Sequence record: NC_055709.1
DNA from: Escherichia phage phiE142
DNA: 64,000 nt
Reading direction: 5' to 3' (one strand)
Shown: positions 1-64,000 of the stretch, one piece after another
Layout of the letters: every line of letters starts with the position of its first letter
Position numbering within the stretch: the first letter of the stretch is position 1
Notes under the pieces: generated by a model
What the model was told of the DNA's origin: nothing
Database searches by the model: none
Seen by the model: only the letters and a program-made list of their open reading frames with translations
Position numbers and translations under genes: made by a program

Positions 1-153
1 GATGTTCATGATATCAGAGAAGATTTGTTGTTCAACATCTTCTTGATTTGCAGTCATTGACCACTCACAGAGGTCTTTATCATAACCTGCTGTAACTGGA
101 GCTGGTGCACATGATACTGCGAGTAAGATTGCTGCCAATGATAACTTTTTCAT
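1..153 (-). CDS. 5' part of a secreted/lipoprotein-like protein (MKKLSLAAILLAVSC...), possibly Spackle-like; continues past window start
   Basis: rc ATG at 151-153 with AAGGAG SD upstream; signal peptide with Cys; open to position 1. Confidence 0.5.
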   Translation of the reverse strand, partial: MKKLSLAAILLAVSCAPAPVTAGYDKDLCEWSMTANQEDVEQQIFSDIMNI

Positions 154-216
154 TTTAACTCCTTAGTTGATTTAATAGGACTACTATACTATAGTCCATC
201 TATAATGTAAATAAGT

Positions 217-465
217 TTATTCTTTTTCGCGAATAATAATTACTTGTTGGGGCTGCTGAGCAGATTTCTTTTCGGCAACGATAGACCAAATTAAAGTTCC
301 AATCCAACCAACCATCGTCCAGTTAAAGAGTAAAGATACAAAGAAGATTGCTGTTGTGCTTTTTGTGCCACGAATAAGTGCGATTACCCAAGGCAACATG
401 TAAATGATGATTGAACCAATACCTGCGATTAAAACTGCTACTGAACTAGCTACGAATAATTCCAT
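217..465 (-). CDS. small inner-membrane protein (2 TM helices), 82 aa
   Basis: track ORF, ATG verified; hydrophobic segments; operon packing. Confidence 0.5.
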   Translation of the reverse strand: MELFVASSVAVLIAGIGSIIIYMLPWVIALIRGTKSTTAIFFVSLLFNWTMVGWIGTLIWSIVAEKKSAQQPQQVIIIREKE

Positions 466-526
466 GTTAATTTCCTCTTGATTTGTTATGTTTATAATAT
501 CTTGTTTTAACTTTGGCGTAAACCAA

Positions 527-895
527 TTAATTAAATTTGTTTAAACGTTCAATACACTGGACATAGTTATTCGCGATTTGTTTCTGGGAAGGCTCTTTAC
601 CAGTTGTTTCAACATAGCGAATGAATGCGATTTCAGTAGCCTGTAAGCAATGTTCTTTAACGCGTTGTTCTTTTGACAATGCTACAGTATCAGAATCACG
701 ATAACGTTGAGCATGGGCATCAGCTTGAATCATTCGATTACCTACAGTAACCGGGTCTTCCACTTCAACTTTAGGTTGGTCATACTGTTTAACATTCGGA
801 TTGTAAATCAATTGGCCAACGTTATTAGGGATAAAGCCATGGGCACCACATCCGGTTAATCCAAATACCATTGCTAAAGCGATTAATTTTTTCAT
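527..895 (-). CDS. lipoprotein (lipobox LTGC), 122 aa
   Basis: MKKLIALAMVFGLTGC signal/lipobox; ATG verified. Confidence 0.55.
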   Translation of the reverse strand: MKKLIALAMVFGLTGCGAHGFIPNNVGQLIYNPNVKQYDQPKVEVEDPVTVGNRMIQADAHAQRYRDSDTVALSKEQRVKEHCLQATEIAFIRYVETTGKEPSQKQIANNYVQCIERLNKFN

Positions 896-967
896 TTCAA
901 TTTCCTCTGTAGTTGATAGAAAGATAGTAACACAGTATGTAGTGCTTGTAAACAGCTATTTTTAAAA

Positions 968-1156
968 TTATCGAAAATCAGCTTCAAAAACTTTCTCGTC
1001 ATTAACAAATGCTTTAACTAATGCTTTGTTCACTTCAGCAAGTTGTACCGTAACCCACTCGATTTCTTCACGGTCACCTGATAACATGATATCTTTAGTG
1101 AACATCTCACCGCTTTTAAACCAACCGATAAAAGTAACTTTAGTTAATTTGCTCAT
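968..1156 (-). CDS. hypothetical protein, 62 aa
   Basis: track ORF, ATG verified, 4-nt overlap with upstream gene. Confidence 0.4.
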   Translation of the reverse strand: MSKLTKVTFIGWFKSGEMFTKDIMLSGDREEIEWVTVQLAEVNKALVKAFVNDEKVFEADFR

Positions 1157-1470
1157 ATTTCCTCACAGAACGCCCATTCAGCATGATAAACTGTAGCACC
1201 TTTAGTATTATTCATTTGAACTACGTCTACCGGAGAAATTACTCGATAGAGACGTGGTTCACCTCCATAAGAGCGTGCTGCTCGTCCTGCATAAATCTTT
1301 GCTAAACCGATATCTTCAGTAAAGAATACACGATTCAAGTTTTTCTTACGTCCGGTTTCAGACAGAACTCCTGTTTCTTCAGGAGGACAAAGCATGTTTT
1401 CGATGTTAGCTGAACTACTTGAACCGTGATAAAAAATCTTAAATTCTGCTTTACAATCGATGGTTTTCAT
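1153..1470 (-). CDS. hypothetical protein, 105 aa, with Y-H-G-S motif (possible minimal ADP-ribosyltransferase-like fold)
   Basis: ATG verified; PeSL promoter directly upstream; FYHGSSS motif by eye only. Confidence 0.45.
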   Translation of the reverse strand: MKTIDCKAEFKIFYHGSSSSANIENMLCPPEETGVLSETGRKKNLNRVFFTEDIGLAKIYAGRAARSYGGEPRLYRVISPVDVVQMNNTKGATVYHAEWAFCEEI

Positions 1471-1474
1471 TTTG

Positions 1475-1525
1475 TTCTCCAGTAGTTGATAGGTCTATAA
1501 TAACACAACTACTGGAGAAGTAAAC
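1475..1525 (-). promoter_or_regulatory. early promoter stem-loop cassette (PeSL-like): GTTTAC -35, extended -10 in loop of perfect 14-bp inverted repeat
   Basis: TTCTCCAGTAGTTG / CAACTACTGGAGAA arms flank the -10; 3' arm carries SD of downstream gene. Confidence 0.6.
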
Positions 1526-1900
1526 TTAAAAACGTAATTTAGATATATCTGCGTTGATTTCGTTTTGGTTTGCGTCGTATGCAATTAAACGAACCGCTTT
1601 AGATGGGTCATTCAATGCATAGAAATGATGGAACATTGCTCGAACGATATCACCATTTACGAGTTCTACCTGGATAGGAGAACCTTTTTCGAGTTGGAAA
1701 TGTTCATAAGCTTTAATGGTTCGCAGATAATCAAGTTTTTGATTTCCGGCTCCAACGATTTGTACGATACGTTTGCCCATGTTTTCCATACGAGATACAA
1801 TAGTTTTAGGAGCAAGAATAACGTAGGTTGCCAGCGGAGAAACTACTTCAACAGTTGTGTTTTCGGTGATTGCAGTAAAAATTGCTTGAGACATATTCAT
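1526..1900 (-). CDS. hypothetical protein, 124 aa
   Basis: ATG verified with AAGAGGA SD; early promoter upstream. Confidence 0.5.
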   Translation of the reverse strand: MNMSQAIFTAITENTTVEVVSPLATYVILAPKTIVSRMENMGKRIVQIVGAGNQKLDYLRTIKAYEHFQLEKGSPIQVELVNGDIVRAMFHHFYALNDPSKAVRLIAYDANQNEINADISKLRF

Positions 1901-1924
1901 AATGTTTTCCTCTTGGTTGGTGTA

Positions 1925-1959
1925 AGTACATCATATCATGACTAGAGGAAGATGTAAAC
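1925..1959 (-). promoter_or_regulatory. early promoter (GTTTAC -35, 17-nt spacer, ATATGAT -10)
   Basis: upstream of 1526-1900. Confidence 0.4.
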
Positions 1960-1966
1960 CCCGAAA

Positions 1967-1990
1967 GGAGACCGAAGTCTCCTTTTTATT
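1967..1990. terminator. GGAGAC-CGAA-GTCTCC hairpin with T-run, immediately after gene 41
   Basis: 6-bp GC stem with tetraloop; T-run is on plus strand so orientation ambiguous. Confidence 0.45.
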
Positions 1991-3431
1991 AAAATTTTAA
2001 CTCATTGGCTAAGCTATCTAGGTCAGCACGTGTTGCTTTGGCTTTACCTACGCGTTCCGTACGATTCACCTCTGCCTGACGCATCTGAGCACCTGCGTTT
2101 TCATTTACCGTGTTAGGTGTGTTCATGCCTTCTTGCTCAATCTCAACCCATTTCTGATTGCCTTTACGTACACCCATCAGGAATTTATTCCACTTATTCT
2201 TATCACCATATCGTGATTTGATTTGTTTGATAAGTTGTTGTTCAGCTTGTGCAAGTTCTTCGGTTTCAATTACAGCCAACATGAAATCTGCCGTTGCTGG
2301 TAAACCTGCTGATTCTGCAATATCGCTCATGTTCATGTCTGAAGCATCCCATGCTGCACGTCCTACTTGAGCTGCAGTCCATAGAACTGTTTCAGATTCT
2401 ACTGCTAATGCACGAAGTTCTTCTGCGATAGCTTTAACTAATGTGTAACTATTTTCAGTGTAAACTCTGATACGACAAGACCCACAAATACCTAAGTAAT
2501 CGACTATGATTACAGACGGCACAAAGTTCTTCTTGAGTTTCAATTCATTAAGCAATGCACGGAATGTATTAGCATTAGCTCCACCAGTAGGATACTGTTT
2601 GACTACTAAACGTCCTAATGTTGATTTTGAACGCCATTTTTCCATCTTGGCTTTATATTCAGCATAAGATACGTTACCATCATCGATATCATCGAGTGAT
2701 ACGTCAAGCATGTTTGCATCTATACGCTTAGCACAAACTTCTTCAGCCATTTCCATGGAAATATAAAGAACATTATGTCCTGTTTGAAGATAATCTGCAG
2801 CAAGTGAACAAAGGCCTAAAGATTTACCAACGTTAACACCGGCCATTAAAACGTTCAGTGTACCTGTTTCAGCACCACCTTTGGTGATTTTATTCAGAAT
2901 GTTTAATTTGAACGGGACCTTACGTGCTTTATTTAGATAAGAAAGCCAGCGTGCTTCATAGTCTTCCATCCAGTCATGACCAACATAACTATCAAACGAA
3001 ATTGAAAGTGCTTGACGCATAATATCAGGAATAGCTCCTACGTCAGGCATTTTCTTGTTACGTTGTTCTGGAGGTAGTTCGGCATTAGTCTGAATCTCAA
3101 TGATTTTGGACGTGGCATTATACATCGCTTTTTGCTGGACATATTTCTCAGTTTCTTTAACCAACCATTCGTGGTCTTCAGGAGTATCAGCCAATTTTTC
3201 AATTAGGTCTGAAGTTCCTTTATACTCTACTTCGGTTAAAGAACTGTTATCTAAAGCCACCTTTAATGCATTAATGGATGGCATTGCGTTATATTCGTTA
3301 ACGTGGTTCTTTATAATTTTAAAGACATTTTTTGCCGGTCCACGCTCAAAATACTCAGAATCCATATAAGGCCAGACCTTAGAAAAATAAGCCTGGTCAT
3401 ATACGAGATGAGACAAAATAATTTCTACCAC
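1989..3431 (-). CDS. 41: gp41 replicative DNA helicase (DnaB family)
   Basis: N-terminus MVEIILSH as in T4 gp41; Walker A GVNVGKS; GTG start codon. Confidence 0.95.
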   Translation of the reverse strand: MVEIILSHLVYDQAYFSKVWPYMDSEYFERGPAKNVFKIIKNHVNEYNAMPSINALKVALDNSSLTEVEYKGTSDLIEKLADTPEDHEWLVKETEKYVQQKAMYNATSKIIEIQTNAELPPEQRNKKMPDVGAIPDIMRQALSISFDSYVGHDWMEDYEARWLSYLNKARKVPFKLNILNKITKGGAETGTLNVLMAGVNVGKSLGLCSLAADYLQTGHNVLYISMEMAEEVCAKRIDANMLDVSLDDIDDGNVSYAEYKAKMEKWRSKSTLGRLVVKQYPTGGANANTFRALLNELKLKKNFVPSVIIVDYLGICGSCRIRVYTENSYTLVKAIAEELRALAVESETVLWTAAQVGRAAWDASDMNMSDIAESAGLPATADFMLAVIETEELAQAEQQLIKQIKSRYGDKNKWNKFLMGVRKGNQKWVEIEQEGMNTPNTVNENAGAQMRQAEVNRTERVGKAKATRADLDSLANELKF

Positions 3432-3440
3432 GATAACTCC

Positions 3441-3782
3441 TTAAAAGAATTTAAATTTTTTCTTGGTTCGTTCATTAAAAGCTTGTTGTACCTGCATTGT
3501 AACACATTTTTCAACATGTGGTGCAAGTTCTGCTTTTCTGTCCTGGTCAAGAACTGCAAAGTCCATTACGATTTTACCATCAACCCAGTCTAGTTTTGTA
3601 ATATAGACTATATGATGAGAACCGTCTTCAAGTGTAATCAGAATCTCTTGAATGACATTTTCCATTGCTGAACGGATAATTTTAAGAGATTCATTAAACA
3701 CTCGTTCTTTGCGAATGTCTTCCCCTTCCGAAGAAGGGGATTCATCAACGATTTCTAGATTTAAATCATCGAGATTATTCAT
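3441..3782 (-). CDS. 40: gp40 head vertex assembly chaperone
   Basis: position between uvsX and 41; track start is TTG, trimmed to ATG at 3782 just after uvsX stop. Confidence 0.7.
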   Translation of the reverse strand: MNNLDDLNLEIVDESPSSEGEDIRKERVFNESLKIIRSAMENVIQEILITLEDGSHHIVYITKLDWVDGKIVMDFAVLDQDRKAELAPHVEKCVTMQVQQAFNERTKKKFKFF

Positions 3783-4947
3783 CGAAATCTTCCATTTCGT
3801 CAAGGTCGTTTTCTATATCTGCTGCAGATGGAGCATCAGAAGTTTTAACCGGAACTTTAGTTGTTGCTTTGCAATTAATAAGGTCATTAACAGCGTCATC
3901 AACTTCTTTAATAGAAGAGATAGCACCTAGTTTATATTTAGTTTCAATTGCGTCACGAAAAGGTTTGTGTTTAAACAACGGACCCCAGAATTCTACACAA
4001 TCAGTAGCTTTAGCACGCCACGATTTCTCTTCACGAATCATTTCACCTGTTTCTTCGTCAAGGAATTCACGAGCATACCAACCAGCTTTAGGCTTAACAA
4101 CAAATCCAATTTCAGTTGCCATTTCTAACAAGCCACTGAATGGATCAATACCACCATCAAAATTAACTGTGATTGGGAAAGTAGATTTCTCTTTAACTGT
4201 ACGAGATTTTTCTGCTTTCAACGTGAAGTCATAACCGGTCAATTCTGTACCTTCTTTAACCTGACGTTTAGAGATAAAGAATACAGTGTTAGCAGAGTAA
4301 AGAATACCTGTACCACCACCCATAATCTCTTTAGGATATAGTCCGCCGATTTCCATTGCTGTATGGTTGATTGCAACACATGGAATATCTTTAATAGTCA
4401 GATACGGGGTCACAATACGGAAAAGAGATTTAAGTGCCTTAGCACGAGACATATCACCTACGACTTTCTCGTTCAACGCATCTTCGGTTTCTTTCTTAGA
4501 TGCAGTATTACCGATTGAATCGATAAAGATAATAACTTTATCACCGCGTTCAATTGCATCAAGCTGATTAGTCATATCAACTTTAAGTTGTTCGACAGAT
4601 TGAATCGGAGTATGAACTACACGGTCTAAATCAACACCCATTGAACGAAAATAAGATTCTGAAGCACCAAATTCTGAGTCATAGAACAAACAGATTGCAT
4701 CTTTATATTTCTTCATATAAGCTGCAACCATAGTTAGTCCAAACAATGTTTTAAAATGTTTAGAAGGTGCAGCAAAAATAGTCAAGCCTGATTGCAATCC
4801 TGCATTCAGAGCACCACCTAGTGCAATATTCAACATCGGAATACGAGTAGGGACTTCATCACGATTATTAAACAGCTTAGACTTAGTCAAGTCTGCAGTC
4901 ATTTTAGAAGTAGAAGCTTTAATCAGACGAGATTTTAAATCAGACAT
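3775..4947 (-). CDS. uvsX: UvsX RecA-like recombinase
   Basis: 390 aa RecA-fold sequence, T4 UvsX-like N-terminus; ATG verified. Confidence 0.95.
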   Translation of the reverse strand: MSDLKSRLIKASTSKMTADLTKSKLFNNRDEVPTRIPMLNIALGGALNAGLQSGLTIFAAPSKHFKTLFGLTMVAAYMKKYKDAICLFYDSEFGASESYFRSMGVDLDRVVHTPIQSVEQLKVDMTNQLDAIERGDKVIIFIDSIGNTASKKETEDALNEKVVGDMSRAKALKSLFRIVTPYLTIKDIPCVAINHTAMEIGGLYPKEIMGGGTGILYSANTVFFISKRQVKEGTELTGYDFTLKAEKSRTVKEKSTFPITVNFDGGIDPFSGLLEMATEIGFVVKPKAGWYAREFLDEETGEMIREEKSWRAKATDCVEFWGPLFKHKPFRDAIETKYKLGAISSIKEVDDAVNDLINCKATTKVPVKTSDAPSAADIENDLDEMEDFDE

Positions 4948-5046
4948 TGTATTTTTCCATAGGCATCATTATATTTTACTCATGTTTAAAAGATAAGATG
5001 ATTATATACTAATGATTATACAGCATTTAAAACTTTAAACAGGCTC

Positions 5047-5595
5047 TTAACGAGCCCATTTGATGATTTCTGTAATCAAATCATTACGTTCGCTTGCATT
5101 AAATCCTATAACTTTGTTAGCACCATCATGATTAAGTAATTGATACGTTTGGATTTTGTTATGAATTGCAAACTCTTCAAAATGTGAAATGACTGTATTA
5201 AAACCGAATGAAGACAAAGTAATAAGGTCGTCTTCAAAACTTTCAGTCATTTCGTTACGTGTTAAAATAATTGTGAACACGTCATGGTTTTGGCAAAGAC
5301 GAACATAATCCTGCTCATAAACATCAAGAACCGAGTCAGCATCTTGTCGAATACGTCCATAAACCCAGTTACTAATATATCCACGGTCTAACAGATAAAT
5401 CTTAGTAGGGTCTAAATAATTCAACATCGTTTCGAAACAGCCAACTTCATTTCGAGACTTAACATCGAAACGTCCATCAACTGTTCGTTTAGGGAAATCA
5501 ATCTTTACATATCTTTCACTAATTTCCATTATGTCATTAATGAAAGTTGTTTTACCAGCATTATCCGGGCCATCTACTAAAATAATTTTAGCCAT
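5047..5595 (-). CDS. P-loop nucleotide kinase-like protein (thymidylate-kinase-like)
   Basis: Walker A GPDNAGKTT and DRGY motif; sits in the T4 beta-gt slot. Confidence 0.55.
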   Translation of the reverse strand: MAKIILVDGPDNAGKTTFINDIMEISERYVKIDFPKRTVDGRFDVKSRNEVGCFETMLNYLDPTKIYLLDRGYISNWVYGRIRQDADSVLDVYEQDYVRLCQNHDVFTIILTRNEMTESFEDDLITLSSFGFNTVISHFEEFAIHNKIQTYQLLNHDGANKVIGFNASERNDLITEIIKWAR

Positions 5596-5596
5596 T

Positions 5597-6496
5597 TTAT
5601 TCCTCGATTACGACATCTTCGTATTTAGGTATATTATACGGCGAAGAAATTAAAGCATTAAAGTAGATGAACTCACCAAGACCTGGATGGAATACTTCTT
5701 CAGGATTTTCGAAATATTGAATCTTCGGACGTCCTTTAAGAATTTGGTAGTACTCAGTTTTAGTTGGTTTAAAAATTCTAATCAGCGCTTCTTCAGGATA
5801 CTTATTTCTGTCGAAGCTATTATTTGGATCGGTTATATAAAGCGGTTGACCTAATTGAATTGCACATTCAACCACTTGTTCAAAATGATAACACGGATCA
5901 CTAATTCGAAATGGATGAAAAATACCATCTACATGAATAGGAGCCAAATCACCTACAAGACGCTGCATGATGGAAGGACGTATAACTTTCTGCGTTACGA
6001 TAATCTTATTATCATCTGCGCCAGCGTTAACCAGCACTTCCTTTTGACGTTTATTCAACACAGTTGTTTGGATTGAACGATTAACCGACAACATGTCGGT
6101 TTTTAAGAATTCGTCAATATAAAAACGTGGTTTATTAGGGTCTGCAGTGATATTGAAATTGAATTCTACATCAAAAGCGCCGTCATATCCAGTGATATCT
6201 GTGATTAGAAAATCACAATCATAATAAGCAATTAATGAATCAACCACAAATTCATTTTCAGACCAGAAATATTTACGGGTGTTATACGCGTTATCTTTAT
6301 ACCATAATGGAACAAACTTAAATTCTGGAAAAAGACGTTCGCATTCTTTAATATCAGATGCATTACGTGGATATGTAATCACATCACCCGGATTAGCACG
6401 GTGCAAATGAAGTTGGAAGTTGCCATCCTTAAGGATAGCATACTGTCCAGTTTCATAAGACCGCATACTCAAGATAGGTACGCGGAAAATAGCCAT
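5597..6496 (-). CDS. hypothetical 299-aa protein, candidate glycosyl/arabinosyl-transferase
   Basis: occupies beta-gt position between uvsX and 42; acidic D-x-D-like motifs; function inferred from context. Confidence 0.45.
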   Translation of the reverse strand: MAIFRVPILSMRSYETGQYAILKDGNFQLHLHRANPGDVITYPRNASDIKECERLFPEFKFVPLWYKDNAYNTRKYFWSENEFVVDSLIAYYDCDFLITDITGYDGAFDVEFNFNITADPNKPRFYIDEFLKTDMLSVNRSIQTTVLNKRQKEVLVNAGADDNKIIVTQKVIRPSIMQRLVGDLAPIHVDGIFHPFRISDPCYHFEQVVECAIQLGQPLYITDPNNSFDRNKYPEEALIRIFKPTKTEYYQILKGRPKIQYFENPEEVFHPGLGEFIYFNALISSPYNIPKYEDVVIEE

Positions 6497-7212
6497 TAGT
6501 CAAGGAATCCTTTAACATAATCAAAATCACGTTCAAACACATGGGCACTTACCATGGTATGAGTATAATCACCAACTTCTACACCGCATTCGTTAGCGAT
6601 ATAATGAAGTAATTTTCCTTGGAGATAAAAATCCAACTGCATAACAACAGCACAGTTCTGAGAACGCATATGACAGTGGGTATAAAGCTTACCATCACGA
6701 ATATAATAAGTCACTGAGTCAGTACATGGATATTCAAGCGTTTCATCCGAATCAAGCAAAGCCTGATCAGAACTTTCTAGAATTTGGAACACAACTCTTC
6801 GAGAGTTAGGCTTCTCTTTAAGTTCTTTTAGAAGAGCTGGTAATTGGGCCGCAATGCGAGGACCATAGAAAGTGTTGAAGTTCGCCGGCAAAACATCTGA
6901 TTTTGGTTTAGAAATAAATTTAGCGACATTAGGATATGCCTTAAACGCTTCTTCTGCGTTGGTACCACCAGAAATCATAAACTTCCAGAAGTCTTCGGCA
7001 TATTCATAAGAGATGCGGTTAATACGTGGGTCGGTCATTTTGAATGATGATGGAGTGTCAACAACTACTGTCATAGACCCAATTTCATTACAACGTCCAA
7101 TACGAGAATCAGTTACGAATTCCGGGTTTTCTAAAATTTCACGATTGACTGCTTTAAATGCGGTTTGAAAATCTGCGGCTTTGATATATTTCATTGTGTT
7201 ATGTTTTCCCAT
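6496..7212 (-). CDS. 42: gp42 dCMP hydroxymethylase (thymidylate synthase family)
   Basis: C-terminal region PCTDSVTYYIRDG...HMRSQNCAVV resembles T4 gp42 active-site region. Confidence 0.85.
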   Translation of the reverse strand: MGKHNTMKYIKAADFQTAFKAVNREILENPEFVTDSRIGRCNEIGSMTVVVDTPSSFKMTDPRINRISYEYAEDFWKFMISGGTNAEEAFKAYPNVAKFISKPKSDVLPANFNTFYGPRIAAQLPALLKELKEKPNSRRVVFQILESSDQALLDSDETLEYPCTDSVTYYIRDGKLYTHCHMRSQNCAVVMQLDFYLQGKLLHYIANECGVEVGDYTHTMVSAHVFERDFDYVKGFLD

Positions 7213-7254
7213 GTTTACCTCAATACAATTTATTATATACTCAATTCGTAAAGC

Positions 7255-7494
7255 TTATTTGAATTTCTTGACAATGTTGATATAACGTAAAGCTTCAGCA
7301 TCGATACTTCCAAGAACACTATGAAGAAATGCATCAGCGTAGTATTCCAATTGAACAGGTTCTTTAATCACTTTAGCCGCTTTAGTTTCAAAAAGGCCCA
7401 TCAGGGCCTTTTTAAGAATTTGTTCATTAGTGTTCAGTTTCATAGTCAAAATCTCTTCATTAAGTTGGTGGTTAAAAGTTTTTCTAGAAATCAT
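7255..7494 (-). CDS. hypothetical protein, 79 aa
   Basis: track ORF, ATG verified. Confidence 0.4.
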   Translation of the reverse strand: MISRKTFNHQLNEEILTMKLNTNEQILKKALMGLFETKAAKVIKEPVQLEYYADAFLHSVLGSIDAEALRYINIVKKFK

Positions 7495-8651
7495 TCCGGG
7501 TATCTCAAAGCGTCATCAGAGTTAGTTATATCAATAATAGATATAGAGTTTTCTGCTAACCCGTTTTTAGATAATTGACGTTTATAATATCTTTCACAAT
7601 ATGTACACGTCGTCCCGCAGATTTCATTAGCACAATCGAAATCTGGATGTCTGAACCACCTTTTTTCTAAAAAGCCATCTAACAAAGAGGTTTCAATATT
7701 TACTGTATGTGAAAACTCAGTCTCATTTTCAAGAGTGAAAATAGTCTCTAAAGGCTTCCACAGTTCTAACAAATTACCTTCAAACTTTTCAGAAGCGTAT
7801 GCTTCAAGAACTTTCAAAATGTAGTCTGTGCTACCTGTACGTCCTGAAACTTTGAATTGAGTGATACCAATATCATTATAAAGTTTCAAATCTTGAGGAC
7901 GAACAAAACGAGTTCTCAACCAGTTAAATGGGTCTGTATCACGAGCTTTAATACAGTGCTGCATAGGATATCCGTTTAAGGATTTAGCATCATCAGCGGT
8001 AACATCAGTACTATGGAAAATATAGCAAGAGTCACGATAGCTACAATGTGTTGTATACCCTTTACCAGCATTAGAACAGAACTCATTTACAAGAACTTCA
8101 AATATTATATTGTTCTTATTGCAAAACTCTGCTGCACGCTTCAGGAAAGAAACTGAACGGTTCTTATGAATTCCACAGCAGACCTTTTTGATATTATACT
8201 GGTCATGCAAGTATTTGATTTGAGTTACAGCATCGACATGTAGAATTGTTGAAACTTCAATCTCAATGTCTTTATTGACTTCACGAACAATTTCCATAAC
8301 AACAGGGTTAGCGATAGTAATACGCCATACGCCTATTGACCAAAGATACTGAACATAATCCTGAATAGCTTTCTTCTTCCACTCAACTAGTTCTCTTTTT
8401 GAACCAGGATTTATCGTGTTGAGTGTATAGTTAAAGCAAATACCTAATTCGTTACAACGTTTAACGTAATCTTCTAACATCTTTTTGTCAACGTCAGGAA
8501 GCCTAAAATCAGGTCTGGCTGCTACAAAAGCCATTTCTCTTGTAGAGCCATATACTTCGTTTATCAAGCTATTAGGATAAGTTTTATTGAGCTCTACGAT
8601 TTTATCGAGAAGAGCTAAATCAAAATTCGTTCCGATTTTAAAAGTATTCAT
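7491..8651 (-). CDS. Cys-rich 386-aa protein of unknown function (possibly TIM-barrel/peptidase-U32-like); candidate modification enzyme or transferase
   Basis: track start is GTG, trimmed to ATG at 8651; Cys clusters; no confident family assignment. Confidence 0.5.
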   Translation of the reverse strand: MNTFKIGTNFDLALLDKIVELNKTYPNSLINEVYGSTREMAFVAARPDFRLPDVDKKMLEDYVKRCNELGICFNYTLNTINPGSKRELVEWKKKAIQDYVQYLWSIGVWRITIANPVVMEIVREVNKDIEIEVSTILHVDAVTQIKYLHDQYNIKKVCCGIHKNRSVSFLKRAAEFCNKNNIIFEVLVNEFCSNAGKGYTTHCSYRDSCYIFHSTDVTADDAKSLNGYPMQHCIKARDTDPFNWLRTRFVRPQDLKLYNDIGITQFKVSGRTGSTDYILKVLEAYASEKFEGNLLELWKPLETIFTLENETEFSHTVNIETSLLDGFLEKRWFRHPDFDCANEICGTTCTYCERYYKRQLSKNGLAENSISIIDITNSDDALRYPE

Positions 8652-8708
8652 TTTTTTGCATCTCACGTTAATTGATGCGATGGTTTTTTGCAGGTCTTAC
8701 TTAAATTA

Positions 8709-9110
8709 TTATAGATTCGGTTTATATGATTTAAATGTTTCGAATTCGCCTTTATTCATAAGAGCTTTGAATTCGTCAGGACGCATAGCTTTGTCGTCGA
8801 TAATCCAATCATATACTGGTTTATGTGTTAGCAAATTATGGTACTTCAAGCCAATGTTTGCCAAGTTCTGAATCAGACTTGGGAGAATGTCAATTGCTAT
8901 ACGACCAGGACCTACTGACTTCATACCGCGAGCAGTGTAAAGCGTTATGGTATGCCCTGCATCATACAGGGCATTAATGGCAGTCACCATTTCGACGTCC
9001 GGTTTGAAGTTCACGTAATCACGATTGTTATTCCACTCTGTTATACAATCATCGACGTCAAAACAAAGATTAAGCATGTTTTCTACACGGTGCATTAGAT
9101 TCGTTCCCAT
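8709..9110 (-). CDS. small HAD-like phosphatase
   Basis: motifs FDVDD, ITLYTARG, KP, IIDDK consistent with HAD motifs I-IV. Confidence 0.55.
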   Translation of the reverse strand: MGTNLMHRVENMLNLCFDVDDCITEWNNNRDYVNFKPDVEMVTAINALYDAGHTITLYTARGMKSVGPGRIAIDILPSLIQNLANIGLKYHNLLTHKPVYDWIIDDKAMRPDEFKALMNKGEFETFKSYKPNL

Positions 9111-10780
9111 TGATGAGTGATATCGCCACCGATTGGACGATAGGAAACACCAGTTTCTTTATCAGTTAGTACCCATTTACCAGGATTTTTTGTAATCAGA
9201 GTAGCCGTTACAGGTTCTGCTACGTCATAACTAATAGAGCCATCTTGAAGTACACGGCCCATGTTACGTAATTGCTTAGTCAGAAGTTCCATACCTTTAT
9301 AATATGCGGCCACCGCTTTAAGTGGATTATTCTTGAAATAACCACCTAATGCAATCCAGATAATTGCCACTGCCAAATGATGATACTCGTTAAACGAACT
9401 CATCTTTCCATATTTGTAAACTAATGGATTGATGTTAATAGTCACATTACAAGTTGTTTCATCAATAGTAAACTGGCCCCAGGTCGGATTAGCGTTGAAT
9501 TCATCATAACCTGAAACAGCATAAAGCACTTTAGCTTCATCATACAATTTTGGCCCGTAAATCTTGGTTTCGCCAAAATATCCACGAGGGTCGATAAACT
9601 TGACTTCGCCGTTATCAGTAATCATAGTATTACTGAAGTTCGGGTCACCGTGAATAACAGAGTACTGTCCCTGAGAACGGTTATGATAACGAATAAGATG
9701 TTCTAAAGCTTGTTTCAACATTGGCTTCAGACGTCCAATCTTAGTGTAGTTCACGTGTGTGATTTTACCAAATGAATCAATCAATGGCTGAATGCTTTCA
9801 CAACGATCAATAACTTTCGTATAGAACTCTTTAGTGAAATCACGACGAACAGTTTCAGGACTTACAAAATAAGTGTCTGTGCTGAATTTCAGTGCATCTA
9901 AAATTGCATCAACAATTTGTGGACGAGCAAGACTTGATTTGGATTTAATATATTCAAATGCCGGCTTACCTTTAATACGTTCCATTTCAAAATTATTTTC
10001 ATTTACCGAAACTAACTGAGGAACCGAATCTGATTTCACTTTCAAATACCATGAAATCTCATCTTTTTGAAGAGCTCGACCTTGTTCGGTTAACGCGAAT
10101 TTAGTTACAGTTTCTTCGCCAATTTCAACTGCATTAAAACTACGATTAAGTTCACGAACTTCATGAGCTTTTTCAAGTTTAGGCATATCACCTAAATCAA
10201 TTAGATTCATAAGCTCTGATTTATTGAATGCGCTGCTGTAAAGGAATTCTACGAAATCACGTCCTTTGCAGTATTCATGAATTTCCTCATCAGTAGAACC
10301 CATATAGAATTCCCAGTCTTTGAACTGATAAATTCCTACAACATTACCGCCTGTTGCACCTACATTAGTGATATTTTCACCGTCGAAATTATATCGACAT
10401 TCGTCACCCTTAACATAGATTGCGTTAACATTCCAAGACCATGAACCAAAATCAGGAATAATATCGCACCAGTTAACAACTACGTTATGCCTGTCTAAAT
10501 CTTTGTGTAATTTAGCAAGAGCATAAGCAGAACCATACGCTTCATCAACTGTACGAATAGTCACATTGAACCCTTCTTGCTCACAATAAGCTCGAACGGT
10601 TTCAGCAAATTTTGAATGAACTACTACAATAATTTCATCTGCGCCAAGGTCAGAATAAATTGTATACAAATTGCTCAGAATAGTGTCTTGTTTATAGTTA
10701 ACAAGCACCTTAGGAATATGATGCGTTATTGGATACAAACGAGTTGCCAGTCCAGCACCAAGAATAACAGCTTTTTTCAT
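9095..10780 (-). CDS. bifunctional sugar-1-phosphate nucleotidyltransferase (N-terminal) / APH-type anomeric sugar kinase (C-terminal)
   Basis: N-terminus ILGAGLATRL (G-x-G-T-R-L NTP-transferase motif); C-terminus HGDPNFSN...IDPRGYFGE kinase loops. Confidence 0.7.
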   Translation of the reverse strand: MKKAVILGAGLATRLYPITHHIPKVLVNYKQDTILSNLYTIYSDLGADEIIVVVHSKFAETVRAYCEQEGFNVTIRTVDEAYGSAYALAKLHKDLDRHNVVVNWCDIIPDFGSWSWNVNAIYVKGDECRYNFDGENITNVGATGGNVVGIYQFKDWEFYMGSTDEEIHEYCKGRDFVEFLYSSAFNKSELMNLIDLGDMPKLEKAHEVRELNRSFNAVEIGEETVTKFALTEQGRALQKDEISWYLKVKSDSVPQLVSVNENNFEMERIKGKPAFEYIKSKSSLARPQIVDAILDALKFSTDTYFVSPETVRRDFTKEFYTKVIDRCESIQPLIDSFGKITHVNYTKIGRLKPMLKQALEHLIRYHNRSQGQYSVIHGDPNFSNTMITDNGEVKFIDPRGYFGETKIYGPKLYDEAKVLYAVSGYDEFNANPTWGQFTIDETTCNVTININPLVYKYGKMSSFNEYHHLAVAIIWIALGGYFKNNPLKAVAAYYKGMELLTKQLRNMGRVLQDGSISYDVAEPVTATLITKNPGKWVLTDKETGVSYRPIGGDITHQWERI

Positions 10781-10821
10781 GTTGTGGTCCTCATTGGTAA
10801 GTAGGAGTATTGTACACTATT

Positions 10822-10965
10822 CTAGTTAAAGCATTCATACTTTGCTTGTAGTCCAATCATAATCCATCCAATTACAAGTGTTGGAATCATTACCGGAGCC
10901 GTTAAGCTCCAGTAGATAGTCATGACAAGCATCAATAGTAAAAGTCCTATTGTTATTGCTTTCAT
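10822..10965 (-). CDS. small hydrophobic membrane peptide, 47 aa, translationally coupled (ATGA overlap) to upstream SIS gene
   Basis: manual translation MKAITIGLLLLMLVM...; below track threshold. Confidence 0.35.
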   Translation of the reverse strand: MKAITIGLLLLMLVMTIYWSLTAPVMIPTLVIGWIMIGLQAKYECFN

Positions 10966-11597
10966 TGTTCGCCTCGTAACATGGCACCTAGTGCACCGCC
11001 TGGATGGAACTTAAGGAAATCATTAGAGGTAAATCCACGTTCAGACGAAAGGTTGATAGCAAACGTATCGATAAGCGCTAACAACAATGTAGTGGACATT
11101 GTCGGAGCTAAAGAGTTCTCGTCAACTTCTACCGCGATACCAGTACAGAACGTATAATCAAAAAGAGCTTCGTATTCTTGTGGAATGTCAGGGTTACAAT
11201 GTAACAGAATCTGTTTAACCTGAGGACGAATCATACGAAGATGTTTAGCAACACCTATCATTTCTTCAGTCTTACCAGAACGACTAATATGAATCAACAC
11301 ATCATTAGGCGCAATGAATCCTGCATCACCGTGAGAATAATGCCCAGTGTTCAAGTACATACTCGGGATACCGAGTGAAGCAAATGTCTCAGAAGCTTTA
11401 GTTGCGATATTAGCGTTCTTACCAACACCTGTAATAATTACACGACTTTCATAATTACTCAGTCCTGGGCGTCGAAGAGTTTCTAGAATAGCATTATAAC
11501 GAGCAGGGTTTTGACTAATTACTTTGGCCATAGCGGCCAAAGAAGAAGCTTGTTTTATGATTGCGTCAATAGCGATAGTAATAGGAGTAGTTTTCAT
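10962..11597 (-). CDS. SIS-domain sugar-phosphate isomerase, KdsD/arabinose-5-phosphate isomerase-like
   Basis: ITGVGKNANIATKASETFASLGIP...SHGDAG closely resembles the KdsD SIS core. Confidence 0.75.
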   Translation of the reverse strand: MKTTPITIAIDAIIKQASSLAAMAKVISQNPARYNAILETLRRPGLSNYESRVIITGVGKNANIATKASETFASLGIPSMYLNTGHYSHGDAGFIAPNDVLIHISRSGKTEEMIGVAKHLRMIRPQVKQILLHCNPDIPQEYEALFDYTFCTGIAVEVDENSLAPTMSTTLLLALIDTFAINLSSERGFTSNDFLKFHPGGALGAMLRGEQ

Positions 11598-11637
11598 ATT
11601 TCTCTCATTTAATTAGTTTACCGTCCATGGCATTATA

Positions 11638-14349
11638 TCAAAAATCGAACATATCGAATAGAGATGCTTTCTTCTCGTAATCGAGTTTCGCTGCTGATGT
11701 GAATCCTTCAAGTGGTTTAATAAATGTCTTCTCAAGGAGAACAGTGTAGTCCATCCAATGAAGTACGTCGTCTTTAATTAAATCTGTGATTTCAGTACCA
11801 GAAGGCCATGCGATACATTTATCACCGAATGGGTTTCCTTCACGTAAAGGCAGAACATATACTTTTTCACCTTCTACAACTTGTGGAGCATCAATATTAC
11901 CTTTGATAGCCCGGTTATACGTCAGAATTCCACGAATATGGAACGGACATTTGGGACCAGGGAATCCACCTACATCATATTTAGCAATGTTATTCGCAGA
12001 AGATACCGACGCGATGCTAATATAATTCAATTGACGGAATTCTTTTTCAAACTCTTTAAAATATTCTTGTAATGATTCTTCACCTTCTTGAAGCATACGA
12101 CGAATACATTCTTTAAGAGCTTTCTGTACCGCTTTAGGAGTTGAAGATTTCTGTGTTTCGAGACCCATGATTTTGAGTTTAGGCTCAGCGTAACGAGTAC
12201 CTTCCATATCCCACACGTTTAATGCATAACGTTTCTTACCAGTCCAGAATCCGCCAATACCTTTAGAACCAAGCGGAGGACCAGCGATAGCTTCTCGGTC
12301 CATGAACATTAAGTGTTGTTTATTGTTCATGTATTCACACATTTCACGGAAACCTTTATCAATAGCTGGTTCCATACGTTCACGTGCGAACTTATCTAAG
12401 AAGTCTACCCAATGGTTGGTATCACGGAATTTAGATTCACCAACCTTATCGATAATTTTATCAGCAGATACGTAAATAGAGTCTGTATCACCATAAAGAA
12501 CGAAAGCTTCACCTTCTGTACCACAAACTTCATTCAGATATTCATTAACTTTACGTTCAATCCACTGTAAAGCCATTTGCCCGAATGTTGTGATTGCAGT
12601 AGCATTACGCAAATCGTAATAACGGAACCATACGTTACCAAGTGCACCATAAAGCGAGTTGATAAGCAATTTACGGTTAATTTGTGCAGTCATACCTGCA
12701 ACTTCAGTACGTTGAGCTCTAAACAACATTTCATTAAGAGATTTAGCAGACAACTTTTTAATCTTTTCTTTAATCTCATCGCTGAAGTCGAAACGATAAT
12801 CAACATCTAATGGTTCGTCAACAGAAAGATTAGGATTATGCAATGCCTCTTTAATTATTTCACCATTACGTTGAGCTGCAAGCATGTAACCTTTATGTTC
12901 TTTACGCTGATTAAAGACCTTAGTGATTTCAGTTGGAACTACACCGTCACGGTCTTTATAATACATCATGCCGTTAGGAGAGCAACTGTACACATCTGAA
13001 GGACGTTCAGCGATTGCGTTAATATAATCATGCAGTGGAGCTACTTTAAACGTTCCTGCTATTGTTTCCGGGCTAATATTCACTTGGCGAATAATACTTG
13101 GATACAGAGACGTAAGGTCGAAACTCATTACATATTTGTATCGATTTGGAATAGGTTCCTTAACAAAAGCGCCAGGATAAGGTTGAACCGGGTGAGAACG
13201 ACCTTGTGGAATCACCTTGTTTTGTTCTTTAAGGCTATTAAAAATAATAGCATCCCAAGTTTTAATTGGACTGAACACAGATTGAATCTGAATTTTAGCA
13301 TAATAACCCATGTCCAAGCTCAAGTTGATGAACTGACGCTTAGAATCAATTTGCAATACACGATACACGTCGATAATGTTATAAGAAATATATCGTTGGT
13401 GATTGCTTTCACGAAGCTTAGAAATAGGGCCGTCATATTTCAGTTTACCAATGTTCAATTCAAATTCTGAAATGTAATCCAGAGAATACGACGGTTGATT
13501 GGTAAAAGAGAATTTTTTGTAAAGGTCAATGTAATCAAGAACAGAGATACCGAACAATGTAATGATTTCACGAGAACCATACATGTTTTCGATAACTTTA
13601 ACACGAGTTTTACGATGTGGTGATAAACGTTTCGCAGTAGATTCGCCAAAAATATTCTTGATTCGGTTATACACATATGGAATATCAAATGACTCAACGT
13701 TCCATCCAGTCAAAATGACAGGAGTTTTCTGTTGCCAGAAGTTGAGATATTCCATCAACAATTCTTTTTCGTTATCGAACGGCATATAAATGATTTTATC
13801 GATAATTTCGGACGGAACTTCATCACCACCTTGTTCTTGAAGCTTAGCAGCGATTTCAATAGACCATTCTTCCACATTACCATATGGAGAATTCAATAGA
13901 TCAAATACGTAGAACCTGTCGTCAATTGAGTCATAATGGGTGATAGCATCAATCGGATGTTTTGCTTGTGACGGCTCAGGGAATCCATCCGGAGATGTTA
14001 CTTCGATGTCGAAGTTAGCCACACGAATTTTTGTATGGTCGTATTTGATTTCATAGTTATAAGTGTCAGACAAATACGCCAATTTGAAATCGTCCATGCC
14101 AAGTGCTTCAAGACCGATATCTTCCATGCGTTTAATCCATTGAGACGCATCACGCATATTAGCGAACAACTTACGAGTACACGGCTTACCGTAGATATCG
14201 AAATATTTCGTAGCCTGACTTTCTGGACAATGAGCAAACAGTGATGGTTTATATTCTACTTCACGAGTACGTTCACGGCCATTAGAATCGATGTAACGTT
14301 CAAAAATTGAATCACCAATCTGTTCAACCGTTAAGTAAAATTCTTTCAT
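11638..14349 (-). CDS. 43: gp43 DNA polymerase (family B), RB69-type
   Basis: 903 aa; N-terminus MKEFYLTVEQIGDSIFERYIDSNGRERTREVEY matches recalled RB69 gp43; exonuclease and polymerase motifs. Confidence 0.97.
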   Translation of the reverse strand: MKEFYLTVEQIGDSIFERYIDSNGRERTREVEYKPSLFAHCPESQATKYFDIYGKPCTRKLFANMRDASQWIKRMEDIGLEALGMDDFKLAYLSDTYNYEIKYDHTKIRVANFDIEVTSPDGFPEPSQAKHPIDAITHYDSIDDRFYVFDLLNSPYGNVEEWSIEIAAKLQEQGGDEVPSEIIDKIIYMPFDNEKELLMEYLNFWQQKTPVILTGWNVESFDIPYVYNRIKNIFGESTAKRLSPHRKTRVKVIENMYGSREIITLFGISVLDYIDLYKKFSFTNQPSYSLDYISEFELNIGKLKYDGPISKLRESNHQRYISYNIIDVYRVLQIDSKRQFINLSLDMGYYAKIQIQSVFSPIKTWDAIIFNSLKEQNKVIPQGRSHPVQPYPGAFVKEPIPNRYKYVMSFDLTSLYPSIIRQVNISPETIAGTFKVAPLHDYINAIAERPSDVYSCSPNGMMYYKDRDGVVPTEITKVFNQRKEHKGYMLAAQRNGEIIKEALHNPNLSVDEPLDVDYRFDFSDEIKEKIKKLSAKSLNEMLFRAQRTEVAGMTAQINRKLLINSLYGALGNVWFRYYDLRNATAITTFGQMALQWIERKVNEYLNEVCGTEGEAFVLYGDTDSIYVSADKIIDKVGESKFRDTNHWVDFLDKFARERMEPAIDKGFREMCEYMNNKQHLMFMDREAIAGPPLGSKGIGGFWTGKKRYALNVWDMEGTRYAEPKLKIMGLETQKSSTPKAVQKALKECIRRMLQEGEESLQEYFKEFEKEFRQLNYISIASVSSANNIAKYDVGGFPGPKCPFHIRGILTYNRAIKGNIDAPQVVEGEKVYVLPLREGNPFGDKCIAWPSGTEITDLIKDDVLHWMDYTVLLEKTFIKPLEGFTSAAKLDYEKKASLFDMFDF

Positions 14350-14407
14350 TTAATTTCCTTTAGACGAGTTATTGTCTTTTGTTTGTTGATGAACTTATTA
14401 TACTCCA

Positions 14408-14427
14408 AATGGGACCGAAGTCCCATT
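14408..14427 (-). promoter_or_regulatory. 8-bp stem hairpin (AATGGGAC-CGAA-GTCCCATT) between regA and gene 43, followed by TATAAT; terminator/RNA-stability or operator element
   Basis: perfect palindrome 58 nt upstream of gene 43 start. Confidence 0.45.
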
Positions 14428-14430
14428 GCT

Positions 14431-14799
14431 TTAATTACCAATTGTATATTTTGCTTTCAAAGTCCAGTCATCTTTCTGTTTAAAAGAGATAACTCGGAAG
14501 TTATTAGTCAGGCTAAATAGATCTTCACGAGCAGAGTCTTCAATAACAATCAATCCCCAGTCTTCAAGCAACTGAGCAATCGAATCGCGTCGTTGATAGT
14601 CTTCACCATCAATATCAACCTGACGTCCGTCCATACGCAACATTTCTTTAAAGTGGACGATGTAATATTTACCTTGCTTTTGGAGGATATGACAGGACTG
14701 ATAAAGAACTTTATCTTTGTTATTAGCGATGCCCATACGGGTCAAAGTCTCTTTGACTTTCAGAAAATCTTCAGGGTTCTTCAATTTAATTTCAATCAT
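14431..14799 (-). CDS. regA: RegA translational repressor
   Basis: MIEIKLKNPEDFLKVKETLTRMGIANNKDKVLYQSCHILQK as in T4 RegA; start trimmed to M4. Confidence 0.9.
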   Translation of the reverse strand: MIEIKLKNPEDFLKVKETLTRMGIANNKDKVLYQSCHILQKQGKYYIVHFKEMLRMDGRQVDIDGEDYQRRDSIAQLLEDWGLIVIEDSAREDLFSLTNNFRVISFKQKDDWTLKAKYTIGN

Positions 14800-14801
14800 T
14801 T

Positions 14802-15365
14802 TTACCATTCCAATGCTAATTTTTTAAATTGTTTTTGTTCTTTTACGTTTTTAGTAACTTCTTTGAGAAATTCATCAGTGACCATGGCCTTCAGTTCTTT
14901 AAGGACTATTGGCAACTTGTTATTTTTTTCAAGGAGCCGCTTATACTCGGTAGCATCATTCATGTTGATTGTGTAATGTTTCATCAACAGTTTGATAACT
15001 AGTAACTCTGAAGTGTCTTCGACTAGTTTAGCCCATTTAGAGAATCGACGACCACGTGGAATTGCCGCCATCATATAGTTGAAGTGCGCTTCATCACTTA
15101 ATTCAGAACCGACCAAGTTCATCATGTAAACGGCTGGCATACATTCTGGAAACTGGGATAATGAGTTCTCAACCATAAATTTTGAGTAGTCTACCTGAGC
15201 AATTGACATAGATTTCTTTTCATTAATAGCATTAATGATTTTAAAGAATTCGTTCTCAGGTTTTTCTTTAAACATATCAGCACATTTTTGAATCGCATCA
15301 GCGTCATTAGACTTCCATGCAATTTGGTGCTCGTTAAGCTGGACGTCATCATCGAATAAGTTCAT
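14802..15365 (-). CDS. 62: gp62 clamp-loader small subunit
   Basis: 187 aa, position between regA and 44. Confidence 0.85.
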
Positions 15366-15366
15366 A

Positions 15367-16329
15367 TTATTTCCAAGTCAGTTCGCAGGTCAGTTGAAGA
15401 AGCATATACATAACATGTAATTCAATATTACTTGCTAGTCCATGAAACTTATTATTTTCGCCTGCAATTTCGTAAAGCGAAATAATACTTTTACCAGGTG
15501 CAACTTGGTCATAACATTCTGAAACTAATTTATCGATGAACCACGAATAATCTGCAGCATATTTTGGAGCTAATGCACGAAGCTGTTTGATATCTTTGTT
15601 CTTCATTGCTTCGATAACATCAGAGACTGTGCCACGGTCATTAATTACGATAGACAGAATACCTGCATCAAGAACACCTTTAGACGAGTACTGGTCTAAT
15701 TGACCAATTGTACGACGAAAGTCTGGGAAGTTCTTTTTAACCAGAGCTGCAACAACTTTCATATCAGCGATTTCGATATTTTCGTTCTTACAGATTTCAA
15801 CCATACGATGAATCATTTTCTTCATCATCGAGATTTTATCTTCTTCAGTCGGACGACCGAATTCGATAACTCGACAACGACTACGTAATGGTTCAATAAT
15901 TCCATCAATATTGTTAGCAGTGATAATAATAGAGCAGTTACTAGAGAATTCTTCCATAAACGTACGAAGGTGACGTTGTGATTCGGCGAGGCCACTACGG
16001 TCAAATTCATCAATAACAATAACTTTAGGCTTGCCTTCCATTGAGACTGAACGAGCGAATGCAGTTAACGGACCACGCACAAAATCAATCTTACAATCAG
16101 AACCGTTGACGAACATCATTTCGGCATTGATATCATTACATAATGCTTTTGCTACGGTTGTTTTACCGGTACCAGGAGATGGAGAGTGTAAAATAATATG
16201 AGGAAGTTTTCCTTTAGATACTAAAGACTTGAATGTTTCATGGTCATACGCAGGCAGAATACATTCGTCAATGGAAGAAGGACGATATTTCTGTTCTAGA
16301 ATGTGTTCTTTGGAATTGATAGTAATCAT
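15367..16329 (-). CDS. 44: gp44 clamp-loader ATPase (AAA+)
   Basis: Walker [15 protein letters not shown] Walker B; 320 aa. Confidence 0.9.
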
Positions 16330-16355
16330 GTAATTTTCCTCATTATCATTAAACT

Positions 16356-16371
16356 GGAGGATTTCTCCTCC
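16356..16371 (-). promoter_or_regulatory. intercistronic hairpin GGAGGA-TTTC-TCCTCC between genes 45 and 44
   Basis: stem formed by SD-like sequence and its complement. Confidence 0.35.
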
Positions 16372-16404
16372 ATAATCGTATCACATTAAACGTAAATCTT
16401 TGAC

Positions 16405-17091
16405 TTAGAAGTCGTGAGTAGAATCGGCTTCCATTGCAATAACATAACTTACTTGAGAGCTTTCAAACTTAGCTGCAACTTTATCACCAGCTCCCCACAA
16501 CATTACTTTATAGTTACCTGGCTGGATTTTCATATTAGCCATATTGATTACGAAGTTAAAGTTGTTAGAACCATCATAATCGGTAAGAGTCAAAGAATAC
16601 TTAGGACGAGTTAGACCGGAATCTTCAACTTTATTATAGCCATTGATAACAATTTTACCATCTTTATTTGTAATAGCAATTGTATCAATCTGGAGACCAC
16701 GTGAAACTCGAAGCAATTGTTGAAGGTCTTCAGCTTTAATTTCAGTAATCACAGAAGCCACTGGGAATTGAATTGGCTTATTAGGAAAAACAATGGTGCT
16801 CTTGTCGGCAGCAGGCCAATAAACTGTGGAACGTGTATCTGCAATTTTAATATTGCCATCAGTGTGCATTGAAATTTCAGCATCATCAGACACTAGACTC
16901 AAAATGCTTAAGAAGCTATTCAAATCATAAAGTGCTACGTCAAAATCAATTTCATCAGAGATATTTGCTTCCGCATAAGTGGTGCCATTAACTGCACGAG
17001 TCATAATAAATTTACCTTGACTCAGCAGAATGCCTGAGTTAATAGAGGCAAAGTTTTTCAGAATAGCGATAGTATCTTTAGACAGTTTCAT
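16405..17091 (-). CDS. 45: gp45 sliding clamp
   Basis: MKLSKDTIAILKNFASINSGI as in T4 gp45; track TTG extension trimmed to ATG. Confidence 0.9.
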   Translation of the reverse strand: MKLSKDTIAILKNFASINSGILLSQGKFIMTRAVNGTTYAEANISDEIDFDVALYDLNSFLSILSLVSDDAEISMHTDGNIKIADTRSTVYWPAADKSTIVFPNKPIQFPVASVITEIKAEDLQQLLRVSRGLQIDTIAITNKDGKIVINGYNKVEDSGLTRPKYSLTLTDYDGSNNFNFVINMANMKIQPGNYKVMLWGAGDKVAAKFESSQVSYVIAMEADSTHDF

Positions 17092-17133
17092 TTTATTTCC
17101 TTTCAAGACAATTCAAAGTTTATAACAAATTTA

Positions 17134-17550
17134 TTATGCAGCAACCATCTGCTTTTTAATAGCTTCAGGCAGTGATTCAATATATTCTGGAATTTTAGAA
17201 GCAACAATTTCGCCGGCTGCAATTAGCTGTTCGTCGGCATCAACACAGTAGAAATCTTCCAGACGCTCAGAACCATCTTTATCAAGAACGATTTTTCCAC
17301 CAGCTTCAATAGAATCTTTATAGTGCTTACGCATCAGATGAATCCACATATCAGATACATCGTTATCAATAAAACCATAAATCATAAAACGAGTTTCTTG
17401 TGGCAAAGATTGAAGCTTTTTAGCACTTGCGTCATCACAATGCAGGACCCATGCTTTACGAACACGATTATGGTTATGCGGGTTAGCGTCAGTACGGATA
17501 GAAGTAACTTTCAGATCAGCAGCAGTAAAACCTTTAGCAGTGGTAAACAT
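17134..17550 (-). CDS. rpbA: RpbA RNA polymerase-binding protein
   Basis: position after gene 45; 138 aa. Confidence 0.65.
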   Translation of the reverse strand: MFTTAKGFTAADLKVTSIRTDANPHNHNRVRKAWVLHCDDASAKKLQSLPQETRFMIYGFIDNDVSDMWIHLMRKHYKDSIEAGGKIVLDKDGSERLEDFYCVDADEQLIAAGEIVASKIPEYIESLPEAIKKQMVAA

Positions 17551-17562
17551 ATTATTTCTCTC

Positions 17563-17763
17563 TTATTCGTAGAAGTCGGTAACTGTCCATGCGGAATTGC
17601 GATTAGACATTATTTTATTATACTCATCTTTAAAAGCAGATTTGAGCATTTGTTCAGTAACAATATGTTCTTCACCTGAAAACGTATTGGTCAAAACATA
17701 TTTTTTAATTTCAGGGACAACGAGAAGATGTTGTCCGGTTGAATACTCCATGTTGTTCTCCAT
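17563..17763 (-). CDS. hypothetical protein (45.2-like position)
   Basis: track ORF, ATG verified. Confidence 0.4.
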   Translation of the reverse strand: MENNMEYSTGQHLLVVPEIKKYVLTNTFSGEEHIVTEQMLKSAFKDEYNKIMSNRNSAWTVTDFYE

Positions 17764-17805
17764 TTAATTTGATGTGGTCATTATAACCACATCATGTTAA
17801 AGCGT

Positions 17806-19494
17806 TTATGAAACAGTCATCACAGTAAATCGTCCAACTTTGCTCATTTGAAGATGTTGTCCATAACGTTGAGGGTCATGGTCTCGATGAGAGATAATGA
17901 ACACATTAGTATTTTGTAAACTTCCAAGAATGGTATCTATAGCCTTAACAGCTTCAGAATCAACTGCCCCATCAAAAACCTCATCAAGAATCAACGTGTT
18001 GATTTTAACACCAGAAACTTTTTCAGCAATATCTCGCCATGTAAACAACAATGCGATATCGATACGTGCCTTTTCACCTTGACTAAATGAAGCATAACTA
18101 AAATCTTCACGGCCACGTGATTTTATAGATTCATTGAATTCTTCGTCAATAGAAAACACGTAATCAGCTTCCATGATTTTAAGATAATGGTTAATCTGCT
18201 TGTTGAACAGAGGCACATATTTTTTAATGATAGCACCTTTAATACCAGAATCTTTTAACATATCTGTGATAATACCACGATGGTATTTTTCAAGAACAAT
18301 ATCCGATTTTGTTTTAATGATTTTATCAAGTTCTTTTTGAAGCAAAGCTATCTCATCGGCATGGTCGATAAATTCTGCTGAGGCTTGCTCTATTGCAGCT
18401 TTAACTTTCTTAGCTTTATCAATAGTGGCAATCATTGCTTGTTTCTTGGTACGAATATCAGATGCAAGGTCCTGTTTAGTCTTAACATTAGCTCTATATT
18501 CGTCCACTAGGACACTCAGATTATCTCTGTGGCAGGTAAGTTGCTCGAATGAGTGATTACATTCATGAAGCTTATCGGTAATCTTAGAGACAATAGGATC
18601 ACCCTGGTGCAACTGTGATGCGCAAGTAGGACATGTACCGCCATCATGATACATCTTAATAACTTTGTTGTATGAGTCAATTTTAGATTTAATCAAGAAT
18701 GCTTCTTGTCCTATCTTGTTGAATGCCTCAGTAGGGTCTTCATCAAGAACGATATTAAGTAGTCGCTCATTAGCTTCTTCGATCTCTGCTTTTAATGAAC
18801 GAGCTTCTTTGGCTAGGTCGTCATACATATTCTGTAGACGCGCTACATTATCACCAGATAATTTCTTTTGACGTTCGATATTCTCGTTATAAATCTTAAT
18901 TTGTTGGATAATACCATCTTTCTTGGCATCGAGAACTTGTCCCTGGGAATTAAGTTCTCGAACTTGAGACTTATTGATTTTATCCATTTCAGCGAGTGTG
19001 CCGACTTCTAAAAGGTCTTCGACAAGTTTTCTACGAGCAGGGGTGCTAAGAGCCATGAAAGGGGTATACCCTGCCGTCCCAAGCACAACGATCTGTTTAA
19101 AAGACGCGTATGACATTCCGATGCTACGTTCAAATTCTTCTTGGAAGTCACGACTGCTGGCAGATTCATCAAGACGAACACCGTCAACGGAGATTTCGAA
19201 AATATTGGGCTTTTGGCCACGTTTAATGAAGTATTTTTTATCATCGAATTCCATCCAAAGCTCAACTAAGAGCTCTTTCTTGTTCGTGCTATTAATGATT
19301 TGTCCTTTCTTAACATCACGAAATGGTTTACCGAAAAGTCCGAAAGTAATGGCTTCTAACATCGTAGATTTACCACCGCCATTTTTACCGGTGATTAATG
19401 TCTTTTGGACTTTATCTAATTGGATATCAATAGGATTCCCACCTACCGACATGATGTTTTGATAACGAACACGATTTAATTTAAATGATTTCAT
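17806..19494 (-). CDS. 46: gp46 recombination nuclease subunit (Rad50/SbcC-like ATPase)
   Basis: Walker A GKNGGGKST, coiled-coil middle, C-terminal signature/D-loop; 562 aa. Confidence 0.9.
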   Translation of the reverse strand: MKSFKLNRVRYQNIMSVGGNPIDIQLDKVQKTLITGKNGGGKSTMLEAITFGLFGKPFRDVKKGQIINSTNKKELLVELWMEFDDKKYFIKRGQKPNIFEISVDGVRLDESASSRDFQEEFERSIGMSYASFKQIVVLGTAGYTPFMALSTPARRKLVEDLLEVGTLAEMDKINKSQVRELNSQGQVLDAKKDGIIQQIKIYNENIERQKKLSGDNVARLQNMYDDLAKEARSLKAEIEEANERLLNIVLDEDPTEAFNKIGQEAFLIKSKIDSYNKVIKMYHDGGTCPTCASQLHQGDPIVSKITDKLHECNHSFEQLTCHRDNLSVLVDEYRANVKTKQDLASDIRTKKQAMIATIDKAKKVKAAIEQASAEFIDHADEIALLQKELDKIIKTKSDIVLEKYHRGIITDMLKDSGIKGAIIKKYVPLFNKQINHYLKIMEADYVFSIDEEFNESIKSRGREDFSYASFSQGEKARIDIALLFTWRDIAEKVSGVKINTLILDEVFDGAVDSEAVKAIDTILGSLQNTNVFIISHRDHDPQRYGQHLQMSKVGRFTVMTVS

Positions 19495-19730
19495 ATGTAT
19501 TCTCTTCGAATGAAGTCCTCTACATATTTTAACATGTCATCTCTATCAGCAAAATATTCATCTAGTTCTGCATACATAACAACACCTGGTGCGTACTCGC
19601 AGGTAACATACATTGTTCCAAAGAAACGAGGAGTTGATTCCTCGTAATTCTCAGTCCATTCAACGATGCCAATATAACCGTCACCAATACTAAATTCATG
19701 ACGATGGATTTCATAATCAGTCTTCGTCAT
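19491..19730 (-). CDS. hypothetical protein (46.1 position)
   Basis: track start TTG; trimmed to ATG with GAGGA SD. Confidence 0.4.
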   Translation of the reverse strand: MTKTDYEIHRHEFSIGDGYIGIVEWTENYEESTPRFFGTMYVTCEYAPGVVMYAELDEYFADRDDMLKYVEDFIRREYI

Positions 19731-19974
19731 TATACGCATCCTCAATACACGCTTCAGCCATTTTAAGAATAGAGCCAGGAGTATCGTTGTCCATTACATT
19801 AAAGCTAAATTCAATAGCCCAGTCGGTGCAGACATGAACTGCTTTAACTTCATTGCCTTCAACGCGTAATGGCTCAATCCAATACTTGATAGTGTTCTCG
19901 AATCCATCATCATCTTTAACGTCTATTTCAACTTCAAGCCCGAGCCCAGCATTGTTAAATTCATCTAAAGTCAT
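19717..19974 (-). CDS. hypothetical acidic protein (46.2 position)
   Basis: track ORF, ATG verified. Confidence 0.4.
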   Translation of the reverse strand: MTLDEFNNAGLGLEVEIDVKDDDGFENTIKYWIEPLRVEGNEVKAVHVCTDWAIEFSFNVMDNDTPGSILKMAEACIEDAYNDED

Positions 19975-20990
19975 TGTGTTGCCTCAATATAAAGTTCGTT
20001 GGAATATTTGACCAGCGCTTCTCTGTCTTCGTCTGAGATATCTGGAATCGCGTCAATATATTCTTTAATGATATCTTGAAGTGATTTAATCTCGATTTCC
20101 TGGTCGTCATCAGATTCAACACTGTTATCAACTTTAGAAACCATACGAAGAGAGTGAACTACTTTTTCAAGTTCAGATTCAAACTTAGTCAACTCTGAAT
20201 CAATTTCTGATACTATAACACGTAAGGCTAGATTAGTATAATCAGAATAATTGATTTTGCCTTTAAACGGATAAGTGATTCGTCGATGCCATGTTGTTTC
20301 ATTAGGAATAAATTCCATACGTTCAACGTCAGTGTCAAATACCCAGAATCCGCGAGGATCATTCTCATCACCTGCAGTAAGGGTCCATGGTGTCCCAATA
20401 TATTTGACGTTAGCAGCTTCAGAGATTGTGTGGAAGTGGCCGGACCAGACTTGTTTATAGGTCTTTAAGAAATCAGGTTCAAGCCCATGAGACTTCATTC
20501 CTTTATAGAAATAGAAGCCGTTCAGTTCCCAGTGTCCAACACAATACGCAGCAGAAGAAGTCTTGATGTGCTCTAAGATTTCACCTGTATTTTCTTCACA
20601 CATCCATGGAACGATATCAATCAGACATCCGTCAAAATCTACAGTAGTTGGATGTTCATAAATAGTAAAGTTTTCAAATTGAGTTAACAATTCAGAAACA
20701 GTGTTAGGTGTTATTGTATTCTTAAACGCCATGTCATGGTTTCCTATCGTGACATGAACGTGAATGCCTGCTTTAGAAATCATATCAACGATTTCACGAT
20801 TGAATTCCATTGTACGATGTGTTATTGCTTTACGGACGTCAAACCAATCACCGTACTGAATCCAAGTTTTAATCCCGTGTTTCTTAGAGTATTCAATTGC
20901 TTGTCGAATACCATCACGTTGAATATCTTGAACCCACGGGTCGTCTTGTTTGACTCCGATATGGAAGTCGCCTAAGTGCAAAATTTTCAT
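19971..20990 (-). CDS. 47: gp47 recombination nuclease subunit (Mre11/SbcD-like phosphoesterase)
   Basis: MKILHLGDFHIG metallophosphatase motif; 339 aa. Confidence 0.9.
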   Translation of the reverse strand: MKILHLGDFHIGVKQDDPWVQDIQRDGIRQAIEYSKKHGIKTWIQYGDWFDVRKAITHRTMEFNREIVDMISKAGIHVHVTIGNHDMAFKNTITPNTVSELLTQFENFTIYEHPTTVDFDGCLIDIVPWMCEENTGEILEHIKTSSAAYCVGHWELNGFYFYKGMKSHGLEPDFLKTYKQVWSGHFHTISEAANVKYIGTPWTLTAGDENDPRGFWVFDTDVERMEFIPNETTWHRRITYPFKGKINYSDYTNLALRVIVSEIDSELTKFESELEKVVHSLRMVSKVDNSVESDDDQEIEIKSLQDIIKEYIDAIPDISDEDREALVKYSNELYIEATQ

Positions 20991-21036
20991 ATTATTTCCT
21001 CATTAGTTAATTCATTCTATCATCCGTTTATAAAGC

Positions 21037-21060
21037 AAAAAAGGAACTCCGAAGAGTTCC
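21037..21060 (-). terminator. rho-independent terminator (GGAACTC-CGAA-GAGTTCC + U-run on minus strand)
   Basis: hairpin followed by six T on transcribed strand; upstream of gene 47 promoter region. Confidence 0.6.
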
Positions 21061-21272
21061 TATCCACATAGTACACCATACAGAGGCTCATTTGAACTTT
21101 TAAATCGAATGGGCTTGTACGTAATAGTTCCTTCGGCTTTAGCTTTATCATAAGACTCTTTAAAACGTCTCATTCTTTCTGCTTTGCCTTTACGGATTTT
21201 ATCGAAATTTTCAGAAGTCGGGATGTTCGTCATGCATAAGCACCTCTCAGAAAATGTCTAAATCAATTTCTC

Positions 21273-21479
21273 TCATCGTTTCCACCATTTCTTAACTTGA
21301 AATGAATCGACCCACACGAGTTGTTTTGGGTCTGCCTTTACAATAGGCGGACAAATTTCTGTAATAGAACCATCATGATATTCCTTTTCAGAAATTTTAA
21401 CACAAAGAGGACCTCCCAATTTAATGGTGAACCCCGCGTTCAGCTTCAGACGTTTAAACTTTGTTTGAACTAGCGCCAT
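21273..21479 (-). CDS. hypothetical protein
   Basis: track ORF, trimmed from TTG to ATG. Confidence 0.3.
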   Translation of the reverse strand: MALVQTKFKRLKLNAGFTIKLGGPLCVKISEKEYHDGSITEICPPIVKADPKQLVWVDSFQVKKWWKR

Positions 21480-21777
21480 TAATAATGTCCTCAATAGCCT
21501 GACGAGTAGTAACCCATTGGATTTTAATTAACTTGTCATTATATGGTTGTCGTAGAATATCCCGAGATTTCTTAATAGCATATTCGTAAGCTTCGAAGTT
21601 GTTTTGAATTGCTGCTTCTTGAGCATGAGCATAAAGACGGTTTAGTTCAAAACGATTCTTTTTAAGAATCTTTTCGGATTTTTTACGTGCTTCAGCTTCA
21701 TTTTTCTTTTGGATTTCTTGTAGCATTTTAGCTACTGCATCTTCTGCTTCTTTATTTTCAATAATCTCAGTATTCAT
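21454..21777 (-). CDS. hypothetical charged coiled-coil protein, 107 aa
   Basis: track ORF, ATG verified. Confidence 0.4.
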   Translation of the reverse strand: MNTEIIENKEAEDAVAKMLQEIQKKNEAEARKKSEKILKKNRFELNRLYAHAQEAAIQNNFEAYEYAIKKSRDILRQPYNDKLIKIQWVTTRQAIEDIINGASSNKV

Positions 21778-21778
21778 A

Positions 21779-21994
21779 TTATCTCATTAAATTAAAATAA
21801 AAACGTCCATCCTCTTCAATACAGAACTCATACTCAACTGGAGTCCCATTTATCGAAAATGACACGTCATGTGGGTTCAAAGGGTCGATGTCAAAATTAA
21901 TTTTAAATTCACGACCCAACAGTTTTACCAAATAAGGGATTGCTTCGTCAAAAGGTTCTTCTAAGTAGTTAGAGATGTCAATTGTCATCCTCAT
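21779..21994 (-). CDS. hypothetical protein
   Basis: track ORF trimmed to internal ATG; overlaps 3' end of gene 55. Confidence 0.3.
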
Positions 21995-22535
21995 ATAAAA
22001 AATCCAAACTAGGCGAATCGCTAACAACTTCCTTCTTTTCAGCCCCAGGAGCTTTATAAGCGGATTCTTCATAATGCGTCATTTTATCGTAGATGTCTTG
22101 AATAAACGTTTCATCTACCAACGCTACCATATCATCGTCATGACTGTCGTAGACATTATGAACGAAGTAACTATATTTCTTTGCAACTTCCTTACGCTCT
22201 TTTTTGATACGTTGGACAAAAGCATTAAAACAAGCTCGAGTTATGTATGCATGTGGGTTATTGTACTTAGTTTCGTCGAAATTATGAAGTCCCTTAATAG
22301 AGGCTTCAATCCCATCTGCAATCATCTCCTGCTTCCAAGACTGGGTATATCCTGAAAAGTTGAAACGTTTGGACAGGCCTTCGGCGATAAGCATAATTGC
22401 TAAACCGATGGTATCATTCTGACGAATAATTTTGTTTGGGTCTTTATTATTTAAGAGCTCCTTTTTCCACTCGATTATAGCGGCGAGAAGCTCTTTATTA
22501 TTCACATAGTTATTTTTAGGTTTTTGTTCAGTCAT
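21978..22535 (-). CDS. 55: gp55 late-transcription sigma factor
   Basis: [20 protein letters not shown]...[34 protein letters not shown] as in T4 gp55; TTG extension trimmed to ATG, giving 185 aa. Confidence 0.9.
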
Positions 22536-22557
22536 AAGTACCTCTTGGCTCAATTCA

Positions 22558-22590
22558 TAGGTCTATTATATCATAATATTTAGAGACCTA
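22558..22590 (-). promoter_or_regulatory. promoter for gene 55 (TATAAT -10 inside TAGGTCT/AGACCTA inverted repeat)
   Basis: -10 hexamer about 30 nt upstream of ATG. Confidence 0.4.
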
Positions 22591-22690
22591 TTTTAAAGCA
22601 CGAGATACTATCAAAGATACGTAACTTTCATAAAGTTGACGACTTAAAATTAACCAAACTTTTCTTCGGTTATAGCAATTCGAGATAGTT

Positions 22691-22918
22691 TCATTCTAAT
22701 TCCTTTGCTGCAAATAAGGCAGCATCCAATGAATCAAATTGATCGACGAAATCAATATTCAACGCATCGTCAACCGTAGCATATAACCACCATTGTTTGA
22801 ATTCGTATTCTAGAATAAATCCAGGACCTTCAATCTGAGGAAGACCTAGACTATTTGTACCAACTTCGTAACCAGCTAGACGCAGGTCATTAATCAAAGT
22901 TTCTGTTAATACGCTCAT
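22691..22918 (-). CDS. hypothetical protein, 75 aa
   Basis: track ORF, ATG verified. Confidence 0.4.
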   Translation of the reverse strand: MSVLTETLINDLRLAGYEVGTNSLGLPQIEGPGFILEYEFKQWWLYATVDDALNIDFVDQFDSLDAALFAAKELE

Positions 22919-23247
22919 TTTGCCGCCTTAACAATTTTCAGGTCAACGAATTTTTTCTTACGTTGATTTTTCATACGACGGATAGTCTTTTCAGAGATTT
23001 CATGTTTCTGATAAGCTTTAGATTCAACACCAAATGCAGCAACGTCAAATTCAGAAAGAATATATTGTACTAGAATTTCACGAATAGAATTACGTCCAAT
23101 TTTCTGGTCGTGTTTTTGCATGATTTCATAAAGACGGAATTCCCACGCATCAAGAACTTGAGGAGTAACAATATTGCCAGATTCCAGAAGAGCAACAACT
23201 TTATCGAAAGCGAAAGAATTAACTACGTTTTTGATTTTAGTAGACAT
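22915..23247 (-). CDS. hypothetical protein
   Basis: trimmed to ATG with GAGGA SD. Confidence 0.4.
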   Translation of the reverse strand: MSTKIKNVVNSFAFDKVVALLESGNIVTPQVLDAWEFRLYEIMQKHDQKIGRNSIREILVQYILSEFDVAAFGVESKAYQKHEISEKTIRRMKNQRKKKFVDLKIVKAAK

Positions 23248-23266
23248 ATTATTTTCCTCGGTTATT

Positions 23267-23554
23267 TTAATATCCAACGAGAGAATTATACTCATCTCTC
23301 AAGAGTTTGTATACTATTTTTTTAAGCATGAAAAGTAAGTAATTTGTATCACGTGGAGTAATATCAACACCCATATCAAAGATGCCTTTATGGATTGGGT
23401 ATTTGTTTTCGGTTGTATCGAAGCTGAAACTATTTCCATCACATCTAACAGTAATAGCATCTGTTAAAATGTCATACTCAATCCTAACAATTGAATCCCC
23501 AATTTTAACGTCGAGGTGTTTTTTGAATTTGATAAAATCTAATTCTTGGGCCAT
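23267..23554 (-). CDS. hypothetical protein, 95 aa
   Basis: track ORF, ATG verified. Confidence 0.4.
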   Translation of the reverse strand: MAQELDFIKFKKHLDVKIGDSIVRIEYDILTDAITVRCDGNSFSFDTTENKYPIHKGIFDMGVDITPRDTNYLLFMLKKIVYKLLRDEYNSLVGY

Positions 23555-23617
23555 GATATTTTCCTCATTTTAAGACGATAGGAAGTCATGTTATTATCTT
23601 CCTATCGTTGTACATTA

Positions 23618-23818
23618 TTAACCGAACTTTTTAGCGCCTTTCCAGCCTTCGTACATAACTGCGCAAGTCAATAGCACAGCATGTTGACATTCTTTGTATT
23701 TGTAAATCCAGAACCAGCGTAAAAAGTCTTCATCCTCAACGCCGTTGAGTTTCATGTTGGCAAAGAATTCGGCACGTTCTTCACGAAGTTGCCATGACAC
23801 AATATTTTCAGGATTCAT
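23618..23818 (-). CDS. hypothetical protein
   Basis: track GTG start trimmed to ATG. Confidence 0.35.
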   Translation of the reverse strand: MNPENIVSWQLREERAEFFANMKLNGVEDEDFLRWFWIYKYKECQHAVLLTCAVMYEGWKGAKKFG

Positions 23819-23956
23819 TTTGTGTTCCACGCCCCGTTTTCATCGATGAACTTAATCCAGTCATTTACAGGCCATTTAGTTGTATCACCCTTTGGATTAA
23901 CATTTAAAGTATATAATCCCTGCTTAAAAAGCATTCGTTTGATATTCATAATTTCC

Positions 23957-24250
23957 TCAACTGTAACGGTAACATTCGTTAGCTTTACGTTTGGCTTCAG
24001 TATGAGAAGTATTATAATCATACTCTTCTTTACTGTAAACATCTTTTTTCAACTTACGAACTTCTTTGCGGAGTTGTCGATTCATTTCATTCTTGACTTC
24101 AGAATCAACGCCTTTCATACGTTTCCATTTATCTGAGCGGAAGATGTTTTCAACCATGTCTTTGTGGCTAACACCGTCAGGAGCTTTACGTTTACCAAAA
24201 TAGTCGTAATCACGAACTTTCAAATCTTTACGACGATACGTTTTACCCAT
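23957..24250 (-). CDS. hypothetical basic protein
   Basis: trimmed to ATG at 24250. Confidence 0.35.
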   Translation of the reverse strand: MGKTYRRKDLKVRDYDYFGKRKAPDGVSHKDMVENIFRSDKWKRMKGVDSEVKNEMNRQLRKEVRKLKKDVYSKEEYDYNTSHTEAKRKANECYRYS

Positions 24251-24257
24251 AAGTACC

Positions 24258-24506
24258 TCAGAGGTTGATTGATACAATGCGTTTGATAAAATTCACTTCA
24301 CTTACTGAAAGGTCTTTAAGACCGATTGATTCTAAACGCTGAGTAAGCGTCAACATCGGGATATAATCCCAATGAGTTTTATTTGCTTGATAAGTACGAA
24401 CGCCATTAGCAATTTCAACATGCAAATCGGAAATGGTAACGAATACCAGACGCTCGTCATTAACTTTAAGGGTTAGAACAACTTTCTTTGAATCTAAACT
24501 AATCAT
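24258..24506 (-). CDS. hypothetical protein, 82 aa
   Basis: track ORF, ATG verified. Confidence 0.35.
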   Translation of the reverse strand: MISLDSKKVVLTLKVNDERLVFVTISDLHVEIANGVRTYQANKTHWDYIPMLTLTQRLESIGLKDLSVSEVNFIKRIVSINL

Positions 24507-24724
24507 GTCTTAATTTCCTTCGCAATTGAACAGAAGATACCACGGTCACAAAGCATTTCACCAATTTCTGGATATTTGATTGAACGGTACCAAACATCCA
24601 GGCTTGAAACTTTGGTTATCTGTACTGCATTACCGTTGACCGAATAGTACTGGTCAACCTTAATTTCTTTATCTTCAATTGTCATTTTATTTTCCTCTAT
24701 AGTAGATGGTGTTAATCTTAACAT
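24503..24724 (-). CDS. hypothetical protein, 73 aa
   Basis: track ORF, ATG verified. Confidence 0.35.
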   Translation of the reverse strand: MLRLTPSTIEENKMTIEDKEIKVDQYYSVNGNAVQITKVSSLDVWYRSIKYPEIGEMLCDRGIFCSIAKEIKT

Positions 24725-24820
24725 ATCTATCGAGGATGTAAACTGTTTTATGAAAATATTTTTTGATTTGAGAGGGGCACAAGGAGATAGTGAAGTGAAG
24801 ATTCCAATGGATTATATTAG

Positions 24821-24854
24821 AAATGAGATAAAGAAGACCAGGCGGCACCTGGTC
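24821..24854 (-). terminator. rho-independent terminator (GACCAGG-CGGCA-CCTGGTC + U-rich tail)
   Basis: 7-bp GC-rich stem overlapping stop of nrdH-like gene. Confidence 0.55.
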
Positions 24855-25176
24855 AATCTTCTATGATATCAGAGTCATATCCTAATGAAATCAAGGACTT
24901 TTTAAACTCTGCAATATTCTTTTGTTTCTTATCATTTAAAAATATGACAGGATAACGAATATTAAGTGAAGTGAATCCTGCACGTTTAGCAAGAGATACG
25001 ATTAAAGGACGGTCATATTCAATCTTACCATTATTAGTGAGGACTTTATAAAATGTATAAGGAGCATTGAGCTCCTTTAAAAGTTTTGTAACAGTATAAC
25101 ATCCTGGACAACGTCCAACTTCTTCAGGGATGCCGTAGATTTCAATCTTATTCTTTAAGTTCGAGTTTTGTTCCAC
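24853..25176 (-). CDS. NrdH-like glutaredoxin (CPGC active site)
   Basis: IEIYGIPEEVGRCPGCY motif; proposed GTG start at 25176 with AAGGA SD; long track N-extension judged spurious. Confidence 0.5.
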   Translation of the reverse strand: MEQNSNLKNKIEIYGIPEEVGRCPGCYTVTKLLKELNAPYTFYKVLTNNGKIEYDRPLIVSLAKRAGFTSLNIRYPVIFLNDKKQKNIAEFKKSLISLGYDSDIIED

Positions 25177-25459
25177 GAGAAATAATTCCTTGGTAAGCCC
25201 AATAAGGAGGATTAACAGAATCCTCACCAGAGTTTTCTTCAGGAAAATAAACCTGGATAACGAAGCCGGATTCATCAAAGGTAAAATAAACCGTAGGCAG
25301 TTCACCTAACAAATCGGCACGAGCGTTGATTTCTTCGAGGTCTTGTTCACGTCCAGCCCAGAAGCTTGGGTTCAGACTACATTCATAGAAATAATAGTCA
25401 TTACCGAACATATCAAAACCATTCCAACTCTCTACCACATACCGCTCAAAACTAATCAT
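25148..25459 (-). CDS. hypothetical protein, 103 aa
   Basis: track ORF, ATG verified. Confidence 0.4.
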   Translation of the reverse strand: MISFERYVVESWNGFDMFGNDYYFYECSLNPSFWAGREQDLEEINARADLLGELPTVYFTFDESGFVIQVYFPEENSGEDSVNPPYWAYQGIISRGTKLELKE

Positions 25460-25461
25460 AA

Positions 25462-25677
25462 TTAAGCCTTTTTATCAAGAACAGAATTCAGTTTATTAGT
25501 AATTTTGTCCAAACGTTCATTGAATTCGCTGGAGGATAAACCCTTTTCTGGAGAAATTAAACTAATCACGAAAAATACACCAGTAAAAGGAATAAGAAAA
25601 ATAGCTCCAACTGCCATAAACAAAAAGAACGTTACAGTTGTAAGAAAATCAGCTAAACCTTTACGAAATTTGTACAT
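25462..25677 (-). CDS. small membrane protein, 71 aa
   Basis: hydrophobic core; ATG verified. Confidence 0.4.
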   Translation of the reverse strand: MYKFRKGLADFLTTVTFFLFMAVGAIFLIPFTGVFFVISLISPEKGLSSSEFNERLDKITNKLNSVLDKKA

Positions 25678-25787
25678 ATTTACCCTTAATTAACTAAGCA
25701 TTGATAATCATTAAACTATATTGCGAATAAAATTCTGGACCAAAACGAAAAATCATATCATTTATAGTATCCATAATGTAATTCAAT

Positions 25788-26258
25788 TTAATCATGTTTC
25801 CACACCCCATCGGTATTTGACCAAAGACGCTGATTATCTGATCCTCGCCACAGTTTTTTGGTCGGAAGATTTTTCTCATACTTCCCATCAATAATAACAT
25901 CAACATATTTAAGCATTTCTAGTTGTTTAATATCTTCAAACTTATATCCTGTCCACAACCAAATGCTTTTATTAGGATAAAGATTTTTTACTGTTTGAGC
26001 AATGCGATGAATAACATCTCGGTTATCAGGATAGAGAGGGTCTCCTCCGGTTATAGTTAATCCTTCTATATAATCATTATTCAAACATTCAATCAATTGT
26101 TCTAGTGTTTCACCAGTGAATGGAATACCATTTCTAGCATTCCATGTTGATTTATTATAACACCCTTCGCATTTATGCAAACAACCTGTAACGAAAAGAA
26201 CGACCCTGCATCCAGGGCCATTCACAAAATCGCAAGGATAAAATCTATCATAATTCAT
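25788..26258 (-). CDS. nrdG: NrdG anaerobic ribonucleotide reductase activase (radical SAM)
   Basis: Cys cluster CLHKCEGC; 156 aa; adjacent to nrdD. Confidence 0.9.
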   Translation of the reverse strand: MNYDRFYPCDFVNGPGCRVVLFVTGCLHKCEGCYNKSTWNARNGIPFTGETLEQLIECLNNDYIEGLTITGGDPLYPDNRDVIHRIAQTVKNLYPNKSIWLWTGYKFEDIKQLEMLKYVDVIIDGKYEKNLPTKKLWRGSDNQRLWSNTDGVWKHD

Positions 26259-28072
26259 TGGTGTTTAACCCTATGCATGATTTCTTTATTTTTACCGAGA
26301 TTAAATCCGCGTTCGTTCGGATTTCCCAAATAACCGCATGTTCTTCTTATGGTGTTCATCTTTTTAGGATCAGTTTCTCCACAAACTGAACAAACAAATC
26401 CGTTTTCAGTAGGAGTCATTTCATGAGTACTTCCGCATGTAAAACATTTATCCACTGGCATATTAACACCAAAATAATCTAAATGTTGTGCAGCATAATC
26501 CCAGACGGCCTCAAGTCCTTTTAAGTTATTTTTCATATCAGGAAGTTCAACATAAGAAATGTGACCACCTGTCGCAATGAAATGATATGGCGCTTCACGA
26601 GAAATCTTTTCAAACGGAGTAATATTTTCTTCTACTGAAACGTGGAAACTATTAGTGTACCAGCCTTTATCGGTAACATCTTTTACGCTTCCATATTTTT
26701 CTGTATCAAGTTTACAGAAGCGATAACACAAGTTTTCAGCAGGAGTAGAATACAAGCTAAAAGCAAATCCAGTTCTTTCAGTCCACTGTTTAAGATGAGC
26801 ATTCATTTTAGTTAAAATTTCTTGCCCAATATCACGACCGACAAGAATATTCAATTCATGAATACCAATATATCCTAAAGACACTGAACTTCTACCGTTT
26901 TTAAATAACTCAATTATGTCGTCATCAGGTTTAAGACGAACACCGAATGCACCTTCTTGGTAAAGAATAGGAGCAACAGTCGCTTTAACTCCTTTTAAGG
27001 AACTAATTCTACACATCAAAGCTTCAAAACATAAATCCATTCGTTCATTGAATAATTCAACAAATTTCTGTTCGTTAAATTGCGTTCCAATATAAGAATC
27101 TAATGCGATACGAGGAAGATTCAGTGTTACAACACCGAGATTATTACGTCCATCAAGAATTTCATTACCAGTCGAATCTTTCCATACGCTCAAGAAACTA
27201 CGACAGCCCATTGGAGAAACAGGAATAGATGAGCCAGTGATAGCTTTATTATTCTTAACAGAAATAATGTCAGGATACATTCTTTTGCTTGCACACTCTA
27301 GAGCGAGTTGCTTAATATCATAGTTCGGATCGTCTTTATAAAGATTAACACCCTCTTCGACAAACATAACAAGTTTAGGGAAAATAGGAGTTATTCCATC
27401 ACGACCAAGTCCTTTAATCCGATTTTTCAGAATTGCTTTCTGAATCATTCGTTCAGTCCAATCAGTTCCAGTACCAAATGTAATTGTTACAAAAGGCGTT
27501 TGTCCGTTTGAACTAAAGAGAGTATTTACTTCATATTCATAAGCTTGAAATGCGTCATATACATCTTTTTCTGTTTTAGATTGAGCATAATTCAGAATGT
27601 CTGGTATTTGCCATTTTTCTGCATCTTCAACATGTTTAGCGTATGTACGTTTAACATAAGGAGAAAGAACTTTATCGACATTCGCAAATGTAGTTCCGCC
27701 GTACTGATGTGAAGCAACTTGTGCAGTAATTTGTGCCATAATTGCAGTAGCAACACCAATCGATTTAGGCGTTTCAATTTGAGCATTGCCTAATTTAAAT
27801 CCGTTCTCAAGCATCCCCTTTAAATCGACTAAACAGCAATTGGTAAACGGAAGAGCAGGAGAATAATCAATATCATGCATGTGAATGATTCCGCTTTCAT
27901 GCGCATGCATAATAAAAGACGGGACCATATTTTTAGCAATGTGCTTAGACACAATACCAGCCATAAGGTCCCGTTGAGTTGGAAAAACACGAGAATCTTT
28001 ATTAGCATTCTCGTTCAAAAGATCTTTATTAGTTTTATAAATTAATCCTTCAATTTCTTTTTCAATTTTCAT
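26255..28072 (-). CDS. nrdD: NrdD anaerobic (class III) ribonucleotide reductase, uninterrupted
   Basis: 605 aa; C-terminal glycyl-radical motif RTCGY and Zn-ribbon Cys. Confidence 0.95.
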   Translation of the reverse strand: MKIEKEIEGLIYKTNKDLLNENANKDSRVFPTQRDLMAGIVSKHIAKNMVPSFIMHAHESGIIHMHDIDYSPALPFTNCCLVDLKGMLENGFKLGNAQIETPKSIGVATAIMAQITAQVASHQYGGTTFANVDKVLSPYVKRTYAKHVEDAEKWQIPDILNYAQSKTEKDVYDAFQAYEYEVNTLFSSNGQTPFVTITFGTGTDWTERMIQKAILKNRIKGLGRDGITPIFPKLVMFVEEGVNLYKDDPNYDIKQLALECASKRMYPDIISVKNNKAITGSSIPVSPMGCRSFLSVWKDSTGNEILDGRNNLGVVTLNLPRIALDSYIGTQFNEQKFVELFNERMDLCFEALMCRISSLKGVKATVAPILYQEGAFGVRLKPDDDIIELFKNGRSSVSLGYIGIHELNILVGRDIGQEILTKMNAHLKQWTERTGFAFSLYSTPAENLCYRFCKLDTEKYGSVKDVTDKGWYTNSFHVSVEENITPFEKISREAPYHFIATGGHISYVELPDMKNNLKGLEAVWDYAAQHLDYFGVNMPVDKCFTCGSTHEMTPTENGFVCSVCGETDPKKMNTIRRTCGYLGNPNERGFNLGKNKEIMHRVKHQ

Positions 28073-28542
28073 TTTAAACTCTTTCTAAGCTGCTTTTTGA
28101 ATGAAGCTATTAATTGTGTTTTAGTATCAGATTCATTATATTCAAATCCTCTTTGAAGCATCTCGGTCATCATTTCCTCTTTACCTAGTCTTGAGAACTC
28201 TTTAGTTTTGTCTGGAACAAAATTAGGATGGATATTATTATCAGAATAATCTTGTTTCAAATAAGCAAGAAGAGCTTCAAGCCATTCGAGGTAATCAACG
28301 TTTTGACCTTTAAGACCAGAACGGTTGAACTTATGCTTCATTTGACCTTCTGCTGCGTTGCACAGATTACAGAGTAATCCACGAACCTTACCAGCTTTTG
28401 GCCCGTTTAACTCGTGGTCGTGGTCAAGATGGTTACCTTGAACATCAGGGTCTAATTCACGGTGGCAAATAGGACACTTACCGTTCTGTGCATCATAAAA
28501 TTTTTGTTTTTCTTCTTTATATTTTGCGCCTGATAATAACAT
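28069..28542 (-). CDS. 49: gp49 endonuclease VII (Holliday junction resolvase)
   Basis: 157 aa near-identical in pattern to T4 EndoVII (MLL.GAKYKEEKQKFYDAQNGKC...HLDHDHELNGPKAGKVRGLLCNLCN). Confidence 0.95.
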   Translation of the reverse strand: MLLSGAKYKEEKQKFYDAQNGKCPICHRELDPDVQGNHLDHDHELNGPKAGKVRGLLCNLCNAAEGQMKHKFNRSGLKGQNVDYLEWLEALLAYLKQDYSDNNIHPNFVPDKTKEFSRLGKEEMMTEMLQRGFEYNESDTKTQLIASFKKQLRKSLK

Positions 28543-28571
28543 GATAAACCCTTACCTTAAATAGATAAGGG

Positions 28572-28579
28572 TATTTATA
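28572..28579 (-). promoter_or_regulatory. T4-type late promoter TATAAATA upstream of gene 49
   Basis: exact TATAAATA on minus strand about 30 nt before ATG. Confidence 0.5.
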
Positions 28580-28880
28580 ATTTAGTAAACGTTATAAAAG
28601 TTACGATGAGAACGTTTAGCTTTGCGAAGCTGACGTTTAGTAGGACGAACTGTAAATGGTTGTCCAGAGAAAAAATTCGGATCGGTTTTAATAAGCAAAT
28701 ACCAATCACGCTTGCCATTTTTTAATAAACGGTACAATAATTTAACTTGCATAATAATCTCTTCCCATTTCCATATCAATTAATTCATTTATTGAAGGTT
28801 CATCATAACATGGTTCTTCGTCGTTGTAAACCGTTTCGACGTCTGGCTCGACAGTCTCCCATCGAGCAGAATACCACGGT

Positions 28881-29237
28881 TTAACCCCGGAGTTTATTGA
28901 GCTCTTCATAATCAATCCAGGATTCTAGCCCTGACGGCAGGTCACATTCAATGTTCCACAGAAGCTCTTCAATGGCTTGCAGGCGATTATATTCTTCAAC
29001 GGTAATGGTAACCATTGGTGCAACCGGTTCTGCCTTTTTAACCATCATGTCATTCATCAGGACATACAAGTCATCACGAACAACAGTATCATTCCATCCC
29101 CATGATTTGGCTTCATACGCTAATGATGAAGGGAGCACATTTAAAACTTCAATAATAGATGGAGATTCAGGACCAAGCTCTGATACACAAACTTCGTATG
29201 CATCTTGGAAATCTTTAAGATTTAATGAATATGTCAT
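28881..29237 (-). CDS. hypothetical protein, 118 aa
   Basis: track ORF, ATG verified. Confidence 0.4.
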   Translation of the reverse strand: MTYSLNLKDFQDAYEVCVSELGPESPSIIEVLNVLPSSLAYEAKSWGWNDTVVRDDLYVLMNDMMVKKAEPVAPMVTITVEEYNRLQAIEELLWNIECDLPSGLESWIDYEELNKLRG

Positions 29238-29255
29238 TTAAAATATTCTCGCAGT

Positions 29256-29552
29256 TTATTGTTCTACCCAGGCATAGGAAACTTCGAAATCAGGACCACC
29301 GTATTCCCAGTGATATTCACCAACAGGAATCCAGTCACCGTGCTCGTTTTCTTCATAGTCCTCAGCCTCAAGGCCAACGAATCGCCATTGGACACCGATG
29401 ATTCGATTACCCATCATTACTCTAAATTCACCCCATGGATTATCGATAGCATATTGGATATCGTTCTTAGCACGAGAACACATTTCTTGATATAACAAAG
29501 CTTCTAATTTACCCTGGTCATAAGAGCCCGGGAAAGTTAAATCAATACTCAT
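29256..29552 (-). CDS. hypothetical protein, 98 aa
   Basis: track ORF, ATG verified. Confidence 0.4.
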   Translation of the reverse strand: MSIDLTFPGSYDQGKLEALLYQEMCSRAKNDIQYAIDNPWGEFRVMMGNRIIGVQWRFVGLEAEDYEENEHGDWIPVGEYHWEYGGPDFEVSYAWVEQ

Positions 29553-29812
29553 TTAAAATATTCTCGCAGTTGGTCAAATCCACCAATATGACTTCCATCA
29601 GGAGCAAATATCTGTGGCATAGTCAATCCGACTTGTGATTCACGTCCAAGCTTAACCAGAAGCTCAGCAATTTTCTCATCATCGAACACACCTTTTTCTG
29701 GCATAACATTAATGAATTCGAATGGTTGTTTTTTAACAGTCAGCAATCGTTTCGCATTATCACAATAAATGCATTTATGAATAGTAGAGTCATACCCGTA
29801 CACTTTAAACAT
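29549..29812 (-). CDS. nrdC: NrdC thioredoxin/glutaredoxin
   Basis: MFKVYGYDSTIHKCIYCDNAKRLL as in T4 NrdC; start trimmed to M6. Confidence 0.85.
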   Translation of the reverse strand: MFKVYGYDSTIHKCIYCDNAKRLLTVKKQPFEFINVMPEKGVFDDEKIAELLVKLGRESQVGLTMPQIFAPDGSHIGGFDQLREYFK

Positions 29813-30218
29813 TATTTTTCCTTTCATCGATTAAATATGCAATGCCAAATACAATACATGTAATAAAACCTGTGATACAGATAGAAACCAACAACACTGT
29901 ACCAAAGAACCAAATCAAGTTATCTTTAGTAGTTTGTTTGATATCCATCTCACGAATTTCTATAGCTATCGTATCACCTTTATTCAGAAGCGTATAAAAC
30001 GACGGTGATACACGCCTGTCAAAAACTCGTCCTTGCTCATCTTTATAGACTGCAATAAATTCTAATTTAGAATATTTTCCTGTAGATTGGCCTGAGATTA
30101 ATTCCACTACCTCCACAGGAATTACTTTAGTTTCCATGTAAGTATTCTGGCTGTTCCAAATGAATGGAATAATAGCAAAAACTAAAGCTGCGATAAAACA
30201 ACGAAGGCTATATCTCAT
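29805..30218 (-). CDS. membrane protein, 137 aa
   Basis: N- and C-terminal TM helices; ATG verified. Confidence 0.45.
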   Translation of the reverse strand: MRYSLRCFIAALVFAIIPFIWNSQNTYMETKVIPVEVVELISGQSTGKYSKLEFIAVYKDEQGRVFDRRVSPSFYTLLNKGDTIAIEIREMDIKQTTKDNLIWFFGTVLLVSICITGFITCIVFGIAYLIDERKNNV

Positions 30219-30523
30219 TATAATGTTCTCTCAAATTTGTGGAAGCATTTACGGCATTTCAATTTCAAGTTATCAGTGGTCCAGTTAACCAGTTGGACTT
30301 GGATAGTTCCACATTCCGGACATGGATGTTTTGCTGCCGATTTGGCAGCATTTTCACGTCGTTCAACCATTTTCATGATTTCGTTCCATGCCGGAGGAAC
30401 GAACTCTTCTTCATCGTGGATATTATCTCGCTGAACAAATTCAATCTTTGAACTATCATCAATAAACTTAACCAAGCTGTTATTAGTGCTCATATCAATA
30501 TCCTCTAAAAGACGTAGGTTCAT
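30218..30523 (-). CDS. zinc-ribbon protein, 101 aa
   Basis: CPEC...CRKC pairs; ATG verified. Confidence 0.45.
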   Translation of the reverse strand: MNLRLLEDIDMSTNNSLVKFIDDSSKIEFVQRDNIHDEEEFVPPAWNEIMKMVERRENAAKSAAKHPCPECGTIQVQLVNWTTDNLKLKCRKCFHKFERTL

Positions 30524-31473
30524 TATAACACCTCAATGGCATTTCGTAAACCATCCGCTTTCGCATTCAGAGCTTTTAACGATTTAGTTTGTTCTGCAAT
30601 CTGGGCTTCGACTTCTTTCAGACGAGATTTGAGATATTCGCGTTCTTCTCTTAAGTTATCAACTTTTTCTGCTTTAGGTTCTTTAATAGGCTTAGGCTTA
30701 TACTCGTTAGGGTTCTTCAACTTAATTTGAATGCGAGAACTGTATAACATTGAACCATTATCTTCGGTTTCATCATACATTTCTACCACGTCCATGATTC
30801 TTAACATCATGCGAAGTTTATAAGACAGCGAACGAATGGTTTTGTTGCGCTTATTAATTTCTTCGGCTTTCATAGTACCGAGATTACGTGAGTAATAATA
30901 AGGAACCTGGATATCAATTGATAACGACGCGGTGCCATTACCGGTTGGTTTGAATACTGCAGTAACCCAATCTTTAACATGAACTTTATTTGTACGATCA
31001 TCACCGCCTGTGAATAATTTACGTGAATGTTTAAAAAGCATATTCACTTGGTTATTGAATTCACAAGCAAATTTATCAGCAAATTTAGTTTCAGGAATGG
31101 TAGATAACCAATCAGCCAAATGAGTCTTTTTAACATCATTAACAATAGTGAATTCAACCAAATCTGTTTTAGATGTCACAGATTTAATAAAGCTCGGTTT
31201 CATAAAGTTTTTAATGTTATCGCGAGCTACAGTAGAAGATAATAAACGAGAACGTTTAAACCATTGAAGCAGCGTCCCTAATGAATGAGAATACGCATTT
31301 TGAGTATCTTTACAGATATGATTTTCTTGGCCTGTGTATGTACCAAAATCGCGAAGAATACCACTTACTACATCTCGGTGTGGAACATCAAATCCTAGTG
31401 CGCCAACAGCGCGCTGGGCGTGAACGTTAGCGATAAGTCCTGCAAAGTAATCAATGTAATGTGAACGTGTCAT
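30523..31473 (-). CDS. hypothetical 316-aa protein with C-terminal coiled coil
   Basis: ATG verified; own PeSL promoter. Confidence 0.5.
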   Translation of the reverse strand: MTRSHYIDYFAGLIANVHAQRAVGALGFDVPHRDVVSGILRDFGTYTGQENHICKDTQNAYSHSLGTLLQWFKRSRLLSSTVARDNIKNFMKPSFIKSVTSKTDLVEFTIVNDVKKTHLADWLSTIPETKFADKFACEFNNQVNMLFKHSRKLFTGGDDRTNKVHVKDWVTAVFKPTGNGTASLSIDIQVPYYYSRNLGTMKAEEINKRNKTIRSLSYKLRMMLRIMDVVEMYDETEDNGSMLYSSRIQIKLKNPNEYKPKPIKEPKAEKVDNLREEREYLKSRLKEVEAQIAEQTKSLKALNAKADGLRNAIEVL

Positions 31474-31501
31474 AATATTTTCCTCTCGTTAAGATAGATT
31501 C

Positions 31502-31531
31502 ATTATACTCCAACCATCCTTGGTTGTAAAC
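31502..31531 (-). promoter_or_regulatory. PeSL cassette: GTTTAC, stem-loop CAACCA-TCCT-TGGTTG, TATAAT
   Basis: 27-bp core identical to copy at 32522. Confidence 0.6.
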
Positions 31532-31535
31532 TATT

Positions 31536-32495
31536 TTATGATTTTAATGCATTCATTGCGTTAAAAAGTTTAGAATACTGCAACTGGAGATTCGTTACAA
31601 CACTTTGAGCATCACGAAGCTTAGCTTGTGCTTTGTCAAGTTCAACAGACAGTTGGTCTACAGTAGCCTTGATTTGATTGTAATGGTAATCTTCGGCCGG
31701 AATAAGGTCATTAGAAACATTTAGTTTTACTGCAGACAGTTTGCACACATTTGGCAAACCTTTAAACATTGATTTACCCGAAGTAGAATAAGCACTTAGG
31801 ACTTCGGCCTGTTCAATTGGGGTCCCAGTAAGCGATGCTTCAAACAATGCATTTTCTTTTTTAAGATTTTGATAGTATTCAGAGTCTTTGTGCCACCATG
31901 GCGCAGGAACCTTTTTACCAATAGATACACGAGCCTGGATAGCGATATGGCCCTTATTCTTGATAGGGTCGATAATATTAAGCTCACGAGAATAAATTGC
32001 TTTAATCTGGTGAATATTATCACCTAACACTTCCAACGCTTGGTGGAATACACGAGCAACGTTATCATTCTTAGGTTTATACGTAAGAGTGAACTCGTTC
32101 TCACTGATAACCATGATTTCTAACTTATCATAAGTATATTTCAAATGTTTCATGTTAATTGCTTGAGGACGAATACGAGAAGCAATGGCCATCAGATTGT
32201 TAAGGTTATTCCGGAACTGCTTAGCGAAATATTGTCCTTCACCGCCAATACAAAAATTACGAAGTTTCTGTTTGGCTAATAAACGGCTGAACTCGCCATT
32301 TTTAATGAACTCTTTAACTGGTGTGTTAGTAACGCATTCAAATTGAGTAAACTTACGAGAAGTAATCCCATAATATGAACAGACTTCCTCAATCTCTTCA
32401 GGAGTCTTTACAGGCATACGGATAGGATTAGGTCCTGGAGTATATGCGTTCGAGGTAAATTCTTTGATAAGTTCTTTACGTGTAATAAAAGCCAT
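31536..32495 (-). CDS. hypothetical 319-aa protein with C-terminal coiled coil
   Basis: ATG verified; own PeSL promoter. Confidence 0.5.
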   Translation of the reverse strand: MAFITRKELIKEFTSNAYTPGPNPIRMPVKTPEEIEEVCSYYGITSRKFTQFECVTNTPVKEFIKNGEFSRLLAKQKLRNFCIGGEGQYFAKQFRNNLNNLMAIASRIRPQAINMKHLKYTYDKLEIMVISENEFTLTYKPKNDNVARVFHQALEVLGDNIHQIKAIYSRELNIIDPIKNKGHIAIQARVSIGKKVPAPWWHKDSEYYQNLKKENALFEASLTGTPIEQAEVLSAYSTSGKSMFKGLPNVCKLSAVKLNVSNDLIPAEDYHYNQIKATVDQLSVELDKAQAKLRDAQSVVTNLQLQYSKLFNAMNALKS

Positions 32496-32521
32496 TTTAT
32501 ATTCCTCATGTTGAAAAATTT

Positions 32522-32551
32522 ATTATACTCCAACCATCCTTGGTTGTACAT
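32522..32551 (-). promoter_or_regulatory. PeSL cassette, near-identical copy of 31502-31531
   Basis: ATTATACTCCAACCATCCTTGGTTGTA repeated. Confidence 0.55.
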
Positions 32552-33546
32552 CATTCCTTAAGAAGTTTTACTACTTGAATAAGATTAGCTCGTTCTGTTT
32601 TATTTTTACCATTTAAGCCTGCTAATCGTGAGATTTCATCGTCAGTCTGTTGAATAGTTACATTAAGTTCGTTAATCAAAGCTTCAAAGTATTTGATTTG
32701 CTCAGCATGTTTTGATTCAAATTTCTGAACAGGAATAACGTCTTGGTTCAGTTCATCAATAAGGTCTTTAAGAGCATCTTCTTGGTTGATATCATATTCA
32801 ACTTCTTTTATTTCTTCAACGAGCTCGTCTTTATATCTAACGTCTTTTAGTCCTGGTGCTGGTCCTGAAATCTCTTCTTTAAGAGTACAAACATATCCAA
32901 TACGGTATCCAGTTCCGTCTCGCTTGATATCAACTTCGTCGATAAATCCACAATGTTTAAGCCCGGAGCCGATTATGTCAAAATATCCTTGACGTCGTCC
33001 TTCAAACGTTACACGAACTACTAAGACAGTTTTACCTGCAACCTTTTGAAGCTCACATTTATAAAAGTCAGTTGAACCTGAATAACGTGGATGAGTTTTA
33101 AAGTTCATCTGACGATCTAGGCCCATTTGTAAGCGTGCTGTTACGGCCATAAAACGTGTTTGGTTCTCGTTAAGATGAGCAACAATCCATTTCAAAGGCA
33201 TTTTACACTGTTCACGGCCGAACAAATCAGTACGTCCTAGATTACGCAGGATGTTGTTAGAGTTAATCATCGACAGAACGTTAAGTTTATTCAGCGCGCT
33301 GAAGATTCCATCAGCCATTGATTTTCCATAACCTTTACACGCTTTAATAAGTGCTCGCGGCAGATTAGTATAGATTTCAGACGGCATATGAAAATCAAAT
33401 TTACTAGTCAGTAATTGATGAACTTGGATAGCAATTTGTTCATAATTAAGTGCCCTGCGATCATTATGGTCTTTAAACCATACTTTAATCTGTGAAGCAC
33501 ATAAACCGTTAATTTCATGTTTTACCGCATCAGATGTAATGCTCAT
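32551..33546 (-). CDS. hypothetical 331-aa protein with C-terminal coiled coil
   Basis: ATG verified. Confidence 0.5.
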   Translation of the reverse strand: MSITSDAVKHEINGLCASQIKVWFKDHNDRRALNYEQIAIQVHQLLTSKFDFHMPSEIYTNLPRALIKACKGYGKSMADGIFSALNKLNVLSMINSNNILRNLGRTDLFGREQCKMPLKWIVAHLNENQTRFMAVTARLQMGLDRQMNFKTHPRYSGSTDFYKCELQKVAGKTVLVVRVTFEGRRQGYFDIIGSGLKHCGFIDEVDIKRDGTGYRIGYVCTLKEEISGPAPGLKDVRYKDELVEEIKEVEYDINQEDALKDLIDELNQDVIPVQKFESKHAEQIKYFEALINELNVTIQQTDDEISRLAGLNGKNKTERANLIQVVKLLKE

Positions 33547-33608
33547 AACTATTTCCTCAGATTGAATTGGAACTCAAAACCATTATAACCCGTCCTTGGG
33601 TAAAGCGT

Positions 33609-34136
33609 TTATGCGTGAACCGTCTTTAAACGTTCTTCAAATTTCCGAAGAGTACTAATACGTTCTGCTTTCTGTTTTGTATAGTTTGCAATACGTTCTG
33701 AAGTGAGAGCGTATCGTTCGTTTACTGATTCTTTCATGAAGTCAGGGATTTCACGAGAAGCTTTAATTTCATCAAACTTATCGAGTACTGCCTGGTCTTC
33801 AGCAATTAAATTTTCGTACATCTCGATATCTTTCTTGATGAAGTCGATATCTTCCTGGGTTACTTTGGATAAACGAGATGCTTTATCCTTTTTGTACTGT
33901 TCGTTAGTTTCACGAGACCAGAATAATGTACGTTTTTTGTTAGTGTTTTTATAGACTTCCACAATTCCAACTGAATCGATGATAACAATCCAATTCCAGC
34001 GAGATTTGAAAATCTGACCTCCGTCCACGGTAATCTCGTTACCATAAGCAACGTCATTAAAGAACTTGCTTTGTGCTTCAGATTTAAATTTACCGTCGTT
34101 ATAATTTACCAGGTTGAAAATATCTTTAGCGTTCAT
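33609..34136 (-). CDS. hypothetical protein, 175 aa
   Basis: ATG verified; PeSL upstream. Confidence 0.45.
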   Translation of the reverse strand: MNAKDIFNLVNYNDGKFKSEAQSKFFNDVAYGNEITVDGGQIFKSRWNWIVIIDSVGIVEVYKNTNKKRTLFWSRETNEQYKKDKASRLSKVTQEDIDFIKKDIEMYENLIAEDQAVLDKFDEIKASREIPDFMKESVNERYALTSERIANYTKQKAERISTLRKFEERLKTVHA

Positions 34137-34149
34137 GTTTTACCTCCAG

Positions 34150-34192
34150 TAGTTGATAGGTCTATAATAACATAACCATAGACCTTGTAAAC
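34150..34192 (-). promoter_or_regulatory. PeSL cassette (GTTTAC, AGGTCTAT/ATAGACCT inverted repeat around TATTAT -10)
   Basis: upstream of 33609-34136. Confidence 0.55.
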
Positions 34193-34194
34193 AA

Positions 34195-34470
34195 CTAAAA
34201 GAAACTTTTTTCGGTATTTTTTCCACTGAACCAAACAGACTTCGGGATTTTTTGTAATTTTTCAGATTTAAGTTTCTCTTCCTGTTCTTTCTTATATACA
34301 CTCTTGTCGTACTGGAGCATCTCTATGGCATTCTTTTGCAAACGATCTAAGGTAATTAAGGCTTTAGTTTTTCCTTTCAAGGAAGAGTCCTGGCGAACCT
34401 CCTCGCTATATTGTTCTGTTGCACTAATCATACGATGGGCATATAATTCACGACTGGCTTGGATATTCAT
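34195..34470 (-). CDS. hypothetical protein, 91 aa
   Basis: track ORF, ATG verified. Confidence 0.35.
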   Translation of the reverse strand: MNIQASRELYAHRMISATEQYSEEVRQDSSLKGKTKALITLDRLQKNAIEMLQYDKSVYKKEQEEKLKSEKLQKIPKSVWFSGKNTEKSFF

Positions 34471-34477
34471 AATTTCC

Positions 34478-35458
34478 TCATTTCAGTAAAGTAACTTCCG
34501 AGATTTCCTCCCAACCATCTTTATCGGTTGAAATAAAATCTGCTACATAAAGAGCCGTACGTAATGATACATTGCGAAGACGAGATACGTTAGCCTTCAT
34601 CCAGGACAATGCTTTGTACGTTTCAGCATCAGTCAAGCCACGTTTCTGCATCATGTCAGTAGATAATATTACATCTTCAACTCGAACCATAATCTCTTCA
34701 TTAGAGTGTACTCCAAGGTCGAGATACACTGAACGAGATACTAAAGCTTGAAGGTGCGGAGCAAGTTTCGAACCGCGTTCTAACTCTTTATCAATATCAA
34801 CGTTTGTAATGAAAACGATAGTACCTTCAAACTCAAATTCTTTATCAATACCCTTATCATCAAGATAAGATGACGCAGTGCTCCAGCAAACTTTGCGTTT
34901 ATCGCCAGTATCTAATGCGGCTTTAAGAAGGTTCAAGATGTCCATATCCGAGAATACGTCAACGTCGTCGATTAAGAGAACGCTGTCTGCATCACGGTTG
35001 AGCCAAAGTTGTTCGTAAAGGCCAATACCTGAGATTTTACCATTAATGCTTTTGTATTTGATGAAACCATTATCATTAGCATTATTAAGCGCTTTATCCA
35101 GAGAATACGTCTTACCAATACCTGCTGCACCTGAAATAATGAGTGAACGAATTTTGCCATCGATAATGCCATTCGTCATCATGTTCATTACTTTAAAGCG
35201 TTTGTTGATACGAGTTTTCATATCTTCCGCGTTTTCAACAACTGCAACTGGTGATGTCTCAACTCCTTCCATTACGATGTCTGATTTGAAGACCCATACT
35301 CCACGTTCAGAACCATCAATCATAACGAAAATTTTACCGTCACCTAAGTGGGAACATTCAGGATTAAGCTTTGCCGGGAACCATGTCTTTGTGGCAACAT
35401 AAGAACCAGAGATTTCGTTATTACGATAGATACCTTTTTTGATTTGAACGTTGAACAT
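34478..35458 (-). CDS. AAA+ ATPase
   Basis: Walker A GAAGIGKTY, Walker B LLIDDVD; TTG extension trimmed to ATG with GGAGA SD. Confidence 0.65.
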   Translation of the reverse strand: MFNVQIKKGIYRNNEISGSYVATKTWFPAKLNPECSHLGDGKIFVMIDGSERGVWVFKSDIVMEGVETSPVAVVENAEDMKTRINKRFKVMNMMTNGIIDGKIRSLIISGAAGIGKTYSLDKALNNANDNGFIKYKSINGKISGIGLYEQLWLNRDADSVLLIDDVDVFSDMDILNLLKAALDTGDKRKVCWSTASSYLDDKGIDKEFEFEGTIVFITNVDIDKELERGSKLAPHLQALVSRSVYLDLGVHSNEEIMVRVEDVILSTDMMQKRGLTDAETYKALSWMKANVSRLRNVSLRTALYVADFISTDKDGWEEISEVTLLK

Positions 35459-35489
35459 TTTATTCTCCAAATTTACTCATTTCGTTTCG

Positions 35490-35526
35490 ATAGGTCTATA
35501 ATAACATGTTTAAAGCAAAAGTAAAC
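35490..35526 (-). promoter_or_regulatory. early promoter (GTTTAC, 17-nt spacer, TATTAT)
   Basis: upstream of AAA+ ATPase gene. Confidence 0.5.
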
Positions 35527-35528
35527 AA

Positions 35529-35747
35529 TTATTTGCGATGAGATTTTTTGGTAAGAGGTTGAAAGAACACTGCTTTACCAGCAGGAGTCAAAGTGACTCG
35601 TAATGCATTACCGATTCCCAAGGATGCTTTAACCAGACCTTTAGATTTCAGTTCACCGAATGCTTGTCGTTGGTCTGCATCACGAGTGTTAACCATAAGT
35701 CCTTTATCACCAGCTTCACGAATCATTTCTAACATTTTGGTTTTCAT
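35529..35747 (-). CDS. hypothetical small basic protein, 72 aa
   Basis: track ORF, ATG verified. Confidence 0.35.
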   Translation of the reverse strand: MKTKMLEMIREAGDKGLMVNTRDADQRQAFGELKSKGLVKASLGIGNALRVTLTPAGKAVFFQPLTKKSHRK

Positions 35748-35769
35748 TTTGTTTTCTCCTCTTGTTTTG

Positions 35770-35806
35770 ATAGGTCTATAATAACATATCCTAAAAGCAT
35801 GTACAC
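35770..35806 (-). promoter_or_regulatory. early promoter variant (GTGTAC -35, TATTAT -10)
   Basis: same GATAGGTCTATAATAACAT core as other cassettes. Confidence 0.4.
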
Positions 35807-35853
35807 TACTTTTTAAAAATATTTTGACCCCCTAAAGGGCCCGAAGGCCCTTA

Positions 35854-36840
35854 TCATTTATAGTATGAATTGTGATTTTCTAAGTAGACTTGCTCAAGGA
35901 AGTCATCCCAGAAACTCATATCTACTTTTTGCTGCATACCGTTCTTAGCAGCTTGTTCTGCCGCATGTTCAACTTGGTCAACGATATCTTCTAAGAATTC
36001 TTGTACGGTTTTAAACGTATGTTTACCAAGCTTAACATCGAGAATAAATGGAGCATCCTGAAGCGGGTAAACCAGGTCGCCGGTTTTGTAAATTTCTAAG
36101 AGCTGAAGTCCACCACGGCACGCGTGACTCAATGCTTTCCAATCAATACCTTCATTGGCTTCTGCCTTACGAGCACGTTCACCGTAGTTCTCTTCAAGTT
36201 TAACCAGGATGGCATTGAACTCTTTGTTAGTTAACGTATCTTGGAATTTACGGTCTAACAGACTATAGAATGTTTGCTTACCTGTTTTCTCGTTTTCAGT
36301 TTCAACCCATGAAGCAAATTCACTTACAGGCAGAACATTCTTCATATGTGATAAACGAATTACTGCACCATTATCAAAGTATTGTCCCCATTCATTAGAA
36401 CGTTTAAGGGCTTGACGAAGAACAGCCAGTCGAGAACCCTTGACGCCATATTTAGAAGCTTGCTTACGGACATACCCTAAATAAGATTTCATGTTAGTGG
36501 TATAGAAACGAGACCTGTTGTCTTGAATATACTTCCATACATCAGGCAAATCAGATTTAACTACTAGACTTTGTGGAGTGTGAAGCATATCTAATGCGAC
36601 GGTTTCACCGTCTGCAGCTAGTTTAAAGAAATATTTGAGACTATACAACTCATGATCCACGTCGTCTTTTGTGTTCTTAGAAGCAGTGTTATTCGTGTTC
36701 TTGCTCATGTGTTCTTTAACGTTACCGGTCAAGATATCACGAGCATGAGGGACATAAATTTCTTTAAAATCGACGTCAGATTCAGGAGTAGACGTTCCAT
36801 AAAGGTGGCTACCAAAGTAAGCCTTAACAATCGTTTTCAT
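35854..36840 (-). CDS. Pol-beta superfamily nucleotidyltransferase
   Basis: N-terminal YFGSHLYGTSTPESDVDF (G-S...D-x-D) motif; 328 aa. Confidence 0.6.
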   Translation of the reverse strand: MKTIVKAYFGSHLYGTSTPESDVDFKEIYVPHARDILTGNVKEHMSKNTNNTASKNTKDDVDHELYSLKYFFKLAADGETVALDMLHTPQSLVVKSDLPDVWKYIQDNRSRFYTTNMKSYLGYVRKQASKYGVKGSRLAVLRQALKRSNEWGQYFDNGAVIRLSHMKNVLPVSEFASWVETENEKTGKQTFYSLLDRKFQDTLTNKEFNAILVKLEENYGERARKAEANEGIDWKALSHACRGGLQLLEIYKTGDLVYPLQDAPFILDVKLGKHTFKTVQEFLEDIVDQVEHAAEQAAKNGMQQKVDMSFWDDFLEQVYLENHNSYYK

Positions 36841-37313
36841 TATTTAGCCTTATATTCAAGAGTAGGACAGACTTTTTCTTTACGAGCTTTAAGGTATTCA
36901 CCTATTAATGATTTCTTACGTTCAATAGGCTCAAGTCCATTTTTAATTCGTTCTTGGTTTTGTGCAATGAGCTCAACTTCTTTATAATACTTCCGCTCTC
37001 TGTATAAGTCGATTAGCCACGGTATGCCTAATACTAAAACTATAGAAATACCAACACATAATGCAATGAATAAAACACCTACACCAATTGAGGCCGGAAC
37101 CAATGTCCATAAACTACTAAAGACAAAGAATTTAGTTAAAATTTCCTGGCCAATGATTGTGACTGCTGCTAAAATCGCAAATCCAATAATTGAAGCAGCC
37201 AATACCGGGATTAACGTTTTCCAAAAATAAGCACACAACGTTTTCGGACGATTCCATGTACTATTGAACGCGGCATAAATTTTAAAGTGCCAAGAGTTTT
37301 CATTGATAATCAT
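36840..37313 (-). CDS. membrane protein, 157 aa
   Basis: multiple TM helices. Confidence 0.45.
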   Translation of the reverse strand: MIINENSWHFKIYAAFNSTWNRPKTLCAYFWKTLIPVLAASIIGFAILAAVTIIGQEILTKFFVFSSLWTLVPASIGVGVLFIALCVGISIVLVLGIPWLIDLYRERKYYKEVELIAQNQERIKNGLEPIERKKSLIGEYLKARKEKVCPTLEYKAK

Positions 37314-37322
37314 AATAATTCC

Positions 37323-37853
37323 TTATTTCAAAGTTGGGATAATGGAATCGAGATAAGCTTTAAGAGCTACAGCTTCGTCTTTGGTAAATGTAGTAACATG
37401 TGAACGTAAATCATCATTTTGGCGAATAGTTACTACATCACCATCTTCATAAGAATTCATGACAGCCAAAGTCGTGGTATAGTTTGGAGCTATTGGATTA
37501 ATAATGTAAGCACCACGACTGATACCCCATTTAAGTTTAGCCTTTTCAGGTGGTTCGGATTCCAAGAATTCTTTCACCTTAGCAACGAATGTTTTCCAGT
37601 TATCGATAGAAAGGCATTTGTCTTCAGTTTCGATATTAGCACCGTTATAAAGCCCATGATAAAAACGAGCCTGAAGGTCTCCACCAATATTAATTGCCGA
37701 TGCATGACCAGGCGGATTGAGTTTCAAAATCTCGTCTAGTTCCATAGGACAAATAGTAATACCATCATCTTCCTGAGTCAGAACGTATACATTACCACGT
37801 TTTTCGATAGTCAAATCACCGAACAGTTCGGTTGTTTCAATTACAGTTTTCAT
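37323..37853 (-). CDS. hypothetical protein
   Basis: TTG extension trimmed to ATG. Confidence 0.45.
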   Translation of the reverse strand: MKTVIETTELFGDLTIEKRGNVYVLTQEDDGITICPMELDEILKLNPPGHASAINIGGDLQARFYHGLYNGANIETEDKCLSIDNWKTFVAKVKEFLESEPPEKAKLKWGISRGAYIINPIAPNYTTTLAVMNSYEDGDVVTIRQNDDLRSHVTTFTKDEAVALKAYLDSIIPTLK

Positions 37854-38161
37854 ATTATTCACCAATTAAAGTTTCAACAAAATTCACCAAATCATTCTGA
37901 CGAGCATCAACTTGTTTTTCATAAAAGTCTCCATAGTCATTTACTGCATGATAAGCTACATCATTTAAATCTGAATCAGCTTCACGTAAGTCATGGATAA
38001 GGTCCATCAATTTATTAGCTTGTTCGCGTGTCATTTTACCATACTCGCTTCAATAAGATTCACTATGCCGTTTACCATGTTATAAGTAAACATCGGATAA
38101 TTGTATTGTACTACAACATAAGCGATAAGCAAAAGTTTCATTTTGTTCTCCGTTCGTTTTG

Positions 38162-38199
38162 GTAGGACTACTATAACATAATCCTACCAAGATGTAAAC
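38162..38199 (-). promoter_or_regulatory. PeSL cassette (GTTTAC; TAGGACTA/TAGGATTA imperfect inverted repeat around -10)
   Basis: member of AGGACTACTATAACATAGTCCT family. Confidence 0.5.
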
Positions 38200-38432
38200 T
38201 ACCGATTGTGTTTTAAATGTTGATAAAGTTCTTCAACTTGTTTAGGGTCCAAAACAATTAGGTCATTTTCTTGACGAAGATAAATCCATCCCTTATCCCC
38301 AGGTCCATTTTTACAAAACATCACCACCGTATCATCATCTTCAGCGCTTTCAGGTAAAAGTTCAAGTACACCGTCTTCAGATTTTCCAGTATAATCGTAA
38401 AGCATAATATCCTCACATAATCTCGTTAACAT
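38199..38432 (-). CDS. hypothetical protein, 77 aa
   Basis: track ORF, ATG verified. Confidence 0.35.
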   Translation of the reverse strand: MLTRLCEDIMLYDYTGKSEDGVLELLPESAEDDDTVVMFCKNGPGDKGWIYLRQENDLIVLDPKQVEELYQHLKHNR

Positions 38433-38592
38433 ACATTTGCAATTCGGTGTGGGCTTCGGCCATCTTTTTCATAGCTCTGTTAATGTCGATGTCTCCATCT
38501 TCGCAACCATGAGCATTTTCCCAATCAGATACCGCATTAGCGTACTCTTCAATCAAAAACATCAACTTAGAAATCTTTTCTTTACGTGTCAT
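38413..38592 (-). CDS. hypothetical protein, 59 aa
   Basis: internal ATG with AGAGGAGA SD; track N-extension overlaps promoter cassette. Confidence 0.3.
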   Translation of the reverse strand: MTRKEKISKLMFLIEEYANAVSDWENAHGCEDGDIDINRAMKKMAEAHTELQMYVNEIM

Positions 38593-38599
38593 AGCGTTC

Positions 38600-38648
38600 T
38601 CCTCTAGTAAGTAAGGTTTACTATAACACAACCTGAGGAGAAGTAAAC
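38600..38648 (-). promoter_or_regulatory. PeSL cassette (GTTTAC, CTCCTC/GAGGAG arms)
   Basis: upstream of 38413-38592. Confidence 0.45.
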
Positions 38649-38658
38649 TGATAGATGC

Positions 38659-38687
38659 CAAAAAGCCCCAACCATAAGGAAGGGGCT
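38659..38687 (-). terminator. rho-independent terminator after rI (AGCCCC...GGGGCT hairpin + U-run)
   Basis: GC stem followed by TTTTT on minus strand. Confidence 0.55.
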
Positions 38688-38693
38688 AGTAAA

Positions 38694-38996
38694 TTAGATA
38701 GATGTAGGCTCTAATTTTATTTTCATGAACTCGGCAAATTGTCTGGCAGTTTTTATGCCTTGTTCATGACATTCAAATGCATCATCACAGAGGCTATTTT
38801 TGTAATGCTTTGCCATATACTTATAGAATTTTTCAGAATTCTCAACATTTTGAATTTCGAACAAAGTATATACGTTTTTAATCCCTGATTCCATAAAGTT
38901 ATCAAAGTATGGGTCAACATATGCAGTACCAACGATAGGAGTTGTTGCTGCAAAAAACCCTAGCATCGCCATGACAGCTATCGCTCTTAAGGCCAT
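38694..38996 (-). CDS. rI: rI lysis-inhibition regulator (periplasmic)
   Basis: MALRAIAVMAMLGFF...VDPYFDNFMESGIKNVYTLFE resembles T4 rI; signal peptide. Confidence 0.8.
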   Translation of the reverse strand: MALRAIAVMAMLGFFAATTPIVGTAYVDPYFDNFMESGIKNVYTLFEIQNVENSEKFYKYMAKHYKNSLCDDAFECHEQGIKTARQFAEFMKIKLEPTSI

Positions 38997-39008
38997 ATAG
39001 GCCTCCTG

Positions 39009-39221
39009 TTAATTTTGGCCAGTATTTATTTTTCGCCTTTGGACGGCCTTAACATCTGTGAGGTATTTTTCCAGCTTGCGCTTGCGTGTATAATCAGCTT
39101 TAGAACCAGTTTGACGGATATCCTCGTTTAAATGAGAAATAGAATGTCCTAATTCTCTTCGGATTTCATCCAATTGGGTTACAGTAAGATTACGAAGTTG
39201 TCTTTCGTTTAATTGCTGCAT
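39009..39221 (-). CDS. hypothetical protein, 70 aa
   Basis: track ORF, ATG verified. Confidence 0.4.
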
Positions 39222-39248
39222 ATATACCTCTTGGTTAGATATTAGTAT

Positions 39249-39830
39249 TTATAACAACCCTGTCAAATCATTCCAATGCTTCCGGCATAATGACACGTAT
39301 CTATCGGTATCACCAATTTCAATTTGACTGCCATCTGTAATTGGAAGTCCGTCTTCCGTGACTCTAGCTACCATTGTGGCCTTTTTACCACAATGACAGA
39401 CACCTTTAAGTTCAACAAGCTTATCGGCAATAGCCATTAATGCTTGAGAACCTTCAAATAGATTACCTTTAAAATCTGTTCGTAGTCCGTATGCCATTAC
39501 CGGCACATTGTATACGTCAACAATACGACTAAGTTGATACACCTTTTCAGTAGTTAAGAACTGAGCTTCGTCAACAAATACACAGTGAATATCCTTTTGT
39601 GCTGCAGCCCATTTATAAAATTCAAAGATATCCATGTCTTTTGTAATTATATTGGCATCCTGACGAATACCAATACGAGAGACTATTTCACCTTTTGAAT
39701 CGCGAGTATCAATAGCCGGTTTAAGAACTAATACACCCATGCCACGTTCTTTATAGTTATGTGCGGCAGTAAGTAATGAAGCAGACTTACCAGCGTTCAT
39801 AGCGGCATAGGTAAAAATTAAACTAGCCAT
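39249..39830 (-). CDS. tk: thymidine kinase
   Basis: P-loop MNAGKSASL, C-terminal Zn-binding Cys pairs; 193 aa. Confidence 0.9.
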   Translation of the reverse strand: MASLIFTYAAMNAGKSASLLTAAHNYKERGMGVLVLKPAIDTRDSKGEIVSRIGIRQDANIITKDMDIFEFYKWAAAQKDIHCVFVDEAQFLTTEKVYQLSRIVDVYNVPVMAYGLRTDFKGNLFEGSQALMAIADKLVELKGVCHCGKKATMVARVTEDGLPITDGSQIEIGDTDRYVSLCRKHWNDLTGLL

Positions 39831-39839
39831 AAGAGTCCC

Positions 39840-40022
39840 TTATAGTGAATTCACGTAGTCAATGAGTTCTTGTTCTTTCCTGTCAAATGATTCCATCAAT
39901 GCTTGATATTCTTCGTCTGTTAAAGGAGCATATTCATCGTACGCATTGGTGGCTGCTTGCTCATCCAATAGGTCATGGATAAGTTCGAACAGTTTAGTTT
40001 TCTCTTCTTTAGTCAATTTCAT
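39840..40022 (-). CDS. hypothetical acidic protein, 60 aa
   Basis: track ORF, ATG verified. Confidence 0.35.
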   Translation of the reverse strand: MKLTKEEKTKLFELIHDLLDEQAATNAYDEYAPLTDEEYQALMESFDRKEQELIDYVNSL

Positions 40023-40225
40023 TTAGGTTCACCTTCTTTAACGAAATCTGGGTAAGGGTAAAATCCTGAGTAAAACCCTTCACCTTTATGATTGCTACAA
40101 CCTTTGTTCGAACAGTAACACCAATAATCAAAATCACAAGCCATTTCGTCATTGCATAAAGCAAAAACTACAGGCCATTCGCATTTTTCGCATTTAGCAC
40201 CTGTAAGAATTTTTGTTTGGCTCAT
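40019..40225 (-). CDS. hypothetical Cys-rich small protein
   Basis: trimmed to ATG at 40225. Confidence 0.35.
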   Translation of the reverse strand: MSQTKILTGAKCEKCEWPVVFALCNDEMACDFDYWCYCSNKGCSNHKGEGFYSGFYPYPDFVKEGEPK

Positions 40226-40434
40226 AACCATTTGACCTGCATGCAATATTCTTCGACATGCTTTTTACGACCTTTCTTATCAATAAAGGTATATTCCATA
40301 AAGCGTCCATGATAACGACGTTCAACATCGTGAGGGGTGTTAATAGGACACTTAGTCTGACGAATTTCTTCCCATTCACGAATAATAACTGCTTTATTCT
40401 TTGGGTCATACGGGTGAGGATAATGCACATTCAT
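40222..40434 (-). CDS. hypothetical protein
   Basis: trimmed to ATG at 40434; competing overlapping frame 40194-40430 rejected. Confidence 0.35.
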   Translation of the reverse strand: MNVHYPHPYDPKNKAVIIREWEEIRQTKCPINTPHDVERRYHGRFMEYTFIDKKGRKKHVEEYCMQVKWL

Positions 40435-40898
40435 AACAATGGTTCCCAATCAACAATCACAATTTCTAGTTTAGTGGAATATGTATCAAGAATTTCTTCA
40501 ATGATATCCCAGTTTCCACCACCTATACCTGCTCCAATTCTTGGCATGTAAATCACAGGCTTTGTTATCTTATTTTTTCCGAATTCATTTAATTCTATTA
40601 TACAATTCATTAAAGCAGAGTACTCAAAATTAGGTCCCGGCTCAAACTGAGTATAAAGATTAAAGCAATAAGCTTTATGAGTCTTAAAATATTTTTCATA
40701 AACCGAATAAGTCCCAAGTTTAGACTCGTCTCCGAATTCAGTTTGAAGTTTATCGGCTTCCAGAATTTTTGGATAAGCCTTTGCCAATTGACCTGCTACA
40801 CCGGCGCCCATTGTATGAAAACAATTGCACCCATGAGCAATATTATTACCTTTAGAAAACAGGGCGACAATATCGCCCTTGATATAGTTTTTAATCAC
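40431..40898 (-). CDS. macrodomain protein (ADP-ribose binding/hydrolase fold)
   Basis: HGCNCFHTMGAGVAGQ and PRIGAGIGGGNW motifs; GTG start. Confidence 0.65.
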   Translation of the reverse strand: MIKNYIKGDIVALFSKGNNIAHGCNCFHTMGAGVAGQLAKAYPKILEADKLQTEFGDESKLGTYSVYEKYFKTHKAYCFNLYTQFEPGPNFEYSALMNCIIELNEFGKNKITKPVIYMPRIGAGIGGGNWDIIEEILDTYSTKLEIVIVDWEPLL

Positions 40899-41238
40899 TT
40901 GCTACAAGTCCTCTAGTATAAGAGTCAACTAGACGGTCCACCATAGAATTGCATGCTGCCTTATCTTTAGGTTCCGCCACCGAGCATTCTAATATTTGCC
41001 ATTTTTTATGATATCGTTTAATTAAGGTAGACGCCTTGAACCTACTAGACGCCCCATCTTTTTCTCCGTCTTTATACGCATATAACAATTTTTGTGAAAA
41101 ATCTACTTTACACTCTTGACTTTTACCACAGTAATCAGACGCCGTTCTGTTTGTATACTCCGTTACATCAGTATATGTAGTATTAGCAAGAGCGTTAAAT
41201 GAAACCAAGCTAACTATTAAAGCCAACATTTTGGTCAT
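40891..41238 (-). CDS. secreted Cys-containing protein, 115 aa
   Basis: N-terminal signal peptide; ATG verified. Confidence 0.45.
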   Translation of the reverse strand: MTKMLALIVSLVSFNALANTTYTDVTEYTNRTASDYCGKSQECKVDFSQKLLYAYKDGEKDGASSRFKASTLIKRYHKKWQILECSVAEPKDKAACNSMVDRLVDSYTRGLVASD

Positions 41239-41777
41239 TCTTTTATTTCCAGTAGTTTATTTGATTTAAGGTAATTAGCCTTTTCTAGGACTTCAGAAGC
41301 ATATTTACTTCCAGCACTTGTCTTCCATCCCGCATTATATGAGGATATAGCTTTTCTTATATCCCCGTTATGTATATTTAACCAATAAGAAAATTCGATA
41401 TAAGCCCATCTGGCTGAATTAGACCGCTTAGATAGCATTTTCTTAATTTGGGCATCAGTCATATTATAACCAAGCTGGTTAATTCTTGCCCTCATTGTTG
41501 GTAGATAGTTTTGGAACATTCCATACGCATGGTGACCTTTCTTATCTTTAAGATTAATACCGGCAGATGATTCTTGCCATAGTATTGCGGCCATTATGTA
41601 TCCAAGTCCTTTCTTATGCATATTTTCATGCGTTTTAAATTTTCCGTCCTTAGAAAACTGTTCCCCAAACTGATAAGCATAATTTAAGTTATCGAGTTGG
41701 ACATTACTAAAAGTATGCTCGGAGCTATGTGCTGATAATGAAAGAGCAAATAGACCAGCGAGTAGTGCTTTTCTCAT
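41235..41777 (-). CDS. periplasmic lytic-transglycosylase-like protein
   Basis: signal peptide; LWQESSAG catalytic-Glu-like motif. Confidence 0.5.
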   Translation of the reverse strand: MRKALLAGLFALSLSAHSSEHTFSNVQLDNLNYAYQFGEQFSKDGKFKTHENMHKKGLGYIMAAILWQESSAGINLKDKKGHHAYGMFQNYLPTMRARINQLGYNMTDAQIKKMLSKRSNSARWAYIEFSYWLNIHNGDIRKAISSYNAGWKTSAGSKYASEVLEKANYLKSNKLLEIKE

Positions 41778-41785
41778 GTTTACCT

Positions 41786-42244
41786 CTAGATTTTAATCAC
41801 TGCTTTAGAAGCTTTTCCTGGTAGTCGTTTACTGTTAATAATAGCCATTCTACATTGAAGAGTCTTCATTTTGAATGCCGGATTTTCACGACAAACTGTA
41901 AGGCCTAACCAAAGATTTCCATCAGTTATTTCTAAACGGCCTGGGCGGTATTCGACACCTTCGACAAAATCTTCGTCAACATCTGGACGTGCAGGCATTG
42001 ATAAAAATTCTGCAACTTCTTTAACGTGATTTTTTACTTTACGAAATAATTCAAAAACGTAATTCTCATCTATTTCTCTCTGGATGGCACGATCTAAGAG
42101 ATGTTGAGAATACTTGATATGAAAGCCTGGTAGTCCAAGAGACTCTGCAGCATCTTTTATACCGGCATTGATTTGACGAAACTCCGTTTCAAAGATTCGA
42201 CGGAGTTTATTGCGACGGATAAAAACTTCCGAATTGATAGTCAT
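41786..42244 (-). CDS. regB: RegB endoribonuclease
   Basis: MTINSEVFIRRNKLRR...HLLDRAIQREIDE...RLEITDGNLWLG as in T4 RegB. Confidence 0.9.
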   Translation of the reverse strand: MTINSEVFIRRNKLRRIFETEFRQINAGIKDAAESLGLPGFHIKYSQHLLDRAIQREIDENYVFELFRKVKNHVKEVAEFLSMPARPDVDEDFVEGVEYRPGRLEITDGNLWLGLTVCRENPAFKMKTLQCRMAIINSKRLPGKASKAVIKI

Positions 42245-42251
42245 TTTTATT

Positions 42252-42301
42252 TCTCCTCTAGTTGACAGGTCTATAGTAACACAACTAGAGGAGAAGTAAA
42301 C
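42252..42301 (-). promoter_or_regulatory. PeSL cassette upstream of regB (13-bp perfect inverted repeat CTCCTCTAGTTG/CAACTAGAGGAG)
   Basis: GTTTAC -35 plus TGTTACTAT -10 in loop. Confidence 0.6.
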
Positions 42302-42305
42302 TACT

Positions 42306-42521
42306 TTATTGATAAAATGGAGTTAAAGCCCAAGATTCTTTAGATACTATATTAGCGAAATGCCTCATCTCTTCGATTTGGCGACGACGCTGGTCAGCAT
42401 AATCTTCTTCGCCTTCTTCCTTACAATCTTCAAGGTCTTCTTCAAGATACTTTAAGTATTCACTACAAATTTTGTTAACCTTTTCTTGGAAGTCCAACAA
42501 CCCAGTAATAGTAGAAGCCAT
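42306..42521 (-). CDS. hypothetical acidic protein, 71 aa
   Basis: track ORF, ATG verified. Confidence 0.35.
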   Translation of the reverse strand: MASTITGLLDFQEKVNKICSEYLKYLEEDLEDCKEEGEEDYADQRRRQIEEMRHFANIVSKESWALTPFYQ

Positions 42522-42787
42522 TAGTATTTTTCCTCAGGACGAAATACTGCACGACAGGCCCACATGCTGGCTTCTTTTAGATGTTGCTTAGCGTACTTAA
42601 GAGCCTGCACTGCATCCATATCTTCTTTGGTTTGATGCTCTGTTTCATTTTCTTTCAAGATATAGGCTTCTTCAATCAGAGCATCAAACATCAATCCAAG
42701 ACGGACTTCTGCATCTTTAATAGCGTTCACTTTACCTATTTTATCGTCGGTATGTGGCTTGTAGCCTTTAATATCTTCAATCGACAT
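42521..42787 (-). CDS. hypothetical protein
   Basis: internal ATG with GAGGA SD; longer track ORF overlaps neighbour. Confidence 0.3.
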   Translation of the reverse strand: MSIEDIKGYKPHTDDKIGKVNAIKDAEVRLGLMFDALIEEAYILKENETEHQTKEDMDAVQALKYAKQHLKEASMWACRAVFRPEEKY

Positions 42788-43001
42788 AAGGAATTTCCTC
42801 ATCGGTGGCAAGGTCATATTCGACCAATTGGATAGGCTCATTAATACCATATCCACGTACAATGATATCAGTTGTCGGATAGTTTCCAGTAATATCACCC
42901 ATTCTAAATGCTTCAGTGAATGATTGCTCGCCTGAGCAACTAAACCAGGCGGCAAAACATTTTAAAACATCTTCAGACCCTTCTATAATCAATTTAGCCA
43001 T
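42777..43001 (-). CDS. hypothetical protein, 74 aa
   Basis: track ORF, ATG verified. Confidence 0.35.
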   Translation of the reverse strand: MAKLIIEGSEDVLKCFAAWFSCSGEQSFTEAFRMGDITGNYPTTDIIVRGYGINEPIQLVEYDLATDEEIPYVD

Positions 43002-43363
43002 TATAGACTCTCAGTAAAGGTACGAGCGATAACGTCGCGCTGCTGTTCCGGAGTCAGAGAGTTAAAGCGAACTGCATAACCGGATACACGGATGGTCAGC
43101 TGCGGATATTTTTCCGGATGCTTAACTGCATCTTCCAGAGTTTCACGACGCAGAACGTTAACGTTCAGGTGTTGACCACCTTCAATTTTAACTTTAGGTT
43201 GATGTTCAATTTCAATTTCACGGGCATTCAAACCGTAGAAAATTTCCGGGTCTACAATAGCGTCTTCTTTAAAAGTCTTAGAGACAATAATCCGGGCTTG
43301 AGTACCGTCTTCAAAATAAATAGTGCCTTTGTGTGTGCCTTCAAGAATTTGATATGCTTTCAT
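43001..43363 (-). CDS. GrcA/YfiD-like autonomous glycyl radical cofactor
   Basis: C-terminal [11 protein letters not shown]...[11 protein letters not shown] glycyl-radical motif; 120 aa. Confidence 0.75.
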
Positions 43364-43369
43364 ATAACC

Positions 43370-43678
43370 TCAATTAGAAAATAAATTTATCCAAGTTTTT
43401 TCTTTAATCAAAAATGGGACGGAATTAAACGCCATTAAACTTTGAGTGATTAATCCCTTAAATGGCCCATCAATAAATTCCATTTTGAAATGTGGAATAC
43501 TAGTCATCAACCGTGCATTAGGAGCAGTACAAAGAACCTGCTGCCCTGCGAACGGACCTTTAGTCAAACGATATCGTTTAGGTTTAAAATGGTAAATCTC
43601 GTAATTTTCTACAAGAGCCCTTTTATTGCATACTGGGCTGTTATAACAATACTCAAAAACTTCAATAGTGGTCATCAT
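43370..43678 (-). CDS. hypothetical Cys-rich protein
   Basis: trimmed to ATG at 43678 (ATGA overlap with upstream gene). Confidence 0.35.
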   Translation of the reverse strand: MMTTIEVFEYCYNSPVCNKRALVENYEIYHFKPKRYRLTKGPFAGQQVLCTAPNARLMTSIPHFKMEFIDGPFKGLITQSLMAFNSVPFLIKEKTWINLFSN

Positions 43679-44214
43679 TGCATTCCAATCACAAAAAATT
43701 GAGGACGAGCAATACCACCGATGCAATATTTGCTTTTGCAACAGTGTTGGACTGTTTTAATATGTATGTCGTAAATCTTATCCATATCAGGAGCTTTAAT
43801 AGGCTCGTCAATTATATACAGAATACGAGAAAGCGTTAATCCACGGAATTTAGAACCTTCATTGCCAATAAAACTACGAACAGAATCAGTAAATAAACGG
43901 AATCGAATATCATCGCTAGAATAACGAGAAAATTCTTTTTTAATGTTGCCAACAGAAATTTTAGCATAAGCTGAAGTATTAGAAAGAACAATAACTGTTC
44001 CACCATCATACAGCCAATTAACAGCAAAATTAGTTACTGCGGTCGATTTACCTGATTGTCTGCCGCCGTCTAAACGAAGTGTACAGTACTGCTTGAGTAC
44101 GTCTTCAAATAGTGGGGCATAACCGTTCTTACAAATTTCTTCTACTCTAGCATCAGAATGGTGTGTAAAAGCATTCATCAGGGATAGATAAGGTCCAGTT
44201 AAAAACGTTCTCAT
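43675..44214 (-). CDS. P-loop NTPase-like protein, 179 aa
   Basis: GGRQSGKST Walker A-like motif. Confidence 0.45.
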   Translation of the reverse strand: MRTFLTGPYLSLMNAFTHHSDARVEEICKNGYAPLFEDVLKQYCTLRLDGGRQSGKSTAVTNFAVNWLYDGGTVIVLSNTSAYAKISVGNIKKEFSRYSSDDIRFRLFTDSVRSFIGNEGSKFRGLTLSRILYIIDEPIKAPDMDKIYDIHIKTVQHCCKSKYCIGGIARPQFFVIGMQ

Positions 44215-44372
44215 ATTATTTCTCTTAAGGTTTGGGCCGTTCCGTGGCGCATGAATTGTCCATTTCTGTATTTACCCATTACCGCACTTGGGCTCGACCT
44301 TATTACAGGTTGGCGGGAATCCCTCATAGAATCATGAGGTCCAGGTTGTTCTTATTTTATTTGAATGTAAAT

Positions 44373-44390
44373 AGGCCTAAGTATAGGCCT
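44373..44390 (-). promoter_or_regulatory. AGGCCT-AAGTAT-AGGCCT hairpin just downstream of IPIII-like gene
   Basis: palindromic 6-bp stem adjacent to stop codon. Confidence 0.35.
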
Positions 44391-44392
44391 TA

Positions 44393-44971
44393 TTAATTAC
44401 CACGGGCTGCATTAGCAACGGCGTAAGCATACTGAATATTAGCGTCTTTAAACGTACCTTTAGAGGTATCTATTTCCGCCTTAAAGCCGCCTTTAGCCAT
44501 AACATCGGCAAATTCTTTACGGAAAGCCATTGCATCAAGACCTTTCCATGATGATTTATGCTTGGCAAATTCAAGACCAGCGTAGTTGACAGCTTTAGCC
44601 AATTTATTATCAATGACCCATTTACCTGCTTTAGGCACAAACTTCGGGCCTTTTTGTTTAGAGAACAGTTTTAAATTCCAGCGACGAAGGTCACTGTCGG
44701 CTTTAACAAAAGCTGCGTCTAAGTTACTAGCAACGACATCTTCAATATGAGCAAATTTAAGTCCGTCAACTTCAATATTTAGATCGTTACGCCAGCGTAG
44801 TCCTTCCCAAGCGAAGGCTTTAAAATCAGAAGCTTTTGTGGCTAGATATCGTTCAAGTGGAGCAGTTTTAGGGTCAAAACCATTTCCGCCACGATAATTC
44901 CACTCGTCCTTATTAATGCCTTGGACTTTTCCTGCAAAGGCCTCGGCGATAAATTCTTTATATGTTTTCAT
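44393..44971 (-). CDS. internal (injected) head protein, IPIII-like, with capsid-targeting sequence
   Basis: N-terminus MKTYKEFIAEA; Lys/Ala-rich; early promoter upstream. Confidence 0.7.
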   Translation of the reverse strand: MKTYKEFIAEAFAGKVQGINKDEWNYRGGNGFDPKTAPLERYLATKASDFKAFAWEGLRWRNDLNIEVDGLKFAHIEDVVASNLDAAFVKADSDLRRWNLKLFSKQKGPKFVPKAGKWVIDNKLAKAVNYAGLEFAKHKSSWKGLDAMAFRKEFADVMAKGGFKAEIDTSKGTFKDANIQYAYAVANAARGN

Positions 44972-44999
44972 TTTTGTTTCCTTGTTTGTTTTGATAGAG

Positions 45000-45031
45000 T
45001 AATTATACCATATTAATACTTAAGCGTAAAC
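45000..45031 (-). promoter_or_regulatory. early promoter for IPIII-like gene (GTTTAC, 18-nt spacer, TATAAT)
   Basis: consensus hexamers with correct spacing. Confidence 0.55.
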
Positions 45032-45034
45032 AAT

Positions 45035-45295
45035 TTAAGCTTTACCGCCAGAAATAATTCCGAAGTTGTTAAAATCGTATCCAATATCGTCAGCATCTAC
45101 TTTAGGACTTGCTACAACATAAGCAATTTCACGACGTTTTGCATAGGTGTTTATTTCTTTACCGTTGCCACCTAAGAAAGAATACCCATTACGTTTTAAT
45201 GAGCCAAAGTCTTCGGCATCACCAACGAAAGCTTTAACTTTAAATTTGGGGTCTTTGGCATCCGCTTCAGTGATAAATTCTTGATACATTTTCAT
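45035..45295 (-). CDS. internal head protein, IPII-like, with capsid-targeting sequence
   Basis: N-terminus MKMYQEFITEA. Confidence 0.65.
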   Translation of the reverse strand: MKMYQEFITEADAKDPKFKVKAFVGDAEDFGSLKRNGYSFLGGNGKEINTYAKRREIAYVVASPKVDADDIGYDFNNFGIISGGKA

Positions 45296-45301
45296 TTTTC
45301 C

Positions 45302-45715
45302 TTAGTAAATTGATTTACCATAGTATTTGTACCAAGTGGGACGTTGAGCAATTTTTTCATCTAAGCGTGCTTGACTTATCGCAATGGACGCTTCGGACGG
45401 GACATAATTATTACGAAATTCTACAGGAATGTCGGAAATATCCTGGACTGTCGTGTCCTTGATTTTGAAACCACGTTTCAAACATTCAGCTATTAGCTCG
45501 ATTTGACGTAAACGTAAAAATTCGAGTTTGTCGTAAAAGAATGTTACGTGGCCCGTGCCTAAAATAAATGTTGGAGAGATTTTAAAATCTTTTACACGTT
45601 TACCATTTTGAACATGTTTACGGACTGCACCGAATACACGAGGTAATTCACGATACTCAGCCATAAGATGTTGGTCGGTCAGTTCAGAAACAAGTGTTAA
45701 ATTGATACGAGTCAT
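45302..45715 (-). CDS. denV: DenV endonuclease V (pyrimidine-dimer DNA glycosylase)
   Basis: [35 protein letters not shown] as in T4 DenV; start trimmed to M5. Confidence 0.9.
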
Positions 45716-45720
45716 AATTT

Positions 45721-45772
45721 CCTCCAAGTAGTTGATAGATGTATAGTATCAAAACCCTTGGAGGAAGTAAAC
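45721..45772 (-). promoter_or_regulatory. PeSL cassette upstream of denV (CCTCCAAG/CTTGGAGG arms)
   Basis: GTTTAC + TATACAT-type -10 in loop. Confidence 0.55.
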
Positions 45773-45773
45773 A

Positions 45774-46055
45774 CTATTTTTCTGAAGCGCCTGAAATATA
45801 TTTTTCAAGACGTTGTTTCATTAACGAGCCGTTCTTAGCGATTTCTTCCGGTTTATCGCACATACGCAGCAGTGCTTCAAGCTTAACGATATCACTGGTG
45901 CGCTCAAATTTGCGAGTATCTATCTTACTGGCAAGTTCAGAAATACGTGCTAATAGACTTTCAGCTTCAACTAAAGCTGCACCTAGCTTAGTTGCAAATG
46001 TGTCAGTAGCTTCATTAAGAATAGATTCTGATAAAAATTCATTATATGTTTTCAT
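45774..46055 (-). CDS. internal-protein-like small protein with capsid-targeting sequence
   Basis: N-terminus [11 protein letters not shown] after trimming to ATG at 46055. Confidence 0.5.
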
Positions 46056-46540
46056 ATATACGCTTTCCAAGTTCCTGTTTTAAATGTTGAGATTACGCGT
46101 TTCGCGCGATTAGGCGTCTGACGATACCATTTAGATTGGGCTAGATTTACTGCCGCTTCATCCCAACGTTTCTGTTGAAGCATACGAAGAGAATTAGTAA
46201 AACCGGCGACGCCTGATACGCCCATTTGGAAGACCATATTGACCAATGCACATCGACGAACCGCATCTAAAGAATCATATACCGGTTTAAGTTTAGCATT
46301 ACCCAAGATTCCGCGAATGGCTTTATCGACGTCTTCATTAAATAACTTTTCAGCCTCATCAAGGGTAATTGTACCGTTGCATTTACGACCGATCATCCTG
46401 TCAAGTTCAGCTTTAGCTACGGCTAAAGACGGGTTCTTTGTTACTAAATGGCCTATGCCAATCGTCCAAAAGCCTTCGGTGTCTTTGTATAAAGTCAGTC
46501 TAAGACCTTCGTCATTACGAAGCATTTCAAATATATTCAT
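46052..46540 (-). CDS. e: e lysozyme (endolysin, T4L family)
   Basis: [23 protein letters not shown]...catalytic E11/D20/T26 context; 162 aa. Confidence 0.95.
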
Positions 46541-46574
46541 AATACCTCCTACGTTTATAGGAGGTATTTATTAC

Positions 46575-47033
46575 TTATAGGATGGTAGTGAGCACCTTAT
46601 ATAATGATTTGCCCATTACATATTCCCATTGAGAAGGTTTAATTAAAGCGAATGCATCAAATTCAGGAATCTGTCGTCCGTCTGGGAATGTATGATAGGA
46701 ATTACAAACACTGTTTCTGAATTGCTCGTGCTCTACAGGGATGGTATATTGGAATAGATGAATATTCTTATTGTCTGAGTAATGATGTTCGCCTAGGTCT
46801 TTCAGGAAGGCAGGGTCATATTGTGTAAACCCAGTTTCTTCTTCGCATTCACGAATAGCGGCTTCAATAGGAGATTCACCTGGCTCGACACGGCCTTTAG
46901 GAATATCCCACCGATGAGCTAATGCACCTTTAGGACGAGAACCAGTTACACGGCCCATGAATAACTCTTTATCTTTTGTCATGAAGATAATACCGGCTGA
47001 TAGTTCTTTCACTTTATTTTTCTTACTCATCAT
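46575..47033 (-). CDS. nudE: NudE Nudix hydrolase
   Basis: Nudix box GRVEPGESPIEAAIRECEEETG. Confidence 0.8.
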   Translation of the reverse strand: MMSKKNKVKELSAGIIFMTKDKELFMGRVTGSRPKGALAHRWDIPKGRVEPGESPIEAAIRECEEETGFTQYDPAFLKDLGEHHYSDNKNIHLFQYTIPVEHEQFRNSVCNSYHTFPDGRQIPEFDAFALIKPSQWEYVMGKSLYKVLTTIL

Positions 47034-47274
47034 CTCGGTCCCATGATTTGGCCATTAATTCGGACATAAATTCTTCAATGCGCGTTTCTTTAGATGGACT
47101 TTCACTATTAGAAACCGCAAGTTTGTAATCTGCAATAGGACAGAACATATCAAGGTCCATATTAAGATCGTCTTTGATTTTTTCTTCTGACACATCTTTA
47201 TCATATGTGTACAGATAACTATCACATGATTCTGATTTAATGTAAATTGCTATACTCATCTCAAATTCCTGCAT
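47023..47274 (-). CDS. hypothetical acidic protein, 83 aa
   Basis: track ORF, ATG verified. Confidence 0.35.
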   Translation of the reverse strand: MQEFEMSIAIYIKSESCDSYLYTYDKDVSEEKIKDDLNMDLDMFCPIADYKLAVSNSESPSKETRIEEFMSELMAKSWDRDDE

Positions 47275-47747
47275 TCGGTAATAAAACGTTCAACTTCATT
47301 ATTCTTGGCCTTTATCTTGTCTTTACGTTCCTGTAAACTACTTTTAACAAGATTAATAATGATGCCTATAGTACCTCCACCAATAATACCACCAATAATA
47401 CTTACGATAGTAGATGCTAATAATATAGCGATAATATCTGGTATGGCAAAGGCACTTACTTTAGTACTAAAAAACCATACCGACGGTACAAATATAATCC
47501 ATCCTGTTATCCATTGGCACTTATTGAAAAACTTTTCAAGCTCAGCTTGAGTTGTTCTTATTACTTCATCGATAGGTTGATATCCATTAATGTATCTGTT
47601 CACGATAATACCTGCTGGCTGGTCGATTTTAAATTCTTGGCAAATACGTTTCACTAAGTAGGATGGACATCCTGTCCAATCTACTGAGTAGTACGAAATA
47701 CCTTCATTACCGTCGTCTATATTAGACCAATATGTTTTGTTAATCAT
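47256..47747 (-). CDS. membrane protein, 163 aa
   Basis: TM helices with Gly-rich segment. Confidence 0.4.
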   Translation of the reverse strand: MINKTYWSNIDDGNEGISYYSVDWTGCPSYLVKRICQEFKIDQPAGIIVNRYINGYQPIDEVIRTTQAELEKFFNKCQWITGWIIFVPSVWFFSTKVSAFAIPDIIAILLASTIVSIIGGIIGGGTIGIIINLVKSSLQERKDKIKAKNNEVERFITECRNLR

Positions 47748-48433
47748 TACCAGCCTTCCATAGGGAATTCCAGATAAACTTGAGCATTGACACGAATTTC
47801 ATTGGTAATCTTTTTAACTCGGTCTGTATTACGAGATACACGTCCGAACCAACGCCATCCATTACTAATTGCACGAGATCCAGTGTGCCATGTTTGCCAA
47901 TCAAACTGAAGAAGAGTACGGTCTGGAGCTTCCCATTTCTCTAGTTCACCTTTTTCAATTTTTTCGAGGACTTCTTTGTGCCACTGGCGATAGATAAGTT
48001 CGCCATCAGGAATCTGACTGAACTCTGCAGTTCCTGTTGCAAAATGAGTAGGACACACGTCAGCGTTAACAAGGCCAAGAATATGTTCAGACAAATAGCG
48101 AGGATTGTCATAGTCAGGTTGTCCTGCAGTAATAAAATGTTGACCAACTGGAATATCCGGGCGTGGTACATCGTCATGGTGATAACCTGGGATAGCAGGG
48201 TACCAACCAGGCATCAGCATGTGGACTCGTGAATCAAATACTACATCCGAGCCTTTCCAATCGTCAGGGAGATTTTGGATAAAGCTACGAGTAATTGGAC
48301 CGCCATTATTAAAAGCAAAATTCAAATCGCAGTTAAAGAACATAGGCTCGTTTTTAATCTGGTCATTTTTAATCTCATGAGCAAAACCACCTACTGCACG
48401 AGCTTGACTATTAAACACTTTAGAACTATTCAT
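47747..48433 (-). CDS. 2OG-Fe(II) oxygenase-like protein
   Basis: candidate H-x-D (GYHHDD) ... H ... R-x-S arrangement; by-eye only. Confidence 0.4.
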   Translation of the reverse strand: MNSSKVFNSQARAVGGFAHEIKNDQIKNEPMFFNCDLNFAFNNGGPITRSFIQNLPDDWKGSDVVFDSRVHMLMPGWYPAIPGYHHDDVPRPDIPVGQHFITAGQPDYDNPRYLSEHILGLVNADVCPTHFATGTAEFSQIPDGELIYRQWHKEVLEKIEKGELEKWEAPDRTLLQFDWQTWHTGSRAISNGWRWFGRVSRNTDRVKKITNEIRVNAQVYLEFPMEGW

Positions 48434-48434
48434 A

Positions 48435-48740
48435 TTATTTTCCTCGACATTCTTTAATGAAATTTTCTAGATTGGTAGATTCAATAGCTTTTTTACGAGC
48501 TTCTGCATGTTCTTCTTCAGACAATTTACATTTATAATTAACCCAGACGTTATGGTCAAAACTAGTCGTGGCATATAATAACAAAGCCCCGACGAATAAT
48601 AAAAATGGTGATAAGAATACAAAACCAGGAGCACCATCCATATCGTAAGCCTTTTGTAATACTGCAACAGAAAGAGCTGCGTAAAAAGGTGATGCAAATA
48701 TTGTAAAAAGACCAATTCGGTTGGTTTCGCCTAATTTCAT
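48435..48740 (-). CDS. membrane protein, 101 aa
   Basis: two TM helices; PeSL upstream. Confidence 0.4.
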   Translation of the reverse strand: MKLGETNRIGLFTIFASPFYAALSVAVLQKAYDMDGAPGFVFLSPFLLFVGALLLYATTSFDHNVWVNYKCKLSEEEHAEARKKAIESTNLENFIKECRGK

Positions 48741-48758
48741 AATATTCTCCTCATGTTT

Positions 48759-48796
48759 TAATAGGACTACTATAACATAGTCCTATAATTGTGTAA
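48759..48796 (-). promoter_or_regulatory. PeSL cassette (ATAGGACTA/TAGTCCTAT arms)
   Basis: identical core to 57541 and 57870 copies. Confidence 0.55.
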
Positions 48797-48810
48797 ACAG
48801 TTTTGCGAAA

Positions 48811-49767
48811 TTATTTGAAAGGTTTTACCATATGGAAATTTTGTTTGAAACGTTTGACGTAATCATCATGTCCTAAGCTTTTATACATACTTACTACTTT
48901 GCTGTAGTTTTCCCAGGCGTATTCACGAAACCAACCGGAGGTGATGCTTGTACAGACTTTTTCCAATGCCATCATAAAACTATCACGTGGATGGATTTTA
49001 AAGTCATTAGGAATCTGAGAACGTTCTAATGCTAGTACACATGATTCTTCGTATACACCGGCCAATTTGACCATTTCTGGTAATGATTCGAACTTCTCGC
49101 GTGAGGTCATGACTTCAGAACCATCTTTCATATAAAATGTATACGCTGGACGGTCCGTTAGTGCAATGGCTTCGTGAATAGTATCATGATCGTATGTGTA
49201 GATATCATCTTTAAAGAATGCGCTTTTAGAAGTGTCAAGAACTGGGTGAGCATAGTTCAAGGTTTCTTTCTGGCGTTTCAGCATAATTTCAGTAAGTTCA
49301 TCGTTCAGTTTAACACCTTTACCACGAAGATACTGAATATGGTTCATAGTCTTTAAAAAGAATGGATTATTTTTCTTGAAACGATGAGACATCTTAATTG
49401 CAAGACACATCTCAGGAGTTGCCCAGTAAAACCCGTTCAAACGGTCTTTAGTCAAATTTTTCTTGGCGTATTTTAAAAGGTCATAAGAAGACGTGAAATC
49501 TTCAGGAGTGAGTTCACCGACTAATTCACGGACATTAGTGATTGCCGGAACAATATATGCTTCAAAATGAGTTTCGCGTCCATTATGGAAGCATTTGAAA
49601 ACTTGGACATCAGGGTTATCTTGGTGAACATATACGCCCATCATTTGATTTTTGAATGCATTCCAAGAACCTTGGTCCGCAATAAAGTCCCAATCACTGT
49701 TTTTGATAGCGCTAGAATCAATAAGGCCGTGATAGTGAAGTGCACGAGAACCAATAACTAACATCAT
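48811..49767 (-). CDS. hypothetical 318-aa protein, possible nucleotidyltransferase fold
   Basis: N-terminal LVIGSRALHYHG...DWDFIAD (G-S...D-x-D) pattern; weak. Confidence 0.4.
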   Translation of the reverse strand: MMLVIGSRALHYHGLIDSSAIKNSDWDFIADQGSWNAFKNQMMGVYVHQDNPDVQVFKCFHNGRETHFEAYIVPAITNVRELVGELTPEDFTSSYDLLKYAKKNLTKDRLNGFYWATPEMCLAIKMSHRFKKNNPFFLKTMNHIQYLRGKGVKLNDELTEIMLKRQKETLNYAHPVLDTSKSAFFKDDIYTYDHDTIHEAIALTDRPAYTFYMKDGSEVMTSREKFESLPEMVKLAGVYEESCVLALERSQIPNDFKIHPRDSFMMALEKVCTSITSGWFREYAWENYSKVVSMYKSLGHDDYVKRFKQNFHMVKPFK

Positions 49768-49795
49768 AATATTTTCCTCTGATTAATTCATTAAC

Positions 49796-50047
49796 TTAAA
49801 TTTCACGACATGCGATATTATATTCATCCCAGAGGTCGTCATGTGAAGCCTCTACCAATGGAACGATTGTACCGTTTATGTCTTCATTATAAGGACAAAT
49901 TGTACAGTGCGCATCTTCGAATCGTATGCCTTTGTGTTCAGATTTTTTATAACGCATATCGAATATCTTTGCAAACTTTTCACGAGTAATAGTTTTAGCA
50001 ACTACTTCGGTTCCGATACTTTCGTAATAAATCATTGTAGACTCCAT
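49796..50047 (-). CDS. hypothetical protein, 83 aa
   Basis: track ORF, ATG verified. Confidence 0.35.
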   Translation of the reverse strand: MESTMIYYESIGTEVVAKTITREKFAKIFDMRYKKSEHKGIRFEDAHCTICPYNEDINGTIVPLVEASHDDLWDEYNIACREI

Positions 50048-50054
50048 TTAATTT

Positions 50055-50093
50055 GATAGGACTACTATAACATAGCCCTATCTTGTTGTAAAC
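50055..50093 (-). promoter_or_regulatory. PeSL cassette (imperfect AGGACT/AGGGCT arms)
   Basis: GTTTAC + TGTTATAGT. Confidence 0.5.
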
Positions 50094-50097
50094 TGTT

Positions 50098-50295
50098 TTA
50101 GCAAGAATAACTAGACGATACCCAGCCTTGAACAGTAATACTATTATTTGATAACGAGATTGCGTCCTGGAGATTAAGACCTGCGTTATCTTCAATCCAC
50201 AATGTAACTTCTTCACGCTCTTCGGTTGCAATCTGGAACAGGTTTTCTAGAGCAGCTACTGCGGTACGTACAGCACAATCTAATTCACGAGACAT
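50098..50295 (-). CDS. small protein, paralog family member (C-terminus ...GWVSSSYSC)
   Basis: tandem paralogs share C-terminal W-V-S/A-S-S-x-x-C tail. Confidence 0.45.
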   Translation of the reverse strand: MSRELDCAVRTAVAALENLFQIATEEREEVTLWIEDNAGLNLQDAISLSNNSITVQGWVSSSYSC

Positions 50296-50304
50296 ATGGT
50301 TTCC

Positions 50305-50577
50305 TTAGCAAGTGTGAGAAGATGCAACCCAACCGCCATCTTCAAGGCTCAAGTTGTAGTCGTATTGGTAAACATCGGCCCATTCAGCATAACCGTTTTT
50401 TGTACAACGTTCAAGATCGGCTTTAAGATGTCCGGGTGAATGATAGGTTCCACCCATACCATAAGCTGGATACAAGTCGAATGTTGTGTTTTGTTTATTA
50501 GCAATTTCTTTGGCAGCCTCAATAGCTGCATAGATTTTTGCTACGGCTTCAGCCAGTTCGGTTTGTTCTTTAGACAT
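50305..50577 (-). CDS. small protein, paralog family member (C-terminus ...GWVASSHTC)
   Basis: as above. Confidence 0.45.
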   Translation of the reverse strand: MSKEQTELAEAVAKIYAAIEAAKEIANKQNTTFDLYPAYGMGGTYHSPGHLKADLERCTKNGYAEWADVYQYDYNLSLEDGGWVASSHTC

Positions 50578-50586
50578 AATGATTCC

Positions 50587-50892
50587 TTAGCACAATGCAG
50601 AAGACGAAACCCAAGCACCTTCAGTAATAACATAACCATTACCTTCACGCTTAACATCACCACCATTATTTTCAATTTCATCTTTCATCCACTGGGATAC
50701 AATTTCACCCTTAGGATAATAAGTACGACCGCTACCATAATCACCTACAGAAAACGATACGGCGTATTGGTCTGCGATCTTTGTTGCTTCTTCTTCGATA
50801 CGTTCAGCTTGATTCAGAAGTTTATAAATTGCATCTGAAGCGGATTTGGCATCATTAAACTCTGGTACTTTAATTTCAATAATCTTACTCAT
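50587..50892 (-). CDS. small protein, paralog family member (C-terminus ...AWVSSSALC)
   Basis: as above. Confidence 0.45.
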   Translation of the reverse strand: MSKIIEIKVPEFNDAKSASDAIYKLLNQAERIEEEATKIADQYAVSFSVGDYGSGRTYYPKGEIVSQWMKDEIENNGGDVKREGNGYVITEGAWVSSSALC

Positions 50893-50990
50893 TTTCTACA
50901 TTCCTTAATAAAGTTTTCGATTGTTTCATTTTCACGTCTAGCTAGGAGTTCATTATAACTAATCATTTGAGAAGCGTAAACAGCATAAAT

Positions 50991-51383
50991 TCAGTTCAGG
51001 CTTTTGCATCTTATTTCCTTAACGAATTCCATAGCTTCTTCATATTCATACTTTTTAACAGCTTCATCATACTGAGCTTGGGCTTTTGCGCACTGAACTT
51101 TCCATTCTCTTAATCGGGCTCTGTGATGACGGCCTTGGTGCCAATATCCTACCCAATTAATAGGCATTAATAAAAACGGTACAATAAGTGGTGCGACGAA
51201 CATTAATGAAAACGCTGCATCAGACGATATAACTTTATTGGAATCTAAAATAGCTCCTATAATCATAAAGATTAAAAATGCTAAAGCTAAAATAGGACCA
51301 AATAGTACTTCATTTGGGATTAATTTACGCTTGTATTCATACGCCCAGGGCTTAATTGGCATGTATAGGGTTGGCTTTGACAT
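50991..51383 (-). CDS. membrane protein
   Basis: TM helices; start uncertain (track start is TTG). Confidence 0.35.
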   Translation of the reverse strand: MSKPTLYMPIKPWAYEYKRKLIPNEVLFGPILALAFLIFMIIGAILDSNKVISSDAAFSLMFVAPLIVPFLLMPINWVGYWHQGRHHRARLREWKVQCAKAQAQYDEAVKKYEYEEAMEFVKEIRCKSLN

Positions 51384-51948
51384 ATTCTCTACATTCCATA
51401 ATAAATTGCTCAAGGATTAAATTGTTAGTGAAATTAGGACTAACAACCATAGTTTCATAAAGCGCATCAATAGCACTTAAAGCATCAACTCTTTTAAGCA
51501 AAGGCTTGCCTTCATACATAGTTTCAGAATCGACGATTAACGTAAAGTAATATTTTTTATTATCGACTAGAACTTCTGTATCGATATAAAACATATTAGA
51601 CCTCAGAAGCTTATCTCTAAAACCATAATAATCTTCAGAGCGTTCGCTGATATATTCCAATTCAGTGTTTAAACAACAAACAGACCATGTAGGAGCAACG
51701 AAATCAGTGAATCTAATATCATGATCTGCAACTAGTTTAGCAATAGCTCCGATATCATGAATCATAATACCTGGGGCTAATAAAGATTTTCGGTTATTTG
51801 CATATTCAGTTGTCTCATAAGAAGACGACCAATACCATTTACGTCCAGTTGCAACATATCGTAATGAATCAACTAAAGACGTAGGTGGATTTACCTTATC
51901 TCGGAACTCTTCGAACATTGAGTCAATATCATTATTTTGGTTTCGCAT
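51352..51948 (-). CDS. hypothetical protein
   Basis: trimmed to ATG with AAGGAG SD. Confidence 0.4.
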   Translation of the reverse strand: MRNQNNDIDSMFEEFRDKVNPPTSLVDSLRYVATGRKWYWSSSYETTEYANNRKSLLAPGIMIHDIGAIAKLVADHDIRFTDFVAPTWSVCCLNTELEYISERSEDYYGFRDKLLRSNMFYIDTEVLVDNKKYYFTLIVDSETMYEGKPLLKRVDALSAIDALYETMVVSPNFTNNLILEQFIMECREYVKANPIHAN

Positions 51949-51997
51949 GTTAACTCCTTTATTATCCAAAAGGAGGACCGGAGTCCTCCGTATTATT

Positions 51998-52591
51998 TTA
52001 TTTCAAAGAGTTAATATATTCTTGTACATCAGCAGAAGTGGTTTCAACACCGGCTGGAGTGCCATTGAATGTTTCAACACGAGTCAGAGTGTCTTCGATA
52101 TCAACCTTAGTCAGTGCAGCAATTTCGATTACATCATCAGCCGTAGAGATACCAAGGGCATTGGCTGCTCGAGTTTCGCGGATGTATTCAAGTTTGATTG
52201 CCAGATTCTGACGAGCATCATCAAGTTCAACCACCTTACGAGCAATTTCAATTCGCATGGCGGCATACCCGTCAGCTTTTGTATTAAGTTGTTCGGCGGT
52301 TCGACGATACAGAAGACCAAGCTTAGCATGCATGGTAACATCTTGTCCTTCAGCCAGGAGCTTACGAATTTCACGTTCCTTAGAAGCGGCTTGCTTGTTC
52401 TTTTCATTAACAAGTTCGCGAATACGTTTTTCTTCATTAATAGATTTAATAGAAGCAGTTTTTAGTTCTTTGATTTGGGTAATCAACTTATCTGCAGCTG
52501 CGTTATACTGTTCTTCGACAGTCAGATTTTTAGCCATAGCAGTACCCAGTTTAGTGCGGATGAATTCAACAAGTTTCTTCAGTGTGTTCAT
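51998..52591 (-). CDS. coiled-coil protein (PspA-like architecture, uncertain)
   Basis: long heptad-like helical sequence; trimmed to ATG. Confidence 0.4.
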
Positions 52592-52662
52592 ATTATTACC
52601 TTTCAATTGGTGGTTTTATTATCCAACGAGAGCATTATACTCTGCTCTCAAGAGTTTGTAAA

Positions 52663-52890
52663 TTATTTTTTAATCAAATTGACATAAAACTTGGCGTCTT
52701 CTGGGTGCATGCCTTCGCAGTATTCTTCAACCATGAACTTCTTAACAGCTTCATAAGGACCACTCAGATTAAGCTCAGTTGTCCAGAACTTGGAATCTTG
52801 GACTGAATCGATACGAACTTCAGGGTGACGGTTGCGAATAACTTCTTCGGTGTATTCATAATCAACGACATCAATACTAACTGTAGCCAT
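52663..52890 (-). CDS. hypothetical protein, 75 aa
   Basis: track ORF, ATG verified. Confidence 0.35.
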   Translation of the reverse strand: MATVSIDVVDYEYTEEVIRNRHPEVRIDSVQDSKFWTTELNLSGPYEAVKKFMVEEYCEGMHPEDAKFYVNLIKK

Positions 52891-52910
52891 TTTGTTTCTC
52901 CTCTTGATTT

Positions 52911-52948
52911 GATAGGTCTATAGTAACACCGTCCATGGTGTTTGTACA
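52911..52948 (-). promoter_or_regulatory. promoter-like cassette (TGTACA -35-like, TGTTACTAT -10)
   Basis: GATAGGTCTATAGTAACAC core. Confidence 0.35.
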
Positions 52949-53479
52949 TCATTTATTTTTAATTTTGCAAATTTTTCCAGCTTCGATACATGCAGCATAG
53001 ATGATGCTCTGGGCAATTTTATTGCTAGTAGACCTTGCAATCACACTAAGAACAATTTCTTTTTCTTCACCACCACAACCCCAGGACCTTTGCTCATGAG
53101 TACCTTTAACTACGGCTGAAACTTCAACAGAACGTCCGCCATCAGAAGTTTTAACATCTACAACCCAATCGCCATCTTTCTCTTCAACCTGTGGTTTATC
53201 CCAAGAAATACTAATATATGATTCACTGTCAATAGAAGTCGCCGGGTTTTTCTTTACTGTAAGACCTTCACTTTCCAGCCATTCAATAGTATTTGCGCAT
53301 AAATCAGAAGAACACCTCATCGGAAACTGGCAAGATTTTTCACCTTTAGCTGCAGCGTTATACATCTTTTCTAAAATACGCTTTTGCACGTTTTTAAAAA
53401 TAGTTTCAGCAGATTCTTCAGATTTTTTATTCAGTTCAGTATAAAGACTCATAACATTCTTCTCATTAATAGGGCTCAT
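52949..53479 (-). CDS. hypothetical protein, 176 aa
   Basis: track ORF, ATG verified. Confidence 0.4.
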   Translation of the reverse strand: MSPINEKNVMSLYTELNKKSEESAETIFKNVQKRILEKMYNAAAKGEKSCQFPMRCSSDLCANTIEWLESEGLTVKKNPATSIDSESYISISWDKPQVEEKDGDWVVDVKTSDGGRSVEVSAVVKGTHEQRSWGCGGEEKEIVLSVIARSTSNKIAQSIIYAACIEAGKICKIKNK

Positions 53480-53509
53480 AATATCTCAATCATAAGCCCA
53501 TGTACGCAT

Positions 53510-53773
53510 TTATTTCATATTATCGAAATATTCTTCAGCGATTTCGACATTATCATGGTAAACTTTAGAAGACAGTTTAACATAACCTTCTGCTGCGAAC
53601 ATATTAATCACAACCTTTACAGTATACCATTGTCCGTCTTCATTACCCATTACTGCGTAAGTTTCAAACATCGGATGGTTAGGTCCAATAACTTTAATAT
53701 CATTCACCGTACGTCCGAAATCTTCTGGAACGCATTTCATAAAGAAATTGAACAGTTCACCGTAATTATCCAT
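53510..53773 (-). CDS. hypothetical protein
   Basis: trimmed from TTG to ATG with GGAGA SD. Confidence 0.35.
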   Translation of the reverse strand: MDNYGELFNFFMKCVPEDFGRTVNDIKVIGPNHPMFETYAVMGNEDGQWYTVKVVINMFAAEGYVKLSSKVYHDNVEIAEEYFDNMK

Positions 53774-53804
53774 TTCATTCTCCAAGGTTTTTCTGTATCA
53801 GTGG

Positions 53805-53845
53805 TTGATAGTTGTATAGTACCACGGAAGAACAGGGATGTAAAC
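53805..53845 (-). promoter_or_regulatory. early promoter (GTTTAC, TACTATAC -10)
   Basis: upstream of 53510-53773. Confidence 0.45.
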
Positions 53846-53981
53846 AGTTTTGTGAAAAAAAATTTAAAAAGTTTTTTTGGGGAATTCTAGAGCAGGGAGG
53901 GGAAATCAAAGGATAGAATAATATATTATAAAGGGCAGAAACTAAATGATGCCTAGAGAGGCCTGGAAAGGCCTAGATACC

Positions 53982-54006
53982 AAAAAGCCCTATCTAAATG
54001 ATAGGG
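53982..54006 (-). terminator. rho-independent terminator (CCCTATC-TAAAT-GATAGGG + U-run) after IP-like gene
   Basis: 7-bp stem + CTTTTTG on minus strand. Confidence 0.55.
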
Positions 54007-54014
54007 ATTTAAAA

Positions 54015-54578
54015 TTATTTACCTAGTTTAGTTATTATAGCTTCGGCAGCAGCTTTTAGCTTAGATGCAGTGTTAATACGATTTTTAATTTCAGTATACG
54101 CATCGCCAAGAACATCAAGGCTATCAGAATAAACACTTACACTATTGCGTTCGCTATTTGAAATAGAACCTTTAGTTTTACGATCAAAATCAGTGTACAC
54201 GTCTTGAAGATCACGGGCCGCCTTCTTTGCATCATCCAATGCATCAAGAGCTTTATTCAAAGCATTGACATATTTTTTAGTGTCAAACATATTCTTAGAA
54301 ATTTTAACGGGTGCACGTTCAGGAGTAGCTAAGGCGGATTTAGGAACCTGCGTGCCAGATGCCAGTTTCTTAGAAATTTTGAAAAACGCTTTATTGAAAC
54401 TATTTTCTTGACTCATCGTAAAAGAACTAGTATCGATGTTATACATTTCAATAGCTTTAGCTTTCCACTTAAGAAAATCGCCACGGTCTTTTGGATCCAA
54501 GTTGAAGAATACTTTAGTAAGATCTGCTTCAGATGGTAATTTTGCTGCTTCGGTTAAAAATTCGGCGTAGGTTTTCAT
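54015..54578 (-). CDS. internal-protein-like protein with capsid-targeting sequence, 187 aa
   Basis: N-terminus MKTYAEFLTEA; terminators on both sides. Confidence 0.55.
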   Translation of the reverse strand: MKTYAEFLTEAAKLPSEADLTKVFFNLDPKDRGDFLKWKAKAIEMYNIDTSSFTMSQENSFNKAFFKISKKLASGTQVPKSALATPERAPVKISKNMFDTKKYVNALNKALDALDDAKKAARDLQDVYTDFDRKTKGSISNSERNSVSVYSDSLDVLGDAYTEIKNRINTASKLKAAAEAIITKLGK

Positions 54579-54666
54579 TTAAAATCCTTGAAATAATTTA
54601 TCGGTTGGTTATTAATTATTTATTACTTTGGTATTATCAGTAACAGCATTCTCTGAGAGATTCAAA

Positions 54667-54696
54667 CTAAAAAGCCCCAACCTTTTGGCTAGGGCT
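54667..54696 (-). terminator. rho-independent terminator after IP-like gene
   Basis: AGCCC...GGGCT hairpin + U-run. Confidence 0.5.
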
Positions 54697-54703
54697 AAGA
54701 ATG

Positions 54704-55168
54704 TTATTTGATTTGTTTAGCAGACCAAATGCGGTCTTTAATAAGTTTTTGGATATCTTCAACATACTCAAGGCTATGAGCGTGAGGATTATCTTTGAAG
54801 CTATGTGCTCGTGCCAGTTTCTGGCCTTCAGTTTTGATTACCAAAAGTTCTTTAAGAATTGCTTCATACTTAGAAATAATTCCTTTGGCGATATTTTTTT
54901 CTTGAGCTGCTTTAGGGCCCGCTTTTGGTGCTGGTGCTTTACCTGTAGCTTTCTGGAACAATTCACCTGATGCAGCTAGGCTTTTAAAAACTCGGCTAAC
55001 AGTATTAGCATTAGTAAAACCTTCGGCTTTAAAATCTCTAATAAAACGGAAACGTTCTTCATCAGAGGCGTCTTTGTAAGAATATTTACCTGCTTGAATT
55101 GCTGCAATCGCAGCGGCTTTTACATCTGAACTAGATTGTTCAGTCAAAAATTCTGCATATGATTTCAT
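54704..55168 (-). CDS. internal-protein-like protein with capsid-targeting sequence, 154 aa
   Basis: N-terminus MKSYAEFLTEQ. Confidence 0.55.
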   Translation of the reverse strand: MKSYAEFLTEQSSSDVKAAAIAAIQAGKYSYKDASDEERFRFIRDFKAEGFTNANTVSRVFKSLAASGELFQKATGKAPAPKAGPKAAQEKNIAKGIISKYEAILKELLVIKTEGQKLARAHSFKDNPHAHSLEYVEDIQKLIKDRIWSAKQIK

Positions 55169-55214
55169 GTTACTTTTCCTAAGTTAATTAACTTATCTAT
55201 TTATTATTATTATG

Positions 55215-55244
55215 CAAAAAAGCCCCAACCTTTCGGAAGGGGCT
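55215..55244 (-). terminator. rho-independent terminator closing the tRNA/stable-RNA islet
   Basis: bulged 9-bp GC stem + TTTTTT on minus strand. Confidence 0.55.
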
Positions 55245-55295
55245 AAGCCTTGCGGCAGCCTTGTCGGGGTTCCACCTGCTAAGGCAAGTGTTTGT

Positions 55296-55386
55296 ACGAA
55301 ACGCCGGGATTCGAACCCGGTTATTAAGCAGTTGACGCTACTCAATATTTTTAAAGGCCATATCTCGACCATATCCGAACGTTCCG
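55296..55386 (-). other. tRNA-like fragment: T-arm plus acceptor 3' half without a canonical cloverleaf (possible tRNA remnant or stable-RNA 3' domain)
   Basis: minus-strand CCGGGTTCGAATCCCGG T-arm followed by 7-nt acceptor-like strand; no foldable D/anticodon arms. Confidence 0.3.
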
Positions 55387-55556
55387 TCAAAAACGCTACT
55401 CGGCTTACGGCAAAGATATTTCCTCGAATCGATAATTCTGTGCGCCGTTTCTGCTGTGATGTAAGGGGATATTAACGAATCATAAAGATTTATTAAGACC
55501 AGTCCTTACTCAGGGAACATCAGTCCGACGACTTGCCGGTAGCGACCCGGCTTCTC

Positions 55557-55901
55557 TTATTTTGGCATATCATCAATTTGCTCTCTACGCCGACGCCATA
55601 GATTAATCGCTTCATAGGCACATTCTGCGTTTGGTATATGACGGCAATAATATAATGATTCACGTTTCTGAAACCGATGTTGCAATGGGATTTCGTTTAA
55701 AAGGTCTTTGCGATCAAAGTATTCAAAACTAGTTAACCCGGAACGGTTTTTAATGAACTTCCAATGACCGAATTCATTTTGAACATAGATGTAATCGGCA
55801 TGCTGATAAAGTGAATTAATCAATCGATGAGAAATAACTGTATCATATTCATTAAAATAAAACGTTAAATCATGAACTACTAAGTAAACATTACCTTTCA
55901 T
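55557..55901 (-). CDS. hypothetical protein embedded in the tRNA islet
   Basis: ATG at 55901 with GAGGA SD; track TTG extension would overlap tRNA-Arg. Confidence 0.35.
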   Translation of the reverse strand: MKGNVYLVVHDLTFYFNEYDTVISHRLINSLYQHADYIYVQNEFGHWKFIKNRSGLTSFEYFDRKDLLNEIPLQHRFQKRESLYYCRHIPNAECAYEAINLWRRRREQIDDMPK

Positions 55902-55919
55902 ATTTTCCTCACTTATAAT

Positions 55920-55996
<77 letters not shown>

Positions 55997-56002
55997 AATA
56001 TA

Positions 56003-56076
56003 TGACCCAGACCAGATTCGAACTGGTAACCTTTCCCTTATGAGGGGACTGCTGCTAACCGTTGAGCTACAGGGCC
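56003..56076 (-). tRNA. probable tRNA with CAU anticodon (Met or Ile2-type)
   Basis: T-arm ACCAG-TTCGAAT-CTGGT, anticodon loop CTCATAA; acceptor has one mismatch and D-arm is atypical. Confidence 0.5.
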
Positions 56077-56155
56077 TAAATAACTTTCTATTATGAAAGG
56101 CACTTTAGAGCACCTTTGGTAATAGAGGGTATGAATTAATAATAACACATAATTC

Positions 56156-56671
56156 TTAAAGCAAATCAATCATTTTAACAGTCGGCAAAATGATTTCTTC
56201 TTCAATATAAGCAAATTCAACACATTCAACTACACGCAAGAAATCATAATCATAATATTCAGAAGCATGGCCAAGAATATCAATGAGACCTTCTGATACT
56301 AAATATCCATTCTCACGGAACAGGTCAAATACACGTGATTCGTCTTCTTCAGATTTATTACCAAGGTCGACTTCAATATCAAAGACCTTTTTAATGAATT
56401 CTGGATAAAGCTGGTCTGAGAACAGTCCTTCAACCAGATATTCGTAGATAATAAGCGAGCAATCACTGAATGGTGTATTACCGCAATAACGTTCGGCTTT
56501 GGTGCTAGAATGACGACTCTTAAATTTCTTCAAAAGATATTTAAACTGTTGGAGCTCATGCTCTTCCACTTCAAACAATGTTTTGGTTTTATAGTTGTCA
56601 CCATCGTTTTCATAGGTAGTGACATCAATTACGTAACCTTTAGGTATTGTACTGCCTAAACAAATATTCAT
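56156..56671 (-). CDS. hypothetical acidic protein, 171 aa
   Basis: track ORF, ATG verified. Confidence 0.4.
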   Translation of the reverse strand: MNICLGSTIPKGYVIDVTTYENDGDNYKTKTLFEVEEHELQQFKYLLKKFKSRHSSTKAERYCGNTPFSDCSLIIYEYLVEGLFSDQLYPEFIKKVFDIEVDLGNKSEEDESRVFDLFRENGYLVSEGLIDILGHASEYYDYDFLRVVECVEFAYIEEEIILPTVKMIDLL

Positions 56672-56675
56672 TTAC

Positions 56676-56966
56676 TCACCGTACCATATTAATGTAATTA
56701 TATTCAATGCAACGTAATTTCAAAGGATTCTTGAAAATATCATATTCAAGAGGGCCTTTTTCTGTTTCAATAAAGAAATCAAAGTTAACTGTGTTAAATT
56801 TATAATCTTCACAGAGTAATTTAACTTGCGAAGACGAACGGTCGATATAAACCTTTTCAACCTCAAAGTTAGTCAGAATACCGTAGTCATCAACTAGTGC
56901 TTTAGCTGCACGTTGATCGCTTTCGTATCCGTTCTCAATAGATGACACTTTAGCATAAAGAATCAT
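56676..56966 (-). CDS. hypothetical protein, 96 aa
   Basis: track ORF, ATG verified. Confidence 0.35.
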   Translation of the reverse strand: MILYAKVSSIENGYESDQRAAKALVDDYGILTNFEVEKVYIDRSSSQVKLLCEDYKFNTVNFDFFIETEKGPLEYDIFKNPLKLRCIEYNYINMVR

Positions 56967-57325
56967 GAATGTTCCACCACTTCAAAGCTATGGGCATCAA
57001 CAATATGATACCAGTCAAAATTTTCTTCTGCGTTTTTATAAATTTCGCGAAGAGCCTCAACGGTTTTTCCTGTAGCAACAAGGTCGTCAATACCACCAAG
57101 AGGATAACAGTCGTAACCAGCAAACAGAAGGAAATTAATAGTTTCTGTAGGTTCTGGATGCAGAACACCGTTATCATCTACCACTTCAAAGAAAGTGTAA
57201 GAAGGAGTACAAGTTTTAATCCAAGCCCATGCTTGAGCTGCCGAATCAAATGGTCTACGTATCAAACGACAATCAGGGTCTTTAGAAGGATTTGCTTCAA
57301 AATCTGCATATACATGATATTTCAT
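56963..57325 (-). CDS. hypothetical protein, 120 aa
   Basis: track ORF, ATG verified. Confidence 0.4.
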   Translation of the reverse strand: MKYHVYADFEANPSKDPDCRLIRRPFDSAAQAWAWIKTCTPSYTFFEVVDDNGVLHPEPTETINFLLFAGYDCYPLGGIDDLVATGKTVEALREIYKNAEENFDWYHIVDAHSFEVVEHS

Positions 57326-57532
57326 TTACTCACCTTTTGCAATTTTATCCATAACAATAGCGATTAAACCGATTAGAAATGCTACTACCAATGAGATAGA
57401 ATTTTCGGTTGTTGTCAGTAGTCCGCAAATGAATCCTACAAACATCGAAAAACTAAAAGCCATTGAAGCAATTACTACAGCAACATTACGAATCAGTTCA
57501 GCGCGTTTCATTTTATTTCTCCATTTACTCAT
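57326..57532 (-). CDS. small membrane protein, 68 aa
   Basis: TM helices; PeSL upstream. Confidence 0.35.
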   Translation of the reverse strand: MSKWRNKMKRAELIRNVAVVIASMAFSFSMFVGFICGLLTTTENSISLVVAFLIGLIAIVMDKIAKGE

Positions 57533-57540
57533 TTTGTTTT

Positions 57541-57579
57541 GATAGGACTACTATAACATAGTCCTATAGGCTTGTATAC
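57541..57579 (-). promoter_or_regulatory. PeSL cassette (ATAGGACTA/TAGTCCTAT arms, GTATAC -35-like)
   Basis: family member. Confidence 0.5.
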
Positions 57580-57581
57580 CT

Positions 57582-57845
57582 TTATTTCAAATATATTGCG
57601 TATTTTTTATAGCCACCAGGCTCATGTCGAAGACCTTTATCATTCGCAAAACGTTGAATGTTATTGAACTGATTTTCGTCAAGTTCGGATGTGTTAAATA
57701 TGAAAAAGTTTCGTTTGTTACCAAGCGTGATATGCGGAGTTAAGTCAATGTTATACAAATTAAGAATATCAGCAATAACCTGATTGACCGCTTTGTTAAT
57801 TTTCACACCAGACGATTCTGAGATGAATTCGTTGAAAGTTTTCAT
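57582..57845 (-). CDS. internal-protein-like small protein with capsid-targeting sequence
   Basis: N-terminus MKTFNEFISES after trimming to ATG. Confidence 0.5.
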   Translation of the reverse strand: MKTFNEFISESSGVKINKAVNQVIADILNLYNIDLTPHITLGNKRNFFIFNTSELDENQFNNIQRFANDKGLRHEPGGYKKYAIYLK

Positions 57846-57869
57846 TTTAGGTTCCATTTTGTTGTTTTG

Positions 57870-57907
57870 TTAGGACTACTATAACATAGTCCTACCAAGA
57901 TGTAAAC
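57870..57907 (-). promoter_or_regulatory. PeSL cassette (TAGGACTAC/TAGTCCTA arms, GTTTAC)
   Basis: family member upstream of IP-like gene. Confidence 0.55.
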
Positions 57908-58218
57908 TATTTTATGCCTTTAGATGAAATAGTGTTCTGGCGTTTAACCCCAGTTTGTGAAAAATCATGGTTATCAATTTGGTCAACTCGCATAACACCA
58001 AACGCAGATTTAATTTTGGCCTTTGAACCTTTTTTGATACTAATTACCATATAAGTGTCATTTTTCTTATATTCGTAATTTGATACTTCAACGCCTTGAT
58101 TAGAAATTGACTTAATAATAGCATTAGCGTATTCATCATCTAATGGGCCGTTAGTGTTAATAACAAAATTTTTATCCGCTTTAGTAGCTTCAGCGATGAA
58201 TTCTTTATAGGTTTTCAT
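57907..58218 (-). CDS. internal-protein-like protein with capsid-targeting sequence (IPI-like position)
   Basis: N-terminus MKTYKEFIAEA; adjacent to acb1/57A as ipI is in T4. Confidence 0.55.
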   Translation of the reverse strand: MKTYKEFIAEATKADKNFVINTNGPLDDEYANAIIKSISNQGVEVSNYEYKKNDTYMVISIKKGSKAKIKSAFGVMRVDQIDNHDFSQTGVKRQNTISSKGIK

Positions 58219-58243
58219 TTTATTTCCTTGAGGCTGTTTATTT

Positions 58244-58282
58244 GATAGGATGATAGTAACACACCATCATCTTTATGTAAAC
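58244..58282 (-). promoter_or_regulatory. PeSL cassette (GATGAT/ATCATC arms, GTTTAC)
   Basis: upstream of IPI-like gene. Confidence 0.5.
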
Positions 58283-58295
58283 TGTTTTGTGAAAA

Positions 58296-58981
<686 letters not shown>

Positions 58982-58985
58982 TTTA

Positions 58986-59720
58986 TTACCTTAAGATTTT
59001 TTCAATTTTAGAATAAAGCTCTTCTAACGAGCCGTCGTTTGTAATAACTAAGTCGCCTTCTTCAATAGGCAACCCAGCTTCTGTAATATGTTTATCAGTG
59101 GATTCCGTACCAGAGCGAACCACATGAATAACTGTAGCACCCATCGCTCTAGCGGTTTCCATTTCATGGACTTGGCGTGTATCGGTCACAACGTAGTAAT
59201 CGAAATCACTTCCAATATAATCCATATAATTTAATGCAAAAAGCTTAACCCAATACATACGGTCAAATAAATTAACGACAACATCCGTACCGAGGGCTTG
59301 CATAAGACGGCGGATCGACCATGTGTCGTTGATATTATTTATAGCTTCACGCAAGGCTTCGTACGGTTTAATATCTAGATATGAATATCCACCTTCTAAC
59401 GATGATAATACTTTAACATTATTAATTGGTAAATATTGACTTTGCAAATAAATTAGCGCTTCTTCCAATAATTCAATAACATCCAACTTATTGAGATTTA
59501 ATGGTGTTTCACGGTCGTATCCAATGCCTTCAAAGTATTCATATTTCAACTCGGTGAATACATCAGGGTTTTCGACATGTTTACGCTCCCAAGCTATTGC
59601 TAGAGCGTCTTTAATTGGATATGCTAATTGATATTTTATGGATTTAAAGTTTGAATTGATGTAATCAGCAGTAGTGTCTTTACCACTACGTTTGATGCCG
59701 CTTAAAAAGATTAGCTCCAT
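58986..59720 (-). CDS. 1: gp1 deoxynucleoside monophosphate kinase
   Basis: MELIFLSGIKRSGKDTTADYI P-loop; 244 aa. Confidence 0.9.
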   Translation of the reverse strand: MELIFLSGIKRSGKDTTADYINSNFKSIKYQLAYPIKDALAIAWERKHVENPDVFTELKYEYFEGIGYDRETPLNLNKLDVIELLEEALIYLQSQYLPINNVKVLSSLEGGYSYLDIKPYEALREAINNINDTWSIRRLMQALGTDVVVNLFDRMYWVKLFALNYMDYIGSDFDYYVVTDTRQVHEMETARAMGATVIHVVRSGTESTDKHITEAGLPIEEGDLVITNDGSLEELYSKIEKILR

Positions 59721-59773
59721 AGGTTTTCCTCATATAATTTATGAACGATTATAACATATGGAGCTAGAAGCGA

Positions 59774-60358
59774 TTAGCGCAAGGAAGGGTGTCTAGAAAT
59801 GGATTTAGATTCGGCAGCCTGACGTGGTTGTTGAGATACAATGACTTCACCGTCTTTTTCTATCGTCATATACGCGTAATGAATAGTTGCTACGCAAGTA
59901 ACGGCAGGGTCAGAGTCTTCAGTGTAACTAAATTCAATTTCGCTCAAATCAGAAATCCATGGTTTATAGAAATTTGCCGTCAAAACCACTTCAGTCTTAT
60001 TGTTGTTTAAAATGTGTAAAGTAACAAACTCAGGACCATCGGCATGGGCTGTATTATGACCGGTTATATAGTTATTAGTGCTGAGCATCCATTTATACAT
60101 GTTCATCCAGGACGTCATGTCTTCATCAACTATAAATCGTACAATAAAAGGGTCATATTCAAATGTTGTGCCTGCACGCATTGCACGCCCTAGCCCCATT
60201 GTGCCAGTCACAGTTTCAACAACAGGAATTCTCACACCAGGTAATGGAGCTGTTTGAGCATTAAGCACAAAACCTGAAGTTCGTGTACTATCCGGGATAT
60301 CCACAACAAAGTTTGTTATATTTGTTTGGTTAAAAATCTGTCTCGCTGGACGAGTCAT
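59774..60358 (-). CDS. 3: gp3 tail completion / sheath stabiliser
   Basis: position between 1 and 2; GTG extension trimmed to ATG. Confidence 0.7.
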   Translation of the reverse strand: MTRPARQIFNQTNITNFVVDIPDSTRTSGFVLNAQTAPLPGVRIPVVETVTGTMGLGRAMRAGTTFEYDPFIVRFIVDEDMTSWMNMYKWMLSTNNYITGHNTAHADGPEFVTLHILNNNKTEVVLTANFYKPWISDLSEIEFSYTEDSDPAVTCVATIHYAYMTIEKDGEVIVSQQPRQAAESKSISRHPSLR

Positions 60359-60460
60359 AAGCACCTCAAAAACGCTTTAATAAAAATGCAGTATAATGGT
60401 TTTAGGTCTCTTCCATTAATCCGGTTTAGCAGAATATCAGAAGAACGGAAGAGAATAGAA

Positions 60461-61282
60461 TTAAGATTTCCAAACAGTATTCGCAGAGAAACGTTTTCCT
60501 TTTGACATAAACTGCTGAGTAGGTAACATGATTATGTTAGCCCAGTCTTTAGGAGCTATTTCTGTTATTGTTCCTCTAATGTGGCCTGGCAGGTATGCTT
60601 TAATCATTTTGTCAGCACCTTGAAATCCTTTCACCTTGCTCCAGTCTATCTTCAACTTTGTGTTATTAGTAATAGTAGTTGTGCTAGCATATTGCTTCAG
60701 CAATTCTTCAAGAAACTGTTGACGTGCTTTAGGCGGGATATAGTGCAAGTTTAGCCCATACATCAAATTATGTTTACCTAATCCTAAATAAATAATCAAA
60801 GGATATCTGTCCCAATACGGCAGAGTATCTTTATGTTTAGCATCATACACGTAAGTATAAATTTTGCCTGGCGTAGGCTTGACTACTTTATGACCTTTTA
60901 CACTTTTCTTAATTGTTTCAACAAACCATTTAGATGATTTGTTGTTTACTGCTGCGCCTTCATTTCTAATCTTTTCTCGTATTGAACTGCGAAACGAGTT
61001 TATCATCAGAAGTTGACGTTCTTGCTTATTGAGTTTATTTTTAGGTTTAGATTCAAGCGTTTCAATTTTCTGTGCAGTCTTAATAGATGATGCATATCTA
61101 GACATTGCAGATGTAAACGACGAGTATTTTATTCCTTTTGATTCTGCAAATGCTTTTGCGGTGATTCCTTTCTCTTTAGCTTTCTTGTATTCTAATCCTA
61201 TCTCAATCCATTTTCTTTCATTCATAGACTGAGCAATCTTAGGGGCTTGTACGCCTTCAGATATAATTTGGAATATGCTCAT
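60461..61282 (-). CDS. 2: gp2 DNA end-protector protein
   Basis: 273 aa, position and composition as T4 gp2. Confidence 0.85.
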
Positions 61283-61284
61283 AA

Positions 61285-61734
61285 TTACCCCTTGTATCCG
61301 AGTTTCCTAAGTCCGTCTTCGGTTAGAACTCGAAATTTTATATTTCTCTTTTCTGCGACAGCAGAAGCAGCTTTCCATTTGTCACAATTCACAGACCAGG
61401 TGTATATTTCATTCATATAACGTTTCTTTGCTGCGGTCGTAAGATTTGCAGGCTTAATAGGTGGCTGAGTTTCTTTCTTTGGTTTTATTTCTACAAAGAA
61501 CTCTTGACCTGATGCATCTTTCATCCATATATCCATAAAGTATCGACGTTTTTTACCTTCTGCGTTACAGAAATATGGAATTACTGCCGTTTCGCTGCCC
61601 CATGCAATAATTTCTGGATTTTTATCTAACCATTCGAAAAAGAATTTTTCCCAGTTTGAACGATACGTTATTTTGGTATGGTCTCCACGGTATTTTTTTA
61701 AATTTTTTGGGACCCATTTACCAGAGTAGGCCAT
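61285..61734 (-). CDS. 4: gp4 head completion protein
   Basis: [19 protein letters not shown]...; internal ATG with AGGAGG SD; track N-extension crosses the divergent promoter region. Confidence 0.85.
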
Positions 61735-61745
61735 GTTGTCCTCCT

Positions 61746-61753
61746 TATAAATA
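61746..61753 (+). promoter_or_regulatory. T4-type late promoter TATAAATA for gene 53
   Basis: exact consensus upstream of SD/start of gene 53. Confidence 0.6.
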
Positions 61754-61760
61754 GTATTAT

Positions 61761-61768
61761 TATTTATA
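61761..61768 (-). promoter_or_regulatory. T4-type late promoter TATAAATA for gene 4 (divergent from the gene 53 promoter)
   Basis: exact consensus on minus strand about 25 nt upstream of gene 4 ATG. Confidence 0.55.
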
Positions 61769-61795
61769 CCAATTTCATATTGGAAGGAGACTATC

Positions 61796-62371
61796 TTGTT
61801 ATTTACATTCTTCGACCCAATAGGATATAGTGCTAAAACCATTAATAAGAATGCACCTACTATTCCTATGACAGACATATTTCGTAATTATAAAGAGTAC
61901 TTTAAACGTGTTGCGACCAACTATAGATTACAAACTTATTATATTAAAGGTTCTCCACGCCCAGAAGAACTAGCAAATATCATTTATGGTAATCCACAAT
62001 TATACTGGGTCCTTTTGATGTGTAATGACAATTACGACCCGTATTATGGTTGGATTACATCTCAGGAAGCAGCGTATCAAGCGTCTATTCAGAAATATGC
62101 AAATGCTGGCGGAGACCAAATTCTTTATCATATTAACGAAAAACGCGAGAAATTTTATAACTTAGTTTCATATCCAGATGAGCCATTAGTATGGTATGAT
62201 AAAGGCGATAAAGCTCGTAAGTATCCACAATATAAAGGACCTTTAGCTGCAGTAGATACTTATGAAGCTGCTGTACTAGATAATGAAAAACTTCGTAAAA
62301 TAAAAATTGTTGCAAAAGAAGATATAAACTCGTTTATTACTGATTTGATTCGTGAGATGGAGATTGCATAA
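61796..62371 (+). CDS. 53: gp53 baseplate wedge protein
   Basis: (M)LFTFFDPIGYSAKTINKNAPTIPMTDIF as in T4 gp53; apparent TTG start with GGAGA SD. Confidence 0.85.
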   Translation: MLFTFFDPIGYSAKTINKNAPTIPMTDIFRNYKEYFKRVATNYRLQTYYIKGSPRPEELANIIYGNPQLYWVLLMCNDNYDPYYGWITSQEAAYQASIQKYANAGGDQILYHINEKREKFYNLVSYPDEPLVWYDKGDKARKYPQYKGPLAAVDTYEAAVLDNEKLRKIKIVAKEDINSFITDLIREMEIA

Positions 62372-64000
62372 TGGAAATGATTAGTAGTAGCCTTAATTGG
62401 TTCGTGGGTGTTGTCGAGGACAGAATGGACCCATTGAAACAAGGGCGTGTTCGAGTACGAGTCGTAGGACTTCATCCAGCGCAGAGAGCACAAGGTGACG
62501 TACAAGGTATTCCTACCGAAAAACTTCCATGGATGACTGTTATTCAACCTATTACATCGGCATCAATGTCGGGTATTGGTGGTTCTGTTACAGGCCCTGT
62601 CGAAGGAACTCGAGTATATGGTCATTTCTTAGACAAATGGAAAACAAACGGTATTGTACTCGGTACATATGGTGGAATTGTACGCGAAAAGCCTAATAGA
62701 CTCGAAGGTTTTTCCGACCCTACAGGTCAATATCCACGACGTTTAGGTAATGATACGAACGTATTAAACCAAGGTGGTGAAGCTGGTTATTATTCGAATT
62801 CTAACGTAATTCAAGACAACAACTTGGATTATGGTATAAACCCAGATGATACAGATTTAGCAAATATTCCAGAAGATGATGACCCTAATTTTACAATAAC
62901 AGAAATGTTACGTCGTGATGAAGGTCTTCGTGATAAAGTGTATTGGGACCATCTAGGGTATCCTACAGTAGGTATTGGACACCTTATCGTAATGGAAAAG
63001 ACCCGAGACATGACTCGAATTAATAAATTGTTATCCGATCAAGTAGGGCGTGAAGTAACAGGAAATCCAGGAACTATTACATTAGAAGAAGCAACAGCTC
63101 TATTTGAGAAGGACCTTGCTAAGATGCAGAAAGACATTCGTTCTAATTCTAAAGTAGGTCCTGTTTATGCTAAAATGAACAGGTCTCGTCAAATGGCATT
63201 AGAAAACATGTGCTTCCAAATGGGCGTTGGCGGTGTAGCAAAATTCAATACTATGCTTAAAGCAATGGCCACAGGTGATTGGAAAACTGCATACAAATCT
63301 GGGCGTGATTCATTATGGTTCCAACAGACTAAAGGGCGTGCTTCACGTGTAACAACAATTATTTTAACTGGTAATATGGAATCATATGGCGTTCCTGTTA
63401 AAACACCACCTTCACCAGGAGTCGGTGCCGATTTAGTTACTAGAAATACCGATCCAGAAGACCCGGCTGGTCCTCCTGTTCCATTAGATTCACGCATCCT
63501 TTTTAAAGAACCGGAATCAAGTTATCGTGGTGAGTATCCATACGTTCATGCTATGGAAACAGAAAGTGGTCATATCCAAGAATTTGACGATACTCCAGGT
63601 AATGAACGTTATCGCTTAGTTCATCCAACAGGGTCATATGAGGAAGTTTCTCCATCCGGGCGTCGTACTCGTAAAACTGTAGAAGACCTTTTTGACATCA
63701 CTAATGGTGATGGGAACTTTTTGATTTCTGGCGATAAGCTTGTTAACGTTGGTGCTAATGAAATATATTATAACATGGCAGACCGCCTCCATCAAATAGA
63801 TGGCAATGACACAATCTTTATTCGTGGCAACCAAGTTAAAACTGTTGAAGGCGATGGAACTCTTTACGTTAAGGGCAATATCAAAATAGTCGTTGACGGG
63901 AATGCAGATATTCTTGTTAAAGGCGATGCTAAAACTCAAGTTGAAGGGAATCATGACTATACTGTCAATGGTAATGTTAAATGGACTGTTAATGGTAATG
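62371..64000 (+). CDS. 5: gp5 baseplate hub + tail lysozyme, 3' truncated by window end
   Basis: not in ORF track (no stop); MEMISSSLNWFVGVVEDRMDP OB-fold N-terminus, T4L-like lysozyme domain, beta-helix VxGxxxxxV repeats; TAATG overlap with gene 53. Confidence 0.9.
   Translation, partial: MEMISSSLNWFVGVVEDRMDPLKQGRVRVRVVGLHPAQRAQGDVQGIPTEKLPWMTVIQPITSASMSGIGGSVTGPVEGTRVYGHFLDKWKTNGIVLGTYGGIVREKPNRLEGFSDPTGQYPRRLGNDTNVLNQGGEAGYYSNSNVIQDNNLDYGINPDDTDLANIPEDDDPNFTITEMLRRDEGLRDKVYWDHLGYPTVGIGHLIVMEKTRDMTRINKLLSDQVGREVTGNPGTITLEEATALFEKDLAKMQKDIRSNSKVGPVYAKMNRSRQMALENMCFQMGVGGVAKFNTMLKAMATGDWKTAYKSGRDSLWFQQTKGRASRVTTIILTGNMESYGVPVKTPPSPGVGADLVTRNTDPEDPAGPPVPLDSRILFKEPESSYRGEYPYVHAMETESGHIQEFDDTPGNERYRLVHPTGSYEEVSPSGRRTRKTVEDLFDITNGDGNFLISGDKLVNVGANEIYYNMADRLHQIDGNDTIFIRGNQVKTVEGDGTLYVKGNIKIVVDGNADILVKGDAKTQVEGNHDYTVNGNVKWTVNGN

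Follow-up and report, generated by a model that had tools for sequence, protein, structure and literature searches.

The DNA analysed here, a window of 64,000 nucleotides from Escherichia phage phiE142 (NC_055709.1), belongs to an RB69-like Mosigvirus, a T4-type phage, and carries a family of early promoters on its minus strand. Sites of the form GTTTAC-N17-TATAAT-like are enriched and nearly all of them lie on that strand. A two-block position weight matrix (PWM), derived from the sites themselves and controlled with the plus strand and shuffled sequence, yields 25–32 minus-strand matches at scores that give none on the plus strand and none in the shuffles. Removal of duplicates leaves 25 strong sigma-70-type early promoters, all 25 on the minus strand, with the G of the -35 at 58282, 57907, 57579, 53845, 52949, 52663, 50093, 48798, 45772, 45031, 42301, 38648, 38199, 35806, 35526, 34192, 32551, 31531, 24743, 23314, 1959, 1525, 953, 523 and 212. 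All are intergenic and are followed by a Shine-Dalgarno (SD) sequence and an ATG 20–36 nt downstream. The consensus comprises an A-rich UP region, GTTTAC, a spacer of 17–18 nt ending in TGT, TAT(A/T)(A/G)T, AG(A/T)CCT and a predicted +1 at ATCAA; start positions were predicted from the spacing and the Nolan logo. The motif agrees with that of Nolan et al. 2006, who predicted 57 early promoters in RB69 before T4 orthologues and novel ORFs, in GTTTAC, the -10 and the C residues at -3 to -1 (PMC1524935). Hairpins or stem-loops are mentioned nowhere in that paper. In a wider T4-type set the motif gives 401 matches on the gene strand and 1 on the opposite strand.

An earlier note on this DNA had described about 20 such elements between 1475 and 58282 and proposed a genome motif search. 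The PWM scan bears out the recurrent GTTTAC, ~17-nt spacer and TATAAT-like -10 on the minus strand alone; the number is higher, and the family reaches below 1475, since members lie at 953, 523 and 212. The core GATAGG(A/T)CTA (plus-strand spelling, equal to TAGWCCTATC) does recur, with 7 occurrences against 0.17 expected, and all five arm sequences quoted as differing between copies are found as inverted repeats. Identical copies also exist. The pair 32551 and 31531 has a stretch of 27 nt in common, as does the pair 57579 and 48798, and 57907 matches both members of this second pair over 24 nt. In an additional pair, 34192 and 1525 have 29 nt in common from the -10 through the SD and differ in the spacer, so that 34192 looks like a chimeric promoter. 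The PWM scan of the window finds no early promoter between 2000 and 23000 (genes 41, uvsX, 43, 45, 46 and 47), and the promoters are confined to the variable regions around nrdC, tk, vs, e, the internal protein (IP) genes and the tRNAs.

A hairpin or inverted repeat accompanies 20 of the 25 promoters, and its arms vary between copies yet remain complementary. By geometry seven promoters fall into class A, ten into class B and three into class C; the other five of the 25 inspected have no hairpin worth the name. In every case the 5′ arm precedes the predicted start site, at positions between -30 and -1 in the promoters whose SD is paired, and any start near the canonical +1 leaves it out of the promoter's own transcript. 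The hairpin would therefore exist only in read-through RNA. All coordinates below are on the minus strand.

In class A the spacer pairs with the SD, with the arms separated by 17–25 nt. At 1468..1525 the spacer sequence TTCTCCAGTAGTTG pairs with CAACTACTGGAGAA, the SD of an RB69ORF040c-like gene; the read-through RNA folds with -21.7 kcal/mol (z -5.3) and the promoter's own transcript with 0 kcal/mol. The regB promoter (42242..42301) pairs TTCTCCTCTAGTTG with CAACTAGAGGAGAA (-22.6 kcal/mol, z -4.8; own transcript -1.0) and the denV promoter (45713..45772) pairs TTCCTCCAAG with CTTGGAGGAA (-19.2 kcal/mol, z -4.0; own transcript -2.1). Three or four of the seven are weak cases (z -0.4 to -2.4). 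These include 38590..38648 (TTCTCCTC / GAGGAGAA, z -1.1), which has an intrinsic terminator upstream and an ORF of 59 aa downstream; 1898..1959 (TTCCTCT / AGAGGAA, z -0.4), also with an intrinsic terminator upstream; the moderate 24683..24743 (CCTC..ATAG / CTAT..GAGG, -11.5 kcal/mol, z -2.35); and 53771..53845, where the SD pairing is weak and interrupted. The regB helix is found in 16 of 20 lineages with compensatory changes in 10 of its 14 pairs, and SD-distal pairs are altered on both sides in many lineages. In an alignment anchored by hand on TCCT and AGGA its covariation score is 0.382, against 0.127 +/- 0.025 in shuffles (0/500 as high) and 0.06–0.10 in slid controls. At denV, folding pairs the SD in the read-through RNA and leaves the own transcript unstructured in 18 of 18 lineages. 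The anti-SD arm lies in the spacer in some of these and in the -10/discriminator in others, always 5′ of the predicted +1, and the strength of the helix is maintained while its position shifts.

Class B consists of a tight hairpin of 9–13 bp with the -10 in or beside a 6-nt loop. Two such promoters precede internal-protein-like genes, at 58216..58282 (GATGATGG..CTATCATC) and at 57843..57907 (TTGGTAGGACTA / TAGTCCTAACAA), the latter at a cassette boundary. The one at 57509..57579 (ATAGGACTA / TAGTCCTAT), a recurrent breakpoint, has its 27-nt core in common with 48738..48798 (-15.0 kcal/mol, z -3.3). The paralogues at 52589..52663 and 23245..23314 have the arms GAGAGC / GCTCTC and GAGAGA / TCTCTC, the second being a compensatory variant of the first. 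The remaining members are 50033..50093 (GATAGGGCTAT / GTAGTCCTATC; -19.0 kcal/mol, z -4.6), 38139..38199 (TTGGTAGGATTA / TAGTCCTACCAA; -19.2 kcal/mol, z -3.3), 34134..34192 (AGGTCTAT / ATAGACCT) and 151..212 (GGACTA / TAGTCC). Class C has the hairpin within the spacer: CACC..GGTG at 52888..52949, a breakpoint cluster; CAACCA-AGGA-TGGTTG at 32493..32551, behind a weak -35 (ATGTAC); and 31471..31531, where the 27-nt spacer and -10 are the same as at 32551. Among the hairpin-free promoters, 44969..45031 precedes an internal-protein-like gene and has breakpoints in the SD and the capsid-targeting-sequence block. Those at 35745..35806 (hairpin none or degenerate, intrinsic terminator upstream) and 35456..35526 form the upstream and downstream boundaries of the cassette of a 72-aa gene; 893..953 lies directly downstream of a 203-bp insertion in RB69, and the last is at 463..523.

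The complementarity belongs to each promoter individually. In the window, pairing of the spacer with its own downstream region averages -11.6 kcal/mol and falls to -8.5 +/- 0.55 when partners are exchanged (0/20,000 permutations reach the real value). For 120 non-redundant promoters from 45 T4-type loci the figures are -10.45 and -7.0 (z = -16.5), and pairing of -14 kcal/mol or stronger occurs in 31% of them against 2.5% of cross pairs. The 3′ arm of this T4-type set is distributed bimodally: 22 lie on the discriminator and 17 on the SD, with 2 more overlapping the SD in part and 2 in mid-leader. Anti-SD tetramers are present in the untranscribed parts of 39% of promoters against 14% of composition-matched shuffles (2.8-fold, p = 7e-12), and a strong duplex covers the SD in 20 of 119 against a null of 4.7% (p = 8e-7). 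A naive metric, the SD paired to sequence before the start site in the minimum free energy (MFE) structure, gives 40% in real, chimeric and shuffled promoters alike and lends no support. Internal mismatches are G.T in 19 cases and A.C in 5 (about 14 against 5 without redundant helices; the counts are small and partly non-independent). This bias points to the sense strand, although G.T is the least disruptive mismatch in single-stranded DNA as well.

Strong hairpins are scarcer downstream of an intrinsic terminator that is no more than 75 nt away (3/28 vs 40/92, p = 0.0014). Class B hairpins never occur in that setting (0/28 vs 23/92 without a terminator, p = 0.0018), and the depletion of class A is not significant (3/28 vs 17/92). 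No U-tract follows the hairpin at any element and terminator calling picks up none of them; each hairpin runs into A-rich sequence (ATCAAAAC or AAATAAAAATG).

The earlier note had equated the elements with the promoter-early-stem-loop (PeSL) cassettes of T4-type phages (Arbiol et al. 2010, PMC2839356; Comeau et al. 2014, PMC4122927), and this match holds in part. In both families a strong early promoter whose upstream region is rich in A/T stands before an ORF together with a stem-loop, an SD and an ATG; both are concentrated in hyperplastic regions, and both lie at indel or replacement boundaries with crossovers within the element. In RB49 and phi1 five positions of the stem-loop structure (SLS) were defined: the upstream A/T region, overlapping the -35, between -35 and -10, overlapping the -10, and from the -10 to the start (PMC2839356). 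The ten class B promoters (overlapping the -10) and the three of class C (between -35 and -10) fit these positions. The seven class A promoters, whose arms straddle the -10 and the predicted start and end on the SD, lie outside them, so that the strongest hairpins, at 1525, 42301 and 45772, fit no published subclass; with the SD as their 3′ arm, they suggest control of translation rather than a terminator or recombination cassette. Further differences are the T-even type GTTTAC in place of the TTGACA of PeSLs, and stems that are not poly-G/poly-C and have no U-tract, a terminator role being putative here. In RB49 one SLS cut lacZ expression as much as rrnB T1 (PMC2839356). RB69-type phages were not analysed in PMC2839356, which does not mention them, or in PMC4122927.

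Comparison with RB69, PhAPEC2, phiEC1, phiC120 and two IMG/VR relatives, a check that the note had suggested, shows breakpoints enriched in the elements. Fourteen of 39 distinct indel or replacement endpoints fall inside them against a background of 7.5% (p about 5e-7), and the enrichment holds against gene starts (10/23 vs 13/70, p = 0.025). Most endpoints, the other 25, lie elsewhere, and several promoters (regB, denV) stand ahead of conserved genes, not of the accessory cassettes that the note has them bracket. The note also suggested identical copies as possible recombination substrates. Identical cores of 19–29 nt occur at the boundaries above chance, and junctions fall inside the shared core with 34–74 bp of promoter sequence in common; the most striking case of recombination, an 8.7-kb deletion between 48798 and 57579, is seen only in the anomalous 120,938-bp record of Av-05, where it and its chimeric promoter could be an assembly mis-join. 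Exchange of IP genes is seen at 57579-58196 and 44943-44978, with a promoter/stem-loop element at one border and conserved capsid-targeting codons at the other; T-even phages show such polymorphism at the IP locus (Repoila et al. 1994, cited by PMC2839356 and PMC4122927).

Taken together, the repeats are probably RB69-like sigma-70 early promoters with hairpins confined to read-through RNA, those of class A covering the SD and those of class B standing in for a terminator. In 20 of the 25, the 5′ arm would be encoded in a promoter part (spacer or discriminator) that is missing from the promoter's own transcript, and the hairpin would form solely in RNA begun at an upstream promoter and reading through. 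In class A the 5′ arm would act as an anti-SD, and the SD of the following gene would form the 3′ arm. Read-through RNA would thus be translationally silent for that gene, RNA from its own early promoter would have a free, unstructured leader, and synthesis of RegB, DenV and ORF040c would be tied to the brief life of their own early promoters. In class B the spacer would pair with the discriminator and +1 and leave the -10 within or beside the loop. As its absence behind intrinsic terminators indirectly suggests, this hairpin most likely substitutes for a terminator hairpin at the end of the upstream message, via attenuation and/or 3′-end protection; this is the weakest step of the scheme. As a side effect, the 19–29-nt identical cores would offer homology patches for the deletion, insertion and swapping of cassettes.

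The original PeSL reading makes the stem-loop a terminator or attenuator in all classes and the element a mobile promoter-terminator cassette for modular shuffling, with mini-circles. We regard it as rather unlikely. It accommodates the fit of classes B and C to published subclasses, the mutual exclusion of class B and upstream terminators, the RB49 lacZ result, and the breakpoint enrichment with promoters chimeric across the shared core. However, none of the hairpins is terminator-like, with A-rich sequence where a U-tract belongs, and class A is not depleted beside terminators. Nor does this reading explain why the 3′ arm sits on the SD or the -10/+1 and hardly ever between, or why the denV arm moves between spacer and discriminator with the SD always covered, and the majority of indel endpoints lie elsewhere. 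A chance origin, by which the arms have no function and are by-products of promoter duplication and shuffling, or pyrimidine-rich spacers happen to complement purine-rich SDs, is hardly credible. The long identical cores common to many promoters do mean that some arms are copies of each other, and the naive MFE metric fails to separate real from shuffled sequence. This reading is at odds with the two-sided changes at SD-distal pairs, for which shuffled and slid controls score far lower, with the preference for own over exchanged partners, with the denV helix kept strong despite its change of position, and with the excess of anti-SD tetramers over shuffles.

Action at the level of DNA is very improbable. 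Cruciforms or single-strand hairpins would tune promoter opening or shut-off, or would be cut by an endonuclease VII-type activity and so create recombination hot spots. Class B hairpins are near-perfect palindromes with 11-bp arms and a 6-nt AT-rich centre, whose extrusion would be physically possible; the elements also coincide with recombination boundaries, and the mechanism of early-promoter shut-off has been described as incompletely understood (PMC3014915). Against this, the wide arm separation of class A is unfavourable to cruciforms, an excess of G.T over A.C is unexpected in a symmetrical double-stranded structure, and hairpin depletion downstream of terminators is not predicted. A sequence-specific protein site at the arms was also considered and is ruled out, since the arm sequences vary freely.

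Read-through-only hairpins may extend beyond this phage. In the T4-type set about 1/6 of promoters have a strong anti-SD arm and about 1/3 some strong hairpin, and the regB and denV arrangement is kept across genera through compensatory change and even a shift of the arm from spacer to discriminator. It is an evenly balanced proposition that T4-type phages, T4 included, systematically build the 5′ arm of an RNA switch into untranscribed early-promoter DNA and in this way distinguish promoter-proximal from read-through RNA. If so, translation of the regB/denV type would be limited to the first 2–3 minutes regardless of later transcription. Early-gene shut-off would then have a further layer not described before, which might account in part for the different timing of transcripts and proteins in T4 infection.

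Translational hairpins with an internal promoter are established for the T4 genes e, soc, 49 and I-TevI (PMC3014915). There, as predicted here, the SD is hidden in long transcripts, and translation proceeds on RNA from the internal promoter, which is devoid of the 5′ arm. By computed folding, the SD at 1525, 42301 and 45772 likewise sits in a stable helix of the longer, read-through RNA (-19 to -23 kcal/mol, z -4 to -5.3). In the T4 genes, however, a middle or late (gp55) promoter lies internally and the RNA kept silent by the hairpin is early read-through, whereas in class A the internal promoter is an early sigma-70 promoter with the anti-SD arm inside its spacer or discriminator. Class A is therefore a variant of this type and not a member of it, with the timing logic proposed to be reversed, so that translation would take place only in the first minutes. 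By analogy it is the early-promoter counterpart of the T4 hairpins, of which we found no published description: regB, denV and early promoters are not listed among such hairpins in two reviews (one of them PMC3014915) or in the other literature that could be searched. The window also contains the gene e hairpin itself, a comparator outside the family at 46541..46568 (-16.6 kcal/mol, z -3.5), which sequesters the SD and carries a late-promoter-like TATAAA in its loop.

The RB69-type phages (genus Mosigvirus) are 95-98.6% identical to the window, whose counterpart in RB69 is roughly positions 19.5-84 kb; phiC120 is its nearest relative. The minus strand holds almost all of the genes, ordered from imm/dmd through the replication genes to the nrdC, tk, vs, regB, denV, e, IP and tRNA regions and then genes 57, 1, 3 and 2. 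The core sequence quoted in the earlier note recurs, with 7 occurrences against 0.17 expected in the window. A position-weight matrix derived from the family's own sites gives 25-32 matches on the minus strand and none at those scores on the plus strand or in shuffled sequence. Once duplicates are dropped, 25 strong promoters are left; an ATG with a Shine-Dalgarno sequence (SD) follows each of them 20-36 nt downstream. Their consensus runs aaaacaGTTTAC, a 17-18-nt stretch with TGT at its end, TAT(A/T)(A/G)T, AG(A/T)CCT and ATCAA, and the stretch 2000-23000, the replication core, is free of them. With the fetched loci included, the gene strand carries 401 such promoters and the opposite strand a single one. 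In RB69 these promoters were already predicted in 2006, with no mention of hairpins (Nolan et al., PMC1524935). Rfam holds no family for the promoter elements, and the only matches in that search were two tRNAs. The arm sequences that had been listed are all genuine inverted repeats and the identical promoter copies hold up. The basic observation of an early-promoter stem-loop family is confirmed.

In every hairpin promoter the segment from the -35 hexamer to the predicted +1, absent from the promoter's own transcript, contains the 5′ arm. The hairpins would thus tell read-through RNA, which begins at a promoter further upstream, from the promoter's own RNA. Spacers pair with their own downstream region at -11.6 kcal/mol versus -8.5 +/- 0.55 kcal/mol with those of other promoters (0 of 20,000 permutations). 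The promoters, all on the minus strand and named here by the position of the -35 G, fall into classes according to the target of the spacer. In class A (n = 7) it is complementary to the following gene's SD, strongly at 1525 (ORF040c-like), 42301 (regB) and 45772 (denV) and weakly at 38648, 24743, 1959 and 53845. Class B (n = 10; 58282, 57907, 57579, 52663, 50093, 48798, 38199, 34192, 23314 and 212) pairs the spacer with the discriminator and +1, forming a stem of 9-13 bp with a 6-nt loop at the -10. Class C (n = 3; 52949, 32551 and 31531) has a small hairpin within the spacer, and five promoters (45031, 35806, 35526, 953 and 523) have none. A sequence-specific protein operator was considered and rejected because the arms vary freely from copy to copy. 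A fourth identical pair, 34192 and 1525, has 29 identical nt running from the -10 through the SD (34134-34192 and 1468-1525) and unrelated spacers; as a result, the leader they share is closed by an anti-SD arm at 1525 and stays open at 34192, whose spacer binds the discriminator rather than the SD. To judge by these sequences, the hairpin class seems to have been switched by a crossover inside the -10.

For the strong class A members the fold energy is -19 to -23 kcal/mol (z -4 to -5.3) in promoter-containing RNA and 0 to -2 kcal/mol in RNA from the predicted +1. The classical hairpin AATACCTCCTATAAACGTAGGAGGTATT at 46541-46568 (minus strand), upstream of the lysozyme gene e at 46540, serves as an internal comparator. 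It sequesters the SD, carries a late-promoter-like TATAAA in its loop (-16.6 kcal/mol, z -3.5) and, with its late promoter, shows the same folding behaviour as strong class A. Class A would be the mirror image of the known T4 e, soc, 49 and I-TevI hairpins (PMC3014915), which are coupled to a late or middle promoter whereas class A is coupled to an early one.

Conservation was followed in 45 T4-type loci drawn from two IMG/VR scans with RegB. At the regB promoter the spacer-SD helix is kept in 16 of 20 distinct lineages, and its SD-distal arms are compensated (TAGTTG/CAACTA, TGACTG/CAGTTA, TTTATG/CATAAA, GTAAG/CTTAC, TTTTAGT/ACTAAAA and CATTTG/CAAATG). RNAalifold found no structure on a plain MAFFT alignment of the regB promoters, as the arms are out of register from lineage to lineage. 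With TCCT and AGGA as alignment anchors, 10 of 14 pairs show both-sided changes and the covariation score is 0.382, versus 0.127 +/- 0.025 when shuffled and 0.06-0.10 when the partners are slid. At denV the SD is paired in read-through RNA and free in the predicted own transcript in 18 of 18 distinct lineages. In some of these the anti-SD arm has shifted out of the spacer into the -10/discriminator, always upstream of +1; in loci L030, L033, L034, L037, L038 and L040-L044 the relocated arm pairs with both SD and AUG (for example TATGATGTCCTCC...GGAGGACATCATG). The placement differs between the two sets of lineages and the predicted logic is identical.

The arrangement extends to further early promoters of the window and the fetched loci. 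Among 120 non-redundant promoters, own-partner pairing averages -10.45 kcal/mol versus -7.0 for other partners (z = -16.5), and -14 kcal/mol is reached by 31% of the promoters but by only 2.5% of cross pairs. Across the 43 strong helices the position of the 3′ arm is bimodal: it covers the discriminator in 22, the SD in 17, part of the SD in 2 and the mid-leader in 2. Of the spacers and discriminators, 39% contain an anti-SD tetramer versus 14% after shuffling, and strong duplexes cover the SD in 20 of 119 versus a null of 4.7%. These energy-thresholded duplex and motif-enrichment tests replace a metric of SD pairing with pre-start sequence in the minimum free energy fold, which did not discriminate between real promoters (40%), chimeras (38%) and spacer-shuffled sequences (40%). 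Internal helix mismatches are G.T in 19 cases versus A.C in 5 (about 14 versus 5 with redundancy removed), an excess in keeping with a sense-strand structure.

The most likely effect of class A would be to limit translation to the gene's own early transcript, from its predicted start. Such an effect agrees with what is known of regB, a tightly controlled gene: its early promoter has shut off by 2-3 min, and the RegB protein cleaves its own gene's SD (PMC3014915). The earlier note had read the repeats as promoter-early stem-loop (PeSL) cassettes of T4-type phages (PMC2839356, PMC4122927). That reading is partly supported. Two of the classes, B and C, agree with the concept, as does the link with breakpoints described below; class A falls outside all five PeSL subclasses, and the window elements carry no U-tract and no terminator call. 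Class B may act as an attenuator or have a 3′-end role, as proposed for PeSLs (PMC2839356). Support comes from the mutual exclusivity of class B and upstream terminators: it occurs in 0 of 28 promoters with an intrinsic terminator just upstream versus 23 of 92 without. Strong hairpins as a whole are rare at such promoters (3 of 28 versus 40 of 92), and class A shows no significant effect in this set. The association rests on this wider set, the window alone having too few terminators; a strict detector missed the window's three obvious ones and a relaxed version led to the same conclusion. The missing U-tract and terminator call make the attenuation step weak. The best-supported addition to the PeSL reading is a conserved, covarying, read-through-specific predicted hairpin with two targets. 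Early-promoter anti-SD hairpins are unlisted in the two T4 reviews and other literature searched; older work on regB and denV transcription may contain an earlier description.

Phage T4 serves as a reference for how gene expression is timed. The shut-off of its early protein synthesis is still incompletely understood according to reviews (PMC3014915), and a 2022 omics study found unexplained timing gaps between the appearance of transcripts and proteins (PMC9697503). A promoter-embedded anti-SD arm would be a simple, protein-independent mechanism, tying translation of a gene to one among the several promoters that transcribe it. For promoter prediction and the synthetic re-use of these strong phage promoters, the spacer would not be neutral.

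The proposal that the elements mark cassette boundaries holds in part. Comparison of the window with RB69, phiC120, phiEC1, PhAPEC2 and two IMG/VR relatives yields 39 distinct indel or replacement endpoints, of which 14 lie inside an element (-95 to +25 of a promoter) versus 7.5% expected (p ~5e-7); most lie elsewhere. Promoters are hit in 10 of 23 cases and other gene starts in 13 of 70 (p = 0.025). Depending on the relative, the 72-aa gene flanked by 35806 and 35526 is kept, missing or exchanged, as are the IP-like genes that lie among 58282, 57907 and 57579. Their junctions fall inside shared promoter sequence, or else at a promoter at one end and at capsid-targeting codons at the other. 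Seven small minus-strand genes (starts 58218, 57845, 55168, 54578, 46055, 45295 and 44971) open with the T4 internal-protein capsid-targeting motif MKT/S-Y/F-x-EF-I/L-x-E; they are the most polymorphic cassettes, with crossovers in the first ~10 codons. These data support the idea that regulatory repeats steer gene-cassette exchange in therapy phages. Only the 120,938-bp Av-05 record carries an 8.7-kb deletion with a chimeric 57579/48798 promoter, in which window position 57535 is joined to 48787 through a 27-nt repeat; for this reason the deletion is counted as weak evidence of recombination, and it may be an assembly error. Av-05 (NC_025830) and phiC120 (NC_055718; 186,570 bp) are the two closest public relatives of the window, and their record lengths are implausible for a genus of ~168 kb; both assemblies may contain mis-joins at promoter repeats.

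At 28593-28647 a 55-bp stretch is present in two copies in RB69 and phiC120, around a 549-bp insertion encoding a paralogous small gene; this indel is recombination between repeated gene ends, unconnected with promoters. The tRNA content around 55294-56076 also varies among relatives. The window has tRNA-Arg (55920-55996) and tRNA-Met (56003-56076), both backed by ARAGORN and Rfam, and a 94-nt ARAGORN call of 'tRNA-Stop' with anticodon tta (55294-55387, minus strand) that has no Rfam support at the gathering threshold; PhAPEC2 has a third tRNA. At 50952-50981 (minus strand), within a 460-bp stretch with no called gene, the perfect hexamers GTTTAC-N18-TATAAT stand without the family's discriminator or leader, and in RB69, PhAPEC2 and phiEC1 the -35 edge of this site is the exact point of a 250-bp insertion.

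Follow-up and report, generated by a model that had tools for sequence, protein, structure and literature searches.

We propose that the block at positions 5047-11597 of Escherichia phage phiE142 is a Mosigvirus gene cluster of the RB69/HY126 type that exchanges cytosine for arabinofuranosyl-5-hydroxycytosine in the phage DNA, with the chemistry assigned by orthology and an estimated probability of about 0.88. This reading is based on near-complete identity to phage phiC120, colinearity with RB69, matches to PDB structures, a retained catalytic Cys together with D169N, N177D, and L143E in a ThyA homolog, domain and motif calls, and published chemistry. The initial annotation regarded the enzyme-by-enzyme route as not established; the pathway has, however, already been published (2025-2026) for phages 98-99% identical to phiE142. 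The reports of those years cover RB69, HY126, and DLP3 (Lee et al., NAR 2026; He et al., Nat Chem Biol 2026; Mahler et al., Cell Host Microbe 2025).

Identity and layout of the block

The stretch of phiE142 DNA analyzed here (the window; 64,000 nucleotides) is that of a Mosigvirus and shares 98.8% nucleotide identity with phiC120. Its minus strand carries every ORF listed in the initial annotation, packed so tightly that junctions range between -16 and +57 nt, and the block is gene-for-gene colinear with gp45-gp55 of RB69 at 95-99% protein identity. The glycosyltransferase and the bifunctional enzyme are intact ORFs of 299 aa and 561 aa in phiE142 but are each split in two in the RB69 record (gp46:47 and gp52:53) owing to sequencing errors in that reference. 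As first annotated, the block occupies the T4 beta-gt and imm slots, with uvsX on one side and gene 43 on the other, and a sequence database search recovered 150 phage records in which at least 80% of it is covered. Its features are as follows:

10962-11597, minus strand: arabinose-5-phosphate isomerase, 211 aa; SIS domain; RB69 gp55 ortholog
10822-10965, minus strand: single-pass membrane peptide, 47 aa; strong TM segment; RB69 gp54 slot
9095-10780, minus strand: predicted bifunctional arabinose-5-P 1-kinase and UDP-arabinofuranose pyrophosphorylase, 561 aa; HY126 AfhE; RB69 gp52:53
8709-9110, minus strand: predicted HAD-type arabinose-1,5-bisphosphate 5-phosphatase, 133 aa; AfhF; RB69 gp51; PDB 9iqw
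7491-8651, minus strand: U32-family Fe-S protein, 386 aa from ATG; PF01136; RB69 gp50
7255-7494, minus strand: Mosigvirus-specific protein, 79 aa; RB69 gp49
6496-7212, minus strand: predicted flavin- and O2-dependent 5-hydroxy-dCMP synthase (ThyA superfamily), 238 aa; RB69 gp48
5597-6496, minus strand: GT-B fold glycosyltransferase, 299 aa, candidate arabinosyltransferase; RB69 gp46:47
5047-5595, minus strand: thymidylate-kinase-like (Tmk-like) P-loop kinase, 182 aa; RB69 gp45; PHROG 761

No alpha-gt follows gene 47, as the initial annotation stated: the interval from gp47 (19971-20990) to gp55 (21978-22553) contains only ORFs of up to 107 aa. Likewise, tblastn across the whole 64,000-nt window returned no homolog of T4 beta-gt and no glycosyltransferase of the RB69 gp3 type, the latter lying outside the phiE142 window.

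Predicted activation of arabinose

The isomerase has a SIS domain only (Pfam E 4.8e-10; CBS pair absent), scores 111 bits against TIGR00393 (KpsF/GutQ) and 106 bits against KdsD, and matches arabinose-5-P isomerases in the PDB (3etn, E 7e-25; 2xhz, E 1e-18; also 5uqi). It is identical to RB69 gp55 at 207 of 211 positions, and the role proposed for such isomerases is the conversion of ribulose-5-P (Ru5P) to arabinose-5-P (PMC13326640). The start of the 47-aa peptide and the stop of the isomerase share 4 nt, an arrangement by which we predict translational coupling, and residues 3-21 form its hydrophobic segment (Kyte-Doolittle 2.17, window of 19). The peptide belongs to PHROG 3610, a family listed as unknown function; a 47-aa ORF (144 nt) annotated as transmembrane occupies the same slot in Serratia phage LC53, and comparison with T4 Imm gave no meaningful similarity.

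The 561-aa protein combines an N-terminal NTP_transferase domain (residues 3-100, E 4.6e-10, motif GAGLATRL) with a C-terminal APH/choline-kinase-type motif, HGDPNFSN at residue 377, among weak kinase-family matches at 308-409; PHROG 4098 spans its full length. The HAD phosphatase features a motif-I-like DVDD inside CFDVDDCIT. Its Pfam search gave no match, TIGR01689 (capsule-biosynthesis phosphatase, E 4.6e-13) was under the family cut-off, and PDB matches were 9iqw (E 2e-87) and 1xpj (E 7e-10). The former is deposited under the title 'Capsule biosynthesis protein' and presumably derives from HY126. The phosphatase shares 126 of 128 residues with RB69 gp51; relatives of the ORF are annotated with a start at 9095, and the ATG at that position may be the true start. 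Overall, the isomerase, small phosphatase, fused nucleotidyltransferase/kinase, and coupled membrane peptide of the initial annotation are upheld, as is its P-loop kinase (below).

In HY126, as PMC13326640 relays from He et al. 2026, AfhE has arabinose-5-P 1-kinase and UDP-arabinofuranose (UDP-Araf) pyrophosphorylase activities: the kinase domain forms arabinose-1,5-bisphosphate, the HAD phosphatase strips the 5-phosphate, and the N-terminal domain produces UDP-Araf. In Thanatos, the phage no longer grows once the AfhE homolog TH1_060 is knocked out (PMC12838424). By the same steps, which count as shown in near-identical orthologs, the phiE142 isomerase would convert Ru5P to arabinose-5-P (Ara5P), the C-terminal kinase domain of 9095-10780 would form Ara-1,5-P2, the HAD enzyme would release Ara-1-P, and the N-terminal domain would yield UDP-Araf. 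The published route (Ru5P, Ara5P, Ara-1,5-P2, Ara-1-P, UDP-Araf) thus places the kinase step before the phosphatase step and reverses the initial annotation, in which dephosphorylation preceded anomeric phosphorylation; that earlier order agrees with the first-draft wording for the phosphatase, 'dephosphorylates Araf5p to Ara', given in Table 1 of PMC13326640.

Alternatively, the sugar genes could act in Kdo, capsule, or LPS metabolism to manipulate the host envelope and have no part in DNA modification, as the database names KpsF, capsule biosynthesis phosphatase, and GlmU would suggest. We give this almost no credence: replication genes lie on both sides, the cluster is coupled both to an enzyme that modifies dCMP and to a GT-B enzyme of the DNA type, and orthologs are experimentally tied to arabinosylated DNA (PMC13326640; PMC13390438).

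Predicted hydroxylation and glycosylation of the base

The ThyA homolog matches Thymidylat_synt (Pfam, E 2.3e-15) and, at 98% identity (E 8e-161), PDB entries 9iqc, 9ir2, and 9iqu. These are deposited under the title 'Thymidylate synthase', and we take them to be the HY126 enzyme crystallized by He et al. In the alignment, the catalytic Cys (E. coli C146) is retained alongside L143E, D169N, and N177D, whereas T4 gp42 still has Asp at 169; 236 of 238 residues are identical to RB69 gp48. A gp42-type hydroxymethylase is contradicted by D169N and by this near-identity to gp48, an enzyme that makes 5-hydroxy-dCMP with oxygen from O2 (18O2 labelling) and for which FMN content is described (PMC13326640). 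By orthology, 6496-7212 is a 5-hydroxy-dCMP synthase that would hydroxylate dCMP at C5 with flavin and O2; kinases would then build up the triphosphate for incorporation by the polymerase, both steps counting as shown in near-identical orthologs.

The initial annotation thus stands in deriving an activated arabinose from ribulose-5-P and transferring it to a modified cytosine, but not in the acceptor or the order of steps. In its version, a gp42-type enzyme makes hmC, and arabinose-5-P loses its phosphate and gains one at C1 before it is activated and joined to that base as arabinosyl-hmC. Conserved gene order relative to gene 42 and beta-gt of T4 favors that product, which the original 2018 report on RB69 reportedly gave as the modification. 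We nevertheless consider it very unlikely, since D169N sets the ThyA homolog apart from T4 gp42, that homolog is essentially the enzyme that makes 5-hydroxy-dCMP from O2, and the HY126 enzymology relayed in PMC13326640 runs from kinase to phosphatase. Moreover, the DNA of characterized phages contains mono- and di-arabinofuranosyl-5-hydroxycytosine, NMR and MS of RB69 and Mosigvirus NP give an ether link with the methylene absent (PMC13326640; PMC13390438), and the 2018 assignment has since been called erroneous (PMC13390438).

One of the two enzymes first left unassigned, 5597-6496, is a GT-B glycosyltransferase; the other, the U32 protein, had no place in the earlier scheme. The GT-B enzyme has neither a Pfam nor a PDB sequence match. 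Fold and synteny make it the candidate first DNA arabinosyltransferase, which would attach alpha-Araf to O5 of 5-hydroxycytosine, and a second glycosyltransferase, of the RB69 gp3 type and encoded beside rIIA outside the window, would add the second arabinose. For a Thanatos homolog of the gp46:47-type enzyme, UDP-xylose pyrophosphorylase activity was reported instead (PMC12838424).

The Tmk-like kinase matches PHROG 761 ('thymidylate kinase', E 1.6e-45), contains the Walker A motif GPDNAGKT, and is identical to RB69 gp45 at 181 of 182 positions. A gene of this kind accompanies the hydroxylase and glycosyltransferase in T4-like loci and is also present in distant U32 loci. Judged by fold and synteny, it probably acts on the hydroxylated dNMP and would phosphorylate 5-hydroxy-dCMP. 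RB69 gp159 (a gp1-type kinase) already phosphorylates 5hodCMP (PMC13326640), which may leave the Tmk-like kinase with a redundant or a different task.

The U32 protein and its genomic associations

The U32 protein scores 42 bits against Peptidase_U32 (PF01136; gathering score 22), its mechanical ORF extends beyond the ATG to a GTG at 8666, and its AF2 model (pLDDT 90.6) has the U32 protein 5d88 as best PDB fold match. Ten Cys are invariant in the phage family alignment. Against the four E. coli U32 paralogs, hhalign gave 83% probability for RlhA, used as a single-sequence template, and at most 9% for the others; C203 and C209 align to C169 and C176, which are essential in RlhA (PMC5727448). 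The 79-aa ORF overlaps the U32 stop by 4 nt and is, by this overlap, predicted to be translationally coupled to it. It sits in the slot used for chorismate mutase (CM) by sister genera, has no Pfam match at E<=10, and only homologs of at least 80% identity were found. As a CM candidate it was rejected (hhalign against the phage CM alignment, 0.2% probability), and six-frame translation of the window contains no CM. phiE142 also encodes an anaerobic NrdD/NrdG reductase.

In sister genera, U32 is translationally coupled to CM. In nine loci, the ORF directly downstream of U32 scores above the Pfam gathering threshold for CM_2; these loci represent seven named genera (Kanagawavirus, Winklervirus, Kagamiyamavirus, Mosugukvirus, Gualtarvirus, Tegunavirus, and Bragavirus) and Shewanella phage Thanatos-2. 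The two genes remain together even in the rearranged Thanatos cluster, and the invariant columns of phage CM match the AroQ catalytic residues. CM also adjoins U32 in 13 of 16 T4-like IMG/VR loci. Among 31 distant U32 loci of uncultured phages, viewed 10 kb either side, CM and/or DAHP synthase lies within 622 bp in 12, a glycosyltransferase of the same family occurs in 14, and a ThyA of the 5hodCMP-synthase type in none. U32 is often translationally coupled to glycosyltransferase, polymerase, or dCMP deaminase, and several distant loci pair it with only glycosyltransferase, Tmk-like kinase, and polymerase, or only dCMP deaminase, with sugar-activation genes absent. Searches recovered U32 from 220 phage records, with no Acinetobacter or Rhizobium, and thus no phage of these strict aerobes, among the organism names listed, versus 372 for the ThyA homolog, including 57 Acinetobacter and 20 Rhizobium phages.

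We propose, at even odds, that the U32 protein is a second, prephenate-dependent and O2-independent hydroxylase of pyrimidine/cytosine C5. Prephenate would supply the hydroxyl oxygen, a mechanism put forward for RlhA, TrhP, and UbiU/V; all of these require prephenate and Fe-S clusters, TrhP and UbiU/V are explicitly O2-independent, and in vitro hydroxylation has so far been demonstrated for no U32 enzyme (PMC10990095). In Mosigvirus, prephenate would come from host PheA/TyrA, because the CM of sister genera is replaced by the unrelated 79-aa ORF. If this is correct, the phage could make 5-hydroxycytosine even in the gut, whose anoxia prevents the flavin enzyme from working, with U32 as a back-up hydroxylase. 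The CM/DAHP synthase linkage, RlhA likeness, distant loci devoid of the ThyA-type enzyme, host distribution, and NrdD/NrdG beside an O2-using flavin enzyme suggest such a role; the missing CM in the window, a Dhakavirus pathway that lacks U32, and the limited RlhA similarity argue against it.

Frequent co-occurrence with arabinose genes would fit a sugar-pathway role, too. Instead of hydroxylating a base, U32 could belong to the sugar branch or assist in redox chemistry (for example, pentose tailoring or cofactor regeneration), with the linked CM serving another purpose. Table 1 of PMC13326640 labels it 'sugar or heterocycle reductase'; its gene has the sugar genes on one side and the ThyA homolog on the other, an AfhE-like gene occurs within 3 kb in 16 of the 31 distant loci (with the isomerase in 9), and the pathway operates without U32 in Acinetobacter phages, Pseudomonas phages, and the Dhakavirus phages of E. 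coli. We consider this rather doubtful: characterized U32 enzymes are tied to prephenate-linked (hetero)aromatic ring hydroxylation, with none described on sugars (PMC10990095; PMC5727448), the CM/DAHP synthase linkage indicates prephenate, and the distant loci that lack sugar activation hold no other candidate for making the acceptor hydroxyl. Less probable still is an RlhA/TrhP-type RNA hydroxylase, with CM in sister genera, that tunes translation through rRNA or tRNA amid accidental DNA-modification neighbors. RlhA is the best paralog match, and T4-like phages encode tRNAs and further factors that modify translation; yet the long RNA-binding C-terminal part of RlhA is missing (386 versus 653 aa), and U32 sits inside DNA-modification clusters, often translationally coupled, in two unrelated phage groups.

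Comparison with known systems

The phiE142 cluster shares with the T4 glucosyl-hmC system (gp42, alpha-gt, beta-gt) its slots between uvsX and gene 43, a ThyA-superfamily enzyme that alters dCMP before replication, a GT-B enzyme that glycosylates the new hydroxyl, and a presumed purpose of restriction evasion. By orthology, it differs in a 5-hydroxy-C base with an ether link and no methylene, in a hydroxylase with D169N that would use flavin and O2 in place of folate, and in arabinofuranose as the sugar, whose UDP donor needs phage enzymes; alpha-gt and beta-gt homologs are absent. Acinetobacter phage DLP3/Lazarusvirus and Pseudomonas phage PspYZU05 have the isomerase, bifunctional enzyme, HAD phosphatase, ThyA homolog, glycosyltransferase, and Tmk-like kinase in the same order but neither U32 nor a small ORF between phosphatase and ThyA homolog, and two additional glycosyltransferases in the Acinetobacter phages lead to tri-arabinosylation.

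Finally, the phage U32 protein shares PF01136 and the U32 TIM-barrel fold with E. coli RlhA (23S rRNA ho5C2501), TrhP (tRNA ho5U34), and UbiU/UbiV (anaerobic ubiquinone hydroxylation), and the RlhA product, a 5-hydroxylated cytosine, is the same chemical change that the phage pathway requires. Sequence similarity is remote, and phage U32 has a distinct C-terminal CX4CX3CX2C cluster. It is genomically linked to prephenate supply (CM, DAHP synthase), although the genus of phiE142 has lost the linked CM, and its putative substrate is likely a deoxynucleotide or DNA, versus RNA or quinone for the E. coli proteins.

Cluster organization, modified base and sugar route

The cluster between uvsX (3775-4947) and DNA polymerase gene 43 (11638-14349) is real, coherent and correctly located; the system that it encodes is already known, and the chemistry first assigned to it has been superseded. 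These two genes bracket the nine ORFs of the initial annotation and one more, all on the minus strand. Domain and motif searches bore out the ORFs together with the calls of an isomerase, a phosphatase, a fused enzyme, a P-loop kinase and a membrane peptide. The tight junctions within 5047-11597 (-4, +41, -16, +57, -4, +42, -1 and +1 nt) indicate co-transcription and several translational couplings.

Open reading frames of the block 5047-11597
10962-11597, minus: SIS-domain isomerase of the KpsF/KdsD type (domain searches; PDB arabinose-5-phosphate isomerase matches)
10822-10965, minus: 47-aa transmembrane peptide; start overlaps the isomerase stop
9095-10780, minus: sugar-1-phosphate nucleotidyltransferase (N-terminal, GAGLATRL) fused to an APH/choline-kinase-type domain (HGDPNFSN)
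8709-9110, minus: small HAD phosphatase (motif-I-like DVDD; PDB 9iqw, E = 2e-87)
7491-8651, minus: Peptidase_U32 protein (PF01136)
7255-7494, minus: 79-aa ORF
6496-7212, minus: ThyA-superfamily protein (domain search)
5597-6496, minus: GT-B glycosyltransferase (fold search); adjoins the ThyA homolog
5047-5595, minus: thymidylate-kinase-like (Tmk-like) P-loop protein

The block is 98.8% identical to that of Escherichia phage phiC120 (Mosigvirus), and at least 80% of its length is covered in 150 phage records. Its gene order follows RB69 gp45-gp55 throughout (colinear), and its proteins are identical to their RB69 orthologs at 181/182, 236/238 (the ThyA homolog, gp48), 75/79, 383/385, 126/128 and 207/211 residues. 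In the RB69 record (NC_004928), gp46/47 and gp52/53 each appear as two ORFs (8156-9056 and 3873-5559 of L007, our RB69 comparison locus). Their counterparts 5597-6496 and 9095-10780 are single intact ORFs, in agreement with Lee et al., who attribute the RB69 splits to errors of sequencing (PMC13326640). The start of the phosphatase gene is ambiguous: the longest ORF, from 9110, overlaps the upstream gene by 16 nt, and the ATG annotated in RB69 and phiC120, at 9095, gives a 1-nt overlap and 128 aa. The 47-aa peptide was also considered as a truncated T4 Imm, a candidate set aside for want of meaningful similarity (17 residues, E = 0.085).

The initial annotation proposed a pathway to arabinosyl-hydroxymethylcytosine (hmC). 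Its outline of arabinose-modified DNA stands; the acceptor base, the nature of "gp42" and the order of kinase and phosphatase do not. RB69 DNA contains mono- and di-arabinofuranosyl-5-hydroxycytosine, in which an ether oxygen at C5 holds the sugar, as determined by LC-MS and NMR (Lee et al. NAR 2026, PMC13326640). Arabinosyl-5-hydroxy-dC replacing dC was also shown by LC-MS/NMR for Mosigvirus NP, and the arabosyl-hmC assignment of 2018 is called erroneous (PMC13390438). The ThyA homolog of RB69, gp48, contains FMN and produces 5-hydroxy-dCMP with oxygen from 18O2, and Lee et al. use D169N as a predictor of 5-hydroxy-dCMP synthases (PMC13326640). For phage HY126, a crystal structure with bound flavin and a reconstitution in vitro are credited there to He et al. 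(Nat Chem Biol 2026, as cited by PMC13326640).

Aligned with E. coli ThyA and T4 gp42, the protein 6496-7212 keeps the catalytic Cys and carries L143E, N177D and D169N, the signature of a 5-hydroxy-dCMP synthase, and it matches PDB 9iqc, 9ir2 and 9iqu at 98% identity (E = 8e-161). We take these entries, deposited as "Thymidylate synthase", and 9iqw, deposited as "Capsule biosynthesis protein", to derive from HY126. The protein once read as a gp42 hydroxymethylase is thus closest to a 5-hydroxy-dCMP synthase, and D169N together with the RB69 chemistry makes 5-hydroxycytosine, instead of hmC, the predicted acceptor.

Domains, motifs and PDB matches show the enzyme set for UDP-arabinofuranose (UDP-Araf) to be complete in the window: the SIS isomerase, an enzyme of the AfhE type (in HY126, the bifunctional kinase/nucleotidyltransferase) and one of the AfhF type (the HAD phosphatase). 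In the HY126 route of He et al., as relayed by Lee et al. (PMC13326640), the AfhE kinase domain converts arabinose 5-phosphate to arabinose 1,5-bisphosphate, AfhF strips the 5-phosphate and AfhE then forms UDP-Araf, so that the kinase acts before the phosphatase and not, as first supposed, after it. The window encodes this three-enzyme route, with activities predicted from the orthologs. The route as a whole, initially regarded as not established, is in print for phages that share 98-99% identity with phiE142.

The GT-B protein (5597-6496) is a candidate for the first DNA arabinosyltransferase. Transfer by the gp46:47-type glycosyltransferase was not reconstituted by Lee et al. (PMC13326640), and its Thanatos homolog has a reported UDP-xylose pyrophosphorylase activity (PMC12838424). 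A second (beta) arabinosyltransferase, of the RB69 gp3 / PDB 9iqz type, had no tblastn match within the window; RB69 gp3 adjoins rIIA, and the corresponding region lies beyond the window, so the phage itself may carry the gene.

The U32 protein and its chorismate mutase partner

The part of the cluster still worth pursuing is the U32 gene with its chorismate mutase (CM) partner. The known hydroxylase requires O2 and the gut is largely anoxic, which puts at issue how the habitat of the hosts allows 5-hydroxycytosine synthesis. We propose, with a probability of roughly one half, that the U32 protein is a prephenate-dependent, O2-independent C5-hydroxylase of a pyrimidine (cytosine or uracil) deoxynucleotide or of DNA. 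Gut coliphages would then have, beside the flavin ThyA homolog with its need for O2, a second and anaerobic route to 5-hydroxycytosine, and the Tmk-like kinase would take the product of U32 onward. The phage also encodes NrdD (26255-28072, minus strand; PF13597, E = 4e-171) and an NrdG-like activase (25788-26258, minus strand; Fer4_12 and Radical_SAM). It is therefore otherwise equipped for dNTP synthesis and replication under anoxia, which sharpens the question of how cytosine is hydroxylated without O2.

The ORF 7491-8651 scores 42.2 bits with PF01136 (Peptidase_U32; gathering score 22.4). Neither the glycosyltransferase nor the U32 protein had a useful match when the PDB was searched by sequence, a 40-sequence profile included, and both were placed by fold searches; in Foldseek, the AF2 model of the U32 protein (pLDDT 90.6) matches 5d88, itself a U32 protein, best among PDB entries (E = 8e-7, target-normalised TM 0.73). 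When the family profile was compared by hhalign with four E. coli paralogs (RlhA, TrhP, UbiU and UbiV), RlhA, the 23S rRNA 5-hydroxycytidine synthase, was recovered at 83% probability (E = 9e-6, 205 columns), and TrhP, UbiU and UbiV at no more than 9% each.

Ten Cys are invariant in the phage family: C158, C177, C192, C203, C209, C233 and a C-terminal C340-x4-C-x3-C-x2-C. RlhA C169 and C176 align with C203 and C209; the candidates for the other two ligands of a putative 4Fe-4S cluster, C192 and C233, are aligned with low confidence. The two RlhA residues are essential (PMC5727448). RlhA, TrhP and UbiU/V need prephenate and Fe-S clusters, and prephenate is the oxygen donor shown for the O2-independent ubiquinone pathway (PMC10990095). 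Residues 340-352 form the invariant cluster CANEICGTTCTYC, the last three Cys of which fit the radical-SAM CX3CX-aromatic-C pattern.

The RB69 ortholog is labeled "sugar or heterocycle reductase" by Lee et al., without discussion; their text makes no mention of chorismate or prephenate, and anaerobiosis figures solely in the chamber for 18O2 labelling (PMC13326640). The Thanatos paper likewise states that it cannot suggest where the hydroxyl of its modified cytosine comes from (PMC12838424). Among the full texts searched, none tied U32, prephenate or chorismate mutase to the modification of phage DNA.

In GenBank records of sister genera, a small ORF directly after the U32 gene is annotated as chorismate mutase. 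CM_2 (PF01817) scores above the gathering threshold in nine loci, drawn from seven named genera (Kanagawa-, Winkler-, Kagamiyama-, Mosuguk-, Gualtar-, Teguna- and Bragavirus) and Shewanella phage Thanatos-2. In Thanatos-2 and the loci of Kanagawa-, Winkler- and Kagamiyamavirus, the stop of U32 and the start of CM overlap; the remaining CM-bearing genera have a second small ORF between the two genes. In Thanatos the cluster is rearranged with the U32-CM pair kept together; Thanatos-2 has the ThyA homolog as well. The phage CM alignment has invariant columns R8, R25, K36, E49, S71 and Q75, which presumably correspond to the catalytic residues of AroQ.

In the window, the ORF 7255-7494 is coupled to the U32 gene and has the same slot and length as the Kanagawavirus CM (79 aa). 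A diverged AroQ (CM_2) was considered for it and rejected: it has no Pfam match at E ≤ 10, hhalign against phage CM gives 0.2%, and the catalytic Arg/Arg/Lys/Glu/Ser/Gln pattern is absent. Its homologs are found only in close relatives (at least 80% identity), and it looks like a non-homologous replacement of CM. No chorismate mutase occurs in any frame of the 64-kb window, and prephenate would here have to come from the host.

Distribution and distant U32 loci

By tblastn, U32 occurs in 220 phage records, and every host among the names listed belongs to Enterobacterales or is Shewanella; 372 records have the ThyA homolog, among them those of 57 Acinetobacter and 20 Rhizobium phages. Acinetobacter phage Konradin and Pseudomonas phage PspYZU05 have no gene between the phosphatase and the ThyA homolog. 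U32, whether accompanied by CM or not, is thus an accessory insert, and none was found among the phages of strict aerobes seen. The presence of U32 does not strictly follow from a facultatively anaerobic host, as Dhakavirus Bp7 of E. coli shows; only the converse held. Bp7 keeps the ThyA homolog, glycosyltransferase, bifunctional enzyme, phosphatase and imm, and lacks U32 and CM. Klebsiella phage Potts1 (Marfavirus) has U32 and no small ORF between it and the ThyA homolog. In evolution, this accessory part of the cluster is fluid.

Metagenomes are rich in U32 homologs of 45-58% identity. A scan of IMG/VR gave 47 U32 loci, 16 of them T4-like and 31 distant, the latter inspected for 10 kb to either side. 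In the T4-like loci, the distance from U32 to the ThyA homolog is at most 725 bp in all 16, and CM is adjacent in 13. Among the distant loci, CM and/or DAHP synthase (DAHPS) lies within 622 bp in 12/31, four of these as fused DAHPS-CM ORFs, and a ThyA of the 5-hydroxy-dCMP-synthase type lies within 10 kb of U32 in 0/31. The sole ThyA match near a distant U32 (locus L048) was tried as a hydroxylase and proved to be an ordinary thymidylate synthase (canonical HLAPC, Leu at 143).

Individual contigs show the gene order Tmk-like kinase, optional radical-SAM/SPASM, glycosyltransferase, U32 and PolIII-alpha. The radical-SAM/SPASM gene sits between kinase and glycosyltransferase in several distant loci (L029 and L030; also L002 and L003). 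Locus L022 reads histidine phosphatase, Tmk-like kinase, UDG, glycosyltransferase, isomerase, AfhE-like enzyme, U32, DAHP synthase (237 bits to DAHPS vs 63 to KDO8PS) and epimerase. In the distant phages, U32 occupies the place that the ThyA-type hydroxylase holds in T4-like clusters of aerobes. In a large set of uncultured phages with PolIII-alpha-type polymerases, U32 may be the sole hydroxylase feeding base glycosylation, supplied by a phage-encoded chorismate mutase or DAHP synthase.

A glycosyltransferase of the 5597-6496 family is present in 14/31 distant loci. A role for U32 in the sugar branch would suit the presence, in the distant loci, of an AfhE-like gene within 3 kb (16/31) and of an isomerase (9/31). 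We consider it unlikely. The absence of U32 from the strict-aerobe phages seen and its replacement of the ThyA type in distant clusters lend indirect support to O2-independent hydroxylation. An RNA hydroxylase, to which the RlhA match would point, is less probable again and in our judgment a long shot. The dCMP deaminase gene directly precedes U32 in L002 and L023, and U32 overlaps the gene for a TET-associated glycosyltransferase in L024. In the metagenome contigs L003/L004, a U32 homolog (L003 8001-9098) lies in an apparent cellular or prophage nucleoside-salvage island with an NT5C nucleotidase, a PnuC-type transporter, a deoxynucleoside kinase, an AlaX-like gene, radical-SAM/SPASM, a nucleoside deoxyribosyltransferase and a second, divergent U32 (22% identity). 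These neighbours suggest that the U32 clade acts on nucleosides or nucleotides beyond phages too. The weak points of prephenate-dependent hydroxylation by U32 are that the genus of phiE142 has no CM, that Dhakavirus manages without U32, that the view of the distant loci ends 10 kb to either side, and that U32 enzymes have yet to be reconstituted in vitro (PMC10990095).

If true, this reading would account for a conserved, hitherto unassigned gene, and prephenate-dependent hydroxylation, so far associated with RNA and quinones, would reach DNA precursors as well. U32 would be the first hydroxylase of its family assigned to DNA modification, uncultured phages would hold a family of glycosylated-base pathways without any ThyA-type enzyme, and phages would for the first time be known to boost the shikimate pathway for an oxygen-atom donor.

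Comparison with known modification systems

With arabinosyl-5-hydroxycytosine, phage DNA is protected against CRISPR nucleases and restriction enzymes, and the modification shapes which defence systems see the phage; this is already published for near-identical phages, and the window adds nothing new there. From the T4 glucosyl-hmC system, the window differs at the residue that marks the base: T4 gp42 keeps Asp at position 169, where the window protein has Asn. The window has no homolog of T4 beta-gt and, as the initial annotation had observed, no alpha-gt-sized ORF after gene 47. Its core, as established by orthology with RB69 and HY126, is predicted to comprise 5-hydroxy-dCMP synthesis, UDP-Araf synthesis and arabosyl transfer.

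Follow-up and report, generated by a model that had tools for sequence, protein, structure and literature searches.

The stretch of DNA analysed here (the window) comprises 64,000 nucleotides of Escherichia phage phiE142 (NC_055709.1) and is 100% identical to Escherichia phage phiC120, a Mosigvirus. Three consecutive genes on the minus strand, referred to here as w316 (30523-31473), w319 (31536-32495) and w331 (32551-33546), code for proteins of 316, 319 and 331 amino acids, each ending in a heptad-periodic helix. A preliminary description made from the sequence had given the same positions, strand and lengths, which we confirm, but it recognised no family; all three in fact belong to named T4 families, NrdC.3/4 (PF26897), NrdC.5 (DUF7235) and NrdC.6 (PF26899) respectively, and are already-known early accessory genes of T4-like phages. 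There is clear synteny between the window and the T4 nrdC-tk region, and the gene order Y05B-DUF7235-Y04OP is kept in Mosigvirus, Tequatrovirus and two further phages; the number of family members ranges from 1 to 4 among genera, with one, two or four outside Mosigvirus. The best explanation of the locus as a whole, and one we consider probable, is that it corresponds in Mosigvirus to the T4 nrdC.6-nrdC.5-nrdC.3 segment and lies in the nrdC-tk hyperplastic region, where early accessory genes are gathered.

Published omics tables class T4 nrdC.3, nrdC.4 and nrdC.6 as early for both RNA and protein, and nrdC.5 as early for RNA and middle-class for protein. The T4 orthologues are thus detected both as early RNA and as protein, which speaks against the refuting condition named in the preliminary description, that the reading frames are not expressed. 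The proteins have no match in NCBIfam, and among the PADLOC models of anti-phage defence w316 gave only sub-threshold matches, in its coil region, with none for w319 and w331. Searches of the literature on DUF7235 and Y04OP, and for later work on nrdC.3-6, returned nothing past Srikant et al. 2022 and the omics tables.

The w316 product aligns over its full length with T4 NrdC.3 at 59% identity and matches phrog_1435 (E=3e-105), the same phrog matched by T4 NrdC.4. This orthology and phrog match place it in the PF26897 family (Phage_T4_Y04OP), with the Pfam assignment itself made through precomputed PF26897 annotations on homologues of 57-95% identity. T4 NrdC.3 (P39254) occupies the same place as w316, directly upstream of the nrdC.2 homologue, although T4 has two paralogues, NrdC.3 and NrdC.4 (P39254 and P39255), where the window phage has one. 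The AF2 model is good (pLDDT 80.9, pTM 0.71) and contains a disordered linker (residues 255-274) followed by a C-terminal coiled-coil helix at residues 275-315 (30529-30651, minus strand), assigned from AF2 secondary structure and pLDDT together with heptad tests. With this model, Foldseek recovered from BFVD some eight uncharacterised proteins of T4-like phages of other genera with E<=1e-3, most of them 310-375 aa long, and a probable tandem pair from Ac42 is among the listed matches (E=1.3e-5 and 1.2e-2). The AF2 model of w319, built on a 45-sequence alignment, has a pLDDT of 43 and is unreliable outside the C-terminal helix. Fold searches with the w316 model gave no significant solved relative, and the Myc leucine zipper appeared as a weak PDB sequence match in the coil region. 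Likenesses of the model to a tail terminator and to LAGLIDADG proteins were sub-threshold and mutually inconsistent, and were rejected.

Gene w319 encodes a member of DUF7235 (PF23882), with a full-length match of 420.5 bits (E=5.9e-126; residues 15-318 against profile positions 1-307), far above the gathering score of 30 bits. T4 NrdC.5 scores 420.6 bits against DUF7235 and matches the same two models as w319, DUF7235 and phrog_2351, at E=5e-126 and E=1e-168. T4 NrdC.5 (P39256) and w319 both lie between the NrdC.6 and NrdC.3/4 genes and both carry a C-terminal coil, with strong identity across the last 40 residues. Their overall identity is about 30%, tblastn establishes no link between them, and w319 differs in having a 29-aa N-terminal extension and in missing two internal T4 segments. 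Single-sequence searches for homologous proteins, tblastn and a pattern-based search for the locus brought up close relatives only. The C-terminal coiled-coil helix of w319 spans residues 267-318 (31542-31697, minus strand), as indicated by AF2 pLDDT of 68-93 and heptad tests. PDB sequence matches to w319 are weak and fall in the C-terminal stretch alone, to a keratin coiled coil and to part of the helicase SRCAP; two profile searches of PDB sequences (A7 and A8) produced nothing significant, the weak matches being mostly to coiled-coil or C-terminal segments.

The w331 product matches phrog_2257 at E=8e-128 and T4 NrdC.6 at 30% identity (BLASTP, E=3e-19), and MAFFT alignment puts its identity to T4 NrdC.6, and to the full-length T-even relative of that protein, at 34-37%. 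Orthology to T4 NrdC.6, the phrog match and a full-length alignment that includes the tail place it in the PF26899 family (Phage_T4_Y05B), and the syntenic genes at two other phage loci (L006 and L007) carry PF26899. The family is very narrow, with six matches among 1.8 billion representative proteins. Full-length T-even NrdC.6 proteins and w331 have a conserved N-terminal half and C-terminal tail in common, whereas w331 differs from T4 NrdC.6 (P39257) by an extra beta-rich insert and acidic linker at residues 165-270, and the T4 reference NrdC.6 is frameshifted, with loss of the coil. The heptad region of w331, recognised by heptad score and hydropathy periodicity at residues 278-331 (32554-32715, minus strand), is the weakest of the three coils and is interrupted by LAGLNGKN, such that the tail may be a helix-break-helix; it is conserved across the family. 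The w331 tail is also found by itself in two short ORFs, P0165 and P0166.

The intergenic spacers had been described as promoter stem-loop cassettes, and the promoter scan, the exact 27-bp repeat and covariation in the hairpin all bear this out. The 27-mer ATTATACTCCAACCATCCTTGGTTGTA is present in exactly two copies, at 31502-31528 and 32522-32548, and no match with up to 3 mismatches is expected from 100 shuffles. Judged by its sequence features, this repeat is a known element, the promoter-early stem-loop (PeSL) cassette of T4-type phages (Arbiol et al. 2010, PMC2839356; Comeau et al. 2014, PMC4122927). PeSL 1 (31502-31530, minus strand; TTTACA-N17-TATAAT), the predicted w316 promoter, is the best promoter-like site in an 11-kb scan (11/12 matches), and phage NBG1 has an annotated promoter at the corresponding position. 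PeSL 2 (32522-32550, minus strand; TGTACA-N17-TATAAT), the predicted w319 promoter, begins 2 nt past the w331 stop codon and is indicated by the scan (10/12), the repeat, RNA folding and covariation. In both, the hairpin CAACCA-AGGA-TGGTTG, whose 6-bp stem (CAACCA/TGGTTG) encloses the loop AGGA, sits in the spacer between -35 and -10. Known PeSLs and these share that arrangement within a sigma-70-like early promoter, the placement after a stop codon and ahead of the next Shine-Dalgarno/ATG, repetition within a hyperplastic region, and deletion or insertion of the flanked gene by recombination between copies.

When eight cassettes are compared, taken from the window, from T4 and from two other phages, pairing in the hairpin amounts to 89.6%, with compensatory changes in four of the six pairs and a covariation score of 0.60 vs 0.15 in shuffles (0/500 reach the observed value). 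No U-tract follows the hairpin of the window, and the terminator scan made no call there. With its core CCAAGGAYGG and invariant AAGGA loop the hairpin is a distinct PeSL subtype, common to Mosigvirus, T4 and others at this locus. We considered whether the CCAAGGAYGG hairpin, with only three in the window, is specific to the trio, and rejected this, as Mosigvirus genomes each have 3-4 copies of the core, also downstream of dexA.

Inspection of the sequence upstream of w331 revealed a further PeSL-like element, absent from the preliminary description, at about 33582-33604 (minus strand), in which the hairpin ACCC-AAGGAC-GGGT, with its CCAAGGACGG core at 33590-33599, is followed by TATAAT. It has no canonical -35 at 17 bp, a TTTACC box lying only 11 nt from TATAAT, and was not called by the promoter scan; PeSL 1 and PeSL 2 conform to the promoter type for which the published T4/PST consensus is TTTACW-N17-TAYWAT, whereas this element does not. 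The T4 nrdC.7/6 unit and the Y05B gene in L007 have the same element upstream. Each gene is preceded by a PeSL-type hairpin/-10 cassette, with a complete sigma-70 early promoter predicted for w319 and w316; transcription of w331, whose cassette lacks a canonical -35, may start from the NrdC.8 promoter instead. Because the hairpin comes right after the stop codon of the gene upstream, it would also serve to mark transcripts that read through, or to attenuate them. Since both the genes and this type of cassette have been catalogued before, the locus is not a new system.

Among 152 Mosigvirus genomes, 131 phage records contain w319 and 21 are precisely without it, with the crossover inside the 27-bp core, and w319 is therefore a PeSL-bounded presence/absence cassette. 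The indel unit (31502-32521, minus strand) is 1020 bp and consists of one PeSL core plus w319; the two identical 27-bp cores delimit it. Each of the 21 genomes is matched in one contiguous piece by a synthetic deletion junction; in G2469 the 316-aa gene adjoins the 331-aa gene with a 57-bp spacer, and the junction is a chimera of both flanks joined across the core. These exact deletions in related phages and the chimeric junction are of the kind expected of recombination between PeSL copies, and substantiate the earlier suggestion of modular shuffling through the spacers. With the cores flanking w319 as direct repeats, homologous recombination would excise or insert the gene as a unit. Both the w319-plus and w319-minus states circulate within one phage species.

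The heptad-periodic C-terminal tails also proved real. The best 28-residue heptad windows found by a heptad-scoring script are C-terminal in each protein (w316 279-306, w319 273-300, w331 281-308) and exceed all 200 shuffles, with no such signal in neighbouring genes. The family-averaged C-terminal hydropathy has a 3.5-residue periodicity (permutation p<0.0005 for w316 and w319, p=0.0015 for w331), and hydrophobic a/d heptads coincide with the long AF2 helices of w316 and w319, weaker and interrupted in w331. The idea of variable heads on a common tail is not borne out: heptad character is common to the tails, but cross-family sequence identity was not seen among them, and the bodies appear to be remotely homologous, their elements following one another in the same order.

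The description of the N-terminal regions as unrelated-looking is fair at the pairwise level, since BLASTP among w316, w319 and w331 finds no match; nor does BLASTP of w319 with NrdC.4 or of w331 with NrdC.5, and family HMMs searched against all ORFs of the window (HMM-versus-sequence) give no cross-family match. These negatives would fit three unrelated orphans with chance-similar lengths and helical tails, a run of independent PeSL-plus-ORFan cassettes, and PeSL regions are known from published work to gather unrelated ORFans. Coiled coils are moreover common and can inflate profile scores, and the comparisons on which paralogy relies, being profile-profile only, partly include periodic coiled-coil columns. 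However, alignment of the NrdC.3/4 and NrdC.5 profiles with hhalign (E=3.8e-5, 136 collinear columns) scores 43.0, and that of the merged NrdC.3/4 plus NrdC.5 profile with NrdC.6 (Prob 93.3%, E=2.8e-7, 206 columns) scores 56.0, where the column-shuffled and block-shuffled nulls reach at most 30.7 in the first case and 32.2 in the second (0/120 shuffles attain the observed score in either case). The register is consistent across the three pairwise profile alignments, which centre on a non-coil motif, [FL]xK.[GR].LS...A...L.N[FY], followed by a long helix ending A[SR][RK]L..G.D. The Klebsiella phage protein JD18_070 bridges the NrdC.3/4 and NrdC.5 profiles (Prob 91.6% and 55%), phrog_26858 is matched by NrdC.4 and NrdC.5 alike, and the AF2 secondary-structure order of w316 agrees with that of w319, of which the model is unreliable. 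We therefore regard the unrelated-orphan explanation as unlikely; the profile comparisons with their shuffle controls indicate that the seemingly unrelated heads belong to highly diverged paralogues of one phage-restricted superfamily. Because AF2 modelling covered w316 and w319, the latter unreliably, homology of the three bodies rests on the profile comparisons. The layout common to members of the superfamily would run from an N-terminal helical region through an alpha/beta core and a flexible linker to a C-terminal heptad helix. Another protein matching both the NrdC.3/4 and NrdC.5 profiles, P0090, is a deletion-fusion chimera and was discarded as an evolutionary intermediate.

The preliminary description had the three proteins assembling through their coiled coils into one hetero-oligomeric machine with different heads. 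The heptad helices in 3/3 proteins, the conserved gene order and the early class of all the T4 counterpart genes are in keeping with this, but the 21 close relatives that lack the middle gene (14%) retain the other two intact, the number of members in other genera is one, two or four, a frameshift has removed the coil from the T4 reference NrdC.6, and pairwise BLASTP shows no cross-family likeness of the tails. T4 nrdC.5, a published counter-defence gene against Dsr1, moreover restores plating of a deletion mutant on Dsr1 when supplied alone in trans (Srikant et al. 2022, PMC9391042). An obligate three-protein complex is thus unlikely, though the proteins may associate facultatively, and we give the hetero-oligomeric machine as a whole quite a low probability. 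The earlier suggestion of defence inhibition, by comparison, agrees with the anti-Dsr1 phenotype of T4 nrdC.5, a member of the Pfam family to which w319 also belongs. It is very unlikely, in our judgement, that the proteins act outside counter-defence, on nucleic acids or as mimics of virion parts, for example with a degenerate alpha/beta domain like those of LAGLIDADG proteins or tail terminators serving as decoy or DNA binder.

We infer that the most likely role of the trio is that of oligomeric early counter-defence proteins. As counter-defence or host-takeover factors, they would bind a host target through the divergent body and oligomerise through the C-terminal coil. Early expression and anti-Dsr1 activity come from the literature on T4, and within DUF7235 Dsr1 counteraction is demonstrated for the T4 member only; by analogy w319 may have anti-Dsr1-type activity, with Dsr1-type SIR2 NADases its most likely target class, and w316 and w331 would have other targets. 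Conservation of the w319 target is uncertain because of the low identity to T4 NrdC.5 and the failure of tblastn to connect the two. A putative functional analogue is DSAD1 of an SPbeta-like phage, which Garb and colleagues reportedly found in 2022 to inhibit DSR2, a SIR2-domain NADase defence protein; DSAD1 comes from another phage group and its target is DSR2 rather than Dsr1.

A bolder reading, possible but doubtful, is that the array represents a family of diversifying paralogues, immune antagonists that oligomerise by their coiled coils and are each directed at a different host defence sensor, with the shared AAGGA-loop PeSLs as the device by which members are swapped in and out. If so, the NrdC.5 branch would be tuned to Dsr1-type SIR2 NADases and the NrdC.3/4 and NrdC.6 branches to other systems, and natural Mosigviruses with and without w319 would have different host ranges on E. 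coli that carry Dsr1. PF26897, DUF7235 and PF26899, filed separately as "unknown function", are now linked into one putative superfamily, and one member with a demonstrated anti-Dsr1 role provides a hypothesis for dozens of uncharacterised T-even early genes. The locus is also a natural example of how PeSL-by-PeSL recombination can switch on and off a gene that probably serves counter-defence, inside a single phage species, and this bears on host-range prediction for therapeutic Mosigviruses. Isogenic-like pairs already exist, for example in NBG1 or phiC120 (w319-plus) and G2469 or p000v (w319-minus).

The three consecutive minus-strand genes w316, w319 and w331, named here by the lengths of their products in amino acids, are by sequence matching members of named, though uncharacterised, families with T4 counterparts, where the preliminary description had recognised none. 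The sequence is 100% identical to that of Escherichia phage phiC120 (Mosigvirus), and the trio is placed as in T4, with nrdC and endonuclease VII on one side and rI and tk on the other. Gene w316 (30523-31473; 316 aa) corresponds to T4 NrdC.3 (59% identity), carries Pfam PF26897 "Phage_T4_Y04OP", and falls in phrog_1435 together with both NrdC.3 and NrdC.4 of T4. Its neighbour w319 (31536-32495; 319 aa; phrog_2351) is only about 30% identical to T4 NrdC.5, with both matching Pfam DUF7235 (E=5.9e-126 for w319 and E=5e-126 for NrdC.5). The third gene, w331 (32551-33546; 331 aa), matches T4 NrdC.6 (BLASTP E=3e-19), phrog_2257 (E=8e-128) and PF26899 "Phage_T4_Y05B".

Many GenBank phage records label homologues of NrdC.3, NrdC.5, NrdC.6 and NrdC.10 'thioredoxin', apparently an annotation error carried over from the 'nrdC.x' locus names, and one record names a gene at the trio locus 'Mur ligase domain-containing protein'. 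Two DUF7235 proteins found by search (P0124 and P0006) are recorded on contigs of 489 kb and 337 kb labelled E. coli or metagenome, an unexpected setting for a gene that belongs to T4-like phages, which are strictly lytic; chimeric assemblies could possibly explain it. Two of the comparison phage loci (L006 and L007) have a 70-aa gene between their NrdC.6 and NrdC.5 genes that phiC120 and T4 lack.

Pairwise BLASTP among the three proteins reveals no similarity, and HMM-versus-sequence searches with the family profiles give no cross-family match. Profile-profile comparisons nonetheless point to relatedness of the N-terminal regions, which had been described as looking unrelated. The NrdC.3/4 profile (57 sequences) aligns with that of NrdC.5 (45 sequences; E=3.8e-5) along 136 collinear columns, all of them outside the coil, with a score of 43.0 that was reached by none of 120 target profiles shuffled by column or by block (maximum 30.7). 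At the position of the trio, Klebsiella phage JD18 has a single 324-aa protein, JD18_070, that fits both the NrdC.3/4 (Prob 91.6%, E=8e-7) and the NrdC.5 (Prob 55%, E=1e-4) profiles. For a profile merging these two families and JD18_070, the alignment with that of NrdC.6 spans 206 collinear columns, part of which are periodic tail (Prob 93.3%, E=2.8e-7); the score of 56.0 again exceeded all 120 null comparisons (maximum 32.2). The register is consistent over three independent pairwise alignments, such that NrdC.6 column 77 corresponds to NrdC.5 column 46 and NrdC.3/4 column 66, and the alignments centre on the motif [FL]xK.[GR].LS...A...L.N[FY], after which comes a long helix that ends in A[SR][RK]L..G.D. 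Both NrdC.4 and NrdC.5 also match phrog_26858. All three families are likely to be remote paralogues. A natural chimera, P0090 (299 aa, on a 167-kb contig), joins the middle of a T4-type NrdC.5 at …KFNKVN|MLFKH… to an NrdC.3-type protein, of which it has the C-terminal half, consistent with a deletion at short microhomology that would remove the intervening genes.

Predicted structures lend partial support to a shared body. AF2 yields a good model of w316 (pLDDT 80.9, pTM 0.71), with a helical N-region (3-88), a core (93-252) of beta-hairpins alternating with two long helices, a disordered linker and a C-terminal helix; the model of w319 is poor, with an order of secondary structure compatible with w316. 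Foldseek of the w316 model against BFVD gives eight matches at E<=1e-3, mostly to uncharacterised proteins of 310-375 aa from T4-like phages of Acinetobacter, Erwinia, Serratia and Aeromonas, with a Klebsiella phage protein narrowly missing the cut (E=1.2e-3); a probable tandem pair from Ac42 is among the matches listed (E=1.3e-5 and 1.2e-2). Foldseek against the PDB found nothing at E<=0.001, the best weak matches being LAGLIDADG endonucleases, PDB sequence searches gave no significant match and weak ones that were mostly coiled-coil or C-terminal, and NCBIfam and PADLOC searches gave no match. No reading of mechanism is available from the fold.

The C-terminal coiled coils noticed at the outset are borne out in all three proteins. 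In each, the top-scoring 28-residue heptad window lies at the C-terminus and exceeds 200 of 200 shuffles, a signal that the same script did not find in neighbouring genes, and family-averaged hydropathy at the C-termini has a 3.5-residue periodicity (p<0.0005, p<0.0005 and p=0.0015 for w316, w319 and w331). AF2 predicts a single long C-terminal helix in w316 (275-315) and w319 (267-318), and w331, whose tail is broken by LAGLNGKN, is the weakest case. The NrdC.8-like gene w175 (33609-34136) has a helical C-terminal segment with a borderline heptad score, at the 95% level of shuffles. In the T4 reference (locus L002, NC_000866; 7997-8070, minus strand), nrdC.6 ends prematurely at …FSDYLD, giving 275 aa, and the coding sequence of its conserved coiled-coil tail, LSGLSSKAKSEREKLIKIVDLLKS, persists downstream in a different frame; this reflects either a frameshift mutation or a sequencing error in the reference. 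The T4 relatives L004 and L005, like w331, have the intact 295-331-aa form. The C-terminal coil is all that is left of NrdC.6 in two short predicted proteins, P0165 (129 aa) and P0166 (88 aa), where it is attached to unrelated N-termini; they are probably what remains of nrdC.6 genes that were rearranged or truncated.

The spacers between the genes contain the 27-mer ATTATACTCCAACCATCCTTGGTTGTA exactly twice, at 31502-31528 and 32522-32548, and allowing up to three mismatches reveals no third copy in the window; by chance none would be expected. On the coding strand the spacers read TTTACA-N17-TATAAT and TGTACA-N17-TATAAT, followed by a Shine-Dalgarno sequence and ATG, with the hairpin CAACCA-AGGA-TGGTTG inside the promoter spacer of both; in a promoter scan both are among the top sigma-70-like sites of the surrounding 11 kb. 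This anatomy fits the published definition of promoter-early stem-loops (PeSLs), early promoters with a stem-loop between -35 and -10 that are repeated within hyperplastic regions and mediate indels (Arbiol et al. 2010, PMC2839356; Comeau et al. 2014, PMC4122927). The published T4/PST consensus is TTTACW-N17-TAYWAT. The hairpin at the trio locus differs in being a conserved subtype, whose core CCAAGGAYGG, with the AAGGA loop invariant, is common to eight cassettes taken from the window, from T4 and from two other phages. The stems of these cassettes covary, being 89.6% paired with compensatory changes in four of six pairs, and the covariation score of 0.60 compares with 0.15 in shuffles (0/500 reach it) and <=0.14 with slid partners. 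RegB cleavage at the adjacent GGAG is one candidate explanation for the invariant loop. The core occurs three times in the window (0.09 expected), once upstream of each trio gene, the copy before w331 being without a canonical -35. Mosigvirus genomes have three to four copies of the same PeSL, one example being that downstream of dexA; in Shigella phage JK36 (L013, MK962754) this further copy, at 2501-2535, is flanked by the exonuclease gene dexA and a gene of 164 aa, in the motB region, about 42 kb away from the trio and beyond the window.

The modular shuffling suggested by these repeats can be demonstrated directly. Joining 31329-31528 to 32549-32748, as a crossover between the 27-bp cores would do, gives a junction that is present as one contiguous 400-nt match (96.5-98% identity) in 21 of the 152 Mosigvirus records in the phage collection; the other 131 carry w319. 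Phages p000v and AV110, like G2469, are w319-negative. In one record, G2469, of the same species as the w319-positive NBG1, the 331-aa gene is followed directly by the 316-aa gene across a 57-bp spacer that runs from the upstream PeSL's left flank through the core into the right flank of the downstream one. Because 21 records hold the exact junction and the G2469 spacer joins both PeSL flanks, w319 is a 1020-bp PeSL-bounded presence/absence cassette.

A T4 deletion mutant fails to plate on E. coli with the SIR2-domain defence protein Dsr1, and nrdC.5 alone in trans restores plating (Srikant et al. 2022, PMC9391042). Time-resolved omics of T4 place nrdC.3, nrdC.4 and nrdC.6 as early in both RNA and protein, and nrdC.5 as early in RNA and middle-class in protein. 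Our literature search found no function mentioned for the NrdC.3/4 or NrdC.6 families, nor the Pfam names. The reading that we moderately favour is that the locus comprises an array of early accessory genes that are diverged paralogues, among which w319 represents the anti-Dsr1 NrdC.5 family in Mosigvirus. Such an array would have a full PeSL promoter ahead of w319 and of w316, each, and a related hairpin/-10 element ahead of w331, and its products would most likely be oligomeric counter-defence proteins. The preliminary description had instead raised the possibility that the three proteins assemble through the coiled coil that they share. Such hetero-assembly is disfavoured, because natural phages can do without the middle gene, copy number varies from one to four among genera, T4 nrdC.5 suffices in trans, and the coil is lost from T4 reference NrdC.6.

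The genes, their families, the type of cassette and one of the functions were already known; the modest new contributions are the remote unification of the NrdC.3/4, NrdC.5 and NrdC.6 families and the finding that a probable anti-defence gene shows a clean PeSL indel at the level of the population, both of which are directly testable.

Several other sites lie nearby. A second, different minus-strand promoter cassette (GTTTAC/TGTACA…TGTTATTATAGACCTATC) at 34164-34191, 35498-35525 and 35778-35805 is common to three neighbouring early genes (the NrdC.8-like w175, the NrdC.10-like w330 and a 72-aa gene), and the identity takes in about 10 bases beyond the -10 box on its downstream side. A promoter-like minus-strand site, TTTACG-17-TATAAT with an upstream TG (30522-30550), is within the coiled-coil coding region at the 3' end of w316, just upstream of a zinc-ribbon gene like NrdC.2 (30218-30523), the ATG of which overlaps the stop codon of w316. 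The GC-rich hairpin AAGGGCCCGAAGGCCCTT (35826-35852), located between the 72-aa gene and that for the NrdC.11-like nucleotidyltransferase, has a terminator-like score on each strand.
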